IMG/VR virus record: IMGVR_UViG_2974556156_000001
Coordinates: 21,139 to 85,138 of that record
Direction: 5' to 3' (one strand)
Length of the DNA stretch: 64,000 nucleotides
Origin: a virus
Lineage: Duplodnaviria; Caudoviricetes
In this document: in pieces, positions 1 to 64,000 of the stretch
Numbering within the stretch: position 1 is the first letter of the stretch
How the letters are laid out: each line of letters starts with the position of its first letter
Program-made: the position numbers and the translations under genes
The notes under the pieces: model-generated
Database searches by the model: none
What the model saw: only the letters and a program-made list of their open reading frames with translations
What the model was told of the DNA's origin: nothing

Positions 1-1
1 C

Positions 2-1561
2 TGGAAGGCGGCCAAGGTCGAGAACATCAAGATGGACGCCTCGGCCACAGGCGTCACGCCCGACGAGCTGCAGCAGCGCCTGGATGACTTTGACATCGAG
101 GCCACCGAGTACTTTGCCAAGGTTCTGCAGGGCAACCTGGAGGCCGCCAAGAAGCTGCTGGCCGAAGCTGATGAGCGCGCGGCCACGGGTACCAGCTCGC
201 GCTTGAAGAGCGAGATCCAGCAGGGGCAGAGCAACCTGACCGACGGACTGGCGCAGGTGCAGGACGCCTGGGCGACCGCTCTGCAGTCGGCCATGGAAGC
301 GTCGGACCAGGAGTTCAAGACCAAGGGTGTCCTGGATCCGAGCAAGGTCGGCGAGGCGCGCGAAGCCCGTCGGAAGATCCAGGTCGACTTTGTCGAGAAG
401 ATGGTCTCGTCGCTCAACGACTTGTTCGCCGCCGAGGCCCAGAGGATCGCCAACGACGCCTCCGAGCGCCAGCGTAGCATCAACGCCGGCCGCGCCTCGG
501 TTGCGCAATTGTCGAACTACTACGGCTCGCGCCGCCTGGGGAACGTCCAGCGCGGTCTGGGTGAGATCCAGTCGCAGCGCCTCGACGAGATCGAGGCGCG
601 CAGCGGCTTCACGGTTGCGAGCGACAACTACAACCTGGCCGTCCAGAAGCGCGACAAGTTGATGCAGCAGCGTAACGCGACCCTGGATCCAGGTGCGCGC
701 GACGCCTTCAATGGTCCGCTCGCCGAGGCCAACCAGAGCGTCCAGGAAATGAGCCAGGCGCTCGACGACGCCCGCAACAACCTGGCTCAGATCACTGGGA
801 TGGCTCCTCAGTTCGCCTCTTATAGCCAGGCGGCTGGTGCCGCCTGGATGCTGATCGAGCAGCAGATGTCCATGCTTCCGAACACCTTCGAGACGTTCGG
901 CGACGGGCTCTATGATGCCTTCGACCAGGGTCGGACGAGCTTGGCCCAGCTGGTTCGTGACGTCGCGACCGGCAGCAAGTCGATGAAGGCGTCGATCAAG
1001 GACTTTAGCCTGTCGGTGCTTGACAGCCTGATGGACATGGCAGCGAAGATGGCTGCCAACCAGTTGATCGGCATGCTCTTGAACCTGGCCGGCAGCTTCC
1101 TTGGGGGTGCGCGCTTGACCGCGTCGGCCAACGCCCTGGCAGCCAACAACGCCTCGTTCCAGGCAGCTGGGATCAACGGGCCGACCTATAGCACGCTCGG
1201 CATGAAGATGGGCGGCGAAGTGCCGCGCCGGATGGCTGCCGGCTCTCCGGCCCCGTTCCGCGACAACGTCCTGATCAACGCCATGCCGGGCGAGTTCTTG
1301 TTGCGGCAGTCGGCCGTCGACATGATTGGCGTCGACACCTTGAACCAGATCAACGCCGCCGGTAATAGCAAGATCTCACGGATGCCCACCCTGGCCCAAG
1401 CCATGCCGAAGCGGGAACCTGATGAGGTCAACGTCTGGGTCGTTCCGCCTGAGAGCAAGCCCCCTATCGGAAAGAAGGATATCGTGGCGGCGATCAGCGA
1501 GGATATTCAGACGGGTGGGATCACCAAGAAGTTGATTAAGAACGTCCAGGTGGGAGGCTAA
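2..1561 (+). CDS. Tail tape measure protein, C-terminal part (5' end outside window)
   Basis: Frame is open from base 2. Ala/Gln-rich helical sequence with a typical TMP C-terminus (GGEV..., PGEFLLRQSAV), directly upstream of the tail tip genes. Confidence 0.85.
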   Translation, partial: WKAAKVENIKMDASATGVTPDELQQRLDDFDIEATEYFAKVLQGNLEAAKKLLAEADERAATGTSSRLKSEIQQGQSNLTDGLAQVQDAWATALQSAMEASDQEFKTKGVLDPSKVGEAREARRKIQVDFVEKMVSSLNDLFAAEAQRIANDASERQRSINAGRASVAQLSNYYGSRRLGNVQRGLGEIQSQRLDEIEARSGFTVASDNYNLAVQKRDKLMQQRNATLDPGARDAFNGPLAEANQSVQEMSQALDDARNNLAQITGMAPQFASYSQAAGAAWMLIEQQMSMLPNTFETFGDGLYDAFDQGRTSLAQLVRDVATGSKSMKASIKDFSLSVLDSLMDMAAKMAANQLIGMLLNLAGSFLGGARLTASANALAANNASFQAAGINGPTYSTLGMKMGGEVPRRMAAGSPAPFRDNVLINAMPGEFLLRQSAVDMIGVDTLNQINAAGNSKISRMPTLAQAMPKREPDEVNVWVVPPESKPPIGKKDIVAAISEDIQTGGITKKLIKNVQVGG

Positions 1562-1562
1562 A

Positions 1563-1955
1563 ATGCCGTTGGAGGTCTTCCCCTTCGTCAACCACACGCC
1601 GCGCCACGTCTACCCTAAGGGCGACGCCTTCCAGTTCGGAGGTGGTTATGTCTTCGCGGCCAAGCCGCAGCAAGTTCAGAGGCGGATCATCCTCTCGTTC
1701 CAGGCTTTGATCTGGTACAAGAACGTGGCCGGGACGGCTTTCGATAGTACTATCGATCCCGAGAACAATGCTCTGAATTTCGACGAGTTCTACCGACGGC
1801 ATCTGACCTACAAGTCGTTCACCTACAACCACGACGTCTATGGAGCGATGGAAGTTAAGTTCGCTGCCGACGTTCCGTTCGAGATGCCCAAGACCCGCGA
1901 GGGTGGAGTGGGCGTCACGGAGTCCTTCGAAGTAACACTAGTCGAGCAGCCGTGA
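1563..1955 (+). CDS. Distal tail / lambda gpM-like minor tail protein
   Basis: 130 aa directly after TMP; FDEFYRRHLTYKSFTYNH and FEVTLVEQP resemble gpM-like proteins. Confidence 0.65.
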   Translation: MPLEVFPFVNHTPRHVYPKGDAFQFGGGYVFAAKPQQVQRRIILSFQALIWYKNVAGTAFDSTIDPENNALNFDEFYRRHLTYKSFTYNHDVYGAMEVKFAADVPFEMPKTREGGVGVTESFEVTLVEQP

Positions 1956-2440
1956 GCACCAACGCCCCCGCCGAGCACCTCCTTGACGCCCTCCAGATGG
2001 AGGGCGACGCCAAGCTGGATCTCTGGGAGATCCGGCTCAAGACGGTGCCGACCATCTTCCGCTTCTGGAACGGTAAGAGCCTCACCTGGCAGGGTAACCT
2101 GTACGAGGGCATGGCCTGCCAGCTCAGCGGCGAGAGCAATCCCAGCGAGGGACAGTCCAGCCGACCCATCCTCACGGCTGTCAACCCCGAGAACATCTTT
2201 GGCCCCTTTGCGAGCGACGGTCTGTTCGACCTGGCCGAAGTTATCCGCAAGCGGGTGCTTCAGACCCACGCGATCTCCAACACCAACCTCTTCGAGCAGC
2301 GGGTGTGGATCTGTGGCCGGCCGTCTGGTGTCAGCGACCAGCTGATCCAGCTGGAGCTGCGCTCGCCGACCGACATGCCAGCCTGGAAGACGCCGCGCCG
2401 CACCTACAGCCCTCCCGACTTCCCTTTCATCGTGTCGTAA
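1952..2440 (+). CDS. Lambda gpL-like tail tip protein
   Basis: GTG start overlapping the previous stop; LDLWEI...FRFWNG, LELRSP.D...P.R motifs; position between M-like and K-like genes. Confidence 0.7.
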   Translation: MSTNAPAEHLLDALQMEGDAKLDLWEIRLKTVPTIFRFWNGKSLTWQGNLYEGMACQLSGESNPSEGQSSRPILTAVNPENIFGPFASDGLFDLAEVIRKRVLQTHAISNTNLFEQRVWICGRPSGVSDQLIQLELRSPTDMPAWKTPRRTYSPPDFPFIVS

Positions 2441-2441
2441 G

Positions 2442-2963
2442 ATGAACTATCAGCACCTCATCGGCCTAGCCTGGGATCCCGAGACCGAGCACTGCTTCAC
2501 GCTGCTGCGTCGGTTCTACCAAGACGTCTACGGCATCACGCTAACCGATTACGCCAACCCCACCGAGTGGTGGAAGGGTGGCCAGATGGATCTCTACGCC
2601 CAGCTGGCCGAGGGCGAGGGCTTCGAGATCGTCCACGCCCACCCACGCGACTGGCTCCCCGGCGACGTCATCATCATGGCGATCAACGCCCCTGTGGGGA
2701 ACCACTGCGCGGTTCTGCTGGACAACGGGAAAATTCTCCATCACCTAGTGGGTCAGCTGTCCACCGAGACCGATTACGGCGGGCTCTTCCGCAATACCAC
2801 CGTGGGGGTCTACCGGCACCGGGACGTCCCCAAGCAGAAGCCACCTGAGACCCTCGTCGATGTCCGAGAATACCTCTCCCCCGCTGTCCGCCGCCGAGTT
2901 GAAGAACTCCAGCGACGTCGAGAAGCTGCTGCTGCAGATGATGGGGGAACTGGGGACGCCTGA
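2442..2963 (+). CDS. NlpC/P60-family tail tip protein (gpK C-terminal half)
   Basis: HCFTLLRRFY (catalytic Cys) and GNHCAVLLDNGKILHH (catalytic His). Confidence 0.85.
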   Translation: MNYQHLIGLAWDPETEHCFTLLRRFYQDVYGITLTDYANPTEWWKGGQMDLYAQLAEGEGFEIVHAHPRDWLPGDVIIMAINAPVGNHCAVLLDNGKILHHLVGQLSTETDYGGLFRNTTVGVYRHRDVPKQKPPETLVDVREYLSPAVRRRVEELQRRREAAAADDGGTGDA

Positions 2964-3240
2964 ACGAGGCGGCTTCGTTCTGGAGGACGGGACGCTCCTG
3001 GAGTTCCCCAACAACTCGCCCGAGCCCAACGAAGGGGCCAGCCTGGAAATTGGTGTGGAGCAGCTGCCGCTGCTCGACTACGCCATCGCCACCTGGCATA
3101 CCCATCCAGGGGCGACCGCCAACCTCTCGGTCGGCGACGCCGAGACCTTCACCCAGTGGCCCAACATGCTGCACGCGATCGTGGGCACGAACGGGGTTCG
3201 CTGGTACGGGGTCAAGAACGGGGCGGTGATCAATGCGTAG
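2860..3240 (+). CDS. JAB/MPN-domain protein (gpK N-terminal half)
   Basis: E-RGGFV, WHTHP-x6-S-x2-D MPN+ motif; overlaps the NlpC/P60 gene by 104 nt. Confidence 0.8.
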   Translation: MSENTSPPLSAAELKNSSDVEKLLLQMMGELGTPERGGFVLEDGTLLEFPNNSPEPNEGASLEIGVEQLPLLDYAIATWHTHPGATANLSVGDAETFTQWPNMLHAIVGTNGVRWYGVKNGAVINA

Positions 3241-3790
3241 GCGCATCCACCTCCATGGAGCCTTCGCGGGCTTTCATGACGGGCCGATCGAGATCGAGGC
3301 CGAGACCGTCTGGGAGGCGATCGAGGCGATGACTTATCAGGTCCTGGGCTTCGCCCCGGACGCCATCACCGGACGCAAGCGGCTCAAGGTCGTCGGCTAC
3401 GAGACCATCGAGAAGCTGAAGGCCTTCGGCGATCAGACCATCGACATCCACGTCCTGCCGGCCCTGACCTTCGGGAAGGATGGTGGCTTGATCCAAACCG
3501 TGGTTGGTGTCGCGCTAATCGTGGCCGGCCTCTTCATGCCGCCGGGCTCACCCTGGCAGATCGCGTTCATCTCGGCGGGTCTGAGCTTCACGATCGGCGG
3601 CGTCATGCAGATGATCTCGCCGCAGCCCCAGCTTGGCTCGACCAACGACAATGAGGTCCGATCGAAGTATCTGGGCGGCATCACCAACACGGTGAAGATT
3701 GGCACGCCCATCGCCTTGCTTTATGGAGAAGCCCTAGTGGGCGGCCATATTCTGTCGCTGAACATCGACGCGACGGACACTGGTCTATGA
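3233..3790 (+). CDS. Lambda gpI-like tail assembly protein
   Basis: IHLHG N-terminus, Gly-rich hydrophobic segment, NTVKIGTPIALLYGE.LVGG. Confidence 0.85.
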   Translation: MRRRIHLHGAFAGFHDGPIEIEAETVWEAIEAMTYQVLGFAPDAITGRKRLKVVGYETIEKLKAFGDQTIDIHVLPALTFGKDGGLIQTVVGVALIVAGLFMPPGSPWQIAFISAGLSFTIGGVMQMISPQPQLGSTNDNEVRSKYLGGITNTVKIGTPIALLYGEALVGGHILSLNIDATDTGL

Positions 3791-6700
3791 GCAAGGTGCT
3801 GAAGTTCGGGAAGAGCAGTTCCAGCTCGAAGTCTCCCGTCCGCACACCCGACACGATGGTCAGCACCGACACGGTCGAGGTGCTGATGGGGATCTCGGAA
3901 GGTCCCATCGCCGGCCTGGTCGATGGACCGAAGAGCTTCTATGCCGATAGCACGCCTCTGCTGAACGAGACCGGCGAGCCGAACTTCAAAAACTTCGCCC
4001 TCGACTTCTACCCCGGCAATGAGACCGGCCACACTGTTCAGCTCGATCTGGGGGGTTTTTCTTCTCCGCTCAACGTCGGAGTGAACCTGGCCAAGGATGT
4101 GCCCGTCGTTCGCTCGGGCTTTGTCCAAGGCATCGACTGCGTCGACTTCCGCATCGTCGTCCAGCAGCTCATGCTGTCGAACGACAAGGGCACCTACACG
4201 ACCGAGTTGAGCCTGAAGTTCGAGGTCAAGAAGAAGACCTCCTCTACCTGGTCGCCAGCCTGGATTTCAGAGGGATCGACCACCGGGCTCGACGTCACCG
4301 ACGACGAGAACGTCGCCAGCTACCGGTACTACAACTCCGATCCTGAGATCGCCTCCTTCGAGGGGGACGTTCAGGCCTATACTTCGACGACGCCGCCGGT
4401 TGCGCCGCCAGTTGATCCCACCCAGGTGGCCTATAGCTTCAAGCCGAACACGGCGGGCACGGACATCGACGGCGTCTACCGCTGGTCGACTAGCACCCAA
4501 AGCTGGTCGCCTGTGACGCCCTCGCCGGCCGACCCCCGCTACACGCTTCTGGCTGATGGTCGTCGTGTCTATAAGGTCAGTGCCGAAGCACCGGCCGACG
4601 CACGTCAGGGCGACCTCTGGAACACCCTCCTGGGCCTGGTAGGCGCGAGCAACATGCGAGTGCTCGTCTGGAACGGCACCGCCTGGGTCAAGCCCAGCGA
4701 GTATCAACCCCAACCGGTCGCGACGATCACCAATGGCATTTGGACGACCAATGCCAAGGTCAGCTCTCCGACGCCGAAGGACATTCGTGTCTATCTGCAA
4801 GACGCTGGTCCGAACGACGAATGGGAATACCGGGTCACCAAGCTGTCGGCCGACAGCACGACTGAGATCTTCTCAGAGGTCGCCTGGGAGAGTGTGCAGG
4901 AGATCACTCGCACACCCTACACCTTCGTCGGGCTGGCCATGGCGCGCGTCATCGGCCGCGCCTCTGACCAGTTCTCGTCAATCCCGGTCTGGAGCAGTCT
5001 GTGCAAGGGCCGCATCGTCAAGGTGCCGTCGAACTACGATCCCGTGACGCGGATCTACACCGGCGTCTGGGATGGCACCTACAAGCTGGCCTACACCAAC
5101 AACACGGCCTTCATCTTCCAGGACTTTGTCGAGAACACCCGCTACGGGCTCTCGTCGGTGTTCCCGCACGTCGTGAACAAGTGGAAGATCTACCAGTGGG
5201 GGCAGCACTGTGATGTGCAGGTCCAGAAGTTGGACGGCACCTACCAACCGCGCTGGACCTACAACGAATGGATCCAGACGCCCCGCGACGCCAAGGAGAT
5301 GGCGCAATACATCGCCGGCTCGGCGGGTGCGCTCTATGTCGATGACGGCAACGGCATCGTGGACGTCATCATCGACGTGGATGCTCCTGCCGTCGCGATC
5401 TTCGGTATCGAGAACACCAACGAGGACGGCTTTAAGTACAGCTACACCGATCGGCTGACTCGGCCGAACGAGTACACGGTCAACTTCATCAACCCGGATC
5501 TGAACTGGCAGCAGGACAGCCGGATTGTGCGCGACGAGGACGACATCGCCCTCTTCGGTCGTATCCCCGAGGACTTCGTCGCGACCGGCTGCACGAACGT
5601 GGACGAGGCCCTGCGCCGCGCCCGTCGCCGGCTGATCGGAGGTCTGACTGAGAAGGAGATCGTCACCTTCACGACCAACCGGAAGGGTCGCTTCCTGTCG
5701 TCGTGGGACGTGATCTTGGTCGCCGACGAGAAGATGGCCCGAGGCATCAGCGGCCGGATCAAGGCCGTGACCGGTGCCCGTCAGGTGAGCCTGCGTGACC
5801 CCGTCAGCTTCGAAGCAGGGATTGAGTACTGGGCGACCTTCGACATCGTCAATCCCGCCTATCCGGCCACCTCGACCAGCCCCTACGTGACCGTCCGTCG
5901 CAAGATCACCAACGCGGCTGGCGCAGGCTATCTGGTTCTGAACTTCGATACCGATCTCCCGACCCTGCCGCCCAAGGCGCAGTTCGTGATCGAGGCGGCT
6001 GGCATCCTGGGCTTCCCGAAGGCCTACCGGATCACCAACATCGAAGACGATGCGGGGACGGGTGACTACATCAAGATCACCGCCCTGGAGTTCAATCGGA
6101 ACAAGTACTTCTACATCGACACTGGTACGGGCACTATCGAGCAGCCCGGCAGCAACGAGTACATCGTCCTGCCGCCGGAGAACCTGAAGGTTACGCCGAA
6201 CGTCAAGACGATCGGCCTGATCACGACGCGCGTCCTGACCGTGAGCTGGGACGCCTCGCCGTCGAAGTGGGTCCGAGCCTACCACCTCTACCACTCGGTG
6301 AACGGTGAGCCGGCCAAGAAGTACGAGGTCACCAACGCTCTCAGCTTCGACCTGGAGGGTGTGATCCCCGGCAGCCAGGTGATCACTCTGGTAGCCGTCG
6401 ACATCCGGGGCCGTGAGAGTAAGCCGGTCTCCATCGGCTACAACACCGAGGGCGAGACCCGTTGGGTGCCGGGGCCGACGAACCTGCGTCTGGTCGGTGG
6501 CGTCAACACCCTGAACTTCGACACGCCGGACGCTGCCTTCGCCTGGGATGGGCCGGCCGAAGTCGACCCTTATTTCTCGACCTATCGCACCGAGATCGTG
6601 AGGCTCACGACGGGCTTCCCTGTGCGCGTCACCGACGTCGGCACCGCCCTAACCTGGTCCTACCTCTACGGCGACATGGTCAAGGACGTGACCCCCGGTC

Positions 6701-8520
6701 AGTCCCCGCCTCGATCCTTCAAGATCAACGTCTACGCCGTTGACCAGTTCGGCAACCAATCGGCCCCGGTCAGTCTGACACCCAGCAACCCTGCGCCTGC
6801 TGCGCCGGGTATCTCGGCCGTGGGTATCGCGGGCGGCCTGGAGGTCTACCTCACGCCCAACACCGAGCGTGACCTGACTGGCATGTTGATCTGGGTCTCG
6901 ACGTCGGCGGGGTTCAATCCGCTCACGACGACGCCTGTCCTAGACACCTCAGTTCAGCGATCGTTCTTCTACCCGGCCCCAGAGGTCCAACAGCTCTTTG
7001 TCCGGGTGGCCTACTATGATGGGTTTGGAAAAGACCCTTCCCAGCTGAACATCTCGGCCGAAGCTACAGCCACACCCGCGCCTCTGGCCGACATCGGTCA
7101 GGAGGTGCTCGATCAACTGCAAGACGCCATCGACATCGGCAACGCCGCCGCCGTCAACGCTCAGAAGGCGATCGATGACGCAGATGAGTTGGCTCAAAGG
7201 GTTATTCGGGACGCTATCGAGGGTCTGGAGGCTCGCGCTCGTTTCCTACTTCTAACCCATATCGGCAATACCCCGGCCAAGACGGCTATCGCCGAAGAGA
7301 TTGTCCAGCGGGAAACCGACACGCTGGCGATGGTGCAGAAGACTGACACCATCATCGCGAACTTCAACACCAACGTCGCTGCAGTCGAGCAGCAGTTCAC
7401 GGCGGTGTCGACTGCTCTGACCTCTGAAGCGAGCGCCCGGCTCACGCTGGCCACCACGGTCGGCAATAATAAGGCGGCAGCGGATCAGTCGATCCAAACT
7501 CTGACGACCAATCTAGGCGCTGAGGTCACGGCTCGAACTGTCTTGGGCACTCAGGTTGGCAACAACTACACGGAGTATCTGAACCAGGTCCAACTGCTGC
7601 AGGATGCCGACAGCGCTACGGTCACGACTCTGTCGTTGCTGGGTGCTCGAAACGGTACCAGCACGGCGTTCATCATCAACAGCAGCACTGCGCAACTGAC
7701 CAGCAGTGGTCAGAGCATCGGTAACACCCTGTCGGGTATCACCAACAGTGTTGGTACAGTTGATGGACGGGTTACGACAGAAATCAGCAACCGGATCAGC
7801 CAAGATAGTGCTCTGTCTACCCGTATTGACCAGGTGCAGAATACTGTCGGAAGTCATACGACGAGCATCAACACCCTAACCTCAGTCTCTGATGGTCTAA
7901 ACGCTAAGTACAGCGTGGCTATTCAGACCGACAGTGGCGGTACGAAGCGCGTCTGGGGTTTTGAGCTGAACAGCAACGGCACGACTGGCTCGTTCGGTGT
8001 TCTGGCAGATCGCTTCTCTGTGTCGAACTACGCCGGTAGTGTTGTTCAAACACCCTTCACGATCGTTGGCTCGACCGTGAAGATGTCGAACGTTGAAGTC
8101 GACACCATCAAGACGAACACCATCGTTGCGACACACATCGTGTCCGACGAGATCACGAGCACAGTAGCTACCTCCAGCAGTTACGGAGGGGCGATTGGCA
8201 ATTATGGTGGTGGTGCGCAAGTCTGTTCTATCAGTGTCTACTGCACCGGTAAGAAGCTGCTGGTCAACGGCATGTATAGCGCCTCACTGTCAAGCGGCCC
8301 CGGCAACATTAACGCCACGGGAAATCTCTACCGCGACGGGACGGTGCTGGTTGACGCCGGTGCTTATGCCTTGACGAACTATCGATACTCACTGCACTTC
8401 TCAACCGTGGACGACCCTGGCGCTGGTTGGTGGACCTATTCTTTGTACGACACCGTCGGTCCCGGCGCTCAGATCCGCTGGTATAACTACAGCCTATCGG
8501 CCACGGAATTGAAGCGATGA
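3787..8520 (+). CDS. Central tail fibre / host specificity protein (gpJ-like)
   Basis: 1577 aa; ISEGPIAGL, YTNNTAFIFQDF, FnIII-like repeats, coiled coil, C-terminal GFEL...FGVLADRFSV segment typical of gpJ. Confidence 0.92.
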   Translation: MSKVLKFGKSSSSSKSPVRTPDTMVSTDTVEVLMGISEGPIAGLVDGPKSFYADSTPLLNETGEPNFKNFALDFYPGNETGHTVQLDLGGFSSPLNVGVNLAKDVPVVRSGFVQGIDCVDFRIVVQQLMLSNDKGTYTTELSLKFEVKKKTSSTWSPAWISEGSTTGLDVTDDENVASYRYYNSDPEIASFEGDVQAYTSTTPPVAPPVDPTQVAYSFKPNTAGTDIDGVYRWSTSTQSWSPVTPSPADPRYTLLADGRRVYKVSAEAPADARQGDLWNTLLGLVGASNMRVLVWNGTAWVKPSEYQPQPVATITNGIWTTNAKVSSPTPKDIRVYLQDAGPNDEWEYRVTKLSADSTTEIFSEVAWESVQEITRTPYTFVGLAMARVIGRASDQFSSIPVWSSLCKGRIVKVPSNYDPVTRIYTGVWDGTYKLAYTNNTAFIFQDFVENTRYGLSSVFPHVVNKWKIYQWGQHCDVQVQKLDGTYQPRWTYNEWIQTPRDAKEMAQYIAGSAGALYVDDGNGIVDVIIDVDAPAVAIFGIENTNEDGFKYSYTDRLTRPNEYTVNFINPDLNWQQDSRIVRDEDDIALFGRIPEDFVATGCTNVDEALRRARRRLIGGLTEKEIVTFTTNRKGRFLSSWDVILVADEKMARGISGRIKAVTGARQVSLRDPVSFEAGIEYWATFDIVNPAYPATSTSPYVTVRRKITNAAGAGYLVLNFDTDLPTLPPKAQFVIEAAGILGFPKAYRITNIEDDAGTGDYIKITALEFNRNKYFYIDTGTGTIEQPGSNEYIVLPPENLKVTPNVKTIGLITTRVLTVSWDASPSKWVRAYHLYHSVNGEPAKKYEVTNALSFDLEGVIPGSQVITLVAVDIRGRESKPVSIGYNTEGETRWVPGPTNLRLVGGVNTLNFDTPDAAFAWDGPAEVDPYFSTYRTEIVRLTTGFPVRVTDVGTALTWSYLYGDMVKDVTPGQSPPRSFKINVYAVDQFGNQSAPVSLTPSNPAPAAPGISAVGIAGGLEVYLTPNTERDLTGMLIWVSTSAGFNPLTTTPVLDTSVQRSFFYPAPEVQQLFVRVAYYDGFGKDPSQLNISAEATATPAPLADIGQEVLDQLQDAIDIGNAAAVNAQKAIDDADELAQRVIRDAIEGLEARARFLLLTHIGNTPAKTAIAEEIVQRETDTLAMVQKTDTIIANFNTNVAAVEQQFTAVSTALTSEASARLTLATTVGNNKAAADQSIQTLTTNLGAEVTARTVLGTQVGNNYTEYLNQVQLLQDADSATVTTLSLLGARNGTSTAFIINSSTAQLTSSGQSIGNTLSGITNSVGTVDGRVTTEISNRISQDSALSTRIDQVQNTVGSHTTSINTLTSVSDGLNAKYSVAIQTDSGGTKRVWGFELNSNGTTGSFGVLADRFSVSNYAGSVVQTPFTIVGSTVKMSNVEVDTIKTNTIVATHIVSDEITSTVATSSSYGGAIGNYGGGAQVCSISVYCTGKKLLVNGMYSASLSSGPGNINATGNLYRDGTVLVDAGAYALTNYRYSLHFSTVDDPGAGWWTYSLYDTVGPGAQIRWYNYSLSATELKR

Positions 8521-8720
8521 GCAGAACCCTGATCTTCTACACCCCGGAAGGAACTATCGTCGGAAAGACGAGCTACCCGGACGCGCCGGGTTATTTCGAA
8601 CGACAGACCCATCCGATGACGTCGCTGAAGATGGAGATCCATTCTTCCCTTTCAGCCACGATCGAACTATACGAGGTGGACACCTCCACCCAACCGCATC
8701 AGCTCCGAAGGAAGCCCTAA
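8517..8720 (+). CDS. Small tail-associated hypothetical protein
   Basis: 67 aa, ATGA overlap with the J stop. Confidence 0.6.
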   Translation: MSRTLIFYTPEGTIVGKTSYPDAPGYFERQTHPMTSLKMEIHSSLSATIELYEVDTSTQPHQLRRKP

Positions 8721-9004
8721 TGGCCCAGGAACTCACGATCCAGGAACAGCTCGTCCAGCTGGCCACGATCAAGAACAACATCCAGAAGACCGAGCACACT
8801 ACGCTCGTCTCCCTCGAAGCGGCTCTGCTCGACGCCAATGTCGACGCTCTGATGGCGAGCCTGAACCACGCCGTCGAGAACCTGGCGGTCACGGATGCCC
8901 TGAAGAACACCGCCGGCACCCTGCTCGACCTGTTGAAGACGGCTCGCGTCGTCGCTCAGCGCGAGCGTATGTTGAGCGAGCAGGCCATCGCCGCTCATGG
9001 CTAG
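8720..9004 (+). CDS. Hypothetical helical protein
   Basis: 94 aa, TAATG coupling, genome-typical codon use. Confidence 0.65.
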   Translation: MAQELTIQEQLVQLATIKNNIQKTEHTTLVSLEAALLDANVDALMASLNHAVENLAVTDALKNTAGTLLDLLKTARVVAQRERMLSEQAIAAHG

Positions 9005-9266
9005 TCCTGCGGAAGCCGCCACCCACATCAACAACTTGGTGGCCGAGGAGAAAGAACTCCTCGCTCGCCGTTGGTTGATCCATCGTGAAGGCCAGAAACT
9101 GGATGACCGGATCGAGACCATCCAAGCCCACCTGGCCGGTGTTCAACTAGGCCAGCAGCACAAGCAGGCTGAAGTCGACGGCCTGATTGCTGAGGTCGCC
9201 GAGCTGAGAGCCAAGCTCGAACGGGCAGAGGTGAAACAAGAGCTGGAAGCCAAGGCCAAGTCCTGA
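8997..9266 (+). CDS. Hypothetical coiled-coil protein
   Basis: 89 aa, heptad-like, overlaps the previous gene. Confidence 0.65.
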   Translation: MASPAEAATHINNLVAEEKELLARRWLIHREGQKLDDRIETIQAHLAGVQLGQQHKQAEVDGLIAEVAELRAKLERAEVKQELEAKAKS

Positions 9267-9303
9267 TAACGGAGAGGTCTAGCACCTCTTCCAGGGACCT
9301 CCG

Positions 9304-9855
9304 GTGACCATCAGCAATACCGAAATCGCTGCCCAGATTGTCGATCTGATCGACAAGTGGAACAATCGCGAGGACGAGCTGGTAGCGTGGCTGGCCGGTA
9401 CGGCTACCGGAGGTCCCAACAACAACGGCCTCTACCCTCTAACTAACGAGCTGGGCGTGACCTATATGGTTGCCTGCCCAGCCAAGATGGTTCAGGTCAC
9501 CCAAAAGGGTGACAAGGGTGATGACGCCAAGGTCGACCTGATCATCCAGGCTCAGTTTGCGGTAGGGGCTAGTGAACCGCTTCCCCCTATCATTGCCGCA
9601 GCGGCTATCACCTTCACGCCCGCCAGCTGTAAGGCCTGGGCCAAGGGGGCTCCGAGCGGCTCTGCAGTGACCATGACCGCGACGAAGAACGGCGCGGCTT
9701 GGATGAGCTGCACCTGGGCGGCCGGAAGCCAAACAGGCACGGTCTCCTTCACCGGATCCCCCTCCCTGGCCGTTGGGGATATAGTCGAGCCGTATGGCCC
9801 GGCGACTTTCAATTCGGCATTTCAGTCGCCGACCATTACTCTCGCAGGAGCATAA
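9304..9855 (+). CDS. Side fibre / fibre anchor protein
   Basis: GTG start; N-terminus (SNTEIAAQI..LI.KW..RE...WLAGTA.GGP...G.YPLT) resembles siphovirus fibre attachment domains; short KGDKGD collagen-like motif. Confidence 0.6.
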   Translation: MTISNTEIAAQIVDLIDKWNNREDELVAWLAGTATGGPNNNGLYPLTNELGVTYMVACPAKMVQVTQKGDKGDDAKVDLIIQAQFAVGASEPLPPIIAAAAITFTPASCKAWAKGAPSGSAVTMTATKNGAAWMSCTWAAGSQTGTVSFTGSPSLAVGDIVEPYGPATFNSAFQSPTITLAGA

Positions 9856-9857
9856 AC

Positions 9858-10265
9858 ATGGCTATTCAGGAGTCCGTGCCCATCGCCAACGCTCGTCTTG
9901 ATGTTATTGAGACGACCGTTGGGGTATCCCCCAAGCTGCAGATCTGGACTGGAGCCCAACCGGCCAACTGCGCCGCCGCCGCCACTGGCACCAAGCTGGC
10001 CGAGCTGACGCTGCCCTCCGACTGGATGGCCAATTCCTCGGCTGGTTCGAAGGCCAAGGCCGGCACCTGGTCAGGCACCGGCCTGGCCACCGGCACGGCG
10101 GGCTATTGGAGGCTCACCGACAGTGCTGGTACGACCTGCCATCTGCAGGGTAATATCACCACGACTGCTGTGGGCACCGGCGACATGTTGCTGGACAACA
10201 CTTCGATCACCACGGGTCAGGCCATGGCGGTCTCGACCTTCACCCTCACGGACGGGAACGCCTAA
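9858..10265 (+). CDS. Small virion structural (fibre/collar-type) protein
   Basis: ATG at 9858 after GGAG; Thr/Gly/Ala-rich beta sequence (LQIWTGAQPANC, GTAGYWRL, DNTSITTGQ) like phage appendage proteins. Confidence 0.65.
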   Translation: MAIQESVPIANARLDVIETTVGVSPKLQIWTGAQPANCAAAATGTKLAELTLPSDWMANSSAGSKAKAGTWSGTGLATGTAGYWRLTDSAGTTCHLQGNITTTAVGTGDMLLDNTSITTGQAMAVSTFTLTDGNA

Positions 10266-10268
10266 GCC

Positions 10269-10463
10269 ATGAACCTGCAATCCAAGCTGGACTACTGGTC
10301 GCAGCACACCCGTAGCATCACGCGCCACGACGACGAAAACTCGGCCGTCCGCAAGGCCTATCTGGCCAAGATGCGAAAGATCCTCGACGAAGAGGAAGCG
10401 GCCATCGACGAGCGGGATGCTGCTCGCATTAACGAACTGATGGGTGAGAACGAGACCGAGTAA
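10269..10463 (+). CDS. Hypothetical protein
   Basis: 64 aa, fills the gap with coupled start/stop. Confidence 0.55.
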   Translation: MNLQSKLDYWSQHTRSITRHDDENSAVRKAYLAKMRKILDEEEAAIDERDAARINELMGENETE

Positions 10464-10813
10464 TGGCTGGCCTCCTCAATCGTGTGAAGATGGGCATTTC
10501 GGGCGCTCCGGGGAACGGAGCGACGATCACCCTCGCGTCTGCAGAAACTGGCTTCCAGAGCTTCGCTACGGCTGGAGCTGTGGTCGGCATGCAGTACAGC
10601 TACACGATTGAGGAGGGTCAAAGCCTCTGGGAGTCAGGCTTTGGCACCTATAACGGCTCGACCTTCGTTCGTGATCAGGTCGTCGCCGGCAGTAGTGGTG
10701 CGGGAGTTCGTATCACCATCACCAACGCGGCCAAGATTTTCGTGACCGCCCTCAGCGAAGACATCGGTGCGGGTAATCTCGCGACCCTGATGAAGTATGG
10801 AGCCGCGCTCTAA
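10463..10813 (+). CDS. Fibre N-terminal-type structural protein
   Basis: LLNRVK...G.G.TITLA.A.TGFQSF...YTIE.G..WE.G.GTY pattern typical of fibre anchor domains. Confidence 0.6.
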   Translation: MAGLLNRVKMGISGAPGNGATITLASAETGFQSFATAGAVVGMQYSYTIEEGQSLWESGFGTYNGSTFVRDQVVAGSSGAGVRITITNAAKIFVTALSEDIGAGNLATLMKYGAAL

Positions 10814-12042
10814 TGACCGACACGATTGAAGAAATCTGCAACACCTCGATCTCTCTGACTCAGCTCCAAGCCGGATATACGCTTTTTGATCTTCCTGCGA
10901 CCGATGGTTTTGTCATTCGAGACCTGATTGTCTCGAATGTGAAGAACCGCCGAGTGATCCTCATGCGGAACTCAGCCCTCTGGCGCGTCGTGGACGCCTC
11001 CATGGCTCTGTCGGGTACGGAGATCTTGCCGAAGGGGTCTGAGGTCACTGCTCAATACACAGGCTCGCCGATTTTCAATGGCTTTCAAAGTGTCGGACAA
11101 AATGGTGTCTCGGTCACCACGACGAACACGATTTTCGACGATGGCCTGCCTAAGACCAACACCTCTATACTAGTAGGTATGGCTCCAGTGACTACCGTGG
11201 GTAACTCCCCGGTGATCTCTACACCTCTAACTCTAACGCCTATTTTCCAATACCTCGCCAGTAATGGCGACTTCTATTACGCCTCCGACGCTGGGGTATG
11301 TTATCGCCGGGCCGGGGGCGTCAACGGCGCTCAAACCTCTATCTTCTCAGGTAATCCTGTCGGGGCTATAACAGTAGACCCTGTTACTGGGATCATGTAC
11401 GCCTATCACAATAATAGCGGTAATAATATTATCTATCGGCATAATACCACGAACAATACGCCGCTTTCTAGTATAACTCCAGACACAGCTCCCTACACCG
11501 CCTCCAGCGGCAATCCGACAAGGTTAGCTGTCGCAGCGTATAACAACGTTCTGTACGTTGGAACATACAGCAATAATACAATCTGGGTCATCAATGCCAC
11601 TACTGGTGCTTTGATTACCAGCTTCGCCGTCTCAGCATCCCCCGGTTCTCAGCGACCTCAGATGCGTTTCCATAAGACGAAAGACGATAATGTCTACTTT
11701 ACCTATGTGCATGCCACAGACGGTATGAGTGTCTACTCTATTGCTGGGGGTAATCCGGCGACTGCGCCTGGGAGCCCCGTCCTAGTTGCTATGGCGATGA
11801 ACATTTTCAATAACGCAATTTACACCCGGTTAGTTTCATTGGTCGGCACAGACTACGTACTGGCATATGACGGTACAAGCTTTCAATTTATCAATCTCAC
11901 GAACAAGACTTTCTTTACCCAAACGTCAGCCACCCCTGGTAACACCTATATTCTGCAAAGCACCTCTGGTTACGATGCCGCGAGAGCCTCAGCTGATTTC
12001 GGGTCAGTGGTTGTTGAGGTACAAGGTGTTCGCTTTAATTAA
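10813..12042 (+). CDS. Putative receptor-binding protein (beta-propeller-like)
   Basis: 409 aa, Asn/Thr/Tyr-rich repeated beta motifs; visibly AT-richer codons than flanking genes. Confidence 0.55.
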   Translation: MTDTIEEICNTSISLTQLQAGYTLFDLPATDGFVIRDLIVSNVKNRRVILMRNSALWRVVDASMALSGTEILPKGSEVTAQYTGSPIFNGFQSVGQNGVSVTTTNTIFDDGLPKTNTSILVGMAPVTTVGNSPVISTPLTLTPIFQYLASNGDFYYASDAGVCYRRAGGVNGAQTSIFSGNPVGAITVDPVTGIMYAYHNNSGNNIIYRHNTTNNTPLSSITPDTAPYTASSGNPTRLAVAAYNNVLYVGTYSNNTIWVINATTGALITSFAVSASPGSQRPQMRFHKTKDDNVYFTYVHATDGMSVYSIAGGNPATAPGSPVLVAMAMNIFNNAIYTRLVSLVGTDYVLAYDGTSFQFINLTNKTFFTQTSATPGNTYILQSTSGYDAARASADFGSVVVEVQGVRFN

Positions 12043-12056
12043 GGAAGAGATTAGTT

Positions 12057-12371
12057 ATGCTCACGAACGCCTACAACTCTGGTAAACTAGTTGCCATTAC
12101 TGGCGCTGGCTCGGTTGCTAGTCAGGTACTTTACACTGTTCCAGAAGGTAAGACTTTCATCGGTCATGTCACCTGGGGTGCTGGCTCGGGGGTCAACGTG
12201 ACTCTTAGTCTGAACGGCGTGGACGTCGTTTTTGGGTATGGTTCCACAACTACCCAGGGGGGTGGAAGCGTTCCGATCACCCTACCGGCTGGGACTGTTG
12301 TATCGACTTCGGCTACCGGCACGGCCGCCTCAAACCTACCCATTTGTCTGATTGGCAACGAAGTCCAATGA
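12057..12371 (+). CDS. Small beta-rich fibre-associated protein
   Basis: 104 aa after AAGGAAG RBS; LYTVPEGK motif; AT-richer codons. Confidence 0.6.
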   Translation: MLTNAYNSGKLVAITGAGSVASQVLYTVPEGKTFIGHVTWGAGSGVNVTLSLNGVDVVFGYGSTTTQGGGSVPITLPAGTVVSTSATGTAASNLPICLIGNEVQ

Positions 12372-12970
12372 TCGCTCAGCAGCAGCCTGATGGGTCCTGG
12401 ATCGTCACGACGGATGATGGGGCTTACGAGTGTGCCCTGGCCTCGCACAATGGCTCTCCCGAGAGCCTGGTAGCCTTCCTGCAATCGCAGCCATTCAACC
12501 TCTATTTCCGACCCGCCAAGACGTCGGAAGAGCGAGCCGCCGAGCGGCTGGCCGCGCGCAAGGCGACTATCTTGCGCAAGATCGAGGTCGAGTACCAGAG
12601 GCGCTTGCTCGAAGACTTCCCCTACGACTTCGGCACCGCTCCAGCCTTTGATCTGACCGGCGGTAGCCGCCAGGCAGGGGTACTGAACCTGCAGATGGCT
12701 CCTGAGAACCAGCGCGACTGGCAGATCACTTGGCTGGATGCGATCTCGTCGCCACCGACGGCGACGTTGACGATTATCTGCGAGAACCGCTGGTACGTGT
12801 CAGGCCCGCCTGCACTCTTCATCGCGGCGTTCCAGGCCATCAAGACCTCCCGTCAACAGCTCTTGGCTGGAAGTAAGATGCTCGCCAAATTGGTTGAGGA
12901 CGCTGAAACGGACGAGACGCTCGACACAGTAGAAGGCTTGATAGCGCTGCCGGTTTGGGGCATCTCCTAA
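12368..12970 (+). CDS. Tail fibre assembly chaperone-like protein
   Basis: ATG at 12368 overlaps the previous stop; helical C-terminal ~110 aa resembles DUF4376-type fibre chaperones. Confidence 0.5.
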   Translation: MIAQQQPDGSWIVTTDDGAYECALASHNGSPESLVAFLQSQPFNLYFRPAKTSEERAAERLAARKATILRKIEVEYQRRLLEDFPYDFGTAPAFDLTGGSRQAGVLNLQMAPENQRDWQITWLDAISSPPTATLTIICENRWYVSGPPALFIAAFQAIKTSRQQLLAGSKMLAKLVEDAETDETLDTVEGLIALPVWGIS

Positions 12971-12973
12971 GCC

Positions 12974-13840
12974 ATGCTTGGCTTCTACCCGACAGCTTCC
13001 GCACCCATAACGTCGGGTAGCCGAGAACTACCAGTGATCGTCGCTTCGGCGGCGATCATCATGGGAGGTCTGTCGTCGTCAGCTATCGCTGCGGTCACTG
13101 TTGCAGCCACTCTGAACAAGACCATGGCGGGCATGACAGACAACCTGGTCATGGGTGTGGTCGTGACAGGCTCGACGACCAAGACCATGTCGTCTATGAC
13201 GCGAAGCATCTCCGGTGCTCTTAGTATTGCAGCCAGCCTGGCTCGCTCACTGGCGTCTGTGGTCTCAAGCTCTACGGGCTTCCTGTCGATCAATATCTCC
13301 TTGGGTAAGACACTCGGCAACCTGGTCAAGGACCTGCAGATGCAGATCTACGACCGAACGGCCAATGTGAACATCACACTCGCTGGGATGACCGACAACA
13401 TCGTTGCTCAGGTCTCCATCGCCGCCAGCCTTGCCAAGACCTTAGCAGGGATGACCGACAACATCGTTGGTCAGGTCTCGATCGCTGCGAGCCTGTCCAA
13501 GACGATGAACCCTGTTTCAGCATCCATTTCAGGTGCGCTGACGGTGGCGGCCAGCCTTGCCAAGACCCTAGCAGGGATGACCGACAACATCGTTGGTCAG
13601 GTCTCGATCGCTGCGAGCCTGTCCAAGACAATGTCCTCCATGTCACGCTCGATCACCATGGCGGTCTCGATCGCTGCAAGCCTGTCCAAGACGATGTCCT
13701 CCATGTCACGCTCGATCACCATGGCGGTCTCGATCGCTGCGAGCCTGTCCAAGACGATGTCATCCATGTCGCGCTCGATCACCGGGCGGGTTTACATTCT
13801 GCGTCGGACGTTCTTCATGAGGTCTATCAGGAGGTCGTAA
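12974..13840 (+). CDS. Repeat-rich filament/appendage protein (about 11 x 21 aa)
   Basis: MLGFYPTASAPI leader followed by SIAASLSKTMSSMSRSITMAV / SIAASLAKTLAGMTDNIVGQV units. Confidence 0.7.
   Translation: MLGFYPTASAPITSGSRELPVIVASAAIIMGGLSSSAIAAVTVAATLNKTMAGMTDNLVMGVVVTGSTTKTMSSMTRSISGALSIAASLARSLASVVSSSTGFLSINISLGKTLGNLVKDLQMQIYDRTANVNITLAGMTDNIVAQVSIAASLAKTLAGMTDNIVGQVSIAASLSKTMNPVSASISGALTVAASLAKTLAGMTDNIVGQVSIAASLSKTMSSMSRSITMAVSIAASLSKTMSSMSRSITMAVSIAASLSKTMSSMSRSITGRVYILRRTFFMRSIRRS
13424..13629 (+). repeat. Two near-identical ~80-bp copies at 126-bp period
   Basis: gccagccttgccaagac...gtccaagac begins at 13424 and 13550. Confidence 0.85.
13601..13789 (+). repeat. 3 x 63-bp coding tandem repeat
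   Basis: gtctcgatcgctgc...tcgatcacc starts at 13601, 13664 and 13727. Confidence 0.9.
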
Positions 13841-14238
13841 TGTCCAGCTTCACCGAGGCCACGGTCACTAAGCTCGACGTTCGCACACCGCCTGTCTTTC
13901 TCTGGTTCGGCAGTCGTCCCTATTATCGGATCAATGAAGGGTTCCGCTACTATATCGGGCATGTAGGTTCGAACGTCTTCGTGGACGTCCCGGCCGGGTT
14001 CATCACCGACTTTGTGAGCGCCCCATGGCTGGTCGACTGGATCTTCGATCGTAAGAGAGCAGCCAAGTCCGCCGCAGTCCATGATCGCTGTCGGGAGGAT
14101 GAGAGCCTCTCCCTGCTGGAGGGTAACTGTTTCTTCCACATGGCTATGGAGACTGAAAAGACTCCTTGGCTGCAGCGGGAAGTTTACGCCCTGGCTGTCC
14201 GCTTCAATCGATCTCGGATTAAGCATCAGTCGAAGTGA
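13840..14238 (+). CDS. DUF1353-family protein
   Basis: VDVPAGFITDFVSAP and AAVHD motifs. Confidence 0.85.
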   Translation: MSSFTEATVTKLDVRTPPVFLWFGSRPYYRINEGFRYYIGHVGSNVFVDVPAGFITDFVSAPWLVDWIFDRKRAAKSAAVHDRCREDESLSLLEGNCFFHMAMETEKTPWLQREVYALAVRFNRSRIKHQSK

Positions 14239-14292
14239 ATATACACTATACCAATGGGTGGCGTGCTATCACAGGCTGTGCCACTAAGCCTC

Positions 14293-14475
14293 ATGGCAAA
14301 ACCAACCGGCATCATCGCGTATGGTCGTCCCGAGGATCGGCTAAAGCTTGCCGCCATCGCTAAGAGCGAGGGTGTGACGAGCAGCCGTTGGATTGTCGAC
14401 CAGATCCGAAAGCGATATCGGGAGCTGTACGCTGAGACGCCTCCCGAAAACCTCACCGGTGGTGGGGAGAACTAG
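14293..14475 (+). CDS. Ribbon-helix-helix-type DNA-binding protein
   Basis: beta strand (IIAYG) plus RLKLAAIAKSEGVTSSRWIVDQI; ATG at 14293 preferred over 14254. Confidence 0.6.
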   Translation: MAKPTGIIAYGRPEDRLKLAAIAKSEGVTSSRWIVDQIRKRYRELYAETPPENLTGGGEN

Positions 14476-14479
14476 TAGC

Positions 14480-14854
14480 GTGCCAGTGGACCCCGTTGAA
14501 ATGCACCAGGTCATTATGCCGATCATCGACCGGATGATTGACCCTCTCGTGCGTCGTCTCGATCAGCAAGATCAAGACCGGCGGGTCGACATGGCGGCCT
14601 TGGGCCAGAAGATCGACAAGATCGCCGACATCGCCCATCAGATCGCCGCCCACGACGCGCGGGCCAACAACACCGAGAACCGCCTGGCTGATGCGGAGGA
14701 GTCCCTCCTGGCCCTAGCGTCGCGCATCAACATCCAGGAGGGGCGCAACCAGGTGATCGTCTGGTTGCTCGGCCTGGTTGGTGCTCCGCTGACCGTTATG
14801 CTGGTCGCCGCCGGTATCGCGAAGCTCTTCAATATCAAGTTTGGGGGAGGGTAG
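14480..14854 (+). CDS. Membrane protein with coiled coil and one C-terminal TM (holin/antiholin candidate)
   Basis: GTG 14480 after GGGGAG; VIVWLLGLVGAPLTVMLVAAGIAKLF; located in the lysis cassette. Confidence 0.55.
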   Translation: MPVDPVEMHQVIMPIIDRMIDPLVRRLDQQDQDRRVDMAALGQKIDKIADIAHQIAAHDARANNTENRLADAEESLLALASRINIQEGRNQVIVWLLGLVGAPLTVMLVAAGIAKLFNIKFGGG

Positions 14855-14856
14855 CC

Positions 14857-15237
14857 ATGGCTGACAAGACGCCCACGGCGACCGTCGCAGAGCCGGAAGT
14901 CACGGCGTCCTCGCCAGCCGGAGCTACCGTTCAACAGCGGACGATCAGTCACGAGGAAGCCTCCGATCTGCCCGAGCCCAAGCGGGCCTCGCAGATCTGG
15001 TTCTTCTTCGTCGTCGTCCTGGCCTGTCTGGGCCTGACCTACTGGGTCACCGGACGCACCCACTCTGAGCCGACGTTGCGGGAGATCGCCCGCAACGCGC
15101 TGGCTATCGTGGCCCTGATCGTGTTCGTGTTCGGCGCTGGTGCTGGCGCTCTCGACGTGGTTAAACTCGTCGGTGCTATCAGAACCACCCGTAAGGAGAC
15201 CGTCACGACGGCGGTCGGTGAGGAGCCCAAGCCGTGA
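14857..15237 (+). CDS. Holin candidate (two TM helices)
   Basis: IWFFFVVVLACLGLTYWV and ALAIVALIVFVFGAGAGAL; directly upstream of the endolysin. Confidence 0.6.
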   Translation: MADKTPTATVAEPEVTASSPAGATVQQRTISHEEASDLPEPKRASQIWFFFVVVLACLGLTYWVTGRTHSEPTLREIARNALAIVALIVFVFGAGAGALDVVKLVGAIRTTRKETVTTAVGEEPKP

Positions 15238-15920
15238 ACCTGTCCGATCTCCAGGCTCATCTGAAGACCAGCGGTCGCTACAGCGGCAAGGTCGATGGTA
15301 TCTGGGGCCGCCTGACGTCCTCGGCGATCCTGCTGATGATGACCGACGGTCCCGATACCGCACTGGTCGAGGCGGACTTCGCCGCCTCGGCCCAGCGCCT
15401 GGCGGTCCCTATCCGCAACATCAAGGCTGTGACGCAGGTCGAAGCGCCGGGCTCGGGCTTCCAGGCGGGTCTACCGAAGATCCTGCCGGAGCCGCACCGC
15501 TTCTCGCGGAATACGGGCGGCCGGTTCGATCGGACCTATCCGACCATCTCGTATCCGAACTGGGGTGCCCGGCCGTATCCGGCCACCCAGGACGCCCGCT
15601 ACGACACCTTGCTGGCCATGGTCCGTCTGGACGTGGACGCTGGCTTCGCTTCGGCCTCCTATGGCCGCTTCCAGATCATGGGGGAAAACGCCGGCATGTG
15701 CGGCTACGCCTCCAGCATGGCCTTCGCGGAGGCCATGGCGCGTGACGAGAAGACCCAGCTGCGGGCCTTCGAGGCGTTCGTCACAAAGAAGGGTCTGGTC
15801 CAGGCCCTTCGTCAGATCTCGACCAATCCGGCCGACTGTGTGCCGTTCGCCAGAGGCTATAACGGCACAGGCTTCGCCAAGCAGAACTACCACGGCAAGA
15901 TCGCTGCGGCCGTCCGATGA
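15234..15920 (+). CDS. Endolysin: PG-binding domain + N-acetylmuramidase (DUF3380-type)
   Basis: VDGIWGRLT; IKAV..VE...SGF...PKIL.EPH.F; SYGRFQIMGEN; FARGYNG. Confidence 0.9.
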   Translation: MNLSDLQAHLKTSGRYSGKVDGIWGRLTSSAILLMMTDGPDTALVEADFAASAQRLAVPIRNIKAVTQVEAPGSGFQAGLPKILPEPHRFSRNTGGRFDRTYPTISYPNWGARPYPATQDARYDTLLAMVRLDVDAGFASASYGRFQIMGENAGMCGYASSMAFAEAMARDEKTQLRAFEAFVTKKGLVQALRQISTNPADCVPFARGYNGTGFAKQNYHGKIAAAVR

Positions 15921-16360
15921 ACATCCCCTGGATCACCATCGGGGTCGCCGCCAGCGCCTTGGCTACCGGCATCGCCGGAGGCTACTTGGTTCGTGAGGAA
16001 ATTGGCGATCGGCGCATCGAGAGGTGCGCCACCAGCATCGGCAAGATCCGCGAGGGTGACGAAAGCCTGAAGGGCTGTGCTGTCCCCATCCAGAACGCTT
16101 TTGCGGCGGTCAAGTCGGCTTTGCAGACGACCGAGATTGAGTACCGCGACAAGACCAACACGATCGTGGTCCACGATCAGACCGAGGACCGTCAGCGTTA
16201 CGCTCAAGAACTGCTCGACGTCCAAGCCCTCCAACAGGTGACCAAGACCGATGCGTGCGCCGCTTCTCCTGCTATGCGCCTTCGTCGTGAGCAGCTGCTC
16301 CGGGATGAAGGACCTGCCGAAGTTCCAGCTGAACGCCCGGCCTACCAAGCTCCCCGCTGA
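15917..16360 (+). CDS. Inner-membrane spanin (Rz-like)
   Basis: N-terminal TM then periplasmic helical region, after the endolysin. Confidence 0.75.
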   Translation: MNIPWITIGVAASALATGIAGGYLVREEIGDRRIERCATSIGKIREGDESLKGCAVPIQNAFAAVKSALQTTEIEYRDKTNTIVVHDQTEDRQRYAQELLDVQALQQVTKTDACAASPAMRLRREQLLRDEGPAEVPAERPAYQAPR

Positions 16361-16553
16361 GCTGTTCACCTGTGACCCTGCGCCGGGCGCTTGGCCGGCG
16401 GACGCGGATGACGTCGCGATGGCGGTGAACGAGACCAAGCGCACGGCGGCAGGAAACAGCTGCCGTCAGCAGCTGCACACGCTCTGCCAGATCTACAAGG
16501 CCAACAACCTGGTCATCGGCGAGTGCATTGCGCCCAAGACGGTCAAGCCTTAA
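16251..16553 (+). CDS. Outer-membrane spanin lipoprotein (Rz1-like)
   Basis: Signal peptide with VSSC lipobox, Pro/Cys content, overlaps the i-spanin 3' end in another frame. Confidence 0.8.
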   Translation: MRAPLLLLCAFVVSSCSGMKDLPKFQLNARPTKLPAELFTCDPAPGAWPADADDVAMAVNETKRTAAGNSCRQQLHTLCQIYKANNLVIGECIAPKTVKP

Positions 16554-16580
16554 AAGACGCCATCAACCAAGGAGAGCACC

Positions 16581-17084
16581 GTGAGCGCCAATTCCGAAGA
16601 AGACATCCTGGAACTGCGCCGACAGGGCGAACGGTCCTTCAACAACACGGTGGTGGCCACGGCTGTCCCCACCATCCAGGCCTCGACCTATGCCTCGGGC
16701 AACGTGGTCGGCTCGCTAATGGATCTGCCAGGTATGGGTGTGAGCACCAGCCTGGACGGTCTGTTGCAGTCGGTTTCCTTGTTCTCGAAGACGGCGCAAA
16801 CGGCCCCTATGGATCTGATCCTGTTCCATACTGAACCTGTCACCAGCTTCGTCGATAAGACTGTCCTAGCTCTCGGCGTTGAGGATGTTGATAAGATCCT
16901 CGACGTGGTGCCTCTAACGAGCTGGACCAACCTGGGCACGCCCAGTATCAGCCAGGCCAAGGGTCTTTCCGAACCCTACCGCCTGGCTACGACGACGATG
17001 CACGCCCTGTTGGTGGCCCGAGGCTCTTTCACGTTCGGCTCGACGTCAGATCTGAAGCTTGCGGCTAAGGCGTTTGTGGACTGA
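16581..17084 (+). CDS. Putative virion decoration / spike-base protein
   Basis: GTG after AAGGAG; beta-rich (YASGNVVG, GLLQSV, DLILF) jelly-roll-like pattern. Confidence 0.45.
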   Translation: MSANSEEDILELRRQGERSFNNTVVATAVPTIQASTYASGNVVGSLMDLPGMGVSTSLDGLLQSVSLFSKTAQTAPMDLILFHTEPVTSFVDKTVLALGVEDVDKILDVVPLTSWTNLGTPSISQAKGLSEPYRLATTTMHALLVARGSFTFGSTSDLKLAAKAFVD

Positions 17085-18265
17085 TGCGCCTGCGGCCTCA
17101 ATTTATCGCGAGCGTGCTCACCCCTAAGAGGGGTGAGGGCGACCCCATAGCCGCGCTGTTCGCCAACGGCTCGCCGGGTCTCGACTACGATTTCTCCAAG
17201 ACCGATCGCCTGTTTCAGGACAGCAGCGGCGTCACTGCTGTGACCCTGTTAGATGACCCGATCGGCCTGGCGCTTGATAGTGACCAGTGGGCGGGACGGA
17301 CTCTTGCTCAGCAGATCGCCTCCATGCCGGGGATGCTTGCGAACCCGACCTTTGTAGGCGGTTTGGCCGGGTGGTTCGAAGGCAACCCGTCCGTCGCTTG
17401 GCAGGCTGACGGAAGGGTTCTGCTCACCAGGGTCGGCCAGAACGCCGTCCTGCGACAAGTCGTTCCTGTGGTTGCAGGCCGGACCTACCGCTTGGCCGCG
17501 AGCGCACTACGCACCGTGGGAACAGGCAACATGGTGGCCCTAGTGCGGGATACCGCAAACGTCGCTTTGTCGACTGTCTTGAACTTCAACACATCGGCCG
17601 CCGAACAGGCGACCTACTGGACCGCGACCTTTACAGGCGACGTTCGGATCTGCCTGGAGCGCACCACGACGGACGGGCAAGGGGAGGCCTACAGTGCCTC
17701 CTTCAAAGAGGTTGTCACGAGCCCAGCGGTCCAAGCTACCGCCAATTTCAAACCGCGCTTCCAGCCGGATGGGGCGAAGTTTGACGCCGTCGACGACCGC
17801 TTGGTGAGCAACTACACGCCGCCCAACACAACAACCGCTCCTAGCTGCATGATCGCGCGAGTGACGGTCCCGACAACGCTCGCGGCGTCTCAAATGATCG
17901 CGGGGTCCTTCAACGGGACCAGCCAGCGGTTTTTCCTCTCGGTCGGTTCAGACGGTCGGATGCGAGCCGGCGGGGGCACAGAAAACCTTCCGTTCGGCTC
18001 AGACATTCGCGGCCAGTCCGTGGTGATGGGCATGAGCTTCGACGCTACGACCTTCCGTGTCTTCCTGAACGACAGCGAGCTTTATTCAGGTTCACCATCA
18101 GGGTCGGTTTCCCCGCTTCACCCCCTCTATGTCGGCTGCTTCAACAGCAACGGCAGCGCAGGGGGGTTTTGGGGAGGCCACATCAAGCGCCTGCTTGTCG
18201 CCCAGAAGTCGCTCGAACTCCCTCAGTTCCTCGCCATCCGCAACCGCCTTCTCTCTGGAGCATAA
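17084..18265 (+). CDS. Lectin-like (LamG/ConA + CBM-like) fibre protein
   Basis: LFANG..G..YDFS....LFQD..G.T.V...DPIG N-terminus; KPRFQPDGAKFDAVDD; C-terminal LYVG...G.FWGGHI..L LamG-like end. Confidence 0.65.
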   Translation: MRLRPQFIASVLTPKRGEGDPIAALFANGSPGLDYDFSKTDRLFQDSSGVTAVTLLDDPIGLALDSDQWAGRTLAQQIASMPGMLANPTFVGGLAGWFEGNPSVAWQADGRVLLTRVGQNAVLRQVVPVVAGRTYRLAASALRTVGTGNMVALVRDTANVALSTVLNFNTSAAEQATYWTATFTGDVRICLERTTTDGQGEAYSASFKEVVTSPAVQATANFKPRFQPDGAKFDAVDDRLVSNYTPPNTTTAPSCMIARVTVPTTLAASQMIAGSFNGTSQRFFLSVGSDGRMRAGGGTENLPFGSDIRGQSVVMGMSFDATTFRVFLNDSELYSGSPSGSVSPLHPLYVGCFNSNGSAGGFWGGHIKRLLVAQKSLELPQFLAIRNRLLSGA

Positions 18266-18271
18266 GAACCA

Positions 18272-18679
18272 ATGTCTGGTTTGCCCGTCATCATGATCTG
18301 CACCGCCGCCGCCCAGGTGAATATCAACCGTGTTTGGGAAGCCATGGGGCGTGGCCCTGGCACGTTCAGCCGCAAGCTTACGACCGAAACCACCCCTACG
18401 GTGGAAAGCCCGGCGACCCACTACCTGTCGAGCGACGCCAGCACCGACCAAGCGACCGTCGCAATCTGGCAGGGCTTCGCTGGCGGCGACCTCCCGCCGC
18501 TGCCCGAGGGCGTGGTGTGGGGCGAGGAAGGCGTCATCTCTGCCGCAGACGCCATGGCCGCGATCTCGGGCGCTAACCTGCAGATCTACTCCGCCTCCGG
18601 CGACGTCGAGCCGATCGACCACGCCAACGGCGTCCTGCTGGGCCGTGGTCTCAAGTGGGTTCCGGAGCCGGAAGCCTAA
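18272..18679 (+). CDS. Hypothetical partner of the lectin fibre protein
   Basis: 135 aa, genome-typical codon use, adjacent to the lectin gene. Confidence 0.6.
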   Translation: MSGLPVIMICTAAAQVNINRVWEAMGRGPGTFSRKLTTETTPTVESPATHYLSSDASTDQATVAIWQGFAGGDLPPLPEGVVWGEEGVISAADAMAAISGANLQIYSASGDVEPIDHANGVLLGRGLKWVPEPEA

Positions 18680-18717
18680 GCCCCACTCCCGTACATCAAC
18701 TGCGCTTGCCCTCCAAA

Positions 18718-18744
18718 CTACCCAGCCTTAAAACCGCTGGGTAG
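18718..18744. promoter_or_regulatory. 9-bp inverted repeat overlapping a possible sigma70-type promoter
   Basis: CTACCCAGC-cttaaaacc-GCTGGGTAG; TTGCCC(18706)-17 nt-TAAAAC(18729). Confidence 0.4.
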
Positions 18745-18763
18745 CCTCACTTGGAGATATACC

Positions 18764-18835
18764 ATGCTGGTCATTACCACTCTCGACGGTACCAGGTTGT
18801 GGCGCTTGCGGGGACCTCCCCGCGAACCTGGCTAG
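18764..18835 (+). CDS. 23-aa small ORF (MLVITTLDGTRLWRLRGPPREPG), not in ORF track
   Basis: GGAGA RBS upstream; its TAG overlaps the AGGAGA RBS of the next gene. Confidence 0.45.
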   Translation: MLVITTLDGTRLWRLRGPPREPG

Positions 18836-18845
18836 GAGAACCATC

Positions 18846-19061
18846 ATGACCACGACCGTTAAGGTGCAGTCGCACAACCACCCAGCCCGCGTCGAGATCT
18901 ACGACAACGGCAAGAAGACCGAGGAGCGCGTCCTGCGTCCCGAGGATGGTGAGGTGTCGTTCTACACCACTACCACCCGCGAACTGCGCATCGTGGACGT
19001 CGACTACGACTACGAGCAGAAGGGTGTCTATGATGGGCAGGAAGAACCTGCTCCTGAATAG
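18846..19061 (+). CDS. Hypothetical 71-aa protein
   Basis: Strong AGGAGA RBS, genome-typical codons, followed by a terminator. Confidence 0.75.
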   Translation: MTTTVKVQSHNHPARVEIYDNGKKTEERVLRPEDGEVSFYTTTTRELRIVDVDYDYEQKGVYDGQEEPAPE

Positions 19062-19065
19062 AAGG

Positions 19066-19093
19066 AAGGCCCCAGGAGCGATCCTGGGGCCTT
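19066..19093. terminator. Bidirectional intrinsic terminator between the two arms
   Basis: AAGGCCCCAGGA-GCGA-TCCTGGGGCCTT at the convergence of + and - genes. Confidence 0.8.
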
Positions 19094-19097
19094 TACC

Positions 19098-20183
19098 TTA
19101 GCTCTCGTCCTTGAGAGCATCGAACCTCTTCCACATGTCCCCGTAGTTGCCCCTAGAGGCCGCCTTGGAGTAGGCCGTCGCCCGGCCCTCGAAGAAGTTC
19201 ATGTGCTCGACACCCGACAGCAGCGGCTGGAGCCACGGCAGGGGATTGTCGGTATGGTGGCCGAAGAGGTGGGGCAGATCCATCTGAGCCATACGCCAGT
19301 CGGCGATGAACTCGACATAGTTCTTGATGTCCTGAGCCTCCATGCCTTCCACACCCCCCAGCTCGAAGGCGGTGTCGATGAAGGCATGTTCCTGACGGAC
19401 CACCTCGCGACCGATCTCACGGATCTCATCCTTGACGTCCTGGGTCAGCTCGCCGGTCTCGCGCGCGTAGGCGTGGAACAGCTTGAGGATGCCCTCGCAG
19501 TGGATGCTCTCGTCGCGTACCGACCACGAGACGATCTGACCCATACCCTTCATCAGGTTGAAGCGCGGGAAGTTCATCAACATGGCGAACGAGGCGAAGA
19601 CCTGCAGCCCCTCGGCGAAGCCGCCGAACATCGCCATGGTCTTCAGCACGCCCTTGGGGCTGTCGACGTCGAAGGAGTGCCAGTACTCGACCTTGGCCTT
19701 CATGGCCTCGTAGTCGGCGAACGCCTCGTACTCGGCCTCCGGCATGCCTACGGTCTCCAGCAGGAGGCTGTAGGCGTCGATGTGGACGGTCTCCATGGCC
19801 CCGAACGCGGCCAGCATCATCTTCACCTCGGTGGGCTTGAAAATGCGGCTGTAGCGCTCGTGGTAGTTGTTCATCACCTCCTCGTCCGACTTGGTGAAGA
19901 GACGGAAGATCTGGACCAGCAGGTTCTTCTGCTCGGCCGTCAGCTTGGTCTCCCAGTCGCGAACGTCCTCGCCGAGCGGGACCTCCTCGCCCAACCAGTG
20001 GACCTGCTGCTGCTTCTTCCACAAGTCGTAGGCCCAAGGATAGCGGAACGGCTTGTAGCCGGCGCTCTCGGTTAGCAGACCAGGCTTGACCTGCTCGGCG
20101 ATAGCCATCAGCACATCGGCCTTGATGTTCTTGACGAGTGGGGGTTGGTCTAGGCCCAGCAGGATGGGCGGGTCAGCTCTCAT
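19098..20183 (-). CDS. nrdB: Ribonucleotide reductase class Ia beta subunit
   Basis: YKPFRYPWA, VHWLGEE, METVHIDAY, SVRDESIH, NFFE; ATG 20183 overlaps the nrdA stop. Confidence 0.95.
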   Translation of the reverse strand: MRADPPILLGLDQPPLVKNIKADVLMAIAEQVKPGLLTESAGYKPFRYPWAYDLWKKQQQVHWLGEEVPLGEDVRDWETKLTAEQKNLLVQIFRLFTKSDEEVMNNYHERYSRIFKPTEVKMMLAAFGAMETVHIDAYSLLLETVGMPEAEYEAFADYEAMKAKVEYWHSFDVDSPKGVLKTMAMFGGFAEGLQVFASFAMLMNFPRFNLMKGMGQIVSWSVRDESIHCEGILKLFHAYARETGELTQDVKDEIREIGREVVRQEHAFIDTAFELGGVEGMEAQDIKNYVEFIADWRMAQMDLPHLFGHHTDNPLPWLQPLLSGVEHMNFFEGRATAYSKAASRGNYGDMWKRFDALKDES

Positions 20184-21964
20184 TGACATGCGATGCACTC
20201 GTCGTAGTCGGTGGTGGAGGAGATGATGAGCTGGTCGTCGTTGGCGACCGGCGTGGTGGTCGAACCGGCGTGGGCCGCACGCTGGATCGACTTGGAGCGC
20301 AGGTAGTAGGCCGACTTACAGCCCTTCTCCCACATCTTCCAGTGCAGCATGTGGAGGTCCCACTTATCGACGTCGGCCGGCAGGAAGACGTTGACCGAGC
20401 TAGCCTGGCAGACGTCCTCGGTGCGGTCGGCCGCCAGTTCGACGATCCACCGCTGGTCCATCTCGAACGCGGTGCGGAACACCTTCTTCTGATCTTCGTT
20501 CAGACAGTCAAGATGTTGGACCGAGCCCTCATGTTCGAGGATCGAGTCCCACCAGCGGTCGACCATGGTTGGGTCGATCTCGTTGAGCAGCTTGTCGAGG
20601 TATCGGTTCCTGATGACCTCAGAGCCGGAGAGGGTCTTGTGGACGTAGAGATTGGCTGGGATGGGTTCGATGCCCGCCGACGTGCCGCCCGCGATGATCG
20701 AGATCGAGGCGGTCGGGGCCACGGCCAGCTTGTGTGCGAACCGCTCCATCACACCCTGATCAGCCGCATCCGGGCATGCGCCGCGCTCGACCGCCAACTT
20801 CTTGCTGGCCTCGTCGGCCTGCCGGCGTAGATGCTTGAACAACCGCATATTCCAGACCTTGGCCAGCGGTCCCTCGAACGCCACGCCCTCCGACTGGAGG
20901 AAGCTGTGGAAGCCCATGAGCCCCAGGCCCACAGAGCGTTCCCGCATAGCTGAGTAGCGAGCCTTGGCCATCGTGTCCGGTGCGCGGTCGATGAAGTCCT
21001 GAAGGACGTTGTCGAGGAAGCGCATGACGTCCTCGATAAAGGTCGGGTGGTCGCGCCACTGCCAATAGGTCTCGGCGTTCACCGACGACAGGCAGCAGAC
21101 CGCCGTGCGGTCGTTGCCCAGGTGGTCGATGCCGGCGTGTAGCATGATTTCGGTGCAGAGGTTCGACTGGCGCACGCGCAGGCCGACGTCACGCTGGAAG
21201 GCCGGCATGTGCTTGTTGGCGGTGTCGGTCCAGACGATGTAGGGCTCACCGGTCGCCAGGCGCAGGTCGAGGATCTTCTGCCAGATGGTGCGGGCGTGGA
21301 CCTGCTTGCGGACCTCGCCGGTCTTCGGCGAGCGGAGGTCATACATCGTGTCGTCGCGGACGGCGATCATGAAGGCGTCGTCGATGTTGACGCCGTGATG
21401 GAGATTGAGAGCCTTGCGATTGAAGTCGCCGGAGGGCTTGCGGATCTCCAGGAACTCCTCGATCTCCGGGTGGAAGATGTCGAGGTAGACGGCGGCCGAG
21501 CCGCGACGGAGAGAGCCCTGCGAGATGGCCAGGGTGAGACTGTCCATGACGCGAATGAAGGGGATGATGCCGGACGTCTGGCCGCTGTTGCCGACTGGCT
21601 CGCCGATGGAGCGGACGTCGCCCCAGTAGGTGCCGATGCCGCCACCGTTGCTGGCCAGCCAGGTGTTCTCGTTCCAGGTGTTCTGGATGCCCGCCAGGTT
21701 GTCCTCGACGCCGTTCAGGAAACAGCTGATCGGAAGGCCGCGCCCCGCGCCGCCATTCGAGAGGATCGGGGTCGCGGGCATGAACCACAGCTGGGACATG
21801 TAGTCATACAGGCGCTGGGCGTGGTCCAGGTTGTCGGAGAAGGCTGTCGCCACACGGGCGAACATATCCTGGTAGCTCTCACCAGGGAGGAGGTAGCGTT
21901 GCGAGAGGGTGGTCTTGCCAAACGACGTCAAGAGCGCATCGCGCTCTGGGGCCAGCTGCAGCAT
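20180..21964 (-). CDS. nrdA: Ribonucleotide reductase class Ia alpha subunit (no ATP cone evident)
   Basis: PATPILSN, ISCF, QSNLCTEI, VAPTASISII, YYLRS, C-terminal ECIACQ. Confidence 0.96.
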   Translation of the reverse strand: MLQLAPERDALLTSFGKTTLSQRYLLPGESYQDMFARVATAFSDNLDHAQRLYDYMSQLWFMPATPILSNGGAGRGLPISCFLNGVEDNLAGIQNTWNENTWLASNGGGIGTYWGDVRSIGEPVGNSGQTSGIIPFIRVMDSLTLAISQGSLRRGSAAVYLDIFHPEIEEFLEIRKPSGDFNRKALNLHHGVNIDDAFMIAVRDDTMYDLRSPKTGEVRKQVHARTIWQKILDLRLATGEPYIVWTDTANKHMPAFQRDVGLRVRQSNLCTEIMLHAGIDHLGNDRTAVCCLSSVNAETYWQWRDHPTFIEDVMRFLDNVLQDFIDRAPDTMAKARYSAMRERSVGLGLMGFHSFLQSEGVAFEGPLAKVWNMRLFKHLRRQADEASKKLAVERGACPDAADQGVMERFAHKLAVAPTASISIIAGGTSAGIEPIPANLYVHKTLSGSEVIRNRYLDKLLNEIDPTMVDRWWDSILEHEGSVQHLDCLNEDQKKVFRTAFEMDQRWIVELAADRTEDVCQASSVNVFLPADVDKWDLHMLHWKMWEKGCKSAYYLRSKSIQRAAHAGSTTTPVANDDQLIISSTTDYDECIACQ

Positions 21965-21990
21965 GTGGGTACTCCGGGATGGGACGAGGA

Positions 21991-22022
21991 CCCTAGCGGC
22001 AAAGAGCGATTTGCCGCTAGGG
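21991..22022 (-). promoter_or_regulatory. 13-bp stem-loop upstream of nrdA (no U-tract)
   Basis: CCCTAGCGGCAAA-GAGCGA-TTTGCCGCTAGGG. Confidence 0.55.
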
Positions 22023-22036
22023 GTTACTGGTGAATA

Positions 22037-22591
22037 TCAGTCGAAGAAGTGCTTGCGGACCTTCTCCGTCCAGGCCTCGGCCGAAGGCGCGTCGTTGATC
22101 AGCACCTCGTCGACCAGCAGCTCGTCAATGCCGGCCTCCGAAGCGTGGGTGTCGTCCTTGGGTAGGCCCGGCCGCTCGATGCGGAAAATGCTGCCACCGT
22201 TCTCGCGCAGAATATCCACCTCGTTGGGAAAGCGGACGTCAGTGACCACCACGGTTTCGAAATCCTCGGCCCATGCGGCGTTGACCAGGATGTTGGCCCA
22301 GAGGTTGGGGTGCATCAAGTCCCGACCCCATTCGGTACCCAGGAGCTGCATGGCCTGACGTGGCGATTTATCACCCAGGAAGCGAGTGGGTTGTTCCTTC
22401 AGATCACCGTGAAGCATACGCTGGATCACTTCCTCCCCGACCCCTTGATAGGCCAGCAAGGTGCCGATCATGAGCTTGATCGGTGTAGCGAACGACATCT
22501 CCAGCCAGCCTGCCGCGCGGCCGGCCTCGGCCGCAGTGTTCTTGCCGGAACGCTTACGCCCGGCAAGGCCAATGAATTGAACCTTCGTCAC
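22037..22591 (-). CDS. Deoxynucleoside monophosphate kinase
   Basis: IGLAGRKRSGK P-loop, SFATPIK, RQAMQLLGTEWGR, VTDVRFPNE, HASE; GTG start after GGAGG. Confidence 0.9.
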   Translation of the reverse strand: MTKVQFIGLAGRKRSGKNTAAEAGRAAGWLEMSFATPIKLMIGTLLAYQGVGEEVIQRMLHGDLKEQPTRFLGDKSPRQAMQLLGTEWGRDLMHPNLWANILVNAAWAEDFETVVVTDVRFPNEVDILRENGGSIFRIERPGLPKDDTHASEAGIDELLVDEVLINDAPSAEAWTEKVRKHFFD

Positions 22592-23451
22592 GACCAGTAG
22601 TCCTCCATGATATTGCGGAACGAGCGCCACCCCTGGAAGTTGGCCCAGCGGCCAGCCTGCGGCTTGGCCTGGTGTTCCAGGGGCGAGGCGTGCTTGATCT
22701 TCGCCCCAACCAGCCGGCTGTAGAGCGGCAGATCTTCATCGACCGTCGAGCGCCGGCCGTCGTGGGTGAGATAGGAGGTCCGGGCGCACCGGGCGGCCGA
22801 GACCTTGGCGGTGTATTCGTAGAGCCCGTCGGTGTCAGTGACGCCGGTGGCGTCCCTGATCGCCGGCATATCGACGTCGAGGTCGATGTAGGGCAGATGC
22901 CAGCCGAAGTCGCGATCGAGGACCGCCGGGGCCGAGTTGTCCATGGCCTCACGCATGGCGCGGGCCAGGAGTTGGATAGATGGGTCGGCGTCGGGGTGAT
23001 CGCGGAGCAGGAAGAAGTTGTCCCAGTCCGTCGCCGTCACGACCACGTTGATGTGGGCGAAAGGCTCCAGCAGTCGGTTGGCGACCTGCTTGTGGTAGCC
23101 GGCCTTGGCGAAGCGGCGAGCGGCATCCACGGCGACATCGCGAGCACGGGTCCAGGCGATCTCAGCCGGGACTTGATCGTTACGGAAGACGACCGGAGCG
23201 TCATGCTCCTCGCGAGCCTGCATTCCTGGCTGGTTCTTGCCCCAGTGAGTGGGGATCGCCGGATCGTCCAACACATCCTGGATCAGACGCTCGACCGGGA
23301 TGGCTCGGCTCGACGAGGCGTTCCGGCTGAACTGCCGGTGCGTCATGAACTCGGCGTGGATGAAGCGCGGATAGCGCAGCTGCATCGTCGTCAGGCGGTC
23401 GCCCGTGAAGGGCGAGATGCTGTCGGCGATGATCTTGGCGGTCGTGGTCAT
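22588..23451 (-). CDS. thyX: Flavin-dependent thymidylate synthase
   Basis: YPRFIHAEFMTHRQFSRNASSSRAIP, HKQVANRLLEPF, ARCARTSY, HASPLEH. Confidence 0.93.
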   Translation of the reverse strand: MTTTAKIIADSISPFTGDRLTTMQLRYPRFIHAEFMTHRQFSRNASSSRAIPVERLIQDVLDDPAIPTHWGKNQPGMQAREEHDAPVVFRNDQVPAEIAWTRARDVAVDAARRFAKAGYHKQVANRLLEPFAHINVVVTATDWDNFFLLRDHPDADPSIQLLARAMREAMDNSAPAVLDRDFGWHLPYIDLDVDMPAIRDATGVTDTDGLYEYTAKVSAARCARTSYLTHDGRRSTVDEDLPLYSRLVGAKIKHASPLEHQAKPQAGRWANFQGWRSFRNIMEDYWS

Positions 23452-23651
23452 GAGCGTCTCCGACGGAACATGGCGAACGCCTTGGAGGCGTCCAAAGTGG
23501 CGCGCTTGGCGGCGGCGCGCTCGGGTGATTGAGGCAGCCAACCATTGTCGGCTGCCTTCAGGACCCTTCTCAGGGCCTTGAGGCTTCTCAAGGCCCGCTT
23601 GGCTTCCTTGATAGCGTATTCGGTGCTTTCCAGCTCTTCGCGATTAGACAC
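23448..23651 (-). CDS. Hypothetical basic protein
   Basis: 67 aa, coupled to both neighbours. Confidence 0.55.
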   Translation of the reverse strand: MSNREELESTEYAIKEAKRALRSLKALRRVLKAADNGWLPQSPERAAAKRATLDASKAFAMFRRRRS

Positions 23652-24441
23652 CCCGTGCCTCCTTCTCGATTTGCTTGGCCCTGATCTTCTCGATCATCTC
23701 GGGATGCTCGACGCGCTTCAGCTCACGCATCGCCTCGTCGCCGACGCTAAAGCCGTGGGCTTCGGCCAGGGCGAACAGCGTCATGGAGACGCCACCGATC
23801 TCCTGGCCGACTTCACCCACCGGCCGGCGGTAGGCGTCGAGGGTGACAAAGGCGAAGTCCTCGTAGGAGAGACCACCCGCCTGGCACAGCTCGGCAGCCT
23901 CCTCGGCGAAGCGACGCAGGCGGACCTGCTTGTCGCCCATCTTGAAGCCGATCGCGTCGACCCAGGCGCGCACTCGCTTCTGGAAGCTGTTGAAGTATGA
24001 GGCGATCAGACCTTCAGTGGCGTCGATCACACGCTGGCCAAGATTGGTCATGCTCTGGGTGAGCCGACGTAGAGCGTCGGTCCTACCCGTCCGACGACCG
24101 CTTGTGATAATCAGCTCTGCCGTCGAGAGCTTGCCTGACGACAGGGCTTGCTCCATGGCCACGAGATGGGCGTGGGCCAGAGAGCCCTTAGGCATGACAA
24201 CCTCACCAGCCTGGAGCTGGGCATGCTCCATGGTCCTGTCGCTCGGCTTAACCACACCAAATCCACCGCCGGCGGTCGAGAACATCCAGTGGTCCTTGGA
24301 CACCCGACCTGTAGCGGCGGCTGTCATCCAGTCGGATGGTAGCTTTATGTCGACCAGCTTGACGCCCTCCTCAGTGGTGGGCTTGTTGTCGAGGAAGATC
24401 GTGAACCTGGCTGCAGGCCGCTGATAGATCTTGCTCTTCAT
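23644..24441 (-). CDS. MazG-like NTP pyrophosphohydrolase with long N-terminal extension
   Basis: C-terminal RFAEEAAELCQA...RPVGEVGQEIGGV...RELKRV; start ATG 24441. Confidence 0.7.
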   Translation of the reverse strand: MKSKIYQRPAARFTIFLDNKPTTEEGVKLVDIKLPSDWMTAAATGRVSKDHWMFSTAGGGFGVVKPSDRTMEHAQLQAGEVVMPKGSLAHAHLVAMEQALSSGKLSTAELIITSGRRTGRTDALRRLTQSMTNLGQRVIDATEGLIASYFNSFQKRVRAWVDAIGFKMGDKQVRLRRFAEEAAELCQAGGLSYEDFAFVTLDAYRRPVGEVGQEIGGVSMTLFALAEAHGFSVGDEAMRELKRVEHPEMIEKIRAKQIEKEARGV

Positions 24442-25211
24442 CAGCTCAGCTCCTTGTATCGGGCCAGGAAGCGGCGCTTCCAGTACCAGCTGGTGCCGGC
24501 CCACCAAGCCCGCGAGATGCGCTTCTTGAGCGGCGTGACCAGCTCCAACATCTTCCACTGGCGGCCTTCCTTCGGCAGGAGGTCGCGCTTCTCGGTGGCC
24601 AGCATGGTCCGGTCGGCGTGCTTGACGTCGGCGGCGATCTTGGGGTCATCCATGAAGACGCCGAACTTACGGAAGAGCGCCGCCTCGCCCCTCTTCTCGA
24701 ACTCGACGTACCGGCCGCCCATGTTGACCTTCATCGGCGTGGCGATGTCGTTGCCAAGCGCTTCGAAGGCGTCGTGCAGAAGACGAGCACGCGCGAAGCC
24801 GGTGCGAGGGTCGCCGATGTAGCTGGCGCGGACGCAGTGCTCGGCGACGCTGTAGAAGCGACGGGTGTGACCCGTGAACCGGCCGATGTGGCTCAGCGCA
24901 TGGGCGATCACCTCGATCGTGACGTCACTGACGTCGGCCGTCTCGAAGTTGTAGTAGCGACCGTTGCTGAGCATGATCTCGGGCAGGATCGACGGCTTCT
25001 CCGGCGGCTCAACCAGTTCTTCGGTCGGGCCGTCGAACAGGATCATACCGTCACGACCGACGATCTTGGTCCAATCGATCCCCTCCTGCTGGCCGCCGAA
25101 CTCGACGGCCAGCCGGTGGGTGGCCACTTCGGAGGTGACCGGGGTGAACTCGACCTCAACCCGGTTGGCGCGGATCAAGGTGTCGGGGTAGTAGAGCTTG
25201 CTCTTCATCAC
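24441..25211 (-). CDS. HD-domain phosphohydrolase (phage 5'-deoxynucleotidase type)
   Basis: IAHALS...RFTGH...YSVAEH, LLHDAFEA..DI.TP.K, KHADR.MLATE.RDL. Confidence 0.85.
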   Translation of the reverse strand: MMKSKLYYPDTLIRANRVEVEFTPVTSEVATHRLAVEFGGQQEGIDWTKIVGRDGMILFDGPTEELVEPPEKPSILPEIMLSNGRYYNFETADVSDVTIEVIAHALSHIGRFTGHTRRFYSVAEHCVRASYIGDPRTGFARARLLHDAFEALGNDIATPMKVNMGGRYVEFEKRGEAALFRKFGVFMDDPKIAADVKHADRTMLATEKRDLLPKEGRQWKMLELVTPLKKRISRAWWAGTSWYWKRRFLARYKELS

Positions 25212-26389
25212 AGCGTCCTTTCACGGCCGTGGAACTTGATCGCGACGCCGCCCTTGGGCACGCCACGCTTGGTCAGACGCAGGTATTCGATGGTCACCTG
25301 GTCGCCGGGCTGAGCCTCGGTCAGCAGGCGCTTCAGGCGCTCGTCCTTCGAGCCCTTCACGCCGGCCTTGAAGACCTTGCCCTCGGCGTCTTCCAGCTCG
25401 ACGGCCTTGAGGAACCCGGCGTAGTTGCCCTTGCCCTCGATCGCCTTGCGCAGGGTGAACTCGCCATCCTGGGTGACCTTGTGCTTCTGGTTGCCCTTCG
25501 AGCGCGTGCCGCCCTCGTAGGGGATGTCCAGCTTGCACATCGCGCCTTCGTAGTTGCGCTTGACCATATCGGTGCGGAAGGCGGTCACCGCCTCCTCGCT
25601 ATTGAGCCAGGACGCCCCGACTAGCACCAGATGGTGCTCCTTGTTGACCAAGGCAGCGTAGTCGTCGTGCTCGGTCCACCCGCTGGCGAAGACCTCGTAG
25701 AAGTCCAGGACCAGCAGCTCCTTGCGCTTGCTGAGCGGCAGCTGGGCGACCGACGGGTAGTCGTAGATGTGGGCCGACATCAGCTTGGACCGCTCCAGGT
25801 CTTCGGCCGACGGGTTCTGCTTCTTCAGGATCGACGACAGGGTCTCGAAGTCGTCGCAGAAGTCGTGGTTGTAGAGTTCGCCGTGCAGGATCGCGTCGGG
25901 GAACTGGGCGAAGAACGGCGATAGCGCCGACATGATGTGCGGCGCGGCGACGATCGGCTGACCCTCGCGGCTGGTCATGCCCGACGCCTGGGCGATGAAG
26001 CAGAAGCCGTCGAACTTAGGCTCGACGGCCATCAGGTGCGCGTAGTCGCCTCGGCCGGCGTGGGCCAGGGCGTACTTGATCGACTTCTCGAAGCCCATCT
26101 CGCTGTACTTGATCGCCAGCTGGGGTGCGAAGTAGCGCGGACCCTTACGGGCTTCCTCGATCGTCTCGAAGTAGTCTCGCTTGAGCTGGTACTCGTAGCC
26201 CGACTTGATCTCGAAGGCGGCCTGCTCGACGTTCGTGCGCCCTTGCTTGCCGACGCAGTCGGTCCATGCTGAGCAGGTCATCTCACCATCCAGCAGACCA
26301 TGGTGGGTCCGGTGGCGGCTGCCGTCCTGTTCCATAAACCAGACGCGCACACGACCGAGCTTGTCGATCGTATAGATCTGACGGTTCAT
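25208..26389 (-). CDS. ATP-dependent DNA ligase
   Basis: EPKFDGF (KxDG), LHGELY, YEGAMCK, K.K..DGEF; start MNRQIY at 26389. Confidence 0.9.
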   Translation of the reverse strand: MNRQIYTIDKLGRVRVWFMEQDGSRHRTHHGLLDGEMTCSAWTDCVGKQGRTNVEQAAFEIKSGYEYQLKRDYFETIEEARKGPRYFAPQLAIKYSEMGFEKSIKYALAHAGRGDYAHLMAVEPKFDGFCFIAQASGMTSREGQPIVAAPHIMSALSPFFAQFPDAILHGELYNHDFCDDFETLSSILKKQNPSAEDLERSKLMSAHIYDYPSVAQLPLSKRKELLVLDFYEVFASGWTEHDDYAALVNKEHHLVLVGASWLNSEEAVTAFRTDMVKRNYEGAMCKLDIPYEGGTRSKGNQKHKVTQDGEFTLRKAIEGKGNYAGFLKAVELEDAEGKVFKAGVKGSKDERLKRLLTEAQPGDQVTIEYLRLTKRGVPKGGVAIKFHGRERTL

Positions 26390-26417
26390 CCTTATATTCC
26401 TTGAGCTGAGAAGTGGA

Positions 26418-26765
26418 TCAGCGAAGAGCTGGGTTCTTGGGGATAGAGTAGAGAATGAACCACCCACGATCGCGGCCGGTACACATGTTGTGCGTCCCGC
26501 GAGCGAGGGCGGCTCGGGCGTTCAGGATCTTCTCCTCGTCGCTTTCCGGCCAGGTGGGGCTGTCCGCATGCTTGATGGAGACGATGTAGTTCCGCATCGA
26601 CTCCCGTCCGAGATCGGTGGGCGGGGTGATGGCGACGGCGATGGACTCCATCACCGTCTCATCCTTCAGCGAATTAGGTTCCAGACCGAGCACGGCGGCG
26701 ATCTCGTCGAGGTTACCGCCGTGCTGATGGTAGATGGCCTCGATCTGGGCCTCGCTGTAGGTCAT
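26418..26765 (-). CDS. Hypothetical protein
   Basis: 115 aa, ATGA coupling to the SbcC-like gene. Confidence 0.65.
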   Translation of the reverse strand: MTYSEAQIEAIYHQHGGNLDEIAAVLGLEPNSLKDETVMESIAVAITPPTDLGRESMRNYIVSIKHADSPTWPESDEEKILNARAALARGTHNMCTGRDRGWFILYSIPKNPALR

Positions 26766-28840
26766 TCACTGGCTCCGAGGCGGATCGACTGCACGTTGGT
26801 GTCGACCGGCTTGTGGGTGACTAATAGCACTTGTTGTACGCGCTCCTGCAAAGCCTGCAAGACCGCCCCGGTCATTTCTGCGCGATCAGCATCCATGCTG
26901 GCGTCGATCTCATCGGCCAACATCAGCGGGAAGATGCGGTGGGTGAGCACCTGACCGAGCGCGATACGTAGAGCCAGGTTGGCACAGGCCTTGCCCGATC
27001 CCGACAGCGTCTCCAGATCCTGGGTGTCGACGAGAACGTCGAAGTTCTCGTCGACCTGGATCAGGCTGCGCTGCCCACCGGTCATCTTCCGCAGGAGCTG
27101 GCTGGCCACCAAGTTCAGGCTCGGCAGGACGTGCTGCTTGATCAGGCCGCGCAGCACCGCCATCACCTCCCGAACCTTGCGCAGCTCCTTGGCCTCGGTC
27201 TCCAGGGCGACGATAGCTGCGCGGCCCTCGTTGTAGGCCTTCAGCGTCCGCTCGTATTCGGCGACCGTGCGCTCGTAAGCTTGGGCCGCCTCCAGCTCGA
27301 CCTCCAGGCTGGCGACCACGTCGGCCGCCCCAACGATGGCCTTCTGGCGGGAGAGCTTCTTCAGCCGCTCGGCCTGCCACGCTTCCCAGTCCTTCTCGGC
27401 GATCTGGAACTGGGCGAGCGAGGTCTCGTAGGCGACGCGCTCGGCGCGCATCGCCTCAAAGTCGGCCATGCCGTCGAGCCGAACCTTGAGGGGCTTCAGC
27501 TCGGCTTCCAGCTGGGCGCGGCGCTCGACGTTGATGATGACCTGACGGGCCTGGTCGATTTCCTGGCCCGACAACGATGGCTTAACGGCCTCAGGGACCG
27601 CTTGCTTCAGCTCGTACTCCGTCCAGTCGTAGGTCTCGATCACCTTGATCATGTTGTCGATCGCGAAGGCGGGCACGGCTGGTGTCGCCGGCCGCTCAGT
27701 AACCAGCTGCAGCTCACTGGTCGCCTTCTCGATCGCGTCGTCCAGGCGCTTGACGGCCTCCTGGTCCGGCACGAAGTCGTGGGTGCAAGCCGGACAGTTG
27801 ACGTGCTCCAGCGTGTCTCGCTGGGCCTCCAGGCCCTGGATGACGGCCTGGAGACGGTCGTTCATCTCGTGGATCGCGATCAGCCGCCAGGCTTCCTGCA
27901 TCTCCTGCAGCTGCGGGACCGTGTAGGTCGGCTGCGGGTTCTGGCGCAACCAGGCTTGGGCCTCCTCCCAGGCGCGGTAGGCAGTCCACGCCTGCTCCAC
28001 CTGGTCCAGCAGCTCGGCCGAGTAGATGATCGACGTCTGCAGGGGATGGATCGCCACTTCCAGCGCCGAGACCTGCTGGCGCAGCTCCTTGCGTGTGTTG
28101 GCCAGACCTTCCAGCTCGGCGGCCGACAACGTGATGTTGGTCTCGGGCTTGGTCGGTCGGGGGCGATCGACAGCCAACCAGCCGTTCAGCTCGTTCAACT
28201 CGGCCAGCACGCCGCGAGCCTCGGCCAGCTTGGGTTGCAGATCGCTCGACGGAATGTAGGTCGCGTAGGGCCGGGGCTCGGCTGTCGGCGGGACCAGGCG
28301 GTCGAGGAGAGCCTCGACCTGCTTGTCGATCACACCGGCCTCGCCGACCGCCCACTTAACGACGTCGTCGAGCATGTTGAGGCCCAGGACGCTGTCGACC
28401 ATAGCCTTGCGCTCGGTCGGCTTCATCTTGCCCAGCGCCTCGACCTCGCCCTGGTTGATCGAGTTGGCGATGTCGAAGACAGCCATGCCGAAACCCAGCT
28501 CTTCCAAGACCTTCTGGTTGACGGGCTTGGTGCCGGTCGCAACGGTCACACCGTTGCGCTTCATCGTCGCCTTGCTGGTCGTGCGTTCGATCTCGATCGA
28601 GTTGCCTCGGATCGTGAACTCGCCAACACCATGCAGGGTCTTGTAGTGGTCGGACTTGCCTCGCAAGGCTGATGTTCCGAACAACAACCAGCGGGCGATC
28701 TCGAAGATCATCGACTTACCGGCTTCGTTCGGGCCAGTGATCGCCCAGAAGCCTGAGCCGATTGTCACGTCGGCTGACAGCTTGCGTCCGTGGGGCAACG
28801 GGGTTGGAAAGTGGACGGAGTACTTAAGCCGGTTCAGCAT
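26762..28840 (-). CDS. sbcC: SbcC/Rad50-like ATPase
   Basis: Walker A GPNEAGKS, CPAC zinc hook, coiled coils, LSGSG signature, LADE Walker B, VTH. Confidence 0.9.
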   Translation of the reverse strand: MLNRLKYSVHFPTPLPHGRKLSADVTIGSGFWAITGPNEAGKSMIFEIARWLLFGTSALRGKSDHYKTLHGVGEFTIRGNSIEIERTTSKATMKRNGVTVATGTKPVNQKVLEELGFGMAVFDIANSINQGEVEALGKMKPTERKAMVDSVLGLNMLDDVVKWAVGEAGVIDKQVEALLDRLVPPTAEPRPYATYIPSSDLQPKLAEARGVLAELNELNGWLAVDRPRPTKPETNITLSAAELEGLANTRKELRQQVSALEVAIHPLQTSIIYSAELLDQVEQAWTAYRAWEEAQAWLRQNPQPTYTVPQLQEMQEAWRLIAIHEMNDRLQAVIQGLEAQRDTLEHVNCPACTHDFVPDQEAVKRLDDAIEKATSELQLVTERPATPAVPAFAIDNMIKVIETYDWTEYELKQAVPEAVKPSLSGQEIDQARQVIINVERRAQLEAELKPLKVRLDGMADFEAMRAERVAYETSLAQFQIAEKDWEAWQAERLKKLSRQKAIVGAADVVASLEVELEAAQAYERTVAEYERTLKAYNEGRAAIVALETEAKELRKVREVMAVLRGLIKQHVLPSLNLVASQLLRKMTGGQRSLIQVDENFDVLVDTQDLETLSGSGKACANLALRIALGQVLTHRIFPLMLADEIDASMDADRAEMTGAVLQALQERVQQVLLVTHKPVDTNVQSIRLGASE

Positions 28841-29051
28841 TTTCGATGAGCCTCTGGCATGTGCGGAACAGGGCCTCAACCTCACCACGGCGGTGGCGGT
28901 TCTGAGCGGCCCAGACAGCATGGTTGTCGCGGTCGACCTCGGTGTAGATCGTCCGCAAAAGAGCGCGTTGGGGATCGGTAAGCGGCAGGTTGTCGATGCA
29001 CCAGGCGAAAGTCGTCAGGCGGTCGATCTTGCGGAACTGTTCAGGCGACAT
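28824..29051 (-). CDS. Small hypothetical protein between sbcD-like and sbcC-like genes
   Basis: MSPEQFRK... overlaps both neighbours. Confidence 0.55.
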   Translation of the reverse strand: MSPEQFRKIDRLTTFAWCIDNLPLTDPQRALLRTIYTEVDRDNHAVWAAQNRHRRGEVEALFRTCQRLIENAEPA

Positions 29052-30060
29052 TCTGGTCGTCGTCTTCCAACTTCTTCTCGGAGATCTTCTCGCGGACCTT
29101 CTCGGCCACATCGGGCCGCAACCCAACCTGGTTGATGGCCTGGCCCAGTAGCTGGTCCAGGTCGAAGGCCTCGAAGTCGACCTCGTTCAGCTCGCCCGTC
29201 TCCTCGACGCCCTCACGGACGACGATCAGGGAGAGGCAATCGATCGGAATGTCGAGCACCTCGTCGCGGGCCATCGTGATCCGCAGGTTCTTGTCGACGA
29301 AGGCGTCCGGGTCGGCCAGGACCTGGGCCAAGGTGCGGGTAACGTACAGACGCTCCTCACCATCTTGGCTGTGGTCGTAGGGTTGCATCGAGCCTGTAAC
29401 GTGAACAGGGATGCCAGCGATGATCTCGTCGCGCTTGTTGTGGTCGTGACCCGTGACGACACGGCTGACGCCCAGAGCGGCCAGCTCGGCAGCGGGAACG
29501 TAGTTGTCGCTGGCCTCCTGCCGGCGGTCGACGTCCCAGTGGCCGTAGGCGATGACGCTGAAGCCCTGCTTGATGGCGTTCTCGATCGTGCCAGCAACGC
29601 CCGCGACCAGCTCCTTGGCGGTCTCGACCGGATGCCAGGGGAGGAAGACGTGAACTTCCTTCTCGTCCTCCAACGGCAGCCAGCCCGGTACGTCGTCGTA
29701 GATTTCGATCCGGCGACCAGGGCTCAGACTGGCGACGACCAGCTTGAAGATCTGGAAGGCCGTGATCTTCTCGACATCGCGGCTGGCGTCGTGGTTGCCC
29801 CGGTAGAGGATGTACTTGACCTGGGGGTTGCGGCCGGACGCTTCGGCGTAGGCTCGGGCCGCTCGGAAGATCACGCCGTAGGGGACGATCGCCTCATCGA
29901 ACAGGTCGCCGACCTGGATGTGGATGTCGCCCGGCGACACGTCGTTCAAGTGGGCTTCGAACTCGGCCCACTGCATACGTTCCCGGTCGCCCCGGCGGTG
30001 CAGTGGGACGTTGTTCTTGAAGCGCTTGCCCAGGTGGACATCGCCGAGGAGTTTGATCAT
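29041..30060 (-). CDS. sbcD: SbcD/Mre11-like metallophosphoesterase nuclease
   Basis: GDVHLG, GDLFD, GNHD, GHDH motifs. Confidence 0.9.
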   Translation of the reverse strand: MIKLLGDVHLGKRFKNNVPLHRRGDRERMQWAEFEAHLNDVSPGDIHIQVGDLFDEAIVPYGVIFRAARAYAEASGRNPQVKYILYRGNHDASRDVEKITAFQIFKLVVASLSPGRRIEIYDDVPGWLPLEDEKEVHVFLPWHPVETAKELVAGVAGTIENAIKQGFSVIAYGHWDVDRRQEASDNYVPAAELAALGVSRVVTGHDHNKRDEIIAGIPVHVTGSMQPYDHSQDGEERLYVTRTLAQVLADPDAFVDKNLRITMARDEVLDIPIDCLSLIVVREGVEETGELNEVDFEAFDLDQLLGQAINQVGLRPDVAEKVREKISEKKLEDDDQNVA

Positions 30061-30077
30061 GAGCTGACCCTGAGATG

Positions 30078-30115
30078 GAAAAGAGAAGGCCGGCTGCCAT
30101 GATAGCAGCCGGCCT
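30078..30115 (-). terminator. Intrinsic terminator
   Basis: 11-bp stem AGGCCGGCTGC/GCAGCCGGCCT followed by UUCUCUUUU on the - strand. Confidence 0.7.
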
Positions 30116-30142
30116 GGTACTTCGGTAGTGGGAGACGACGAA

Positions 30143-30571
30143 TTACTTCGTGCGTTCCAGGTAGATGACCGTGACCTTGGTCGTCTCGGCGTAGAGATCG
30201 ACGCCGGGGTAGAGCCGGTTCAGTTCGGGCGTCATACGATCCTGATCGGTGACGCCGACTTCCGACGGGCTCTTGAAGAACAGGTGGTTGTCGCCGGCCA
30301 GTTGCTTCAGGTTGTCGTAGGGGCCTTCGACGATCTGGGTGACCTTGGCCTCGCCCAGGTCGGGTTCGCCTTCGACGGCCGACTTCAGCTTCACGGTGTC
30401 GCCGACAGCCAGCTTCTTGTCGAAACCGACGCGGAAGGTGTTGAAGACGTCGCCGACCCCGACGGTCGACAGGTCTTCGAACTTCAGCGCCTTACCGACC
30501 GGATCGGTCAGGGCTTCCGGCGGCGGGGCGGCGTTGGTGTCAGTCACCAGCGGGGATTCGTTCTTCGACAT
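30143..30571 (-). CDS. Hypothetical protein, possibly ASCH/PUA-like
   Basis: NTFRVG...LAVGDTVKL...GEAKVT..., ELNRLYPG, VTVIYL pattern. Confidence 0.45.
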   Translation of the reverse strand: MSKNESPLVTDTNAAPPPEALTDPVGKALKFEDLSTVGVGDVFNTFRVGFDKKLAVGDTVKLKSAVEGEPDLGEAKVTQIVEGPYDNLKQLAGDNHLFFKSPSEVGVTDQDRMTPELNRLYPGVDLYAETTKVTVIYLERTK

Positions 30572-31127
30572 CGGAGGCTCCGAACTTCTGCTTGGCGGTC
30601 AGGATGACGGCCAGTTGGTGGAAACTATCGTCGAGCGCGTGGTGGGCGTTACCCACCATGGGCACTTCACGGTCAAACGCAGGAGCGCCCGGATTGCCGC
30701 GCATACCCCTGATGAAAGACTGCATATCGACAACGTCCCGGAAGTGGAAGGGGTTGTCGACTTCGAACTCGCGGAAGTAGCTCTCGAACCACGGCCACTC
30801 GAAGGTCGCGGGCTTGGCCCACAGGCGGGGAGAGTGCAGAGCGCCCGAAGTTTCACGGACGAACTTCTTAATCTGCTCCAGGCCGTCGCGCGGATGGATC
30901 GGGTTCTCGGTCACCCGGCGGAAGACCTCAGGCGGCTGGCCAGCCCACCAGTTGCGAGTGCCCTCGTCCCAGCGGCGGGTCGGCGGCATCCACATGTTCA
31001 CACACAGGCTCGGGCCGATCTCGCCGGTGTCGTAGTTGAAAGCGACCAACGCCGCCTGGATCATCGCACCCTTACCGGAGTCGGTATCGGTGGTTTCGAT
31101 GTCCGTCATGAAGTCATAGAACGCCAT
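30540..31127 (-). CDS. DEDDh 3'-5' exonuclease (Rv2179c-like)
   Basis: TDIETT, LWAKPATFE, HHALDD. Confidence 0.85.
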   Translation of the reverse strand: MAFYDFMTDIETTDTDSGKGAMIQAALVAFNYDTGEIGPSLCVNMWMPPTRRWDEGTRNWWAGQPPEVFRRVTENPIHPRDGLEQIKKFVRETSGALHSPRLWAKPATFEWPWFESYFREFEVDNPFHFRDVVDMQSFIRGMRGNPGAPAFDREVPMVGNAHHALDDSFHQLAVILTAKQKFGASDVEERIPAGD

Positions 31128-31543
31128 TGTAGTCCCTTGTTGATCAGTTCGTACTTGGGGATGGAAGACTTGCCGCAGTCCCGATAAAATTCGATCAGGT
31201 CATACGGGATCTTGAACCACTCATCGGTAGCGATGAAGTGCATATAGACGAAGTACGGCCCACCGGCGGCTCGGATCATCTTCGCGAATGCTCGCTGCGT
31301 CTTCTTCAGCAGCTTGAACTCGAAACGATCCACGTCGGTGATCGTCGACTTCACCTCAGCGTAGTGGATCACACCGTTCTCCGTCACCAGCCGGTCGGCT
31401 GGCTGGGCGTCGATGTGAACCACCCGCCGGTTCTGCCCAGTCGCCTTGCTGGCGTCGGTGAAGGCGAAGACGTGAGCCAGCTTTCCTTGACGGGTCCAGA
31501 ACTCGTCGAACAGCTGCTCGCTAAGCTTGCCAGTGTTTTTCAT
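31106..31543 (-). CDS. PD-(D/E)xK nuclease, Holliday junction resolvase-like
   Basis: QPADRLV...YAEVKST, Q..F.......GGPYFV. Confidence 0.7.
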   Translation of the reverse strand: MKNTGKLSEQLFDEFWTRQGKLAHVFAFTDASKATGQNRRVVHIDAQPADRLVTENGVIHYAEVKSTITDVDRFEFKLLKKTQRAFAKMIRAAGGPYFVYMHFIATDEWFKIPYDLIEFYRDCGKSSIPKYELINKGLQWRSMTS

Positions 31544-31860
31544 CGCTCGATCTTGATGTTGGGCATGCGCTTGAGGAACTTGCCCGTCTTCAGGTTGATG
31601 GTGGTCGGCTTGGGCTGTTCGGCGCAGCGCTCAATCTTCCACTTCTCCTCCCACCGTTGCCGAGCATCCTTCATCTGTTGGGTCGTGGTGGGAGGAAACT
31701 CCTTGGGGAAGCTGCCAGGGTCGATCCAGATGATCTTGGCCTCGGCGAGGACCTCCTTCATCTGGTCGTGGCGGTACTCGAACATGCCGACCCAGGCGAA
31801 GTCCATGTTCCGCTCACGCCCCTGGCGGCGCACGTCTTCGAGGAAATCTTCAAGGGTCAT
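31540..31860 (-). CDS. Hypothetical protein
   Basis: 106 aa, coupled on both sides. Confidence 0.6.
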   Translation of the reverse strand: MTLEDFLEDVRRQGRERNMDFAWVGMFEYRHDQMKEVLAEAKIIWIDPGSFPKEFPPTTTQQMKDARQRWEEKWKIERCAEQPKPTTINLKTGKFLKRMPNIKIER

Positions 31861-34628
31861 GCTGCAGCCAGCTCGCGTTGCTTGAACAGGAAGTCCACCA
31901 CCGCCCGGACCTCGTCGTCGGTAGCCCGCTCGCCAACCCGGTCTTCACCGACGGCGTCGATCTTGGGCAGCTCGAACAGCTCGATCTGGCCATAGGGAGC
32001 CTTCTTCTCGTGGAAGGGCTCGAAGGTCAGGCCGACTGCCGGGGTGGCGTCCAGCTTGAACGTCGGGAAGACGTCCGGGTGATCCATCATCACCTCGCGG
32101 GCCATAGCGATAAACTCGACCACGCGGTCGCGGTGAACCGACCAGACCTTCTCGTCGTGGATGGGGATCATGAACCGGGCCTCGCGGTCGGTCCAACCCA
32201 TCTCCTTCAGGCGACGCTTGCACTCCAGGATCGAGCGCTTGATGATGAAGGCGTTCGTGCCTTGCACCATGGCGTTGACCAACTGGTTGGCGGCTCGCTT
32301 GTGGATCCGGCGGGTGATTTCATGGACGATCGGGTTCAGCTCGACGATGTCAGGCCACTTGGCCTTGAAAACCGTCATCCACTCGTCGGTCGCCTCGTAG
32401 CGGAACCGGCGATGGCCGTCCGGCAGCTCGACAAACCCGTGCATGTTGCCTTGCAAGATCGTGTTCAACCGCCACTCTTCAGCCTCGGCGAAGCGCGAGC
32501 GATAGAACTCGGTCGCCTCGCCGGTGCGCGAGATCGACCAGCCCATGCGCTCGCCGACCGTGGTCAGGAAGCCGGAGTACCAGTAGTTGAAGTTGGCCCC
32601 CTTGCCGATCTCCGTCCGCCAGTACTTGACGGCCGAGGCACCCGACGAGAACAGCTCGCCCTTCAGGTTGGTGAAGAGGCGGTCGCGCTCGCTATCCAGG
32701 CAGCCGTACTTCTTCTGGAAGTCCGCACCGTTCTCGAACTTCTTGAGGTCCTTAAAGATCTCCTCGTTCATCCAAGGGATCTCGACCCGCAGAATGTCAG
32801 CCGCCGCGCCCGAGTGCATGTCCTGGTGCGGCAGTTGGCCGAAGGCCTTGTGAAAGGTCGTGTCGTTCGAGAGCTGGCCGATGATGACCAACTCGAAGGC
32901 CGACCAATCCAGCGAGACGATGACGTGGTCGTCGTAGTCCGGCTCGAAGAAGCCGCGCACGTAGGTGCTCTCGCCGCGCTTGGCCAGCTGCATTGGGTTG
33001 GGTGAGCTGGCCGCCAGGCGGCGGGTGTTGAGCAGGCAGTTGACCACCGGGTACATGCGCTGCGTCTCGGGGTCGGTCAGCAGCACGTAGGGCGTCAGAT
33101 ACAGTTTCATGCGCTGCTCGACGCCGGCCATAGCCGTCAGAGTTTCGATGACCGTGATCTTGGCCTCATCCGGGTCGTTCTGGCGTAGCCAGTCGAGAAC
33201 CTTGCCGCGCGCCTCGCCGTCGCTGGCGACAGCACCCTTGTCGAACATCATCTTACCGCGCAACAGATCGTAGAGGATCACGCGGGCGACCATATAGTGG
33301 GTGATCGACAGCTCTGACTTGATGGGCTTGCCCTTGGCTGTGTACTTGATCCGCTCAGGCTGTTCCTCAGCCCAGGCGTTGCTGACCGGCGAGCTGACTT
33401 GCTGGCACTGCTGGAAGTCGTCGTCGCTGTCAGGCAGCGCCGCCCAGTCGCTGATCTTCTTGCGGTAGCGGGTGTAGCCCTGGGCAGCCGTGGGCTTCTC
33501 ACCGTCATAGTACCACGACTGGCGCTTGCACAGTTCAGGCTCGGGTTGCGGATCCCACTCGATCTTGCGGATCGCCTCCTTCAACACGCGCAGCAGCCTG
33601 GCGAACTCGGCCCGCTCGACCACCCGGCGGCTCTCGATGGCTGAGAAGTTGACCTTCATGCCCGCGCGCCAGATGTCGCTGAACACGTAGATCATCGGGT
33701 TTTCTTGGGTGAAGAACGTCTCCAAGGCGCGCGGGCTGTGGATCGCGACGTATTCCATCAGCTTGTCGAACAGCGGCACCACCCAGTAGGCGTCTTCTGC
33801 ACCATACGAGGAGACCTCATCGCCAGTGATCTGGCCCATGTGGGCGTTGTCGCCCAAGGTCTCCTGGAAGGTGTCCATCTTGTGCCCGAAGAACTTCCAG
33901 ACGAGGTTCTTCAGGCCGTGGCCGTAGGAGATCTCCTTGACGAACCCGTTGTAGGAGGTCGAACCGTCGGCGGTCTTGGAGGTGATCTTGCCGATGATCT
34001 CGTCGACCTCACGGCTGAACTTGCGGCGCATGCCGCCGTCCTCGTCAGGTTCCAGATCGTTGGGTGTCGTCTTCAAGGCGGCATACATCAACGGCCGGAG
34101 ATGCTGCTCCAGGTCGTTCAGACCTTGAGCCATGAACTCGACCTTGTCGTAGTTGTCGTCGCCGAACGCAGTGACCGACAGCTGCATGGTGCAGACGATG
34201 TTCGTCAGCTGGTATCCGTGACACTGCGCGAACATGGTGATTTCGTAGGGCGCATTGTGTGCGATCCAGATCGCGCCCTCTGGCTTGGCCTCAATGATCG
34301 GCAAGACCTCATCCCAGCTCAGTCGGTTCTCAACGTCCTTATGAGCAAGATTGAAGTAGTAGGCGAATTGAGAGTCACGCGGAAACAGTGAGAACCCGGT
34401 CATCACTGTGCGGTTGACGTCGAAGACCAGTTTCTTGTTGCCGGCCTTCTTGCGGGTGTCCTCGTTCACCTTCATGAAAAGGTTCAGACCTTGATGGCGA
34501 TTATCGTCGTGCGTCTCGCAGTCGATGCCGACCATAGTGGTCGTAGCGCGCATAAGGTCGATCAACAGGGGCTTCATCTCATCGATGTTGCGGCGGTCGA
34601 TCAGGATCGTGGGGACAGGAAGGGCCAT
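31857..34628 (-). CDS. polA: Family A DNA polymerase with 3'-5' exonuclease domain
   Basis: IDCET, AHNAPYE, YGAEDA; motif A LDWSAFEL, motif B RTEIGKGANFNYWY (Phe at the 762-equivalent position), motif C IPIHDE. Confidence 0.93.
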   Translation of the reverse strand: MALPVPTILIDRRNIDEMKPLLIDLMRATTTMVGIDCETHDDNRHQGLNLFMKVNEDTRKKAGNKKLVFDVNRTVMTGFSLFPRDSQFAYYFNLAHKDVENRLSWDEVLPIIEAKPEGAIWIAHNAPYEITMFAQCHGYQLTNIVCTMQLSVTAFGDDNYDKVEFMAQGLNDLEQHLRPLMYAALKTTPNDLEPDEDGGMRRKFSREVDEIIGKITSKTADGSTSYNGFVKEISYGHGLKNLVWKFFGHKMDTFQETLGDNAHMGQITGDEVSSYGAEDAYWVVPLFDKLMEYVAIHSPRALETFFTQENPMIYVFSDIWRAGMKVNFSAIESRRVVERAEFARLLRVLKEAIRKIEWDPQPEPELCKRQSWYYDGEKPTAAQGYTRYRKKISDWAALPDSDDDFQQCQQVSSPVSNAWAEEQPERIKYTAKGKPIKSELSITHYMVARVILYDLLRGKMMFDKGAVASDGEARGKVLDWLRQNDPDEAKITVIETLTAMAGVEQRMKLYLTPYVLLTDPETQRMYPVVNCLLNTRRLAASSPNPMQLAKRGESTYVRGFFEPDYDDHVIVSLDWSAFELVIIGQLSNDTTFHKAFGQLPHQDMHSGAAADILRVEIPWMNEEIFKDLKKFENGADFQKKYGCLDSERDRLFTNLKGELFSSGASAVKYWRTEIGKGANFNYWYSGFLTTVGERMGWSISRTGEATEFYRSRFAEAEEWRLNTILQGNMHGFVELPDGHRRFRYEATDEWMTVFKAKWPDIVELNPIVHEITRRIHKRAANQLVNAMVQGTNAFIIKRSILECKRRLKEMGWTDREARFMIPIHDEKVWSVHRDRVVEFIAMAREVMMDHPDVFPTFKLDATPAVGLTFEPFHEKKAPYGQIELFELPKIDAVGEDRVGERATDDEVRAVVDFLFKQRELAAA

Positions 34629-34650
34629 GAGCTGGTCTCTAAATGGAGAA

Positions 34651-34674
34651 AGGCCCGCCCCGAAGGGCGGGCCT
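34651..34674 (-). terminator. Stem-loop with UUCG loop upstream of polA
   Basis: 10-bp GC stem, C(UUCG)G on the - strand, short UUCU tail. Confidence 0.55.
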
Positions 34675-34692
34675 GGGATAGGCGCCGAAGCG

Positions 34693-35085
34693 CTATTCGC
34701 TGGGGGTCGGAGCAGCCGAAGCCTGATGGATCGCGGCTTGCAGCTCAGCCTCCGTCGCCGCCGACAGATCGATGGTCTTGACGGTTTCGAAGTCGTTCAG
34801 GTTTTCCTTGTTGCCGCCGGCCACGAGGACCACCGACAGCTGGCCGCCCAGAACTTCTTCCTGGAAGGTGCCGAACTTGGGCTTGCGGGTGCCGTACTTG
34901 ACCGGGTCGCCGTTCTTCAGCGGGCGCTTCAGCAGCGTCAGGTCTTGATCGTAGAGGTCGAGCGCATCGTGATCGAGATGGGTGTCGAGCTTCACGCGGA
35001 TGTTGCCGTCCGCGCCGACACTTTCGACGAGGCCCTTGATGGTGACCAGATCACCTTCTTGATATTGGCTGGCGGTCTTCGCCAT
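34693..35085 (-). CDS. Hypothetical protein
   Basis: 130 aa, AAGGAG RBS. Confidence 0.7.
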   Translation of the reverse strand: MAKTASQYQEGDLVTIKGLVESVGADGNIRVKLDTHLDHDALDLYDQDLTLLKRPLKNGDPVKYGTRKPKFGTFQEEVLGGQLSVVLVAGGNKENLNDFETVKTIDLSAATEAELQAAIHQASAAPTPSE

Positions 35086-35087
35086 AG

Positions 35088-35378
35088 TTAGATCTCCTTA
35101 GAGGGGTGGTTGAGCTTGGCTCGTTCAATCGCGGAGACCAATCGCTTGGCCTTGCGATCATCTTCCCGCATCGCCTTCACTTGACGCTTACGGGCAAGAT
35201 CCTTGGCGAGGGTGCTCATGCCCGGCTTCACGGGCACGGCGACGCCTCGAATGTTCTCATAGGTCGCGCCTTCCAGGCGTTCCTTCTCGACCTTCTCGCG
35301 CAGTCTGGCGCGGTTGATGCGGTGCCAGTCGGCTTGAGGGGCCAGCTCGGCAGGGATGTCATCACCCTTCAGTCTCAC
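35088..35378 (-). CDS. Hypothetical basic protein
   Basis: GTG 35378 overlapping the exonuclease stop, GAGG RBS. Confidence 0.6.
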   Translation of the reverse strand: MRLKGDDIPAELAPQADWHRINRARLREKVEKERLEGATYENIRGVAVPVKPGMSTLAKDLARKRQVKAMREDDRKAKRLVSAIERAKLNHPSKEI

Positions 35379-36166
35379 AGCATGTACCTCTTCATCATCT
35401 CCATCAGGGCAGCCGGGTCGTCCGTTCCCTGCTTCAGATGCCCATGTAGAACATCGTGCGGGATAGGTAGCGGCTCGATAATCCGTGCCATGATCGCCCA
35501 TTCGGTGCGGTTCTCCTGGCTGGAGAGCCAGGTCACCGACGCCTTACTGATGCCAGCCGCCAGGCACTGCTCCTCGTTGACCGGCTGGCTGGGGTCAGCC
35601 CGGACGGCATCAAGGATCTTCTGCAGAGCGACCTTGTCGGCCTTCTCCCAGGCCCCGTCGCCGAAGCCCTTCAGACCAGGAATGGTGTCCGACTGATCGC
35701 CGACGTAGGCCTTGTAGAGCCGCACGAGGTCATGCTGGATCTTGCCCGTGTACTCGCACGTAATCCTGGTCGGGGCCAGGCAGCGTAGGGCGGCCAAGTC
35801 GCCGTCTCGGGCGGCGATGGTGATCGGATAGTCGGTGGTGTCGACGAAGTGCTTGGTCAGGGCTGCGACCACGTCGTCCCCTTCGAAGCCGGGGATCTGA
35901 ACCTGCCAGCTGTTGGTCAGACCAATCAGCTCACGGACGAAATTCAGGTTCTTCATGATGTCGGGATTGCTGGGCGGCCGGCTCTTGTAGCGGGGAAAGA
36001 GCGCACGTCGCGCATCATTGCCCTTGTAGCCGTCCCACACCCAAACGCGGAAGATGAGCGCGTTGGTGCCAGTCAGGTTGAGAATACCCCGGATGAAATC
36101 CTGGGGTCGCTCAGACTCCATCTTGACGCGCACCCAGGAGTTCGCATCGACGATGACGAGGCGCAT
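35375..36166 (-). CDS. 5'-3' exonuclease / flap endonuclease
   Basis: VDANS, VWDG, RRALFPRYK, FEGDD, DGDL, GDQSDTIPGLKGFG. Confidence 0.9.
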   Translation of the reverse strand: MRLVIVDANSWVRVKMESERPQDFIRGILNLTGTNALIFRVWVWDGYKGNDARRALFPRYKSRPPSNPDIMKNLNFVRELIGLTNSWQVQIPGFEGDDVVAALTKHFVDTTDYPITIAARDGDLAALRCLAPTRITCEYTGKIQHDLVRLYKAYVGDQSDTIPGLKGFGDGAWEKADKVALQKILDAVRADPSQPVNEEQCLAAGISKASVTWLSSQENRTEWAIMARIIEPLPIPHDVLHGHLKQGTDDPAALMEMMKRYML

Positions 36167-36191
36167 GGTAGTTCTCGTGGTAGAGAGTGAT

Positions 36192-36217
36192 GAGGCCGGC
36201 CCTTACGGGCCGGCCTC
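36192..36217 (-). promoter_or_regulatory. 11-bp stem with GNRA loop (GUAA), no U-tract
   Basis: GAGGCCGGCCC-TTAC-GGGCCGGCCTC. Confidence 0.55.
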
Positions 36218-36236
36218 TAAGCCTGGCTGAAGGGGT

Positions 36237-36989
36237 TTAGCCTTCGGACTGGCTATCCTTGAACGAGATGTCGACGACCTTGAAGTCGTCGAACAGAGCT
36301 GCGCCCCAGTTGTTGCCGTTGCCCGAGCGAGCCTTGAACTTCAGCTTGCCGGCCAGGATCAAGTTGTCGTCGATCTGGCCCAGAGTGCGCATGTCGTCGA
36401 ACGGCTTGATGAAGGCGGCGAAGTCCTTGAAGTTGGTGACCGAGGCGGTCCAGCCCAGGGTCTGACCGGCTTCGATCAGCGCCTGACCCTTCTTCTCGCC
36501 CTTTTCGGCCGTCAGCGTCTCACGCATCGTGAACGGGATGTCCACGGTGGGGTAGTCGCCACGGCACTTGGGGTCCGAGGCCATGGCCTCGGAAATCGCC
36601 GCCTGCCAGGACTTCTTGGTTCGGCTTTCGACCAGTCGGTCGAAGGACTTCAGGTACTTGGTCGGCGAAGCGCCGTAGCGCAGGCCGTAGTAGGGAACCA
36701 CGTCGCCGAGACGGAACTCGACGTCGATTTCCTCGAAGGTGTTCATCAGATCGGTCCCGATCAGGAAACCGGTCTTATCGACCTTGAGGTAGGCGTCGAC
36801 CCGCAGGCCGCCCTGGTTGAGGACTTCGCCGAGCGAGACCGGCTTGCCACCCGATTGGGCGACAGCGGTGCCGGCACCCGGCACAGCCACAGCCCCACCA
36901 CCCGTTTCTTGGTCGGCGGCGGTGTTGGCGGCGTTGGCGGCGAGAGCGCGAGCAGCAGCGATCGAAGCGTTGATAGCGTCAGCGGACAT
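36237..36989 (-). CDS. Putative ssDNA-binding / recombination protein
   Basis: Low-complexity Ala/Gly N-terminus, aromatic-rich beta core, acidic tail; lies between helicase and flap exonuclease and is flanked by hairpins. Confidence 0.45.
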   Translation of the reverse strand: MSADAINASIAAARALAANAANTAADQETGGGAVAVPGAGTAVAQSGGKPVSLGEVLNQGGLRVDAYLKVDKTGFLIGTDLMNTFEEIDVEFRLGDVVPYYGLRYGASPTKYLKSFDRLVESRTKKSWQAAISEAMASDPKCRGDYPTVDIPFTMRETLTAEKGEKKGQALIEAGQTLGWTASVTNFKDFAAFIKPFDDMRTLGQIDDNLILAGKLKFKARSGNGNNWGAALFDDFKVVDISFKDSQSEG

Positions 36990-37069
36990 CTTTGATCCTA
37001 AAACTAAAAGTGGATTTGACCGCCCGGTTGGGCGGCCGAGGGGTACTAGATACTATTACTTCGGATCCC

Positions 37070-38560
37070 TCAAGTCCGAAGTGGCTGTCCGAAGCGATTT
37101 CCAAATTGGTCCATCGTTTCGAAATGGTTGAAGCGGATGACGTCCTGGGTCGGGTCCACCTTGTGGGCGTCCAAGGACTTGTCCTCCAGGATCTGCATCA
37201 GACGCAGGTCCATGCTGTCGTAATAGGCCATGGTTGTCAGGCGCAGCGGTACGCCTCGAACACCTCGAATGGTGCGCTTGAAACCCTGGCTGAAGTCGTT
37301 GGGCAGGTAGCTGAGCGACATGAAGATCACATGCTCGGTCTCGACCCGCTGCGGTCCCCAGAATTGCCAGTTGAACCCCACGCTGGCGACAGCTGGTGAG
37401 GCGATCATGACCTGCGCACGGCCCTCCTTGAAGTCCAAGTCGGCCTGGCCACGGGTGGCCTTGTTCTCCCCGTTCATCATCCGCCAGGTCAGACCCATCT
37501 CGTCGCACAGCTTGGCGATCTGCTTCTGCTGAGGGACGAAGAAGGCGAAGATGATCAGAGGGAGGCCCTTGCGTTGGGCCTCGTCGAGGTGGATCCGAAG
37601 CGCTTCCTCCTTGGCGGGGCGCTTACCCGGCATCAGGTCGATGGGCGGTAGCTTCAGCTTGTGCTCAGGGTCGCGCAGATCCGGGAAGACGTTCGGATGC
37701 TCCTGGATCTGACGAGCCCGGATCGTCGCGGTGCCCGGCAGGGTGCCGTCGATGAAGAAGTGCTCCAGCTCCAGGAAGGCTTCCTTCCTGAACTTCTCGA
37801 ACATGGTCCTCTGGGCCTCGCACATCTCAACCCACTGGACCGTTGGCACGACCGGCTGCTCACCAAAGATGCTCTTGAAGGTCCGGCGGATGCCGTGCCG
37901 CCCGAGGATTGCCCCTAGCTTCTCGTGGTTGTGCCAGGCGATGGGCTTGCCCCGGTCGTCCAGGTAGGCGTGCTCACCCAGGAAGTGGTCGTAACCACCC
38001 CAATAGTAGCGGTTGTCGATCGACTGGATAGCCGGGTAGGCCGTGTCGAGGCGGCCGTTGATGATGGTCCCCGTCATGTGGACCATCTCCTCCATGTGCT
38101 TCGACATCTCGAAGAAGGCCTGGGTCCGGGCCGAGGTCGCACCACCGAAGCACATGTGCATCTCGTCGGTGTCCATCGCCCGGAAGCCCTGGTCGAAGAG
38201 CGCCTGGTAGATGTGGTAGTCGTCCACCCCTGCGACCTTGGCCTTCAGTCGGTCGGGGCCAAGCAGGACGATCCCCGGCTGCTTCTCCAGCTCACGTCTG
38301 ATCTTGGCTGGCGAGCCATCGAGCACCCCGATGTCTTTGTCGGTCAAACCCGTCCAGTCCTTGATCTCCTGGACGTTCTTGGGGATCAGCGACAACGGCT
38401 GGCACCAGATGGTCTTCATGCCCTCCTGCAATCGACGGTACTGGTTGGCCACGACTGAAATGGTCTTGCCCGTTCCGGGGTCGGACAGGTTCATGCACTT
38501 CTTCTGGATGATATAGAAGACCAGGTCGGCGAGCTGGTCGTCACGCATCTTAAGTGCCAC
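37070..38560 (-). CDS. SNF2-like SF2 helicase
   Basis: DPGTGKT, DTDEMH, MTGT, VASVGFN, QGFKRTIR. Confidence 0.88.
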   Translation of the reverse strand: MALKMRDDQLADLVFYIIQKKCMNLSDPGTGKTISVVANQYRRLQEGMKTIWCQPLSLIPKNVQEIKDWTGLTDKDIGVLDGSPAKIRRELEKQPGIVLLGPDRLKAKVAGVDDYHIYQALFDQGFRAMDTDEMHMCFGGATSARTQAFFEMSKHMEEMVHMTGTIINGRLDTAYPAIQSIDNRYYWGGYDHFLGEHAYLDDRGKPIAWHNHEKLGAILGRHGIRRTFKSIFGEQPVVPTVQWVEMCEAQRTMFEKFRKEAFLELEHFFIDGTLPGTATIRARQIQEHPNVFPDLRDPEHKLKLPPIDLMPGKRPAKEEALRIHLDEAQRKGLPLIIFAFFVPQQKQIAKLCDEMGLTWRMMNGENKATRGQADLDFKEGRAQVMIASPAVASVGFNWQFWGPQRVETEHVIFMSLSYLPNDFSQGFKRTIRGVRGVPLRLTTMAYYDSMDLRLMQILEDKSLDAHKVDPTQDVIRFNHFETMDQFGNRFGQPLRT

Positions 38561-38882
38561 GGAAAACTCCTCCGGTGCGGCGCTCGGGCCGGCGCTGGCC
38601 GGCCGGCAACTGGCGCTCCATGATGGCTTGGCGTCCTTTCTCGGTGACCCGAGCGTAGTTGCGGCGAGGGATGGAGCTGCCCTTGCGGAAGATCTCGATC
38701 AAGCCCGCGTGGACCAGGATACCCAGCACCCGCTCTTCGTCACGGCGATAGACCTCCTCGCCGGCCTCACCGGCCAGGGCGACGCGATTGAGGATCATCC
38801 ACTTCATCTCTAGCGTTCTTTTTTGCCGGTTCAGCTCGGTGAAGTACCGGAAGCTAGAGGGTGAGATACGTCGAAGCATCAT
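38550..38882 (-). CDS. Hypothetical protein (winged-helix-like end; start may be 38807)
   Basis: LVHAGLIE...YARVTEKG pattern. Confidence 0.5.
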   Translation of the reverse strand: MMLRRISPSSFRYFTELNRQKRTLEMKWMILNRVALAGEAGEEVYRRDEERVLGILVHAGLIEIFRKGSSIPRRNYARVTEKGRQAIMERQLPAGQRRPERRTGGVFRGT

Positions 38883-39222
38883 GGCCCCTGATGATCATGA
38901 GGTTGTAGGCGAGGATCTCTTCCTTACTCGCCCCCGCCAGCGGGCGTCCCGGCTTGGGATCACCACAGAACTGAGCCGTCACCACGCTGGTCGGTTGGCG
39001 ACGATCGGCGTCATTGCGGCGGAACTCGATAGAAATCGTTCGGGGCGCGCGCGGCTGCATGCTGTCAACGAAGCGGTTCTGCTCGTCGTTACCCTTCAGC
39101 CAGCGCTGTTTAATTTCACCAGCCTTGGTCTGGAACCCCGAGTTCCAGGTCATGCCCAGCTCTCGTTTGCGTTTGGCGGCGGCGACAGCCTCCCGGCTAA
39201 GAGATACGGCCATTTTGAACAT
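38854..39222 (-). CDS. Hypothetical protein
   Basis: 122 aa; overlaps both neighbours. Confidence 0.6.
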   Translation of the reverse strand: MFKMAVSLSREAVAAAKRKRELGMTWNSGFQTKAGEIKQRWLKGNDEQNRFVDSMQPRAPRTISIEFRRNDADRRQPTSVVTAQFCGDPKPGRPLAGASKEEILAYNLMIIRGHDASTYLTL

Positions 39223-39811
39223 CCTCCATATAGGAGCGCAGGAGGCCAGCCCCGATGCGCTCGAAGGGTTGAGAGAGGTCCAGGTCGAAAGGCTCGACCC
39301 GCTTCATGTCGAAGAGTGGCATCCGCTCCCTGGCGATGACCACCAGGCGGCGATTGCAGGCGCGGGCGACAGCGGCGTGGCGGTTGACCGCCTCAGTGTG
39401 GTTGACCTCGGCCGAGGTGAAGACCATCGGGCCGAGGTTGGTCACCTCGTAGAGCTTCTTCACCCATTCGGTGGCCTTCATCCAAATGGCCGTGGTGCTG
39501 TCGTAGGTCGGGCTCGACAGTCGGCGTAGGGCGGCGATTGTCGGCCCCAGCTTGTTGTCTGGGTCGTAGACCCAGACGGCCGAAGTGCCCGGCGTTGGTA
39601 AGAAGGCCTGCACCAAAGGCTCGCTGACCCAGGCTGGTGCTGGGTCTACCGCGTTGAGGTTGAAATCATGAGGGCACCGCTCGTTCCGAGGGCGGATGTG
39701 CGCCTGGAACGGACAAGGCAGATCGGGGGAGATCAGGTTGATCGCCCCCGACCGCTGGAGCAGGAATGGGATGCCCTCAGCGATATGGAGTCCATATCTG
39801 CTGACGATCAT
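39197..39811 (-). CDS. Hypothetical protein
   Basis: 204 aa, ATGA coupling, GGAG RBS. Confidence 0.65.
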   Translation of the reverse strand: MIVSRYGLHIAEGIPFLLQRSGAINLISPDLPCPFQAHIRPRNERCPHDFNLNAVDPAPAWVSEPLVQAFLPTPGTSAVWVYDPDNKLGPTIAALRRLSSPTYDSTTAIWMKATEWVKKLYEVTNLGPMVFTSAEVNHTEAVNRHAAVARACNRRLVVIARERMPLFDMKRVEPFDLDLSQPFERIGAGLLRSYMEDVQNGRIS

Positions 39812-39975
39812 GCGACCAACTTCTCCAGCAAGCGACGCTCGTTGTTATCGACGGACGCAGCGATCCGGGGTTGGATCACCGTCGATTTGACAAGCTCACG
39901 CTGCTCGGCTGTGGGCTGGCTACGCAGATAGGTTGCCAAATCCCAGTAGCGTTTAGCGGCGACTTCTAGGCTCAC
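39808..39975 (-). CDS. 55-aa hypothetical protein (not in ORF track)
   Basis: GTG overlaps the upstream stop, TGA overlaps the downstream ATG; MSLEVAAKRYWDLATYL... Confidence 0.6.
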   Translation of the reverse strand: MSLEVAAKRYWDLATYLRSQPTAEQRELVKSTVIQPRIAASVDNNERRLLEKLVA

Positions 39976-40373
39976 TTAATAAGTTCCTCAAGTGGAATTT
40001 TGAGAACATGCGACAGATTGACCAGTTCTGTCAAAGTAAAGTCGTGCGCTCCTACCTCCATTGTTCTAATGCGTACCCGACTGACGTCGATCGCTTGACC
40101 GAGGTCACTTACAGTGATCTCGTTCACCGCTCTATACTTAGCGATCTTCAGCCCGACGCTTATGTGAAGCGGTGAGATGGTTGACTTGTCGGCCATCGTC
40201 TTCGGCCCACGCTGCCGACCTCCTGTTCGCGTTCGATCAGGGTTGCGGATGCGCTCCTCGCGGATGGCCTTCCAGAGTGTGCTGACGTGACGACCGTACT
40301 TGGCGGCCACCGTCTCAGGTGAACCGCCATTGTAGTAGTCGTCAACCATCTGGTCGGTGGTGTTGTTGGCCAT
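39972..40373 (-). CDS. Two-HTH transcriptional regulator (C-terminal XRE-type)
   Basis: PETVAAKYGRHVSTLWKAIR and IAKYR...TVSDLG..IDVSR..I..ME.G...FTL..L..LS.VLKIPLEEL. Confidence 0.75.
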   Translation of the reverse strand: MANNTTDQMVDDYYNGGSPETVAAKYGRHVSTLWKAIREERIRNPDRTRTGGRQRGPKTMADKSTISPLHISVGLKIAKYRAVNEITVSDLGQAIDVSRVRIRTMEVGAHDFTLTELVNLSHVLKIPLEELIK

Positions 40374-41017
40374 CAGTGGAGCCTATAGTTGATGTCGACC
40401 CGACGCCAACAGGCGTCACAGTCCAAGCACTTGTTTCCCTGCTCAGCGGCCCCGCACTGGATCGAGGTGAGGGCTCTCTGCTCGACCCCGACCGTCGAGA
40501 ACGGCAAACCCAGCATGCGACCACGAGGCTCCTCGCCGAGCCAGGGGTGGCTCATGCGGATCACCAGATTGTCGGGGATCTCGCCGCCAAACGCCAGATA
40601 GTAGCGGACGAACTTGTACTCCCTGGTCGGTAGCCAATGGCGGACGCGAGGTGTGCGTCGGGCGATCTCGACAATCTTGGCCAGCATCTCGACCGACTGC
40701 AAGTCGCCGCTGTCGAACCAGCGGAACCGGTTCTCCTTCGTTCGCTGGCGGTCGAGCAAGGTGTTCAAAACCAGTGCGAAGGCCTCGACGAAGTTAGGGT
40801 GGTCCAGAGCGGCCAGGCGGCGCTCATGCGCGGCCTTGACGACGTTCCAGCGGTAGTTGCCCTTCAGGGCGTAGCAATCGCTGCAGGTCGTACCCTCGAC
40901 CTCGGCCAGTTTGGCTCCCGTCTGGCAGGTCGTGGCCGAGATGGACCAACCATACCAGGGCATTTTGGATGGTCCACTAAGACCACCTATGATCTTCAAT
41001 GCTTCGCCATACTGCAT
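40373..41017 (-). CDS. Cys-rich GP88-like phage protein
   Basis: GLSGPSKMP, C-x13-C-x2-CYA.KG.Y, FRWFDSGD, HWLPTRE, C-x8-C-x2-C-x2-CW. Confidence 0.75.
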   Translation of the reverse strand: MQYGEALKIIGGLSGPSKMPWYGWSISATTCQTGAKLAEVEGTTCSDCYALKGNYRWNVVKAAHERRLAALDHPNFVEAFALVLNTLLDRQRTKENRFRWFDSGDLQSVEMLAKIVEIARRTPRVRHWLPTREYKFVRYYLAFGGEIPDNLVIRMSHPWLGEEPRGRMLGLPFSTVGVEQRALTSIQCGAAEQGNKCLDCDACWRRVDINYRLH

Positions 41018-41244
41018 TAAGACTTTAACTCCCTCGCTATACGGCGCACATTTTGTCGTGCCCAATCACACTTTTCTTTGGATTTTCCAGGTTTGCTCAG
41101 ATCGATGGTGAACTTCCGAGCTTCACTTCCAGCTCGGACTTCAATCATGTCGTGCTTGCTGCCCCTCACCAAAGAAGCGGAGACCCCGTTTTTCAGGGCC
41201 TCCGCTTGGGCAGCGGCTAGTACTTTAGCCGCCCCTCGCATCAA
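41017..41244 (-). CDS. Hypothetical basic protein
   Basis: 75 aa, coupled on both sides. Confidence 0.55.
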   Translation of the reverse strand: MMRGAAKVLAAAQAEALKNGVSASLVRGSKHDMIEVRAGSEARKFTIDLSKPGKSKEKCDWARQNVRRIARELKS

Positions 41245-42053
41245 TCACCGGTGGGGTCGGCGACGAAACCCTCGGGCATCGCCCCCACGGCGGCGATCAG
41301 CTTGTTGGCGAACTCTTCGCCCGCATCACGGATCTCGTAGCGCGAACTGCTGTCGGTCTGGATCGACAACAATCCCGTCTGCGGGTCGTGGGTGACCGTA
41401 TTAACCCGGCTCGTGGTCACGTTGTGACCGTCGGCGAAGCGCTGCTTGGCGTCCTGATAGAGGTCGCCCTGGACCCGAACGTGGGCCGGCCCGTATTCGA
41501 TGATCTTGGGGTTCATCAACACGCCCGTGAAGCCCTGAAGGGCCTCGCGCTCAGCCGCCAGATTGCGGTTCAGGACCAGGTCGTCGTCGTACTTGTCGGG
41601 GAAGCGCTTCATCAGCTTGGCGATGTTGGCGCGATCGTTCTCCTCCGGCGTCGAGCCGACGGCGGCCAGACCGATGGCGCGATACCAGGCGATGTCGCCC
41701 AGCTCTTCCTTGATGTGCTCGACGTCGAGCGTCGCGCCCTCGAACAGGGCCTCGAAGATCTGGTCGATCAGCTCGCCAACCTCGGTGGCGATGCCGATCA
41801 CGGCGTGGAAGACGTCGCGCGGAACAGCGTCCAGATGGATGATGCTGTCCGGCCCGGTCGGCAGATCAGCCGGCAGTTCGGTGCCGTAGAAGACGTGGCG
41901 CTTGATCTGGTCCATCGTCTTGCGGTCACCCAGGAGCTGCCTCGCCTGATTGAGCGCGCGCGCCAGGGTGCCCACCGGGACGGTGGCGAGATTGTAGTTC
42001 GGGCTGTTCGTGCGGAGCGCGAGCGCCTGGTAGTTGAAGGTCTTGTCGTTCAT
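41241..42053 (-). CDS. MazG-like NTP pyrophosphohydrolase fused to a C-terminal small domain (alternative in-frame starts at 42122 and 42227)
   Basis: HAVIGIATEVGEL...IKEELGDIAWY...NIAKL.KRFP; GGAAG RBS before ATG 42053. Confidence 0.85.
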   Translation of the reverse strand: MNDKTFNYQALALRTNSPNYNLATVPVGTLARALNQARQLLGDRKTMDQIKRHVFYGTELPADLPTGPDSIIHLDAVPRDVFHAVIGIATEVGELIDQIFEALFEGATLDVEHIKEELGDIAWYRAIGLAAVGSTPEENDRANIAKLMKRFPDKYDDDLVLNRNLAAEREALQGFTGVLMNPKIIEYGPAHVRVQGDLYQDAKQRFADGHNVTTSRVNTVTHDPQTGLLSIQTDSSSRYEIRDAGEEFANKLIAAVGAMPEGFVADPTGD

Positions 42054-42075
42054 GGGGAAGACTTCCGTATGCTTA

Positions 42076-42190
42076 AGCTTGAGGTGTGCTATCACCTTAA
42101 GCTCGATTTCAGAGAAATCCATGTGGACGATCGAGATCGGAGATCCCGATCGTCCATGCCGGCGACCCCAGTTGGGGTCCTGGATCTCCG
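42076..42190 (-). other. Multi-stem, pseudoknot-like RNA element
   Basis: Four complementary pairs: 42076-86/42093-103, 42124-33/42147-56, 42138-46/42182-90, 42164-69/42174-79. Confidence 0.4.
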
Positions 42191-42201
42191 GCTGATGACG
42201 G

Positions 42202-43056
42202 CTAAGACGCCCCGTCGAAGCGGACATGGCGGGTCTCGAACATCTGCGGCAGCTTGTCGTCGAGCGCCTTGTGGTAGGCGTTGACCAGCATGAACTCGCT
42301 GCCCTCAACCCGGCCAATGAGGGTGCCAGAGATGTAGGTCTCGTCGGTATCGTTGGTGATGCGGACGGGGTCACCAGGGCGCAGCGGCTGACTGATGATC
42401 TGACGCAAGGCCCCAGCCGGCACGTTCACCTGGGTGGGGTTCGAGCTTCGGTTGGGGACGTGGACACAGACCGCCTTGGCATCCTCGACTTGGTCGTAGG
42501 GGATCGTGACTTCGATCAGAACGCGAGCGCCTTGACGATACTTGATGGTTTGATTGCACATGTTGGGGTCGAACCTTTGTTGGAGGGAGAGAAATTCTTC
42601 GGTGAGAGTGTCGAATAGCTTTCCACAATCCCACCAGCGCTTGAGATAGAGATACCGATCACGAGCAACGCTCTCTTCGATCTCGGCACGCCAGCGTTGG
42701 CCTTCGGCGATACATTCCAGCTGGCGCTGCTTCTGAGACATCTTGCGAGCCTCGCGCCGACGAGCCTCGGTCTCGACGAGTTCGGCCGCCGTCATGCACG
42801 GACCAGCCCGAGCGAGAGCCCGCCGGCCGGCGTCGGTGATCATGTAGCCGTCAATGGCATAGCCTCGGGCGAAGTCGATCCAGTGGCGCTGAAACATCGT
42901 TCGCATACCCGATAAGGCAGCGACTACTGAACCCCTACGGATGCCGATGTACTCAGAGATCTCGTCAGGGGTAGCTGACCCTAGTTGGTTCAGTGCGTGG
43001 AGAACTTGGTGTTGGATGGGGCCTGGCACGCTCCAGGCGTCGTTTCGGCTGCTCAT
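42202..43056 (-). CDS. Hypothetical protein with N-terminal winged HTH
   Basis: QVLHALNQLGSATPDEISEYIGIRRGSVVAALS...YMITDAG; start MSSRND at 43056. Confidence 0.6.
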   Translation of the reverse strand: MSSRNDAWSVPGPIQHQVLHALNQLGSATPDEISEYIGIRRGSVVAALSGMRTMFQRHWIDFARGYAIDGYMITDAGRRALARAGPCMTAAELVETEARRREARKMSQKQRQLECIAEGQRWRAEIEESVARDRYLYLKRWWDCGKLFDTLTEEFLSLQQRFDPNMCNQTIKYRQGARVLIEVTIPYDQVEDAKAVCVHVPNRSSNPTQVNVPAGALRQIISQPLRPGDPVRITNDTDETYISGTLIGRVEGSEFMLVNAYHKALDDKLPQMFETRHVRFDGAS

Positions 43057-43274
43057 GAGCTGGGCTTTCGATAGCGGGTGGAGCGGACGTCTCGATCGCT
43101 CAGACCGAAACGCCAGTCGTCGGGGTGACAGCAGCCACCCCAACTCCTAACCGACTCCTGAACATGCTGGACGACGTCAGCACAGGAGACCTCTGGGTGG
43201 GTGTAGATCGTCACAACCACCTTATGCTCCCGGAGACCAGCCTTCTGAGCTTGGAGGGGAGTCATGAAGGTCAT
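43053..43274 (-). CDS. Hypothetical protein
   Basis: About 73 aa, AGG RBS, coupled stop. Confidence 0.55.
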   Translation of the reverse strand: MTFMTPLQAQKAGLREHKVVVTIYTHPEVSCADVVQHVQESVRSWGGCCHPDDWRFGLSDRDVRSTRYRKPSS

Positions 43275-43275
43275 A

Positions 43276-43488
43276 CTAGGTGACCTTCTCAAACCTGTAG
43301 GCCGGCTTGATGGACCGGTTCAGGTACTGACCCTTGCTCTCAGCTTCCATCAGCTCGAAGTAGACCGACTTCGGCACCTCGAAGTACTGATAGACGCCAC
43401 CGTTCTTGAACTCGACCTCCAGGGTCTCGTTGTTCTCGGTGTAGCCGATGCTGACGATGTTGCTGCTTTCGACGGGTACGCGGTTCAT
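43276..43488 (-). CDS. KTSC domain protein
   Basis: RVPVESSNIVSIGY...TLEVEFKNGGVYQYFEVP..Y..LM.A.SKG.YLN. Confidence 0.92.
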   Translation of the reverse strand: MNRVPVESSNIVSIGYTENNETLEVEFKNGGVYQYFEVPKSVYFELMEAESKGQYLNRSIKPAYRFEKVT

Positions 43489-43877
43489 CCGTAGACCTCC
43501 TCCCCGAGAACGATGAATTGCCAGAAGACGTCAGCGTCTCCAGCGTCGAAGTCGGCGTCGGGGTCGACGAGCTTCGAGAAGATGTCGCCGCGCTTGAGCG
43601 CCAGCTTTTCGATACCAGCCTTGAACTCGGCCGGGCCGACCAGCTTGGTCTCGGGTTCCTCGTGGTCGTATTTGACCGTGAACTGGAAATCGCCCTCATA
43701 GACCTGACGGTGGCTGTAGCGGACCACACCAACCTGGTCCTTCTCCGGCACGTAGGTCGGGATGGTCGTCAGGGGCGCGGAGATGCACCAGTAAGCCGAG
43801 CCGCCCTCGAAGGCGGTAACCACCCAGTCAGCCAGTGTTTGGCTCGGGATCTGATGTTTGATTTCGATGTCGAGCAT
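43485..43877 (-). CDS. Conserved-looking phage hypothetical protein
   Basis: TAFEGGSAYW and FDAGDADVFWQFIVLGEEVYG; start 43877. Confidence 0.7.
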   Translation of the reverse strand: MLDIEIKHQIPSQTLADWVVTAFEGGSAYWCISAPLTTIPTYVPEKDQVGVVRYSHRQVYEGDFQFTVKYDHEEPETKLVGPAEFKAGIEKLALKRGDIFSKLVDPDADFDAGDADVFWQFIVLGEEVYG

Positions 43878-44130
43878 GAGCTGCCTCGTTGATGAGATTG
43901 ACGTAGACCTGGGCGCGCAGAGAGTGGTCGCCGTTCCAGACCTTGATCCCTTGTCGCCAAGGCGGGCCAACGAGCACGACGGATCGATCAGCGCCCACCC
44001 CAAAATTGGGGCGGGCGATGAAAGCCGACTGGCCGGGCTTGATGGTCTCGATCAGGTGCTGGCAGAGGCCGCGTTCGCGGCGCTCTTGGTCTTCAGGGCT
44101 CCGGGGTAATCTCCAGCGCCTGGTTGACAT
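43828..44130 (-). CDS. Hypothetical protein
   Basis: ATG 44130 with GGAG upstream; fills the gap between neighbours. Confidence 0.45.
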   Translation of the reverse strand: MSTRRWRLPRSPEDQERRERGLCQHLIETIKPGQSAFIARPNFGVGADRSVVLVGPPWRQGIKVWNGDHSLRAQVYVNLINEAAHARHRNQTSDPEPNTG

Positions 44131-44398
44131 AGCGGTAGGTCTCCACAGGGTGCCGGTAACGGATCTGATAGTTGACCGTGTTCCAGCCGCTCTTGGCCGC
44201 CCAGGCGAACACCTGGGCGGCCTCAAGCTGGGCGGGCGTGAGGTCGGACATCAGTTCGGCCACAGCCTTACGCAGCTCCTGCACCTCGGCGAGCTGCCGA
44301 GCTGACGGGCGAACGAACCGCCAAACCACCCAGACGATCGCCACGGAGACGGCAGCCGTGATGGCTGCCGTCAGAGCGATGATGCCTGAAGGGCTCAC
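44093..44398 (-). CDS. Membrane-anchored hypothetical protein
   Basis: N-terminal TM IIALTAAITAAVSVAIVWVVW. Confidence 0.6.
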   Translation of the reverse strand: MSPSGIIALTAAITAAVSVAIVWVVWRFVRPSARQLAEVQELRKAVAELMSDLTPAQLEAAQVFAWAAKSGWNTVNYQIRYRHPVETYRYVNQALEITPEP

Positions 44399-45522
44399 AG
44401 CCCCGCCGCCTTCTCAGCCCGCAGCAGACGGTTGATCTGCGGCGGATTGTGGTCGTCGAGGCCCAGCTCGTCCTCGATCGCTTGCAGAGCCCCAGCGATG
44501 GTCAGGCCCTCGATCTTGAGGTTGACGGACGTGGCCAGGCGGTTCAGGCGCTCGAAGAACGTCAGCTGGTTGGCCAGGGCGGTCGGGTCCATCGGAGCCG
44601 CCGACTTGGCGTCAGCAGCCTTGGGCTCAACCAGGACCGCCTCCTTCTTGCCGGCCTTGCTTGCGATCCAAGACGTCGCCTCGTCCTTGAACTTGAAGCG
44701 ACGCAGGATCTCGCCGGTGTCCTTCTCGACGACCTCGAACGGATATTCCTGCTCGAACCAGGCCACGGCGTCGAAGACCACCTGGTCCTTACCCTTGAAC
44801 CAGCTCTTGGCCGCCTCGGTGCCGTCGACCTCGAACAGGATCTCGTACTTGCAGGCCCGCCCCTTGGTGCCGCCGCCGTCCTGCGGGAACGAGACGACAT
44901 CAATCGGGTCCACCGCCAGCAGGACGATACGATCGCCGCTGTTGTGGAAGGACGGGAAGTACGAAGGACCGCAGAAGTGGAAGCCCGTCGAACACTGCTG
45001 GTTCATATCCGGGTTGACCTTCTCGCGGGGCATCTCCAACGTCACACCGGGCGAGTTGTCGAAGGTGCCGGTGTGCTTGTCGGTGTAGTCGCCGCGAATG
45101 ATCTTCCAGGCGCAGAAGCGACCGTCCGGGAGCAGCGGCATCTGCGCCCGTTCGACCCACTTGTAGAGGTATTCCTCGGCCAGCTTGTTGGGGTTGCGCA
45201 TGGCGCGGTCGAGGAACAGGGCGTGGGAGCTGGGCTCCATGCCCAGCGCCATCAGCTCCAGGATACGGTTCACCAGGTAGTTGGTGATCTGCCGCCCTTG
45301 GAAGGTGATGTGACCACCGAAGACCTGGACGTCACCGTAGGTCCCCAGCAGCTTACTGAAGCTTTCGGCGGCCAGAGCGATCTGCTCGACCTTGGCCTCG
45401 TCACCGGCCGCGATGGCCGCCTTGAGGTCCTCGTATCGAGCGTGATCCTGGTGGATGATGAAGGGCTTGCCACCGACGAAAACGGTGGCCGAGTCCTCAC
45501 TGATGATCGAGATCAGAGCCAT
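44395..45522 (-). CDS. rIIB: rIIB-like protein
   Basis: FLDRAMRNP, LYKWV, PDGRFCAWK, DNSPG...MPREKV, CSTGFH, VDPIDVVSFP, KGRACKY. Confidence 0.9.
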   Translation of the reverse strand: MALISIISEDSATVFVGGKPFIIHQDHARYEDLKAAIAAGDEAKVEQIALAAESFSKLLGTYGDVQVFGGHITFQGRQITNYLVNRILELMALGMEPSSHALFLDRAMRNPNKLAEEYLYKWVERAQMPLLPDGRFCAWKIIRGDYTDKHTGTFDNSPGVTLEMPREKVNPDMNQQCSTGFHFCGPSYFPSFHNSGDRIVLLAVDPIDVVSFPQDGGGTKGRACKYEILFEVDGTEAAKSWFKGKDQVVFDAVAWFEQEYPFEVVEKDTGEILRRFKFKDEATSWIASKAGKKEAVLVEPKAADAKSAAPMDPTALANQLTFFERLNRLATSVNLKIEGLTIAGALQAIEDELGLDDHNPPQINRLLRAEKAAGL

Positions 45523-47794
45523 TCGGCTGTGCCTTTCTCTTGAGCTTGACCTTGGCCAGGGTGGCCAGGGTTTCTTGGAGGGTGGTGTGTTGGTCGGCCC
45601 TCACACGGCCTTCCAGGATGTTGTTACGCTGGTACTCGTAGATCTGGACCGCCAGCTGGAGAAGGGCCGACGAGCCCAAAGCCTTCTTGATCTCGCGCTG
45701 CAGCCGGGTCTTCACACCCTTAGTCGGCTTGGGCTTCGGGATCTGGAAGCGACGATAGTGGTCCAGGACGCGATCGACCATGGTTGTCATGTCGCTGGAG
45801 TTGAACTCCGGTCGCACCTCGCACAGGGCTTCGGCGATACCAGGGAACAGCTCCTTGGCGATATTACTCTCCATGATCCGAAGTACAAGACCATGCTGCG
45901 GATCCTTCAGGTCGGTCGCCTCCTGGTAGTCGATCCGGGCCTGGACGGCGGCGGCGATGTCGGGGTCGGAGATCGCCTTGTGGAAGCGAGCATTGACCTC
46001 GGCGTCAACCCGGATGAACTCTTCCTCGTTGGCCGAGCCCATGATCTGGGCTTGAGCCTTCTTGGACATACCGAAGATCATCTCGCCGGCGATGAAGGGG
46101 CTGTCGAAGTACTTCTCGTAGGGCACACCCTGATAGTCCAGCTCGTAGCCCTTCATCGGGACGTACATGCCGCCCTCGACCTCGTCGTCCTGCTCCTTCC
46201 AGTAGGAGCCGTTGTTGGTCCAGCTGTGACGGCTCTTGCCGGCCAGGTAGCCCAGCACCCGGACCTTGGAGACGCCGTGGGCCAACTTCTCCTTCTCGGT
46301 GAGCGGCAGCTCCAGCTCCGAGAGGAAGAAGATCTTGTCCTTGGCGTTCGGGATACCGTGTAGGGCCTTGAGCAGCGTCTCCTTGTCAGTGTAGGCCGGC
46401 GGACGCATCTCATACTGGGCCATCTCCCAGTCGGCTGTGGCCGGCGGCTTCTCCTTGGGCCGCAGCGGGCCGATGAAGGGCGGCGGCGGATTGGCCCGGG
46501 TCTGGACGTAATCGTAGAAGTAGATCCGGGCACCACTATGCCAGCCGTCGACCAGGTTCTTGAACCGGGCGGTGACGCGGCGGCGGTAGGACTTCTCGTC
46601 GGGCATGTCGTCGATGATGAAGAAGACGCTACCCAGACCATAGTTGCCAGCCAGATCGTGCTGGCCCAAACGCAGCTTGTCGGCGATCAGACCGCCGGTG
46701 CCGTGGCCGATGCGGCTGGTGCTGAAGCCTTCCTTCTTGCCGTTCCAGCGGTACAGCTCGGGATTGCCTTCAAGCGTGTACTCGTTTTCCATCTGGCCGA
46801 TGTCCTTGGCGGCCCAGGACCAGGTGTTGTTGCGCTTCAGCTCGTTGATGTACTGGATGCGCCCATAGGGCGTCATCTTCGAAGCCTTCTCGATCAGGCG
46901 CTTGGCGAAGACCTTGGTGATCGCGTCGTAGCGGGCGCGGATCTTGCCGATGGTTTTGGGGTCGTAGGACAGACCCTCGCGGCTCGGCTGCAGGTCCAGC
47001 TCGCCGATCTGGAAGACCGGGATCACGGTCAGCGGAAGCTGGTCCTCGCCTTCCTTCAGGATTTTGGTCCAGTCCAGCTGGTAGGCGACCGGACCCATCA
47101 GCAGGTAGCGACCCTCCGAGGCGGTGGGGTTGGTCTTGCGGACCTTGTAACCGTCGTGCTCTTCGACGTACTCGTCCGGCGTCACGGTCACGCCATAGGC
47201 CTCGAAGGTGCCCGGCTCGAAGTGCTTCAGCAGCTGCTCGGCGGTGGCGATGAAGGTACGGAAGTCGTGGTCCCGGATCGGAATGCGGATTTCCAAGCCG
47301 GACGGCTCGTCCGTCTCCTCCTCGCCCAGAAGCGACATCTGCGGCACGCCGTCAGGACCACGGAAGGCGGCGTAGCTGCGCTTGACACCATCCTGGAAGC
47401 TGGTGACGCCTAGAGCGTCGGAGTAGGCGAAGCCGGACTTGCAGCCCAGACCGAAGCCGCCGATCTGGCCGTTGTCGGTGGTCTTGGTTGACAGGCCGAA
47501 GCTGGTGAACTCGGTCATAACCTGGACGTGGTTCATGCCGGGGCCGAAGTCGCGGATGATCAGGTTCGGGTCGAGCGGCGAGGGCAGGGCGACCTTCCAA
47601 GGAGCCTTGTTGCCGTTCATGGCGTGGGCGTCGATAGCGTTGCAGCAGTACTCGCGAAGCACGGCCAGCGGCTTGTTCGAGTACATCTTGTCGGCCAGCA
47701 CCGAGAACATCTGCGGACTGGCCTGGATGCTGAATTTCGAGGTTTCGAGGTCGGCCGAGACCTCGACGTTGCGCTTCAGGGCATCGAGCTTCAT
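45497..47794 (-). CDS. rIIA: rIIA-like protein (N-terminal HATPase_c)
   Basis: MYSNKPLAVLREYCCNAIDAH, IRDFGPGM, STK...IGGFGLGCKS; upstream of rIIB. Confidence 0.92.
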   Translation of the reverse strand: MKLDALKRNVEVSADLETSKFSIQASPQMFSVLADKMYSNKPLAVLREYCCNAIDAHAMNGNKAPWKVALPSPLDPNLIIRDFGPGMNHVQVMTEFTSFGLSTKTTDNGQIGGFGLGCKSGFAYSDALGVTSFQDGVKRSYAAFRGPDGVPQMSLLGEEETDEPSGLEIRIPIRDHDFRTFIATAEQLLKHFEPGTFEAYGVTVTPDEYVEEHDGYKVRKTNPTASEGRYLLMGPVAYQLDWTKILKEGEDQLPLTVIPVFQIGELDLQPSREGLSYDPKTIGKIRARYDAITKVFAKRLIEKASKMTPYGRIQYINELKRNNTWSWAAKDIGQMENEYTLEGNPELYRWNGKKEGFSTSRIGHGTGGLIADKLRLGQHDLAGNYGLGSVFFIIDDMPDEKSYRRRVTARFKNLVDGWHSGARIYFYDYVQTRANPPPPFIGPLRPKEKPPATADWEMAQYEMRPPAYTDKETLLKALHGIPNAKDKIFFLSELELPLTEKEKLAHGVSKVRVLGYLAGKSRHSWTNNGSYWKEQDDEVEGGMYVPMKGYELDYQGVPYEKYFDSPFIAGEMIFGMSKKAQAQIMGSANEEEFIRVDAEVNARFHKAISDPDIAAAVQARIDYQEATDLKDPQHGLVLRIMESNIAKELFPGIAEALCEVRPEFNSSDMTTMVDRVLDHYRRFQIPKPKPTKGVKTRLQREIKKALGSSALLQLAVQIYEYQRNNILEGRVRADQHTTLQETLATLAKVKLKRKAQPNGSDLDHQ

Positions 47795-47799
47795 AACGA

Positions 47800-47814
47800 T
47801 TTACCTCAGGTAAA
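47800..47814. promoter_or_regulatory. TTTACC-N3-GGTAAA box 1 (contains the rIIA Shine-Dalgarno)
   Basis: TTTACCTCAGGTAAA; - strand reads ...CTGAGGTAAA-TCGTT-ATG. Confidence 0.8.
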
Positions 47815-47825
47815 ACAAAGGGTTA

Positions 47826-47849
47826 GGTGGGAGGTTTAACCCTCCCACC
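47826..47849 (-). terminator. Stem-loop / terminator upstream of rIIA
   Basis: GGTGGGAGG-TTTAAC-CCTCCCACC, followed on the - strand by ...CUUUGUUUU. Confidence 0.55.
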
Positions 47850-47859
47850 CTAGTAGGAA

Positions 47860-48774
47860 TTAGGCGCTCAAGACCTGGGCCAGAGCGTGACGATGGATGT
47901 TCGAGCCGGCCAGAGCCTGACGCACGACGAAGTCGTAAGCCGCCTGAGCCGACGTGAACGGGCCGCCCTTCAGATTGCCGATCTTGCCGGCCTTGGTGAT
48001 GGTCCAGCCCTCGGCGGCAGCGGTCTGCTGGTGATCCAGCGTTTCGGCCGTGATGTCGCTGTAGTAGTGGGCGTCGCGCTCGACATAGCCGGTCTTGTAC
48101 CAGTTGATGTCGCGCGGCATCTTGCCGAACTCGATCAACGCCGCCTCTTGGGCTTCACGTTCGGACTTGGCCTTGATCGTGATGTTGCGAGCCACGCACA
48201 TCTGGCCGGACTCGATGCAGTTGTAGGCGACGAGCGGGCGCACCGGACGGATCCAAGAGGGGTGGCAGTCGAGGCGAGTCAGCGTCGCGCCGTTTTCAGG
48301 TCTGGTCGCCGTGATGTGGTAGGTTTCTTCACCAGTATCGGTGAAGGACACCGAAACGACCTGGGCTTCCAAGCCGACCGGGAGGCAGTAGTAGCCCGCC
48401 TTGAAGTTGTTCGGGTCGACATACATCTCGAACGAAGTGGTCAGTTCGACCACCTGACCCGCCTGGAATTGAGCCGACAGGGCCAGGGTGTTGAGGATCA
48501 ACTGATCAACCTGGTCCTGGGTGATCGGGAACTGCTCACCCTGGAACCAGACCGAGAGTGAGCCGTCGGCGGCCGAAATCCAGATGCCGATCGCCTCGCG
48601 GCTGGTGGGAGCCCAGATCAGCTTGTCTGCGCCGAACGGCTTGGTTTTCGCGGCCGGAGACTTGAAGGCAAGCAAAAACTCGCGAACCTTGTCCTTCGAC
48701 AGGTTCATCGGGGGAGTCTTCGAGTCGATGTGAGTGAGTTCGAAGGTATTATCATCGATCTTGGTGATGAGCAT
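47860..48774 (-). CDS. Hypothetical multidomain protein
   Basis: 304 aa, AAGGA RBS. Confidence 0.7.
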   Translation of the reverse strand: MLITKIDDNTFELTHIDSKTPPMNLSKDKVREFLLAFKSPAAKTKPFGADKLIWAPTSREAIGIWISAADGSLSVWFQGEQFPITQDQVDQLILNTLALSAQFQAGQVVELTTSFEMYVDPNNFKAGYYCLPVGLEAQVVSVSFTDTGEETYHITATRPENGATLTRLDCHPSWIRPVRPLVAYNCIESGQMCVARNITIKAKSEREAQEAALIEFGKMPRDINWYKTGYVERDAHYYSDITAETLDHQQTAAAEGWTITKAGKIGNLKGGPFTSAQAAYDFVVRQALAGSNIHRHALAQVLSA

Positions 48775-48785
48775 TTCAGCTGTCC

Positions 48786-49001
48786 TTAGCTACGGCCACG
48801 GATGGCCTGGATGGATTTGATACGCGCACTAGAATGGGTCGACATCATCTTGAGTTCGTTGGTGATGCCGGGGGCGAGCACCCCTGTCTTCGCCAGCAGA
48901 TCCATCTGGAGATTGATGGCTTCCTGCTGGGCGAGGATTTTGGTCAGCTCAGCCTCGCCAGCCTTGCTGGCGTTAGCGAGCAATTTCTCGATCGCAGTCA
49001 T
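48786..49001 (-). CDS. Hypothetical protein
   Basis: 71 aa, GAGG RBS. Confidence 0.6.
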   Translation of the reverse strand: MTAIEKLLANASKAGEAELTKILAQQEAINLQMDLLAKTGVLAPGITNELKMMSTHSSARIKSIQAIRGRS

Positions 49002-49330
49002 AGGATTACTGGCCTCGTTGGAATAATCGTCTTGGCTCCATTGCAGACCATTAGGGTCGAGACCCAGTTGACCTGGCGAAGGAGGGCGGCGATCGGAACG
49101 TAGGGCTGACCTTGGATGCTGTTCAGGACGAAAGCTTTACCCAGGTAAACTTCCGACCGGTAGTCCATCACGAACATGCCTCGCGTGTGCAGGGCATGTC
49201 GGTCGAACGACATCAACACATCCCCCTCATGGTTCAGGGCTGTGAGGTTGTGTGGAGTACCGGGAGGGATCCCCACCCAGTCGATCAGCTCTATTTGGCG
49301 TGCAGCCGGATCGATCACGTAGGCTTGCAT
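48998..49330 (-). CDS. Hypothetical protein
   Basis: 110 aa, GGAG RBS. Confidence 0.6.
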   Translation of the reverse strand: MQAYVIDPAARQIELIDWVGIPPGTPHNLTALNHEGDVLMSFDRHALHTRGMFVMDYRSEVYLGKAFVLNSIQGQPYVPIAALLRQVNWVSTLMVCNGAKTIIPTRPVIL

Positions 49331-49650
49331 CTGATGATCTCCTTGAGCCTGGACCAGAGCGGATCATCCATGTGGATGTTGTTGGCCATGTAGTCCCAAG
49401 CTTCAGACTTAGTCATCGGCTCGATGGTTCGACTGTAAAGATCGAACCAGATCTCTCTCATGACTTCATCAACCTGCTCCTTGACCTTATCAAGGCGGCG
49501 ATTGATCACCATGATGTTGTCTTCGTCCAACTCGTTCCAGAGTAGATCGAAGAGAGGATCACCACACTTAGCAGCGGCCTTGTCGGTGGCGATGTGCTCG
49601 AACTCGCCGGCCGCGTAGGTCTGGCCGAGGATCGTCTGGTAGCGGTTCAT
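49315..49650 (-). CDS. Hypothetical protein
   Basis: 111 aa, ATGA coupling. Confidence 0.65.
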   Translation of the reverse strand: MNRYQTILGQTYAAGEFEHIATDKAAAKCGDPLFDLLWNELDEDNIMVINRRLDKVKEQVDEVMREIWFDLYSRTIEPMTKSEAWDYMANNIHMDDPLWSRLKEIIRCKPT

Positions 49651-50159
49651 GACGGCTGCCCCGGACAGAAGACGGCGTAGGCCGGCTTCTCGACGTACTC
49701 GGTCTTATGCACGGCCTGCTTGGTCGTGCCGACCTGGACACGGGTACAGACCGCGCCCTCGGCGTCTGGCTGGCCGATCCAATGATGGCGGCCAACATAG
49801 ATGCTGAAGTAGCAGAAGCGGTCGAACGTGAAGCTCTCGACCTTGCCGATGAACCAGTCGGTGGTGGCGTCCTGCATACCTTGGTTGCTGACGCCGCCCA
49901 GCTCCAACATAGCGGCCTCGACGGCGGCGAAGGTGTCGTTGGCGACGCCCAGCTCCTGATCGGGTCGGATCTCCAGGCGTAGGCTGGCGTAGCACATGCC
50001 CGACATGAAGTTGGCGCTGATGGCCCGGTCAGGCCAGTCGCGCGAGAGCGCCTCGGCGCGGTCGACGATGGCCGCGACCTTATCGATGGCAGCGATGGTC
50101 TTGTCGTACTCGTCGCGGGCGGCTTGGCGCGCGGCGGCGGGGGTCCAGATTTCGGACAT
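49647..50159 (-). CDS. Hypothetical protein
   Basis: Start MSEIW at 50159 after GGAG. Confidence 0.65.
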   Translation of the reverse strand: MSEIWTPAAARQAARDEYDKTIAAIDKVAAIVDRAEALSRDWPDRAISANFMSGMCYASLRLEIRPDQELGVANDTFAAVEAAMLELGGVSNQGMQDATTDWFIGKVESFTFDRFCYFSIYVGRHHWIGQPDAEGAVCTRVQVGTTKQAVHKTEYVEKPAYAVFCPGQPS

Positions 50160-50161
50160 GG

Positions 50162-50587
50162 TCAATACTCCAAGAGCGTGACGCTCTCCAGACAGGGGTG
50201 CCAAAATGGTGGGTGACGGGTGTTGACGTTCCAGCGGAACGTCGACTGCACGATCACCCATCGATCGATGAAGATCCGGTCACGGCTTAGATTGCGGGCA
50301 TCCAATCGAGCCAGCTCCTTGGCCAGGTGGTCGACGCGATCAGGTCGAACGATGACCTCGGGACGTAGATTGCTCAGGATCGACAGCTTGTCGGCCCAGC
50401 TACGGGTCGGGTCGCTAGGCGGGTGGATGTCCCGAAAGCAGGGCCGGACCTGATGTGGCACCTTGTCGAGCGGAACCAGGATCGAGTACTTGACCTGAGG
50501 TCGGTCGAGCGCAGAGATCGGGACGTAGATGTGAGGATGGTGATCCTCGGTCACCTTGAACTCGAAAACGACGGAAGTGTCTTTCAC
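50162..50587 (-). CDS. Hypothetical protein
   Basis: 141 aa, GTG start after GGAGGG. Confidence 0.6.
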   Translation of the reverse strand: MKDTSVVFEFKVTEDHHPHIYVPISALDRPQVKYSILVPLDKVPHQVRPCFRDIHPPSDPTRSWADKLSILSNLRPEVIVRPDRVDHLAKELARLDARNLSRDRIFIDRWVIVQSTFRWNVNTRHPPFWHPCLESVTLLEY

Positions 50588-50829
50588 GTCGCACCCTCCA
50601 CACCCTCGGCGATGAAGGACACGGCCTTGACCAAGTCTTCGACCGTGTAGACGTCGTCGGTCAGCTCGACGCCGAACTCCTTCTCGACGGCGAGAATGAC
50701 GTTGATCCGATCCATGCTATCGCCGGGGATCGGATCCTTGATGTTGAACCTGGTCGGCGGTTCCTTAACCTGCGTGCGGATCACCTTGGCGATACGCGGG
50801 ACGACGGTCATGTCGATCCACTGGCTCAT
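50584..50829 (-). CDS. Acyl carrier protein homologue
   Basis: 81 aa; GDSMDRINVILAVEKEFGVELTDD..TVEDLV aligns with the ACP signature ADSLD.VE.VMA.EEEF..EIPD...TV. Confidence 0.8.
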   Translation of the reverse strand: MSQWIDMTVVPRIAKVIRTQVKEPPTRFNIKDPIPGDSMDRINVILAVEKEFGVELTDDVYTVEDLVKAVSFIAEGVEGAT

Positions 50830-51164
50830 TCGAGACGCTCCTGGTGTTGGACGAAGCGCAGCTCCATAAGACACAGCTGCTCTCGCCACTCGGGTTTGAT
50901 GTCGGGCCGACGGAACAGCTCGCGACCGATGAACACGATCGCGTCCGCGAAGTAGGCCTTGGTGTAGAAGGGTGGAAAGTCGTAGAGCTTCACGTCACCA
51001 ACCCACCACTCGGTCGGCATGAAGTTGTTCCAGATCATGCGGAAGGTGTGGAAGAGATGCCTAGTCGACATCGACTTCGGGGTGTGGAACTTTCCCTCAC
51101 GATCTCGCCAGCGCCAGATCTGGGTGACCTCGCGCTGGCCGAAGTGCCTAACTACGGCGGGCAC
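50826..51164 (-). CDS. Hypothetical protein
   Basis: 112 aa, Trp/Phe-rich, coupled to the ACP gene. Confidence 0.6.
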   Translation of the reverse strand: MPAVVRHFGQREVTQIWRWRDREGKFHTPKSMSTRHLFHTFRMIWNNFMPTEWWVGDVKLYDFPPFYTKAYFADAIVFIGRELFRRPDIKPEWREQLCLMELRFVQHQERLE

Positions 51165-51321
51165 GGCGCACCTGGAACTTGGTGGTCTTGACCTCGCCGC
51201 GATTGATCAGGTCACGCTTGATCTCCTGCGGCTTGATGTCGGGATCGTAGAACACCGTGTCGAGGACCTCGCGGCAGCCTCGGTTCCAGTGGACTAGGTC
51301 CCACGCTTTCTGGACCTGCAT
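51148..51321 (-). CDS. 57-aa hypothetical protein (not in ORF track)
   Basis: GGAGG RBS; MQVQKAWDLVHWNRGCREVLDTVFYDPD... Confidence 0.65.
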   Translation of the reverse strand: MQVQKAWDLVHWNRGCREVLDTVFYDPDIKPQEIKRDLINRGEVKTTKFQVRRARRS

Positions 51322-51536
51322 AGCTTGGCCTCCTTGCGCCGCTCGTGGCGGTTCTTAGGTTCGGACTTTTTAACCGGGTAATTTTCGAACCCGCCGCCCC
51401 GAAAGGTGGTCGTGCTCGACGTCGTGGGCTCGTAGCGCACGCCGTCGATGTAAATGGCCGTATCCCTGAAAGGGAACGTGCCCGTCGTGCCGCTAATGGA
51501 CTGACGAGCCTCATAGTCGATGGTCTGCGTGGTCAC
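51294..51536 (-). CDS. Hypothetical protein
   Basis: 80 aa, GTG overlap, GAGG RBS. Confidence 0.5.
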   Translation of the reverse strand: MTTQTIDYEARQSISGTTGTFPFRDTAIYIDGVRYEPTTSSTTTFRGGGFENYPVKKSEPKNRHERRKEAKLCRSRKRGT

Positions 51537-51853
51537 AGTTCACCTCGGAAATGGCGGGCCAGAACCTCCTTCAGCTCGTCAAGGCTGGCCGCCTCGTTGA
51601 TCTCGAACACGATCGGAGGATCGGGTGCTGGCTTAGGCTCGGGGCGCGGCTCATCCAGAAAGATGTGCTCGGCGCACCAGGACTTGCCCGGCAGGGCCTG
51701 GGCTGTGCAGCGGCTTCGGCTGCGCAGGTTGAAGAAGCACCGGTGCGTCGGTGCATGCTCGACGCACCAGCCTGGAATGACCTCAGGGTTGCAGCACGGC
51801 ACACCTAGACCAGTGATGGTCGGCTTGTTGAGGTCGCGGTGCTGGCAGGGCAT
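51533..51853 (-). CDS. Cys/His-rich protein (tandem zinc-finger-like)
   Basis: C...CC.....GWCVEH and RC...RC.....GKSWCAEH repeats. Confidence 0.6.
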   Translation of the reverse strand: MPCQHRDLNKPTITGLGVPCCNPEVIPGWCVEHAPTHRCFFNLRSRSRCTAQALPGKSWCAEHIFLDEPRPEPKPAPDPPIVFEINEAASLDELKEVLARHFRGEL

Positions 51854-52392
51854 CAGACGCCGCTCAGACCGAACCCGTTGGCCAGGGTGATCGACTCACC
51901 GTGGACGGGCCAGACGCCAGGATAGAAGAAGTCCCAGCCGTTGATGGGGATCGAGTAGGTCGGGACGCCGTCCTTCAGGGCACCGATGTTCAGGCGGGTC
52001 GGCGAGGCCGTGCGCAGCACATCGAAGCGTACCTCGCCCGCGTAGCGCTGATCGTCCCACAGGGCGACGTCCAGCTCGACTTGGGCGATGGGACCATGGC
52101 CGGTATCGTCGGTGAGCGTGACGAACAGCCGCTTGGCGCTGGTCTTGCGCTCCTGGAAGACGCCGTCCTTGTAATAGTCCTTGCAGGTCAGGCCGGTGGG
52201 CGTGGCCGACAGGCGGAACTCGACCAGGGTGTAGCCGGGCTTGTTGTAGAGCGAGCCCTTCACATCAGCTTCGTTCTCGTAGAGCGTGATGTTGGTGGCG
52301 TCGAGCGGGTCGGCGACCCAGCGGCTGGCGGCGTCGGTGTTCCATTCAAGGAACAGGCCGTCGCGGTCGCGGCGAAGAACACGTTTGAGCAT
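51853..52392 (-). CDS. Hypothetical protein
   Basis: 179 aa, GGAG RBS. Confidence 0.65.
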   Translation of the reverse strand: MLKRVLRRDRDGLFLEWNTDAASRWVADPLDATNITLYENEADVKGSLYNKPGYTLVEFRLSATPTGLTCKDYYKDGVFQERKTSAKRLFVTLTDDTGHGPIAQVELDVALWDDQRYAGEVRFDVLRTASPTRLNIGALKDGVPTYSIPINGWDFFYPGVWPVHGESITLANGFGLSGV

Positions 52393-52418
52393 AGGGCGCT
52401 CCAGGCGAGAGGAAGGGT

Positions 52419-52442
52419 GTGGGCCGGCTTGCGCCGGCCCAC
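52419..52442 (-). terminator. 10-bp stem with GCAA loop
   Basis: GTGGGCCGGC-TTGC-GCCGGCCCAC, pyrimidine-rich tail on the - strand. Confidence 0.55.
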
Positions 52443-52448
52443 GGGTCG

Positions 52449-52871
52449 TCAGGCGTCGGCGTCGGGCTCGCTGACCTTGCCGTCCAGCTCGTCGAGCTGA
52501 GCTTGCAGGGTGGCGATATCCATCGAGTCGATCGCCTCGTTCTGCTTGCGGGCCAGGGCCTGCAGCAGGACGTTGCGCTTGTCCCGAGCGGCGGCGGCCT
52601 GGGCGGCGGCGGCCTGGCGGGCCAGCTTGTCTTCGACGATGAACTTGACGATGTCGAAGCGCAGCTGATTGTCCGACTGGCTGGCGGTCACGCGATCGGG
52701 GTTGATCAGCGAGAAGTTGCCCGGCACCGTCAGCTTGCCGTTCAGGTCGGCGGCGATGGCGTCGAGTTGATCGAGCGTCAGCTCGAAGAGATCCTCGGTG
52801 TTGAGCTTGCCCGAGGTGGTGGTGAAGCGGAGCTTCTTGCGCGCCGCCCGTTCGAAGATGTTCATGGCCAT
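52449..52871 (-). CDS. Conserved-looking phage protein, partner of the 688-aa protein
   Basis: NIFERA.R.KLRF.T..G.L..EDL..L pattern. Confidence 0.7.
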   Translation of the reverse strand: MAMNIFERAARKKLRFTTTSGKLNTEDLFELTLDQLDAIAADLNGKLTVPGNFSLINPDRVTASQSDNQLRFDIVKFIVEDKLARQAAAAQAAAARDKRNVLLQALARKQNEAIDSMDIATLQAQLDELDGKVSEPDADA

Positions 52872-52910
52872 GATGGCGTGTCCCTTTCTAGGGGTTGAGG
52901 TGGAGGGTGG

Positions 52911-54977
52911 TTAGAAGAGGACCTTGAGGGTCCGATCGATGTTGCCCTTGACCCGGACAACCAGGGCAGGCTGATCCTTGCCGGTGGGCGTGAAGCCCAG
53001 GCCGACCAGCTGTTCGGTGACGCCGGCCGGATCGACCGCCATCTTCGCGCCCAGCAGCTCGAACACCTTGCGGTGCGGGTTCAGCTCGGGCTTGAGTTGC
53101 TCGTTGTAGAAGCCGCGCGTCGGCTCATCCATCACCCAGCCGTCCAGCAGGAAGAACCAGTGCTTCTGGCCGACCTGATGCTGGCAGTCCCAGGTGTTGG
53201 GGCTGGCGACGATGGCGTTGACCTTGACGAAATCAGGCGTGGTGGTGCTCTGGCTCGACTTGATCAGCGGCACGACCGTGATCGCGCCGTGCTTGTCGAC
53301 GACGATGTCGGCGATATCAGTTTGACCCCTGTTGCGCGGGTTGTTGTCCATCGCGAAGTGGTGGACCGAGCCCTGGATGTCGATGTCCACGGTGAAGCCC
53401 GTATCGACCGGCGAGATGCGGCTGTACTGGTGAACGAAGACGCGATAGTTGCCGGGCTTCATCTGGGTCTTGTCGGCATAGACGATGTTCTCGACCGGCG
53501 TGTGAGGGCCGCGATCCAGGTTGCCGCCCGCGTTGGCGTCCACGTCCAGCTGGCCACCCGAGGGCGACTTGCTCGACCGGTTCGCGTAGCTGATGTGGTA
53601 GCTGCGGCTCGTATTCTCCACGACGTGCAGGTCCAGGTCGTCGCCGTTGCTCCAGGCCAGGCGGATGCCGACGTCGCCGTCGACATTGCCGCCGGCCGCC
53701 TTGACGCGCTGCTTGACCGCGTCGGCGAAGTTGCCGACGTAGGACCAGCTGAAGCCGTTGTCCCACGGGAACAGGCCCGGCACGCCCGTCATCAGGGCGA
53801 CCTTCTGGGCGGCGTGACGGCGCTCGACGCCGATCTCGATCGAGGTCGCAGTGGGAAGCACGTCCGAGAGAAACTGGTCGATCGTGACCTCGGCGATCTG
53901 GTCCAGCTTCGCGAGCGGGGCCTTCTTGGTCGGGGTCAGGTCGTCGAACGGGTTGTCCTTGATGCGAGCGCGGCTCTCGCGGTCGACGAACAGCACATGC
54001 TTGGCCGAGATGTCGTCGATGGTCGCGAAGCGCCGGCTGAGCGCCGAGGTCAGGCCCAGCTCTTCGACCTTGGCCTTGGCGTCCTCGATCATGCGGGGCG
54101 TGACGAGGGCAGTCGGGCGGCGGTAGTTCTCGCCGCAGACCATGCGCTCGAAGCGACCGACCGCACCGTCCAGGTCGCCAGGATCGGCGGTCAGCTCGAC
54201 CAGCAGGGTGCCAATGCTGGAGCCACGGATGGCGGCCAGGGCGTCGCCGACCTTGAAGCTGTATTCCCAGGTCAGGGTGTTGAAGTCCTGGGTCGTGGAC
54301 TTGGTCAGGATCTCGTTCTGGACGCGCTTGAACTCGCGCAGCAGAGAGGCGAACTGATCGCCGCGCGCCAGGCTGTTGCTGGCGATCAGCTCCAGCACGG
54401 TGGAAACCGCGTCGGGGAGGATCTCGCGCACGGCGCGCGACAGCGTGTACTGCTTGGTGCGCGGGCCGTTCAGCAGCGTTGGGATGTCGTGGCGGCGCTT
54501 GACGTACTTGGCCGGCACCGAGACGTGGAAGTGGTCATAGGTGATCGCATTGCCGGCCTCGTCGCGCTCGACGTTCTGGCGCGTGCCCAGGTTCGAGCTG
54601 TCGTGCAGGAAGACGTTGTTGATCGGCTGGGCGCGGACGGCGGCGGCCAGGGCGTCGGCGACGTGCTGGAAATCAGGGACCTTCACGTCCCAGATGGTCT
54701 GGATCTTGCCGTCAATGATGGCGACGATGTTCGACTTGCGGATGAAGTTGCGGCAGCAGCTGCAGTCGTAGACGCCGCGCACGCGGTGGATCGGGTTCTC
54801 GCCTTCCTTGAAGGAGCCGAGGTAGGTGGTCCAGAGGTCGTCGCCGAAGCGCGCGGCCAGCTCGGGGTAGTTGAGCGTGGCGTCGGGATCGACGATGGTG
54901 CCCGTCGTGAACAACTGGTGGAGGGTCATGGCGGCGAACTGCTCGGCCACAGCCTGGCGGAAGGTATTGAAATTCAT
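52911..54977 (-). CDS. Large protein with Cys cluster and YfaP/DUF2135-like domain
   Basis: YDCSCCRNFI; WSNGDDLDLHV...GGQLDVDANAG...VENI...PGNYRVFVHQY. Confidence 0.7.
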   Translation of the reverse strand: MNFNTFRQAVAEQFAAMTLHQLFTTGTIVDPDATLNYPELAARFGDDLWTTYLGSFKEGENPIHRVRGVYDCSCCRNFIRKSNIVAIIDGKIQTIWDVKVPDFQHVADALAAAVRAQPINNVFLHDSSNLGTRQNVERDEAGNAITYDHFHVSVPAKYVKRRHDIPTLLNGPRTKQYTLSRAVREILPDAVSTVLELIASNSLARGDQFASLLREFKRVQNEILTKSTTQDFNTLTWEYSFKVGDALAAIRGSSIGTLLVELTADPGDLDGAVGRFERMVCGENYRRPTALVTPRMIEDAKAKVEELGLTSALSRRFATIDDISAKHVLFVDRESRARIKDNPFDDLTPTKKAPLAKLDQIAEVTIDQFLSDVLPTATSIEIGVERRHAAQKVALMTGVPGLFPWDNGFSWSYVGNFADAVKQRVKAAGGNVDGDVGIRLAWSNGDDLDLHVVENTSRSYHISYANRSSKSPSGGQLDVDANAGGNLDRGPHTPVENIVYADKTQMKPGNYRVFVHQYSRISPVDTGFTVDIDIQGSVHHFAMDNNPRNRGQTDIADIVVDKHGAITVVPLIKSSQSTTTPDFVKVNAIVASPNTWDCQHQVGQKHWFFLLDGWVMDEPTRGFYNEQLKPELNPHRKVFELLGAKMAVDPAGVTEQLVGLGFTPTGKDQPALVVRVKGNIDRTLKVLF

Positions 54978-54983
54978 GAGCTT

Positions 54984-54998
54984 TTTACCTCAGGTAAA
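54984..54998. promoter_or_regulatory. TTTACC-N3-GGTAAA box 2 (contains the SD of the 688-aa gene)
   Basis: TTTACCTCAGGTAAA, 6 nt from ATG 54977. Confidence 0.8.
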
Positions 54999-55033
54999 GT
55001 TGAGCTGGTTGGTGGGGTTACGCTTACAGATGC

Positions 55034-56449
55034 TCAGTCGTCGTAGTTCTGAGTCTCTAACACCGTCCCATCGGACAGGCGCATAGGGGCGTTGCGATCG
55101 GTCAGCTCGATGGTGCCGGCCGTCAGGTCGACACGCACCCAGCGGTTTGGCGGGTACTTCTTGAGAGCGCCTTCGACGCGCACGATCTTGAGATCCTGCT
55201 CGCGGAAGACGGTCACAAGGTGAGCAACCGCGCCACCGACCTCGGTGATCAGTACAGCGCCGCGCTGGATCGCATCCTGGGCGGCGTAGACATAATCCGG
55301 CCCGGCGTTCTTGATGACGCCAACCTGGCAGCCATCTGGGAGCCGGCCTTTGGGCTCGATATGGGCGATCCGACCTTCCACCTTGCCCGAGCCCGACAGG
55401 ATCGGGATCTTGGCGTTGAAGTAGCGCTTCTGCACTTCCTCCATCGCTTCGTAGGCGGCGTTGTTGAGCGGCCCGTCGCCCGCGAAATGCCAGTCGGAGG
55501 GCTCGAAGCCGCCACCGATGATCCAGTCGCTATGATAGGGGTCGTCGCCCATCATCTTCAGGCCCTGTGGGCAGATTGGATCCCACTTCGGGGCCAGATG
55601 CCACCAGCCGGTGCGGTTCAGCGCCCAGTTCTCGAAGGGTCGCGTGGGGATTGAGTGGATGACCCCGTCGACCTCCATGTCGAAGCGCTCATCGCCGGCC
55701 GCGTTGTCGATTTCGCGACGCAGCTCATCGGTGGAGCGCTTCGGCGCTCGCTCGGCGGCAAGAAACTTTTGGAGCGTGCTGGCTGGGCGCGGCGGCGCGG
55801 CTTTGGTCGCCATGATCACGACGTTGTCGAGGTCAGGCTTGATGTAGCCGCGCTCGTAGAGCCTCGGCACATGTTCGGCGGCGAGGTAGTTGTCGATCGC
55901 TTCCTGCGGCCTCTCCAGGCCAGCGTGCTCGAAGAAGGCATGCGGAAAGCCTCGGATCTCTTTGAACAGGATGTTGCCCCGTGACATGAGGCAATTACGT
56001 GTGTGGGACTTGAAGTCCCCGTTCAGCACGTAATGCGTGTCCTTGACCGGGTCGTCGGCATAGAACAGCGAGTTGTGAATGTACTTTGGATTGCGACGCG
56101 GGCCGTTGGCTTCAGGGACCATGTCGTCAGGTCCCCAGCTGGTGACGATGGCGTAAGGTCGCATGAAGCGACCATCGCTGGCGACGTAGACGCCCGCGAA
56201 GTGCCAGGCCAGTTGGCGCTTGTACTCCTGATCATCGTCATCGGCGAGTTCCAGGGAATTTACCCCGGTAAGTTTCGCATCGCCCTTCAAGATCCTCAGG
56301 GCGATGTCGTAGGTCATGCCGTGGAGGTCCTCCATCAGCAGCTTCAGCGACCAATCCCACCGACCCTCACGCACACGGGTGCGGACCAGATCGGTGATGT
56401 ACTCACCATCAATGCTGAAGTGCAGGGTTTTGCTGGTTGACGTGGACAT
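55034..56449 (-). CDS. Protein with C-terminal PEP-utilising phosphohistidine (swivel) domain
   Basis: GKVEGRIAH...NAGPDY...AVLITEVGGAVAHLVTVFRE...VRVDLTAGTI matches the PEP-utiliser mobile-domain pattern IVT..GG..SHA.IVARE. Confidence 0.75.
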   Translation of the reverse strand: MSTSTSKTLHFSIDGEYITDLVRTRVREGRWDWSLKLLMEDLHGMTYDIALRILKGDAKLTGVNSLELADDDDQEYKRQLAWHFAGVYVASDGRFMRPYAIVTSWGPDDMVPEANGPRRNPKYIHNSLFYADDPVKDTHYVLNGDFKSHTRNCLMSRGNILFKEIRGFPHAFFEHAGLERPQEAIDNYLAAEHVPRLYERGYIKPDLDNVVIMATKAAPPRPASTLQKFLAAERAPKRSTDELRREIDNAAGDERFDMEVDGVIHSIPTRPFENWALNRTGWWHLAPKWDPICPQGLKMMGDDPYHSDWIIGGGFEPSDWHFAGDGPLNNAAYEAMEEVQKRYFNAKIPILSGSGKVEGRIAHIEPKGRLPDGCQVGVIKNAGPDYVYAAQDAIQRGAVLITEVGGAVAHLVTVFREQDLKIVRVEGALKKYPPNRWVRVDLTAGTIELTDRNAPMRLSDGTVLETQNYDD

Positions 56450-56669
56450 GCAAATCTCCAGTCGGGCTGAGAGGTTGATCCCACAACAGGATGTTGTCGG
56501 CTCCGTAGAAAGCGGCGGCCCGGTGCTGGTATTGGCGACCGAGGCTGTGAGGGCGGCCGAGTTTGAAGATGACGATGAGAGCCGTGCCGACGTGCATGGT
56601 GTCGATGATGTCGTCGACCGACCAGTCGCTGTAACGGGCTTGCAGGGCGGTGTAGGCGACGGCGCTCAT
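56409..56669 (-). CDS. Hypothetical protein
   Basis: 86 aa, ATGA coupling. Confidence 0.55.
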   Translation of the reverse strand: MSAVAYTALQARYSDWSVDDIIDTMHVGTALIVIFKLGRPHSLGRQYQHRAAAFYGADNILLWDQPLSPTGDLHVHVNQQNPALQH

Positions 56670-57013
56670 TGTCCGGCCAGCCGTCTGGCGCAGTCCAGGA
56701 ACTTCCGCTCCAAATCATCGTTGTGCGGCTGGCGAGACCAGCTGTCGTGCCGGCGTTGAAGCTCTTGCAGACCCTGACTGTTGTCGGTCAACACATCGCC
56801 TCGTTTGATCAACGTGTAGATGTTGCTGACGGTCAGACTGTCGAGCCACTTGGCGGTCTTGTCGTCGATCGCCGCACCGATGGCGCACGGGTGGCCGCTG
56901 GAGTCACGGTATCGGCAGTGCGGCGTCGGACCTTGGGCCGAGAGGCGCTTTTCGCTGTGGGCTTTGAGCGCGGCCTGGGCGACGTCGCGGACGTTGAGCG
57001 TGAGGGGGGTCAC
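56666..57013 (-). CDS. Paralogue B of tandem pair (C.YRD..GHPCA.GAA family)
   Basis: GTG 57013 overlapping the stop of paralogue A. Confidence 0.75.
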   Translation of the reverse strand: MTPLTLNVRDVAQAALKAHSEKRLSAQGPTPHCRYRDSSGHPCAIGAAIDDKTAKWLDSLTVSNIYTLIKRGDVLTDNSQGLQELQRRHDSWSRQPHNDDLERKFLDCARRLAGQ

Positions 57014-57370
57014 TTGAGGATCTCTTTCACAAAGTCGATGAAGATCTTCTCCTTGGCGTCGATCACGCCCTGTGCGTGCCCATCGCGGCGAGCTTGTGCC
57101 CACTCGTCATGCAGACGCTGCAGCGCGGCCAGCTGATCCGGCTCATCGGTCTTGAGCCGACCCGAAGCGATCAGCCTCGGGATATCCGACAAGACTATCT
57201 TGTCCAGGTCGTGGGCAGTCTCGTTGTCGAGCGCCGCGCCGACGGCGCACGGGTGACCGGTGTGGTCACGATACATGCAGGCCGGGCTCTCGTTTTGGGC
57301 CGAGAGGCGCTTTTCGCTGTGGGCTTTGAGCGCGGCCTGGGCGACGTCGCGGACGTTGAGCGTGAGGGGG
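56933..57370. repeat. Perfect 76-bp direct repeat (56933-57008 and 57295-57370)
   Basis: ttgggccgagaggcgcttttcgctgtgggctttgagcgcggcctgggcgacgtcgcggacgttgagcgtgaggggg occurs twice. Confidence 0.95.
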
Positions 57371-57375
57371 ATCAT
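57010..57375 (-). CDS. Paralogue A of tandem pair
   Basis: MIPLTLNVRDVAQAALKAHSEKRLSAQ...CMYRDHTGHPCAVGAAL...LQRLHD.W. Confidence 0.75.
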   Translation of the reverse strand: MIPLTLNVRDVAQAALKAHSEKRLSAQNESPACMYRDHTGHPCAVGAALDNETAHDLDKIVLSDIPRLIASGRLKTDEPDQLAALQRLHDEWAQARRDGHAQGVIDAKEKIFIDFVKEILK

Positions 57376-57551
57376 AGTCCGTGTCCAAACTTGTGGAGGA
57401 TCACACCTCCGGTTGGCGGGATGAGGATCGCCGAGCGGTCGCGGAACGTATGGATCACGCCCTTGGCCGTTCGGCTGGTCCTGGTGATGGATGCGCGGTC
57501 GGCGGGCGTCAGCTCGCCGTTGCGATCCTGGATGCGGGTGGCGATGCTCAT
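57372..57551 (-). CDS. Hypothetical 59-aa protein
   Basis: ATGA couplings on both sides. Confidence 0.55.
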   Translation of the reverse strand: MSIATRIQDRNGELTPADRASITRTSRTAKGVIHTFRDRSAILIPPTGGVILHKFGHGL

Positions 57552-57826
57552 CGGCAGAGCTGGGCTCCTGGGGCCACGAGGCGCGGCTGGCCGTCGGTGA
57601 AAACGATCAGCCGCTTGCTCTCTGGGTCTTGGTAGATCGTCTGGCCGTTCGGGCACGTCGCGATCACCACCGCGCGCCTGTAGGCGTCACGAAGGAAGCT
57701 CTCGTTCCAGTGCTGCAGGTTCTCGGCGGTCGGTGGAGGCTTGTAGATCTCGACGAGAAGGGCGACCCCGAGACAGACGAAGGCGATGATCGATGCTGCG
57801 ATCAGGATCTTAACCTGATCGGACAT
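57548..57826 (-). CDS. Membrane-anchored hypothetical protein (start may be 57847)
   Basis: ILIAASIIAFVCLGVALLV TM. Confidence 0.6.
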   Translation of the reverse strand: MSDQVKILIAASIIAFVCLGVALLVEIYKPPPTAENLQHWNESFLRDAYRRAVVIATCPNGQTIYQDPESKRLIVFTDGQPRLVAPGAQLCR

Positions 57827-57848
57827 CGGGTAGGGGTTGCGGCCCATA

Positions 57849-58289
57849 TCAGTCGAGCCTCGACCCGGCGTAGATCAGCGGCTCTTGGCGCGCGCCGCTG
57901 TTCCGCTCAGGCCAGTAGGATTGGAGGACCTTCGCGAAGGCGGTCGCGCCGGCCTCGATCGCATCGATCGACTGGCCACGGTACTCGCCAGGGTTCCAGA
58001 ACTGCCAGCCGCCCGCGTAGTGGGCGCTGCCGCGACCCGTCGCCTTCATGTGACGGATGAACGGGTGCGTCGCCGGCCGGAAGACGACCCAGGCGAAGCC
58101 GCACGCGCCACCGTCGGGCATGTCCTTGCATGCGGCGATGGCGGCTTCACGGGCCTCGTTGTAGATCGCATCGTAGATGCGCTGACGGGCCAGCGTCGGG
58201 CATGTGTCCCAATGGTTGGGATGGTAGGGTGTGCCGGGCCTGATCTCGACGGCGGCCGGCAGTTTGACGGGTGCGGCGTGCAGGCTCAT
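57849..58289 (-). CDS. Conserved-looking phage hypothetical protein
   Basis: CGFAWVV.RPA...F.R..K..G.G...Y.GGW...NP..Y.GQS.D..EA.A.AFA.VL. Confidence 0.7.
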   Translation of the reverse strand: MSLHAAPVKLPAAVEIRPGTPYHPNHWDTCPTLARQRIYDAIYNEAREAAIAACKDMPDGGACGFAWVVFRPATHPFIRHMKATGRGSAHYAGGWQFWNPGEYRGQSIDAIEAGATAFAKVLQSYWPERNSGARQEPLIYAGSRLD

Positions 58290-58939
58290 TGGAGCGTATC
58301 CGATCCTGAAATGGTGACCGCCTGAGCGTCTTTACCTGGGTAAAAACGCTCCATGTAGTCGGCCTCGCTGGTGAAAATCTGAGCGGCCGGTTGCAGCAGG
58401 ACGTCGCCGTCCCCGTCTCGCGTGACCATGACCAGCAGCGACGCAGTCTCGCGCGTCGGACTTTTGGTGTCGATCACCGACATGACGGCCAGCTCGGCGT
58501 CACAGATCATCTCGAACCGCTCGCGGGCGATGTCGGGCAGCGGGCCGGGTTCGGGCAGCGGCGGGTTGGCGACCTGCTTCATCTTCTCGATGAGGGTCTG
58601 GAGGTGGGCGAAGGTGAGAGGCGCAGAGCTGGCCATGTGCGCCAGACCTGTGCCGACGCCATCGCTAGGCCACACGACCATCTTGCCGGCGCGGAGCGCG
58701 TCGAAGACCTTGGTGAAGTCGGCTTCGAGAACCTTGACGTTCTTCTCGAACTCGTCGTCGGTCCAGTAGTGGCCGGGCATGTTGAGCGTGGCGATACCGA
58801 TGGCGTTGGGCTCACCGCGCGCCTCGGCCGCTTGGCCACCGAAGCCCTTGCGGATCTCATTGTCGCCGAAAACGTAGAGTACGTCCGGGTTGTTGATCAG
58901 GTCTTTGCGGTAGTAGCGATGCTGGTAGATCAGCGGCAT
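58286..58939 (-). CDS. Macrodomain-like protein with C-terminal extension
   Basis: LYVFGDN...GFGGQA..ARGEPNAIGIAT...VVWPSDGVGTGLA. Confidence 0.5.
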   Translation of the reverse strand: MPLIYQHRYYRKDLINNPDVLYVFGDNEIRKGFGGQAAEARGEPNAIGIATLNMPGHYWTDDEFEKNVKVLEADFTKVFDALRAGKMVVWPSDGVGTGLAHMASSAPLTFAHLQTLIEKMKQVANPPLPEPGPLPDIARERFEMICDAELAVMSVIDTKSPTRETASLLVMVTRDGDGDVLLQPAAQIFTSEADYMERFYPGKDAQAVTISGSDTLQ

Positions 58940-58942
58940 GGG

Positions 58943-59206
58943 TCAGTCCTCTTCCTCTTCCTCGGCGGCAAGGCGCTCGAACTCAGCGTTGATGACGCGC
59001 TCCGACATCTTGGTCAGGAAGCGCACGAACTTCGTATGCTCTTGCTCAGGCATCAGCCTGCAGGCTTTGATGGTGGCCCAAGCCTGAGAGATACAGGGAT
59101 TGTTGGCGAGAGTATTGGGGTAGTAGTCTTCAAGAGCGATTTCCAAGCTCTTGTCCTCCCGCCAATACTCGAACATGTGGAAGGGCTCGTCCTCACCCGT
59201 AGACAT
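58943..59206 (-). CDS. Hypothetical protein with acidic tail
   Basis: Start MSTGED at 59206. Confidence 0.5.
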   Translation of the reverse strand: MSTGEDEPFHMFEYWREDKSLEIALEDYYPNTLANNPCISQAWATIKACRLMPEQEHTKFVRFLTKMSERVINAEFERLAAEEEEED

Positions 59207-59420
59207 GAATGACCCCGTCGTACCATTCCAAAGCACGGGCCTCAGGCGGCGGGGTGGTGGGCACCTCGAAGACACGGGCCGCGTCGCTGAGTGTGTCCTG
59301 GTCGAAGACCGGAAGGTAGAGCTGGATCGCTTGTTCGAGCGTCTCAGCCCACACGAAGGCGTCGAGGTTATTGCCATCGACGTCTTCGTTGGTGACCAAG
59401 TACAGCTTCAGCTTCAGCAT
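59193..59420 (-). CDS. Hypothetical acidic protein
   Basis: GGAAGG RBS, MLKLKLYLV. Confidence 0.6.
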   Translation of the reverse strand: MLKLKLYLVTNEDVDGNNLDAFVWAETLEQAIQLYLPVFDQDTLSDAARVFEVPTTPPPEARALEWYDGVIHVYG

Positions 59421-59761
59421 TGGTGGTCCTTCCTGGCCAGGTGCTGGCCGATGTGACCCGCGCAGACGTAGGCGTCGCACTGGGGGCAGATGGCGAAGGC
59501 TCGACGCGCCATGCGGCTTTGGCTTTGGTGCATCGTCCCACACCTGGCGAAGGTCCAGCCCTTGGGCGCGACTTTGACCCGGATCACACCTTGGGACCAA
59601 GGGAGGATCCCTTGCAGGATCTTGTCGTCGGGCCAGTGTTGGCTGGGCTTGACGCCCAGCGCTTGCTTGACCTGCTCGTTGGCGGCCGGCCCGCCCGACA
59701 TGGTCAGCCTGAGTAGCGGGTTGCGGGGCCGGATTACTGGCTTGGGCTTAGGCTCAGGCAC
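59414..59761 (-). CDS. Hypothetical protein with C-terminal zinc-finger-like motif
   Basis: CPQCDAYVCAGHIGQH. Confidence 0.6.
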   Translation of the reverse strand: MPEPKPKPVIRPRNPLLRLTMSGGPAANEQVKQALGVKPSQHWPDDKILQGILPWSQGVIRVKVAPKGWTFARCGTMHQSQSRMARRAFAICPQCDAYVCAGHIGQHLARKDHQC

Positions 59762-60318
59762 TTCGTGGCCTCCTTCACCATTTTGAGCAGGTCATTGAAG
59801 TCTTCACCGTCCGGTGGGCGCGACTTGCTGTCGTCACCACGGATGGTGATGTTTTCGTCGTAGTAGAGCTGAGCGTGGAGCGCGAGACGCGCCAGCGCGG
59901 CGGTGGCGTCATCGACAGGCTCGAAGGGGTAGCAGGGATCGTCCTGGTCGAACGTGTTGTTGACGAACTGGCCCGGCCCGTAAGCGATGGTGACGGTCAC
60001 CATCAGCCCTTGCGTGGATGGTGAGCTGGCCATGTCGATGCTGCCGATCATAGCCAGATCGCCGGCTTTGTAGTGTCGGGTGGGTGGATCTTTCCCATCC
60101 ACGTCACCGAACCCACCGATGGTCATGCGAACCACGTCGCCCGGCTTCAGGTCGTAGGGGTTCAGCGTGTTGGCGTAGGTGAGCTTGGGCTCGTGCAGAG
60201 CGTCGGCGTCTTCGGCCATGCTGCGCAGCATGGATCGTGCGTCGATCCGCTGCTGGTCAGAGCCCGTGGTCAGATCCAGCAGGAGGGTGTCGAGCGACTG
60301 GCGATAGTTAGCGGGCAC
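59734..60318 (-). CDS. Hypothetical protein
   Basis: GTG 60318 after AAGGA; SH3-like central segment (LKPGDVVRM). Confidence 0.6.
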   Translation of the reverse strand: MPANYRQSLDTLLLDLTTGSDQQRIDARSMLRSMAEDADALHEPKLTYANTLNPYDLKPGDVVRMTIGGFGDVDGKDPPTRHYKAGDLAMIGSIDMASSPSTQGLMVTVTIAYGPGQFVNNTFDQDDPCYPFEPVDDATAALARLALHAQLYYDENITIRGDDSKSRPPDGEDFNDLLKMVKEATKCLSLSPSQ

Positions 60319-60499
60319 GACGGGATTTCCTTTTGCTGGCGCGCAGGCGCTCTTCCAGATCACGGATCTTGCTGCGGTGGTGCATGACATGCACAGCCAT
60401 ACCGCTGCGGGGATTGGCGAACTCGGCCGTGATGCACGTCTGGTGGTGCAGGATCCGGCGAGCGAGCCAGCTTTGGTAGAGGATGCGGATGATCGTCAT
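60308..60499 (-). CDS. Hypothetical basic protein
   Basis: GAGGTG RBS, MTIIRILY. Confidence 0.55.
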   Translation of the reverse strand: MTIIRILYQSWLARRILHHQTCITAEFANPRSGMAVHVMHHRSKIRDLEERLRASKRKSRRAR

Positions 60500-60501
60500 G
60501 G

Positions 60502-60765
60502 TTAGATCCACCTCACGAAATCGGCTTGGGGGAAGGCAGCCAGGATTGAATAGACGAGCTTGAGGCGCTCGTTGGGGCGCATGTTGGCCCCACGACTGCC
60601 GGCAGCGCCGACAGGCGCGTCGCGACCGGTCTGGTTGACCATGCCAGCCCACCGCAGGTAGGTCGCGTGGGTTTGGCCGCTCACAGCGGCGATGGTCTTG
60701 AGGTCTTCGGGATGCACGTAGTCACCCGGCTTGGTGTCCTTGACCAGTTGGTTCTTGTGGATCAT
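60502..60765 (-). CDS. Hypothetical protein
   Basis: GAGG RBS, MIHKNQ. Confidence 0.6.
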   Translation of the reverse strand: MIHKNQLVKDTKPGDYVHPEDLKTIAAVSGQTHATYLRWAGMVNQTGRDAPVGAAGSRGANMRPNERLKLVYSILAAFPQADFVRWI

Positions 60766-61331
60766 CGCTTGGTCCTCGTAACCTTGCAGGCCTGAGAGGG
60801 ATCGGCGGTGCTGACCGACTGTTCGGCCAGAGCGACCCAGCGATCGACCAGGGTTTTGGACTTGGAGCGCACGGTGATCGTGCGTGTGGGGTTCTCGCAG
60901 CGCATCTGAGCGACGTAGGTCGGGTGAGATTGCGCGTAGGCGATGGCCACATAGCTGGCGGCTAGGACCAAGCAGAGGATCAGGCTGACCGCTATGGTGT
61001 GAGCGGTCGACTTGTGGGCGATGTTGATGGACGTCGGCGTCGGCGTCGGGGTGGTGGGGATCGAGAGCTTCGACAGGTAGACCTGGTAGCTCATCGTATC
61101 GTGCCACTTCTGCGGCCACTGCACGTCGTTGACGAACTGGTGCTCGTAGTAGAGCGCACTGAACTCGTAGCCGTGCTCGTTGAGATGTACGGCGAGCGGC
61201 TCGTAAGTTCCCTGGCCGACTTGGGCGGGCAGGCTGATCTCGCCGGGCAGGAGCGTTGCGACGGCGCTGTCCGCTTTGGGTCGGTACCAAATGTTCCGGT
61301 AGCGGATGGTGAGGAGAGGTTTATCGGTCAT
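60762..61331 (-). CDS. Membrane protein (one TM)
   Basis: AGGAG RBS; TIAVSLILCLVLAASYVAIAYA. Confidence 0.65.
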   Translation of the reverse strand: MTDKPLLTIRYRNIWYRPKADSAVATLLPGEISLPAQVGQGTYEPLAVHLNEHGYEFSALYYEHQFVNDVQWPQKWHDTMSYQVYLSKLSIPTTPTPTPTSINIAHKSTAHTIAVSLILCLVLAASYVAIAYAQSHPTYVAQMRCENPTRTITVRSKSKTLVDRWVALAEQSVSTADPSQACKVTRTKR

Positions 61332-61347
61332 GCGCGGCGCTCCTTGG

Positions 61348-61362
61348 TTTACCTGAGGTAAA
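61348..61362. promoter_or_regulatory. TTTACC-N3-GGTAAA box 3 (inverted, upstream of a separate SD)
   Basis: TTTACCTGAGGTAAA on +; - strand reads TTTACCTCAGGTAAA-CCAAGGAG...ATG 61331. Confidence 0.8.
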
Positions 61363-61368
61363 ATATGT

Positions 61369-61393
61369 GGCTGGCGGCTGGCGGCTGGCGGCT
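61369..61393. repeat. 7-bp tandem repeat (GGCTGGC x about 3.5)
   Basis: ggctggc ggctggc ggctggc ggct. Confidence 0.85.
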
Positions 61394-61397
61394 AGGT

Positions 61398-61563
61398 GAC
61401 GCCCGGCTGGGGGGAAATTAGCCGGGCGTCGTTTGCACAAAGTCATGGGTTCAAGATGACGGAGCTAGGCGCTCCGTCGGTCGGGCGTTCACATAATGGC
61501 CTCCCTGGTTGTGCTGTCGGTCCCGTCAACATGATGCAGAGGCACGCACCCTTGGCGTGCCTC
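61398..61563. other. Non-coding leader with three perfect hairpins
   Basis: 61398-61430 (11 bp), 61458-61478 (8 bp), 61539-61563 (9 bp). Confidence 0.6.
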
Positions 61564-61597
61564 GGGATCGCGGGATTTGGACCTAAGCTGGGGTAGA

Positions 61598-62212
61598 CTA
61601 GAGACCCTGCTCCCGGATCACGTCCAGGGCTCTAGCGAAAGTCTGCTCGTCGTAAGCCTGGTGGAACCTGGCGACGAGCTGTGTCGGTGTGAGACTGCGA
61701 CCGCCTTCGATCATCAGGATCGTATCGATCGCGTCATTCAAATCGTCTGGCTCACCCTGAACGATGAACTCGAACGGGATTGGCGGCGGCGCTTGGCCTG
61801 TTGTGCTCCACACGATGTGCAGACGATGGTGATGAGGGTTGCAGCACCCACTCGTGGGGCAGATGCGACGGACGTGATGCGTCGGATCGATTTCGTGGTG
61901 CTCGCGATTGATCCCGAGATGCTCAAGCGGCACGCCGCCTAACACCCCCAAAAGGTCACCTTCTCCAGCTCGCTGTAGACGCGCGCGCTGGATACGTTCG
62001 CTGTAGAGTAGAGTGAAGACGATCCGGGCGGTAGCGTGGGGTCGGCCTGCTTCGAAAACATGGCTCGGGCCTGCCCAGCATTCGCTTGCTGGCTCGGGAT
62101 AGCTCGCGGCTCGCAGCTCGCTGCTCAGGTCACGACCTAGCAGTCTGGTAAGCCTTTGAATTATTGGTTGTTTTTTGCGCCCACGTTTTGGGCGCTCCTC
62201 GGCCTCACACAT
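61598..62212 (-). CDS. Degenerate HNH (His-Cys box-like) protein with helical C-terminal domain
   Basis: ECW...G...TARIVF...HVRRIC...GCCNPHH; ATG 62212 after GGGAG. Confidence 0.55.
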   Translation of the reverse strand: MCEAEERPKRGRKKQPIIQRLTRLLGRDLSSELRAASYPEPASECWAGPSHVFEAGRPHATARIVFTLLYSERIQRARLQRAGEGDLLGVLGGVPLEHLGINREHHEIDPTHHVRRICPTSGCCNPHHHRLHIVWSTTGQAPPPIPFEFIVQGEPDDLNDAIDTILMIEGGRSLTPTQLVARFHQAYDEQTFARALDVIREQGL

Positions 62213-62261
62213 TTTGGCTCCCCGGTGGTCTAATTCCATATACGAATTGACCGTCCAACTC

Positions 62262-62341
62262 AAAATACTATATTTTTTATAAATATATATACTTTGAAAT
62301 GGAAAAATAAATAGATATAGACACCCCCCCCGTATATGGAA
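62262..62341. other. Very AT-rich island with poly-C tract
   Basis: aaaatactatattttttataaatatatatactttgaaatggaaaaataaatagatatagacaccccccccgtatatgga in an otherwise GC-rich genome. Confidence 0.8.
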
Positions 62342-62347
62342 TTGCCC

Positions 62348-62740
62348 TTAGGCTCCGATTTCGGCAGACCCAGGACCCGACCGGCCGAGAAGCGCGGCTC
62401 GCACATGAGCCCGTAGAGCCTCGTTTGGCTCTCGGACGTCCCGACCTACCAGCGGCTCCTGTTTCGCCCGTCGTAGGCCCATCCAGGCGCGATTATAGCC
62501 AGCACGCTGGCAGAGGCGGTCCACCTCACGCCACGCGAGGGCCTCATTCGGCGCTCTGAACTTCCAAAACACGCGATGCACGGCCCGCGCGTCGAAGGCT
62601 TCGAACTCAATGCCGGCGCTGTGGTCGGGCAGAGCGGTCGCGTGACGCGGCATCGGACGCGGCTGGATCTTCGGGAGCGGCTTAAGCCACACCACGGCAT
62701 GCGGGTCGAAGACCATATCCTTGTAGCCGAGCTGGCTCAT
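62348..62740 (-). CDS. Hypothetical protein
   Basis: ATG 62740 after GGAG, overlapping the upstream stop. Confidence 0.55.
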   Translation of the reverse strand: MSQLGYKDMVFDPHAVVWLKPLPKIQPRPMPRHATALPDHSAGIEFEAFDARAVHRVFWKFRAPNEALAWREVDRLCQRAGYNRAWMGLRRAKQEPLVGRDVREPNEALRAHVRAALLGRSGPGSAEIGA

Positions 62741-62967
62741 GCGAAACTCCACCACACGAACAACGCGCCAAACACGATCACGATCGCTGCGCCGCTGTTG
62801 ATTTGCTCCAGAGCCCGCTTGAGGCCGCGCCGCTCACGAATTGAGCGGTACGAATGGGGGCGCAGTTTGGGCTGGATTGTGGCGTGTGCCAAGCCCAAAA
62901 TCGTCAGGCTCGCCAAAATCGCGAACCCCCCGCCATAACGAAGAGCCAAAATCAACAGGTCGTGCAT
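62737..62967 (-). CDS. Small two-TM membrane protein
   Basis: MHDLLILALRYGGGFAILASLTILGLAHA...AAIVIVFGALFVWWSFA. Confidence 0.65.
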   Translation of the reverse strand: MHDLLILALRYGGGFAILASLTILGLAHATIQPKLRPHSYRSIRERRGLKRALEQINSGAAIVIVFGALFVWWSFA

Positions 62968-62968
62968 T

Positions 62969-62983
62969 TTTACCTCCGGTAAA
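62969..62983. promoter_or_regulatory. TTTACC-N3-GGTAAA box 4 (contains GGAGG SD)
   Basis: TTTACCTCCGGTAAA; - strand TTTACCGGAGGTAAA-A-ATG. Confidence 0.8.
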
Positions 62984-63041
62984 TTCCGCCGCCCGAGGGG
63001 CGCGTAACGACGGCGCGCGTATGTAGGCACGCGCGAATACG

Positions 63042-63066
63042 CCCCGAGGGCGGGGTGCCCTCGGGG
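63042..63066. promoter_or_regulatory. 10-bp stem-loop
   Basis: CCCCGAGGGC-GGGGT-GCCCTCGGGG. Confidence 0.5.
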
Positions 63067-63092
63067 TTGAGTAGTCCTGTAGCGTGGCGGGA

Positions 63093-63764
63093 TTAGGCCG
63101 CTTTGGCGACCTCTTGGGCAGGAGCCAGAGCCTCGCCAATTTCCGCATAGATCGCCGCAAGGGCGAGCCGCGCGGCGTCCGCCTTGCCTTGGTCTTCCCA
63201 CTGGGAAACCGTGATCAGGTTGCGGATTTGGCGCGTAGCCTCGACCTGAAGGTCAAAGACCTCATTGCGCGGTTCGGCCGGTTCCGGTTCCGCCTTGGGT
63301 TGCGGTTCAAGAATGGTGGACGGCGAGGGATTGGCCGCCGTCGCCGCCTTGACGCTTGCGGCTTCAAGCCGCTTTTGCGCGGCGCGCGCCTCTTCCATCT
63401 TGCGGACACAAAACCCGCCGCAGAACGTGGCAATCGCCACGTCAAAAGCGTCCGGGTCCACCGCACCCGGTTCGCCGATAGCGGCGCGAAGTTTGGCAAT
63501 CATACCCGGTTCTTCGAAGGCCTTGCGGCAACGAGTCCGAATGACGTTCGCCGTACCCGCCGTGACGCCGGGCACTTTGTCCGCGAGAAGTTTGGAGGCG
63601 GACGCGGGCGATTGACCGTGATCAGCCGCGAGGATGGCGGCAAAGGCCACCGTCATCGCCTTTTGAACGCCGCCTTGGGCGCGTTCAAGGCCGGTCACTT
63701 GGGTGGCCACCGCGCTAATTGCGCGGCCGGTGTAGTTTTCGAAGATCTTAAGAGCGTTTTCCAT
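63093..63764 (-). CDS. Ala-rich hypothetical early protein
   Basis: 223 aa, GAGG SD inside box 5. Confidence 0.7.
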   Translation of the reverse strand: MENALKIFENYTGRAISAVATQVTGLERAQGGVQKAMTVAFAAILAADHGQSPASASKLLADKVPGVTAGTANVIRTRCRKAFEEPGMIAKLRAAIGEPGAVDPDAFDVAIATFCGGFCVRKMEEARAAQKRLEAASVKAATAANPSPSTILEPQPKAEPEPAEPRNEVFDLQVEATRQIRNLITVSQWEDQGKADAARLALAAIYAEIGEALAPAQEVAKAA

Positions 63765-63766
63765 TT

Positions 63767-63781
63767 TTTACCTCAGGTAAA
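63767..63781. promoter_or_regulatory. TTTACC-N3-GGTAAA box 5
   Basis: TTTACCTCAGGTAAA, 2 nt from ATG 63764. Confidence 0.8.
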
Positions 63782-63837
63782 TTTGAGAGCGGGATTGCTC
63801 TCGGGTGAAGACACAATGGTGGCTTTGGTGCGCGATA

Positions 63838-63851
63838 TTGTCGCGCGACAA
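63838..63851. promoter_or_regulatory. Perfect 14-bp palindrome in the early leader
   Basis: TTGTCGCGCGACAA. Confidence 0.45.
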
Positions 63852-64000
63852 GAGACACCTCCGGCAGGGGCTACGCTTTACTCATCCGCTAATCAATCGA
63901 GCGGGTATGACTAAGAATAACCCAGAAAGAGGGGACAATGGGGTCCAGCATGAAGGAGTACACCCCTTTTTCGTTATAGAAATCAGTACGTTGGGGTCGA

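Follow-up and report, generated by a model that had tools for sequence, protein, structure and literature searches.

A short palindrome repeated along the early region of this phage is almost certainly the docking site of a putative early-gene regulator. We favour the reading that it is the operator of an early-gene regulon acting on the mRNA, at the level of translation, over that of an operator or roadblock on double-stranded DNA, and hold it tentatively, at not quite an even chance. The phage genome has 85,138 bp, with an exact direct terminal repeat of 1,748 bp, and the window (the whole stretch of 64,000 nt analysed here) corresponds to genome coordinates 21139–85138. The first-pass annotation listed five copies of TTTACC-N3-GGTAAA, at 47800, 54984, 61348, 62969 and 63767, and all five are present in the window at these positions; its count was nevertheless incomplete, since it missed two perfect boxes with a 2-base centre (49136–49149 and 58331–58344) and a near-copy with one mismatch (56259–56272). 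The gene (minus) strand reads TTTACCTGAGGTAAA at three of the sites and TTTACCGGAGGTAAA at 62969, whereas site 61348 is flipped and shows the sequence of those three only on the plus strand. Sites 62969 and 63767 fall within the terminal repeat and thus have second copies at genome positions 717 and 1515. All the boxes belong to the leftward early unit; the identities of rIIA and rIIB were confirmed via PHROGs. The boxes and an associated hairpin are as follows:

63767..63781, minus strand: box 1, 3-base centre TGA, overlapping the RBS of the 223-aa first early gene (ATG 63764)
62969..62983, minus strand: box 2, 3-base centre GGA, overlapping the RBS of a 76-aa membrane gene (ATG 62967)
61348..61362, no strand assigned: box 3, gene-strand centre TCA, 2 nt upstream of a separate AAGGAG Shine-Dalgarno (SD) sequence
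58324..58351, minus strand: box 4, 2-base centre CA, the box proper being 58331–58344; it caps an extended hairpin of 12–13 bp, one of which is G.U on the sense strand, within the 3′ end of a 217-aa gene and 42 nt before ATG 58289
56259..56272, minus strand: box 5, with one mismatch (CTTACC-GG-GGTAAA), inside a 471-aa gene
54984..54998, minus strand: box 6, 3-base centre TGA, overlapping the RBS of a 688-aa DUF8224 gene (ATG 54977)
49136..49149, minus strand: box 7, 2-base centre TG, inside a 110-aa gene, lineage-specific
47800..47814, minus strand: box 8, 3-base centre TGA, overlapping the RBS of rIIA (ATG 47794)
47826..47850, minus strand: GC-rich hairpin, 11 nt upstream of box 8

The motif does not occur at random, and it is restricted to the early region. 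Allowing centres of 2–4 bases, seven boxes were observed in the unique genome against approximately 0.0005–0.0008 expected under Markov models of order 1 to 3, in agreement with the earlier view that a chance origin was unlikely, and dinucleotide shuffles gave 0 matches to TTTACC-N3-GGTAAA. Isolated half-sites were not enriched (4 and 2 observed, 4.8 expected for each), and a scan of the whole genome returned zero boxes outside of the early unit. Nowhere in the early region is the sequence more AT-rich than in the arms.

The boxes are tied to translation starts. As first proposed, the centre supplies a GAGG or GGAGG sequence 5–10 nt from the ATG of rIIA (47794), the 688-aa gene (54977), the 76-aa gene (62967) and the 223-aa gene (63764), and the flipped site at 61348 is followed by its own AAGGAG, which serves a 189-aa gene (ATG 61331). 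Ten related metagenomic contigs bear boxes at matching gene starts, around 39 in number; the ATG begins 0–7 nt past the right arm in 25/39 sites (64%), and the centre is SD-like in 22 of these 25 start-adjacent sites versus 4 of the other 14. A separate SD lies close to the box in a few cases (2 nt in box 3 and at position 9970 of L131, 7 nt in L130), and the orientation of the centre is free at sites away from starts. The SD-like centre of the start-adjacent sites implies that the box is part of the mRNA and that the ribosome must bind inside it. In the window, the boxes occupy the ATG-proximal end of non-coding gaps of 56 nt to more than 230 nt, so that their position is not forced by crowding; a box is found in five of the seven largest gaps of the early unit, and genes inside blocks overlap start to stop. 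No sigma-70-type or other promoter-like site was detected on the gene strand between 44001 and 64000, and the alignment of sites on the box revealed neither a conserved upstream element nor a promoter-like sequence at a fixed distance.

The box is conserved throughout a group of GC-rich phages, with the general form of a perfect dyad, TTTA(C/A)C-N1-4-G(G/T)TAAA, whose arms are invariant in each genome and whose centre varies in sequence and length (1–4 bases). The orthologous gene starts with a box are those of the 223-aa gene, the 76-aa membrane gene, the DUF8224 gene and rIIA. Orthologues of box 1 occur in 9/9 lineages carrying the 223-aa gene family, and those of box 2 in L118, L123, L121, L124, L128 and L130. 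The flipped centre of box 3 is maintained in L118 and L119 despite a 14-nt insertion downstream, and its orthologue in L121 caps a 16-bp hairpin. Box 6 has counterparts at L118 9658 (centre AAA) and L125 835 (centre GGAC), and box 8 at L118 16458 and L127 5284, with the spacer TCGT(C/T)ATG in common; the position of the hairpin upstream of box 8 is also kept, with the same sequence in L118 and a different one in L125. Conversely, box 7 is missing at the aligned position of L118; relative to that sequence, the box shows two amino-acid replacements plus two third codon positions turned synonymously into T. Spacer length differs at orthologous sites, being 3 nt here versus 4 nt in L125 for the DUF8224 box, and 3 nt here versus 2 nt in L121 for that of the 223-aa gene.

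Variation in the arms followed a strict pattern: all 16 boxes of this phage, L118 and L123 have TTTACC/GGTAAA arms, whereas the 21/21 perfect boxes of the other, more distant lineages have TTTAAC/GTTAAA, and the pattern count gave no mixed-arm boxes and no genomes with both arm types. In the lineage of this phage, one base pair changed in every copy at once, and the 12 arm nucleotides are otherwise invariant across phages with only 26–37% protein identity. Such a symmetric and concerted switch calls for a trans-acting, sequence-specific reader of the paired arms. Together with the conservation of orthologous sites, it bears out two earlier proposals: that the box is a regulon-type element marking the first gene of early blocks, and that what is conserved is the dyad symmetry rather than the SD.

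The hairpin that the box could form has a predicted stability of -2.8 kcal/mol here and of -0.4 to -1.7 kcal/mol in the ancestral (TTTAAC) form, and is predicted not to form in its context at most TTTAAC sites; it is, on these predictions, too weak to act alone. Consequently, of the SD-occluding hairpin postulated in the first-pass annotation, the self-sufficient form is disfavoured and a hairpin held by a bound factor is preferred. Of note, two sites away from start codons cap long hairpins, at 58331 (12–13 bp) and at L121 12396 (16 bp). An intrinsic terminator was rejected on account of the A/U-rich stem, of -2.8 kcal/mol or weaker, and the lack of a consistent T-run. Comparison of positions 43000–64000 to Rfam gave no match at the gathering score and three sub-threshold, chance-level matches, none on a box.

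An operator on the mRNA could work as follows. In polycistronic early transcripts, two invariant 6-nt arms would flank the SD bases of the free centre, an arrangement that would stand ahead of the leading cistron in every translationally coupled block. A sequence-specific factor would clamp the arms as a short duplex, a protein-stabilised mini-hairpin covering the SD and the start codon, and initiation at the block-leading gene would be shut off or timed, with the genes coupled behind it following suit; as a variant, the clamped site might undergo RegB-like cleavage. We infer that this reader is encoded by the phage, that it acts on RNA rather than DNA and that its effect is repression. The box may represent a novel kind of translational operator in phages, in which the 6-bp stem of a mini-hairpin is recognised by its sequence and the free loop doubles as the SD; this is a live possibility that falls short of an even chance. 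If true, a putative phage factor would switch whole translationally coupled early blocks, rII included, on and off, and one lineage would display a natural specificity switch, from A:U to C:G at stem pair 5.

Three proteins are considered here as candidate readers:

63093..63764, minus strand: 223-aa product of the first early gene, candidate reader by context only
39972..40373, minus strand: 133-aa protein with HTH_23 and XRE-type HTH_3 domains, candidate DNA-level reader
42202..43056, minus strand: 284-aa protein with a weak N-terminal MarR-like winged helix, candidate DNA-level reader

The 223-aa family occurs in box-bearing phages only, and every member is preceded by a box. The AF2 model of the protein is confident (pLDDT 81) and all-helical, with no significant match in the PDB and none to a DNA-binding fold, and no residue in the family follows arm type. 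The 133-aa protein has orthologues in L125 and L127, and the region of its recognition helix reads RVRIRT here versus RSTIRN and RVVVRN in phages of the other arm type, a comparison of three sequences only. The winged-helix match of the 284-aa protein (23.6 bits) is under the Pfam cut-off, and its orthologue in L125 is 29% identical. Among the binders suggested by the first-pass annotation, 39972–40373 does encode HTH domains and 42202–43056 a weak winged helix, whereas the product of 61598–62212 has no recognisable domain; the translation of 14293–14475 reads like that of a putative small ribbon-helix-helix protein. All four are no more than candidate binders of the box.

The DNA operator and the RNA hairpin with a translational regulator were both suggested at the outset and both survive, with the data leaning to the latter. 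On double-stranded DNA, a dimeric phage protein would contact one hexamer with each subunit and block the polymerase at the entry of early blocks, in a stoperator-like manner, which we consider unlikely but far from negligible; the binder could be the double-HTH, the winged-helix or the 223-aa protein, the latter with a flexible Pro/Ala linker, and the centre would be uncontacted and co-opted as SD. A perfect dyad with invariant arms and a free centre is the classic mark of dimeric DNA-binding proteins, and a single specificity change in a homodimer would yield the symmetric, concerted change of the arms. Half-site centres are 8–10 bp apart, about one helical turn, and LacI tolerates a change of one base pair in operator spacing. 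Genes for HTH proteins lie just downstream and are kept in phages of either arm type, whereas among 42 early or middle proteins we recognised no RNA-binding protein, and no match at E<0.01 to Translat_reg (the RegA family), whose remote homologues could escape this search; the box before the 223-aa gene in 9/9 lineages is as expected for an autoregulated binder. The free RNA hairpin is marginal, and in its ancestral form essentially without stability; its loops vary, although loop or bulge bases are what is mostly read in the known hairpins of RNA operators, and one-mismatch variants show no preference for G.U-compatible changes. Additionally, three or four boxes are buried in coding sequence (49136, 56259 and L118 12957), far from starts; such boxes are specific to a lineage and look like the product of selection, not accident, which is more in keeping with sites on DNA or sites of cleavage than with translational operators. 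On the other hand, the spacer ranges from 1 to 4 bp and changes at orthologous sites, and the geometry of a stem is constant at any loop length, whereas that of B-DNA half-sites is not. A DNA operator gives no reason for an ATG distance of 0–7 nt inside much longer gaps, the boxes are not located at AT-rich promoter-like islands, and the 223-aa family lacks both an arm-tracking residue and a DNA-binding fold. The mRNA operator is in turn consistent with the link to translation starts and the SD supplied by the centre, with the marking of block-leading genes, with the long hairpins capped by two distant sites and with the absence of promoter-like sequences at a fixed distance upstream of the boxes.

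Other explanations fare worse. A role as a promoter, or as part of one, is highly improbable, whether for a phage RNA polymerase (N4-type hairpin or TTTA) or for a phage-redirected host polymerase. The early promoters of N4 are hairpins of 5–7 bp with 3-nt loops and its middle promoters contain TTTA, as does the left arm; the early region is also devoid of recognisable sigma-70 promoters, and boxes follow hairpins at block starts in a layout resembling a terminator followed by a promoter. However, no T7/N4-type RNA polymerase (PF00940) was matched in the whole genome, although this search gave nothing in control genomes either, and there is no giant ORF, the largest ones being tail and replication genes. 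Moreover, with the SD inside the box in use, transcription must start upstream of the centre, and the distance to the ATG is not fixed, nor is any upstream element conserved. Even less credible is a box that serves mainly as a recombination joint, with crossover points shuffling early-gene cassettes, as suggested for the PeSL elements of T4-type phages, and no regulatory role. This proposal of the first-pass annotation gains some support as a by-product, since several lineage-specific genes abut a box: in comparison with L118, this phage shows a gene replacement that stops 4 nt from box 6, the L118 counterpart of box 4 is followed by two additional genes, L125 has a 206-aa gene inserted between the box and rIIA, and its lineage-specific WHD_BrxR gene carries its own box. 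Yet most of the approximately 13 alignment breaks are away from boxes (e.g., the insertion of a 158-aa gene at L118 5657–6133), 12–15 bp is very short for homologous exchange, and neither the coupling to the RBS nor the concerted arm change is explained. Finally, we find improbable a cis-acting translation cassette with no dedicated reader, whose U-rich left arm and A/U-rich right arm would keep the SD unstructured in a GC-rich mRNA, as an S1-type enhancer like that of the T7 gene 10 RBS. A/U-rich enhancers upstream of the SD do raise translation (PMC8748333), and such a cassette agrees with the RBS overlap and box-supplied SD of the start-adjacent sites, the AT-richness of the arms and a weak hairpin that leaves the SD accessible. 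It does not explain, however, the exact dyad symmetry or the flipped and in-coding sites, nor why the arms were swapped symmetrically and in concert with no mixed sites, nor why 12 nt stay invariant at such low protein identity.

The promoter-early stem-loop (PeSL) cassettes of T4-type phages, reportedly described by Arbiol and co-workers in 2010, resemble the boxes in being repeated units that head early gene cassettes and coincide with gene-content junctions. They differ in that a PeSL comprises a sigma-70 early promoter and a stable stem-loop, whereas the box has no promoter and a weak hairpin, and its arms are conserved in sequence rather than structure. In the stoperators of cluster A mycobacteriophages (L5 gp71), the bound repressor stops the elongating polymerase. 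These operators too are present in many copies and lie at gene boundaries, in short intergenic regions, but unlike the box they lack symmetry, depend on orientation and are the binding sites of a temperate phage's prophage repressor (stoperators are mentioned in PMC3203893 and PMC4351075). No integrase or immunity repressor was found among the proteins scanned, a subset of the ORFs. RegA sites are unstructured A/U-rich RNA, while RegB cuts GGAG and has some intragenic sites too; unlike the box, neither are dyads. The likeness lies in a post-transcriptional shut-off of early mRNAs, proposed for the box, that includes rII and acts at sites overlapping the SD or AUG, as the boxes do at rIIA and at the DUF8224, 223-aa and 76-aa genes. 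The two T4 systems, RegA with its translational operators and RegB with its cuts in early SD sequences, are reviewed in PMC3014915.

Among described elements, the closest analogues are the start-associated sequences (SAS/ESAS) of cluster K mycobacteriophages (Pope et al., 2011; PMC3203893) and the 17-bp palindromes TGTTCGG-NNN-CCGAACA of cluster O mycobacteriophages (Cresawn et al., 2015; PMC4351075). The latter share with the boxes the invariant inverted arms, a variable centre (of 3 bp in cluster O), many copies per genome, a higher density in the non-structural arm with some copies in coding sequence, and an occurrence in apparently lytic phages. They are nevertheless stated as not closely linked to translation starts, their 7-bp arms are GC-rich with an unvarying 3-bp spacing, and they have no described counterpart of the lineage-wide arm switch of the boxes. 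The SAS are 13-bp asymmetric sequences, GGGATAGGAGCCC, in one orientation, whereas the box, a perfect 6+6 dyad around a free centre of 1–4 nt, has a different sequence, occurs in phages of a different GC-rich group and in about a third of cases is not directly at a start. SAS/ESAS and boxes, however, agree in being short repeats found only in the non-structural half of the genome; like the boxes, SAS contain the SD core, lie 3–7 bp upstream of start codons (0–7 nt for the start-adjacent boxes) and are kept before orthologous genes across subclusters, and in ESAS changes in the arm consensus are specific to subclusters.

All five copies of the interrupted palindrome TTTACC-N3-GGTAAA described in the first-pass annotation are present in the window, at 47800, 54984, 61348, 62969 and 63767, and none was found in 100 shuffles of the sequence. 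The unique genome contains seven perfect sites with a 2–4 base centre, against 0.0005–0.0008 expected under Markov models of order 1–3. TTTACC is, by a wide margin, the most recurrent 6-nt palindrome arm of the genome; isolated half-sites are not enriched in it, and no box occurs in the whole genome beyond the early unit. Boxes 4, 5 and 7 in the following list were absent from that annotation.

Boxes, in window positions, and the rII genes (all genes on the minus strand)
63767, box 1, before the 223-aa first gene
62969, box 2, before the 76-aa membrane gene
61348, box 3, before the 189-aa gene
58331, box 4, perfect with a 2-nt centre, not at a start codon
56259, box 5, one mismatch
54984, box 6, before the 688-aa DUF8224 gene
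49136, box 7, perfect with a 2-nt centre
47800, box 8, before rIIA
45497–47794, minus strand, rIIA
44395–45522, minus strand, rIIB

The gene-strand sequence is TTTACCTGAGGTAAA at three sites and TTTACCGGAGGTAAA at one. As had been proposed, the centre supplies the Shine-Dalgarno (SD) sequence, GAGG or GGAGG at 5–10 nt before the ATG, at all four sites preceding rIIA, the DUF8224 gene, the 76-aa gene and the 223-aa gene. The fifth site is indeed flipped and upstream of its own SD: the centre of box 3 is inverted, and the box is followed by 2 nt, AAGGAG and the ATG at 61331. An 18-aa plus-strand ORF after this flipped box was discarded as a gene, being unconserved in the related contigs L118 and L119.

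The virus record (85,138 bp, 61% GC, of which the window covers bases 21139–85138) has an exact direct terminal repeat of 1,748 bp (window 62253–64000, corresponding to genome 1–1748 and 83391–85138) carrying two boxes along with three early genes (223-aa, 76-aa and 130-aa); because both lie in this repeat, the sites at 62969 and 63767 recur at genome 717 and 1515, a duplication absent from the first-pass annotation. The gene repertoire is that of a large siphovirus, with a tape measure protein of ~2,000 aa, a J-like central fibre, ribonucleotide reductase, DNA polymerase, helicase, an SbcC-like protein and MazG. Every called gene from ~64000 down to ~19100 of the window is on the minus strand, and the first ~16 kb of this unit is packed with small early genes that overlap tightly, most of them unknown; among their products there was a weak DNA_pol_A Pfam match (E 0.001), which was assigned to none of ten candidates searched afterwards. 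Genes of the early unit overlap start-to-stop inside blocks, and a box occupies five of the seven largest non-coding gaps.

We found no close relative among curated phage records (megablast, and tblastn with the 223-aa protein) or in IMG/VR (scans with the 223-aa and rIIA proteins). An exact-motif scan of IMG/VR returned more than 117 single chance matches, and the sole double match, contig L014, was a repeated peptide motif in AT-rich DNA. Protein searches recovered relatives as metagenomic contigs from Logan/ENA, among them ERR1661347_462, SRR28248366_3838, SRR28248366_4006, SRR28248352_17909, SRR12893751_807 and SRR31386394_175; L121 and L126 share a sample of origin and were counted as one phage.

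Related contigs and their amino acid identity to this phage
L118/L119, 76–90%
L123, 223-aa protein 85%
L121/L122/L124, 223-aa protein 57–60%
L125/L126, rIIA 45%
L127, rIIA 37%
L128–L131, remote homologues of the 223-aa protein, 26–37%

The box is present in every one of these relatives (L118, L119, L121–L131), in early regions only and mostly at shared gene starts, which are those of the 223-aa family gene (9/9 lineages), the 76-aa gene, DUF8224 and rIIA; at rIIA, the spacer TCGT(C/T)ATG is kept across relatives. The arms remain intact while the flanks diverge, with indels adjoining the boxes. The more distant contig L120, whose DUF8224 protein is 51% identical, has neither a box nor an analogous recurrent palindrome at gene starts, and thus the box system does not travel with DUF8224. 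The 688-aa protein itself (52911–54977) is a member of DUF8224 (PF26675), with more than 3,000 homologues that include those of Caulobacter phiCbK-like phages, Ralstonia RSL1 and Ackermannviridae-like phages (40–45% identity). Additionally, contig L125 contains at 4837–5172 a 111-aa WHD_BrxR-like winged-helix gene that has its own box at the RBS and no orthologue in the window.

Across the 39 sites of this phage and its relatives, the spacer is 3 nt in 25, 2 nt in nine, 4 nt in four and 1 nt in one, and its length differs between orthologous sites. The ATG lies 0–7 nt past the right arm in 25 of the 39, and several of the others adjoin an SD of their own. Taken together with the first G of the right arm, the centre resembles an SD in 22/25 start-adjacent sites versus 4/14 of the remainder. 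Since the centre supplies the SD at start-adjacent sites, the box is transcribed, and ribosome binding must take place inside it. When the sites were aligned on the box, no conserved upstream element emerged, and no sigma-70-like promoter was found on the gene strand in 44001–64000. GC-rich hairpins often occur 3–11 nt upstream of boxes; the hairpin preceding the rII block recurs in three lineages, in L125 with a different sequence. Two boxes that are not at start codons form the tip of longer hairpins, of 12–13 bp with one G.U on the sense strand at 58331 and of 16 bp at position 12396 of L121. In-coding boxes are lineage-specific; compared with L118, box 7 shows two amino acid changes and two synonymous third-codon-position changes to T, the latter opposing the GC3 bias of the genome.

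The arms are TTTACC/GGTAAA in this phage, L118/L119 and L123, and TTTAAC/GTTAAA in all other lineages, and among all related contigs none combines both arm types and no box has mixed arms. The ancestral arm pair has therefore undergone a symmetric switch, with position 5 and its partner changed in every copy within one lineage. Cis-elements evolving independently would not switch together, and a common sequence-specific reader acting in trans is required, one that recognises the arms either paired in a duplex or as half-sites for the two subunits of a dimer.

The concerted arm swap, as well as the dyad itself, cannot be explained by a cis-only A/U-rich enhancer, for which the T7 gene 10 RBS (PMC8748333) is the comparison case. 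It is also unlikely that the box is a promoter: the SD inside it is used, its distance to the ATG is not fixed, and a search for a T7/N4-type RNA polymerase matched nothing in the genome, although it likewise matched nothing in control genomes. A terminator was excluded, as was a CsrA/RsmA-type site, GGA being in a loop context in only 2–3 centres; the likeness to CtrA, TyrR, Fis and ECF-promoter motifs fails on spacing or orientation. The box had also been proposed as a recombination joint, and some lineage-specific genes do adjoin boxes: the end of one gene replacement is 4 nt away from box 6, the L118 counterpart of box 4 is followed by two inserted genes, and in L125 a 206-aa gene separates rIIA from the box and the WHD_BrxR gene brings a box of its own. 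However, most alignment breaks lie away from boxes, and we read the association with gene junctions as a side effect of block boundaries rather than as the primary function.

Two readings remain, both of which had been put forward at the outset: in one the operator is RNA, clamped into a mini-hairpin, and in the other it is double-stranded DNA bound by a dimer. We tentatively prefer the RNA operator, in which the arms would be clamped together, most likely with repression by occlusion and possibly with cleavage. This is favoured by the tight coupling to the RBS region inside gaps far longer than the box, by its position at the cistron that opens each coupled block, and by the extended hairpins at 58331 and in L121. 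Centres of 1–4 nt also favour it, since they leave a stem unchanged but would rotate DNA half-sites by up to ~100 degrees. The hairpin alone is weak, at -2.8 kcal/mol in this phage; the ancestral type reaches only -0.4 to -1.7, and most of its hairpins are not predicted to fold in context. This negligible stability of the ancestral form argues for a DNA operator or roadblock, which we consider less likely than the RNA operator. The DNA reading is also favoured by the free loops, by in-coding sites that look selected, and by the HTH proteins that the phage encodes (39972–40373 and 42202–43056), both conserved in the TTTAAC lineage.

These two proteins were among the binders suggested in the first-pass annotation: the product of 39972–40373 has HTH_23 and XRE-type HTH matches, and that of 42202–43056 a weak MarR-like domain. 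The recognition-helix region of the 133-aa HTH protein reads RVRIRT here and RSTIRN and RVVVRN in two TTTAAC phages; the Arg alongside the new G:C pair is suggestive and, with three sequences only, proves nothing. The 223-aa first early protein (63093–63764) belongs to a family of ~23 members found only in the box-bearing phage group, with a box ahead of every member. Its AF2 model had a pLDDT of 52, and of 81 with a deeper 23-sequence alignment, the latter a confident, all-helical prediction in which a Pro/Ala-rich linker joins a helical domain at the N-terminus to a helical hairpin at the C-terminus. Foldseek retrieved nothing from the PDB at E<=0.001, VIA-align gave background-level scores only (Z<=6.5; NusB Z 5.7, TraM C-domain Z 5.1), Pfam and PDB sequence searches were empty, and no alignment column cleanly separates the arm types. 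With no significant structural or sequence match and no residue following arm type, the 223-aa protein was set aside as the reader.

A literature search with the motif strings found no paper, and 43000–64000 matched no Rfam family. The start-associated sequences (SAS) of cluster K mycobacteriophages share the position and SD content of the box, but they are asymmetric whereas the box is a dyad; the 17-bp palindromes of cluster O have, like the box, invariant arms and a free 3-bp centre, but are not start-linked. The box matches SAS in its defining position and the cluster O repeats in their defining symmetry, and neither of them in sequence definition. Other analogues are L5-type stoperators, T4 RegA and RegB, and PeSL cassettes. 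To our knowledge, repeats of the SAS and cluster O kind have been catalogued for more than 10 years and none has a mechanism.

The box is unusually tractable, being short, clade-conserved and located on a few identifiable genes (rIIA, DUF8224 and the first terminal-repeat genes), and TTTAAC/GTTAAA and TTTACC/GGTAAA are natural matched specificities; exchanging them in reporters or between phages could reveal the reader and decide between RNA and DNA. Should the RNA reading hold, this would be an early shut-off like that of RegA but with another principle of recognition; should the DNA reading hold, it would be a roadblock system akin to stoperators, in a siphophage that is lytic and GC-rich. 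Under either, the box marks out which genes form the early regulon of an unstudied phage group and how they are divided into blocks, and is a compact, portable regulatory part for GC-rich hosts.

Other elements were observed in the non-coding regions around the boxes. Upstream of box 1, the leader of the first early gene holds a second candidate operator, the perfect 14-bp palindrome TTGTCGCGCGACAA (63838–63851), which L119 and L123 share unchanged and L121/L124 retain in part (CGCGCGA...TCGCGCACCAAAGCC). Next to it, ~100 nt of non-coding sequence (63880–63990; ACTGATTT...AAAAAGGGGT..AC.CCTT), strongly conserved across both arm-type lineages, are probably an immediate-early promoter or leader. 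The 266-nt gap before the 189-aa gene holds a conserved start-stop mini-ORF, GGAGG-N7-ATGTGA, with a conserved TTGACGGG ~20 nt upstream, both kept in L119; this region (61489–61529) may be an alphaproteobacterial-type promoter with a regulatory leader. A tandem heptamer, GGCTGGC x3 (61369–61389, plus strand), lies between a GC-rich hairpin (61400–61428) and box 3, and is not conserved in L118/L119. The inner boundary of the terminal repeat is a very AT-rich island of ~70 bp (62256–62324) flanked by an inverted pair of AATTCCATATAC (62232–62243 and 62332–62343), with a third copy at genome 5353, where an AT-rich region precedes the primase block; the sequence is a possible operator or a site related to terminase. 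Iteron-like repeats (GAGACCCGCGAGC...) occur in L119 at 760–900, between its primase block and terminal repeat, and match an iteron array of this genome (~1750–2000).

What the first reader, a model, noticed from the sequence alone, without database searches (positions are those of the whole stretch)
50584..50829. Phage-encoded acyl carrier protein with charge-altered recognition helix
Seen: the DSM serine motif and helix pattern are retained, but helix II reads DRINVILAVEKEF where bacterial ACP has DTVELVMALEEEF, and no fatty-acid or PPTase gene is nearby. Known: ACP binds AcpS, FAS enzymes, SpoT and MukB through this acidic helix. Inference: a decoy or mimic that titrates AcpS or selected ACP partners, or a donor for acylating a phage product.
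Basis: partly seen in the sequence, partly recalled or inferred. Interest (0 to 1): 0.7.

Follow-up and report, generated by a model that had tools for sequence, protein, structure and literature searches.

The report
Divergent orphan acyl carrier protein, phage Seuss
This is a real 81-residue phage gene for an unusually divergent acyl-carrier-like protein, already annotated as such in Caulobacter phage Seuss, and it belongs to a common class of phage carrier proteins whose function nobody has yet worked out.

Summary
Window 50584-50829 (-) is a real, translationally coupled gene for an 81-aa protein of the acyl carrier protein (ACP) superfamily. It keeps the D-S-M-D serine motif, and its predicted fold matches solved ACPs.

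Helix II is de-acidified. The residues matching E. coli E41 and E48 are N and K, where 103/103 and 102/103 canonical AcpPs have E. I also found a 4-residue deletion where helix III lies, a P-I-P-G loop in place of D-L-G-A, and net charge -5 against about -13.

The 85-kb genome has no phosphopantetheinyl transferase (PPTase), adenylating enzyme, ketosynthase or acyltransferase.

The protein is 100% identical to the 'acyl carrier-like protein' of Caulobacter phage Seuss, so its identity is already public. Orphan ACPs are also common in phages: 338 of 50,697 records.

Five other phage ACPs keep the acidic helix, so this one is an outlier. The host's own specialised ACP, AcpR, also has N at that position and is known to carry 4'-phosphopantetheine. 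The altered helix therefore does not argue against modification.

Best reading, at moderate confidence: a carrier modified by the host AcpS and insulated from fatty-acid synthesis. A decoy or inhibitor role remains open. No mechanism is shown. Interest is modest.

The parts
50584..50829 (-). Gene for the 81-aa ACP-like protein (P0001), stop codon included
   Evidence: Translation. GC3 0.87. Homology to ACPs. 100% identical to UniProt A0A0K1LNA5, 'Acyl carrier-like protein', Caulobacter phage Seuss.
50716..50718 (-). Codon AGC for Ser38, the predicted 4'-phosphopantetheine attachment serine in the D37-S38-M39-D40 motif
   Evidence: Read directly. This column is D-S-[LM]-D in all aligned ACPs. 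The Asp35/Asp38-Arg14 contact in AcpS-ACP complexes is described in PMC3447402.
50674..50718 (-). Helix II (residues 38-52, SMDRINVILAVEKEF) with R41, N43 and K50 at the positions of E. coli T39, E41 and E48
   Evidence: AF2 helix at residues 38-52. Column statistics against 103 AcpPs. Profile alignment.
50644..50673 (-). Connector between helix II and the last helix (residues 53-62, GVELTDDVYT), 4 residues shorter than in canonical ACPs; no helix III is predicted
   Evidence: MAFFT and profile-HMM alignments place a 4-residue gap here. Neither AF2 model has a helix here. A pairwise phmmer alignment to a mitochondrial ACP places only a 1-residue gap.
50838..50842 (-). Shine-Dalgarno AGGAG, 8 nt upstream of the ATG
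   Evidence: Sequence.
50826..51164 (-). Upstream gene (112 aa, phrog_21021, unknown function); its stop overlaps the ACP start (ATGA)
   Evidence: Homologues occur in many phages without an adjacent ACP.
50162..50587 (-). Downstream orphan gene (141 aa); its GTG start overlaps the ACP stop (GTGA)
   Evidence: No homologue anywhere.

Best explanation
The gene encodes a stand-alone carrier protein of the ACP / PP-binding superfamily, made early in infection as part of a long polycistronic block of small accessory genes in Caulobacter phage Seuss.

**Shown:**
- The gene is real and homologous to ACPs.
- It keeps the D-S-M-D serine motif and has a predicted ACP-like helical bundle.
- Helix II has lost two otherwise invariant glutamates.
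- The helix III segment is shortened by four residues.
- Net charge is only -5.

**Inferred:**
- Ser38 is phosphopantetheinylated by the host's AcpS-type transferase, because the phage has none of its own.
- Because the contacts used by fatty-acid-synthesis enzymes are gone, the holo-protein is insulated from bulk host fatty-acid synthesis. It would serve, or compete for, one dedicated partner.
- This would parallel the host's own low-charge specialised ACP, AcpR, which works only with its own synthetase and serine palmitoyltransferase.
- The partner is unknown. It would have to be a host enzyme or an unrecognised phage protein.
For: **Real gene.** GC3 0.87, an RBS, and start/stop overlaps with both neighbours. 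No minus-strand promoter-like or terminator-like site between 47.7 and 56.6 kb.

**ACP homology.**
- PHROG ACP family, E 2e-6.
- All 60 listed PDB phmmer hits (of 95) are ACPs.
- 40 bits to an AcpP profile, against at most 11.1 for 2000 shuffles.

**Fold.**
- AF2 with an alignment: pLDDT 71.8, helices at 4-20, 38-52 and 63-74.
- Foldseek matches to solved ACPs: TM 0.68-0.74, rmsd about 2 A.
- The independent ESM Atlas model matches ACP clusters at TM 0.80.

**Constraint.** The only close relative (P0002, 79% identity) keeps D-S-L-D, R41, N43, K50 and the deletion.

**Serine motif.** The Asp residues flanking the serine, which orient it in AcpS, are kept (PMC3447402).

**Host.**
- The host genus has one AcpS-type PF01648 gene in two of three genomes checked, and two such genes in the third.
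- It has two ACP types, AcpP and AcpR, the latter next to Spt.
- AcpR has N at the same helix II position, net charge -7, and the same score against the AcpP profile (40.3 bits) as the phage protein.
- AcpR is experimentally 4'-phosphopantetheinylated. It is acylated only by its own synthetase, AasR (PMC9386255).
Against: - No phage gene for a PPTase, adenylating enzyme, ketosynthase, malonyl transferase or PlsC-type acyltransferase.
- No recognisable function in any neighbour.
- The adjacent genes are not conserved partners.
- Pfam PP-binding is just below its cut-off.
- All NCBIfam ACP models score far below their cut-offs.
- Losing helix III may compromise the acyl pocket.
- Conservation of the serine rests on only two sequences.
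- Modification, acylation and partners are all untested.
Confidence: 0.45

Rival explanations
1. Decoy or inhibitor. The protein acts by binding, not by carrying. It would be an ACP look-alike, apo or holo, that occupies one host ACP-binding protein (for example a phospholipid or lipid A acyltransferase, AasR/Spt, SpoT or AcpS itself) and so blocks a host pathway during takeover.
For: - It sits as an orphan among small early genes, just upstream of rIIA/rIIB, with no enzyme partner in the genome.
- The same orphan arrangement recurs in RSL1, Motura, Bajun, R6L and phiCbK.
- A recent paper predicts a phage ACP docking on host FabZ (PMC13291599).
- From my own knowledge, not a tool result: overproduced apo-ACP is toxic to E. 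coli because it inhibits glycerol-3-phosphate acyltransferase.
Against: - The residues lost (E41, E48, the acidic helix III) are the ones through which AcpP binds most partners, for example the E41-FabD salt bridge. It is therefore a poor general mimic.
- The residues kept are those needed to be a PPTase substrate.
- AcpS is catalytic, so it is hard to titrate with a substrate.
Confidence: 0.3
2. Surrogate housekeeping ACP (an auxiliary metabolic gene). It would supplement host AcpP to sustain fatty-acid, lipid A or lipoate synthesis during infection.
For: - It is closer overall to Caulobacter AcpP (39.7 bits, 28% identity) than to AcpR (19-21 bits).
- Phage ACPs are usually annotated as auxiliary metabolic genes.
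Against: - It scores 14-29 bits on AcpP equivalog models whose cut-offs are 66-106 bits.
- It lacks E41 and E48, which are invariant or nearly so in 103 AcpPs.
- It lacks helix III.
- Net charge is -5 against -15 for host AcpP.
- Other phage ACPs that could plausibly do this job keep all these features.
Confidence: 0.08
3. An ACP-fold protein with a role unrelated to 4'-phosphopantetheine (a structural adaptor), or a drifting gene of little current function.
For: - Very few relatives: one at 79% identity. Apart from one repeat-driven artefact (P0003), nothing else is below E 1e-4 among 1.84 billion representatives.
- The Pfam score is below its cut-off.
Against: - Strong coding signal.
- Substitutions against the 79% relative are mostly conservative, with the serine motif intact.
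- The ORF is intact and translationally coupled.
Confidence: 0.12

Closest known systems
Phage-encoded stand-alone ACP homologues (PHROG 5934 / 4154; e.g. Ralstonia phage RSL1 ORF083, Achromobacter phage Motura gp339, Brevundimonas phage Bajun, Erythrobacter phage R6L ORF32, Caulobacter phage phiCbK gp221)
   Same: - A small single-domain carrier protein with the D-S-L/M motif.
- It sits among hypothetical early genes with no lipid or PPTase gene beside it.
- The function is unknown in every case (PMC5463345).
- 338 of 50,697 phage records hold such a gene.
   Different: - The five compared phage ACPs keep E at the E41 position and a full-length helix II-IV connector.
- Their net charge is -10 to -17.
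- Four of them score 61-93 bits on an AcpP profile, and phiCbK gp221 scores 40.
- The Seuss protein has N and K, a 4-residue deletion, net charge -5 and 40 bits.
- tblastn with the Seuss protein finds none of them.
Housekeeping bacterial AcpP (TIGR00517; Caulobacter CC_1677-type)
   Same: - Same superfamily, length, serine motif and predicted bundle.
- It is the best overall sequence match within the host genus: 39.7 bits, 28% identity.
   Different: - It fails all AcpP equivalog cut-offs.
- E41 is replaced by N, E48 by K, and T39 by R.
- D-L-G-A is replaced by P-I-P-G.
- Helix III is deleted.
- Net charge is far lower.
- There is no fab gene context.
AcpR, the specialised ACP of sphingolipid synthesis in Caulobacter and other Rhodobacteria (CC_1163; PMC9386255)
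   Same: - It is equally divergent from AcpP: 40.3 bits for both.
- Net charge is low (-7).
- It has Asn at the helix II position where AcpP has Glu41.
- It shows that such an ACP can be phosphopantetheinylated and can be orthogonal to housekeeping enzymes.
   Different: - Direct similarity is weak: 19-21 bits over helix II only.
- AcpR keeps the full helix II-IV connector and lies next to Spt and a reductase.
- The phage gene has no such neighbours.

Membership tests
ACP / PP-binding superfamily (PF00550) | Significant match to the family profile | tested here: inconclusive
   Pfam gives 20.1 bits against a curated cut-off of 20.8, and 19.5 bits in the six-frame search. However, phrog_5934 gives E 2e-6. 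Of 95 PDB phmmer hits, all 60 listed are ACPs. A custom AcpP profile gives 40.0 bits against at most 11.1 in 2000 shuffles.
ACP / PP-binding superfamily (PF00550) | Conserved serine in a D-S-[LM] motif at the N-terminus of helix II | tested here: met
   D37-S38-M39-D40. The D, S and D columns are invariant in 77- and 105-sequence alignments. The 79% relative has DSLD.
ACP / PP-binding superfamily (PF00550) | Three or four-helix bundle fold | tested here: met
   This rests on predicted structure only. AF2 gives pLDDT 71.8. Foldseek against PDB returns ACPs throughout the top of the list, TM 0.68-0.74. The ESM Atlas model gives TM 0.80 to an ACP cluster. Helix III is not predicted.
ACP / PP-binding superfamily (PF00550) | Covalent 4'-phosphopantetheine on the serine | not testable with these tools
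   This needs mass spectrometry or labelling. There is no PPTase in the phage. Host-genus genomes carry one or two AcpS-type genes.
Housekeeping AcpP (TIGR00517, NF002148-NF002151) | Score above the equivalog/subfamily cut-off | tested here: not met
   14-29 bits against cut-offs of 66-106 bits.
Housekeeping AcpP (TIGR00517, NF002148-NF002151) | Acidic recognition helix (E41, E47, E48) and acidic helix III | tested here: not met
   N43 and K50 stand where 103/103 and 102/103 AcpPs have E. There is a 4-residue gap where 102/103 have helix III residues. Net charge is -5 against a mean of -13.3.
Housekeeping AcpP (TIGR00517, NF002148-NF002151) | Occurs with fatty-acid synthesis genes | tested here: not met
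   No KS, MAT, AMP-binding or PlsC-type gene anywhere in the phage genome.
AcpR (sphingolipid-specific ACP) | Adjacent to serine palmitoyltransferase and acyl-AcpR synthetase; AcpR-type sequence | tested here: not met
   No such neighbours. BLASTP against Caulobacter AcpR gives only 19-21 bits. The shared Asn in helix II is a single position.
Phage orphan ACP homologues (phrog_5934) | Profile match, plus a stand-alone gene among early or accessory phage genes | tested here: met
   phrog_5934 gives E 2e-6. The context is like RSL1, Motura, Bajun, R6L and phiCbK.

The most novel reading that the evidence does not exclude
The Seuss protein is an orthogonal ACP that plugs into, or blocks, the host's AcpR-dependent ceramide pathway (AasR / serine palmitoyltransferase). 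It shares with AcpR the Asn that replaces Glu41 and a low charge. Ceramide glycolipids of Caulobacter limit adsorption of another phage, phiCr30 (PMC6445935). A phage-made carrier or competitor could therefore remodel envelope sphingolipids during infection.
Probability: 0.05. Interest if true: 0.75.

Novelty: new member of a known kind. Interest (0 to 1): 0.33.

Why it matters
Hundreds of phage genomes carry an orphan ACP gene, and none has a demonstrated function. This copy has two practical advantages.

- It infects Caulobacter crescentus, a genetically tractable model host with a small, known ACP system. Host-genus genomes show AcpP, AcpR and one or two AcpS-type transferases.
- Its sequence has already lost the contacts used by the fatty-acid machinery. 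Any partner it still binds should stand out.

If it proves to be a dedicated carrier or a selective inhibitor, that would give a first mechanism for the whole class. If it does nothing measurable, that is also worth knowing for a class routinely labelled 'auxiliary metabolic gene'.

Tried and rejected
**Conserved gene partners next to the ACP: rejected.**
- The upstream 112-aa family (phrog_21021) occurs in Leptospira, Rhizobium, Vibrio, Klebsiella and Xylophilus phages without an ACP. In phage Lumi it is followed by a membrane protein.
- The downstream 141-aa gene has no homologue in phages, PDB, the protein collection or the Atlas.

**Link to the nearby 688-aa phrog_1735 gene: rejected.** It is present in only 2 of 5 other ACP-bearing phages, and there it lies 15-34 kb from the ACP.

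**Defence or anti-defence families.** No PADLOC hit for the ACP or nine neighbours.

**Close relatives in IMG/VR.** None were found with the ACP or with rIIA. megablast of the region against phages found nothing, probably because the phage's own record is withheld.

**P0003.** This was the best hit of the exhaustive search (E 4e-10). It is a repeat-driven artefact that does not cover the serine motif.

**AcpR-derived origin: rejected.** The protein is closer to AcpP.

**Single-sequence AF2.** It gave a low-confidence model, pLDDT 58.

**Tool closure.** The 44-kb contig carrying the only close relative could not be read, so no synteny or dN/dS comparison was possible.

A PEP-utiliser swivel domain was claimed in the 471-aa neighbour. 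Pfam did not report it at E <= 0.1.

Full report
**What is in the sequence**

On the minus strand, an ATG at 50829 opens an 81-codon frame that ends at 50584-50586.
- Third-position GC is 0.87. The overlapping plus-strand ORFs have 0.69-0.71.
- AGGAG lies 8 nt upstream of the start.
- The start overlaps the stop of the upstream 112-aa gene (ATGA). The stop overlaps the GTG start of the downstream 141-aa gene (GTGA).
- No minus-strand promoter-like or terminator-like site lies between 47.7 and 56.6 kb. The gene therefore sits inside a long polycistronic block that runs into rIIA/rIIB.
- The longer GTG-started 101-aa version would overlap the upstream gene by 64 nt. The one close relative begins at the position of residue 5, which does not support the longer form.

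**Is it an ACP?**

Each sequence signal is weak on its own, but they all agree.
- Pfam PP-binding: 20.1 bits, against a cut-off of 20.8.
- phrog_5934 'acyl carrier protein': E 2e-6.
- NCBIfam ACP models: 14-29 bits, far below cut-offs of 66-106.
- phmmer against PDB: 95 hits at E <= 1; all 60 listed are ACPs, best 1.6e-5.
- A profile I built from 103 canonical AcpPs: 40.0 bits, against a maximum of 11.1 for 2000 shuffles of the protein.

Structure prediction agrees.
- AF2 with a 77-sequence alignment gives pLDDT 71.8 and helices at 4-20, 38-52 and 63-74.
- Foldseek matches this model to solved ACPs at TM 0.68-0.74 and about 2 A rmsd.
- The independent ESM Atlas model matches ACP clusters at TM 0.80.

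The caveat is that helix III is not predicted.

**How it departs from ordinary ACPs**

I compared it with 103 canonical AcpPs.
- D37-S38-M39-D40 is kept.
- The position of E. coli E41 is N, where 103/103 have E.
- The position of E48 is K, where 102/103 have E.
- The position of T39 is R.
- The D-L-G-A loop before the serine is P-I-P-G.
- The connector after helix II is four residues shorter, where 102/103 have the helix III residues.
- Net charge is -5, against a mean of -13.3.

MAFFT, BLASTP and the profile HMM all place the 4-residue gap at helix III. One pairwise phmmer alignment to a mitochondrial ACP places only a 1-residue gap. The loss of helix III is therefore likely but not certain.

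The residues retained are the two Asp that orient the serine in AcpS-ACP complexes (PMC3447402). A residue lost, E41, forms a salt bridge with FabD K189/R190 (bioRxiv 10.1101/2020.05.15.098798).

**Identity of the phage**

- The window is bases 21139-85138 of an 85,138-bp viral record with terminal repeats.
- The best BFVD structural match is a 100%-identical 81-aa protein: UniProt A0A0K1LNA5, 'Acyl carrier-like protein [Caulobacter phage Seuss]'.
- The Seuss genome announcement gives exactly 85,138 bp, host C. crescentus CB15, and rIIA/rIIB, RNR and thymidylate synthase genes. It does not discuss the ACP (PMC4591317). My own scans match that gene content.

The existence of the gene and its ACP-like nature are therefore already public.

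**Relatives**

- Only one close relative exists: P0002, 79% identity, from a 44-kb Logan contig.
- An exhaustive phmmer search of 1.84 billion representatives gave 11 hits at E <= 1e-3. Apart from one repeat artefact, all had E >= 1e-4.
- P0002 keeps DSLD, R41, N43, K50 and the deletion. Its differences are mostly conservative.

**Context**

- The whole phage genome has no PPTase, AMP-binding enzyme, ketosynthase, malonyl transferase or PlsC-type acyltransferase, and no second carrier protein.
- The neighbours have no Pfam, PDB or PADLOC assignment.
- The upstream gene family occurs in many phages without an ACP.
- The downstream gene is a complete orphan.
- The nearby 688-aa phrog_1735 gene is not linked to ACPs in other phages.

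**Phage ACPs in general**

- A phage ACP query finds matches in 338 of 50,697 phage records. These include Salmonella Vi01-like phages, Vibrio ICP1 and many jumbo phages.
- In RSL1, Motura, Bajun, R6L and phiCbK the gene is likewise an orphan among hypothetical genes.
- The literature treats the function as unknown (PMC5463345; PMC10152775). One paper offers a computational prediction of FabZ binding (PMC13291599).
- All five compared phage ACPs keep E at the E41 position, the full connector, and net charge -10 to -17.

The Seuss protein is thus an outlier within a known kind.

**Host comparison**

- Caulobacter genomes carry AcpP and a second ACP. The second lies between a reductase and a class I/II aminotransferase, which is the AcpR-Spt arrangement.
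- Two of the three genomes checked carry a single AcpS-type PF01648 gene. The third carries two.
- AcpR has helix II DSLALMNIIMELEDAF. It has Asn where AcpP has Glu41, net charge -7, and the same 40.3-bit score against the AcpP profile as the phage protein.
- AcpR is experimentally 4'-phosphopantetheinylated. It is acylated only by its own synthetase, AasR, and not by a general acyl-ACP synthetase. AcpP is not used by AasR (PMC9386255).

This shows that de-acidifying helix II is a known route to an orthogonal but fully functional carrier. It is no evidence against modification. However, the phage protein is not an AcpR. It is closer to AcpP (39.7 bits) than to AcpR (19-21 bits).

**Mechanism**

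I favour a host-modified carrier that is insulated from fatty-acid synthesis and works with one dedicated partner (about 0.45). The remaining readings are:
- a binding-only decoy or inhibitor of one host ACP client (about 0.30);
- an ACP-fold protein with no cofactor role, or a drifting gene (about 0.12);
- a surrogate housekeeping ACP (about 0.08).

Only the gene, the homology, the retained motif, the altered surface and the absence of partner genes are shown. Modification, cargo and partner are inferred.

A speculative link to the AcpR-dependent ceramide pathway deserves a test but has low prior probability, about 0.05. Its lipids reduce adsorption of phage phiCr30 (PMC6445935).

**Verdict**

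This is a divergent member of a known but functionally unsolved class, it is already annotated, and its interest is modest.

Noticed in passing
window 52911-54977 (-) and 52449-52871 (-): A 688-aa protein (phrog_1735, E 1e-230) is followed by a 140-aa protein (phrog_2018). Neither has a Pfam domain. The large one has homologues at 40-45% identity in 528 phage records (phiCbK gp145, RSL1, Vi01-like Salmonella phages, Klebsiella, Bacillus, Dickeya). In phiCbK it is again followed by a 140-aa gene, gp144. This looks like a widespread conserved pair of unknown function.
   Followed up: partly
window 55034-56449 (-): 471-aa protein, phrog_11532 (E 3e-200). Another first-stage note claims a PEP-utiliser phosphohistidine swivel domain at its C-terminus. 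Pfam reported no such family at E <= 0.1, only a weak unrelated hit.
   Followed up: partly
window 49647-50261 (-): The 204-aa ORF overlaps the upstream 141-aa gene by 100 nt. An internal ATG at 50159 (MSEIWTP...) starts 2 nt after that gene's stop, which gives a more likely 170-aa product.
   Followed up: no
window 51533-51853 (-): A 106-aa cysteine-rich protein with weak matches to the zf-C3Hc3H / WRC zinc-finger DNA-binding families (E 0.002, below cut-off). It may be a small early regulator.
   Followed up: no
window 50826-51164 (-): The 112-aa protein of phrog_21021 has homologues at 31-45% identity in very different phages: Leptospira LE3/LE4, Rhizobium, N4-like Vibrio phages, Klebsiella, Edwardsiella and Xylophilus Lumi. 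It is a mobile small early gene of unknown function.
   Followed up: partly
window 20180-21964 (-): The ribonucleotide reductase large subunit is 70-74% identical in protein to Caulobacterales chromosomal genes (Caulobacter, Asticcacaulis, Brevundimonas). This is consistent with the host-derived origin noted in the genome announcement.
   Followed up: partly
window 58286-58939 (-): A 217-aa protein with a strong DUF7831 match (E 2e-40). It was the only Pfam assignment among ten early genes scanned between 56.6 and 63.8 kb.
   Followed up: no
L105:2691-2948 (phiCbK gp221): The unrelated Caulobacter phage phiCbK also encodes a divergent orphan carrier protein: 24 bits on PF00550 and 40 bits on the AcpP profile. 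It keeps the acidic helix II and has net charge -16. Two unrelated phages of the same host therefore carry very different ACP-like genes.
   Followed up: partly
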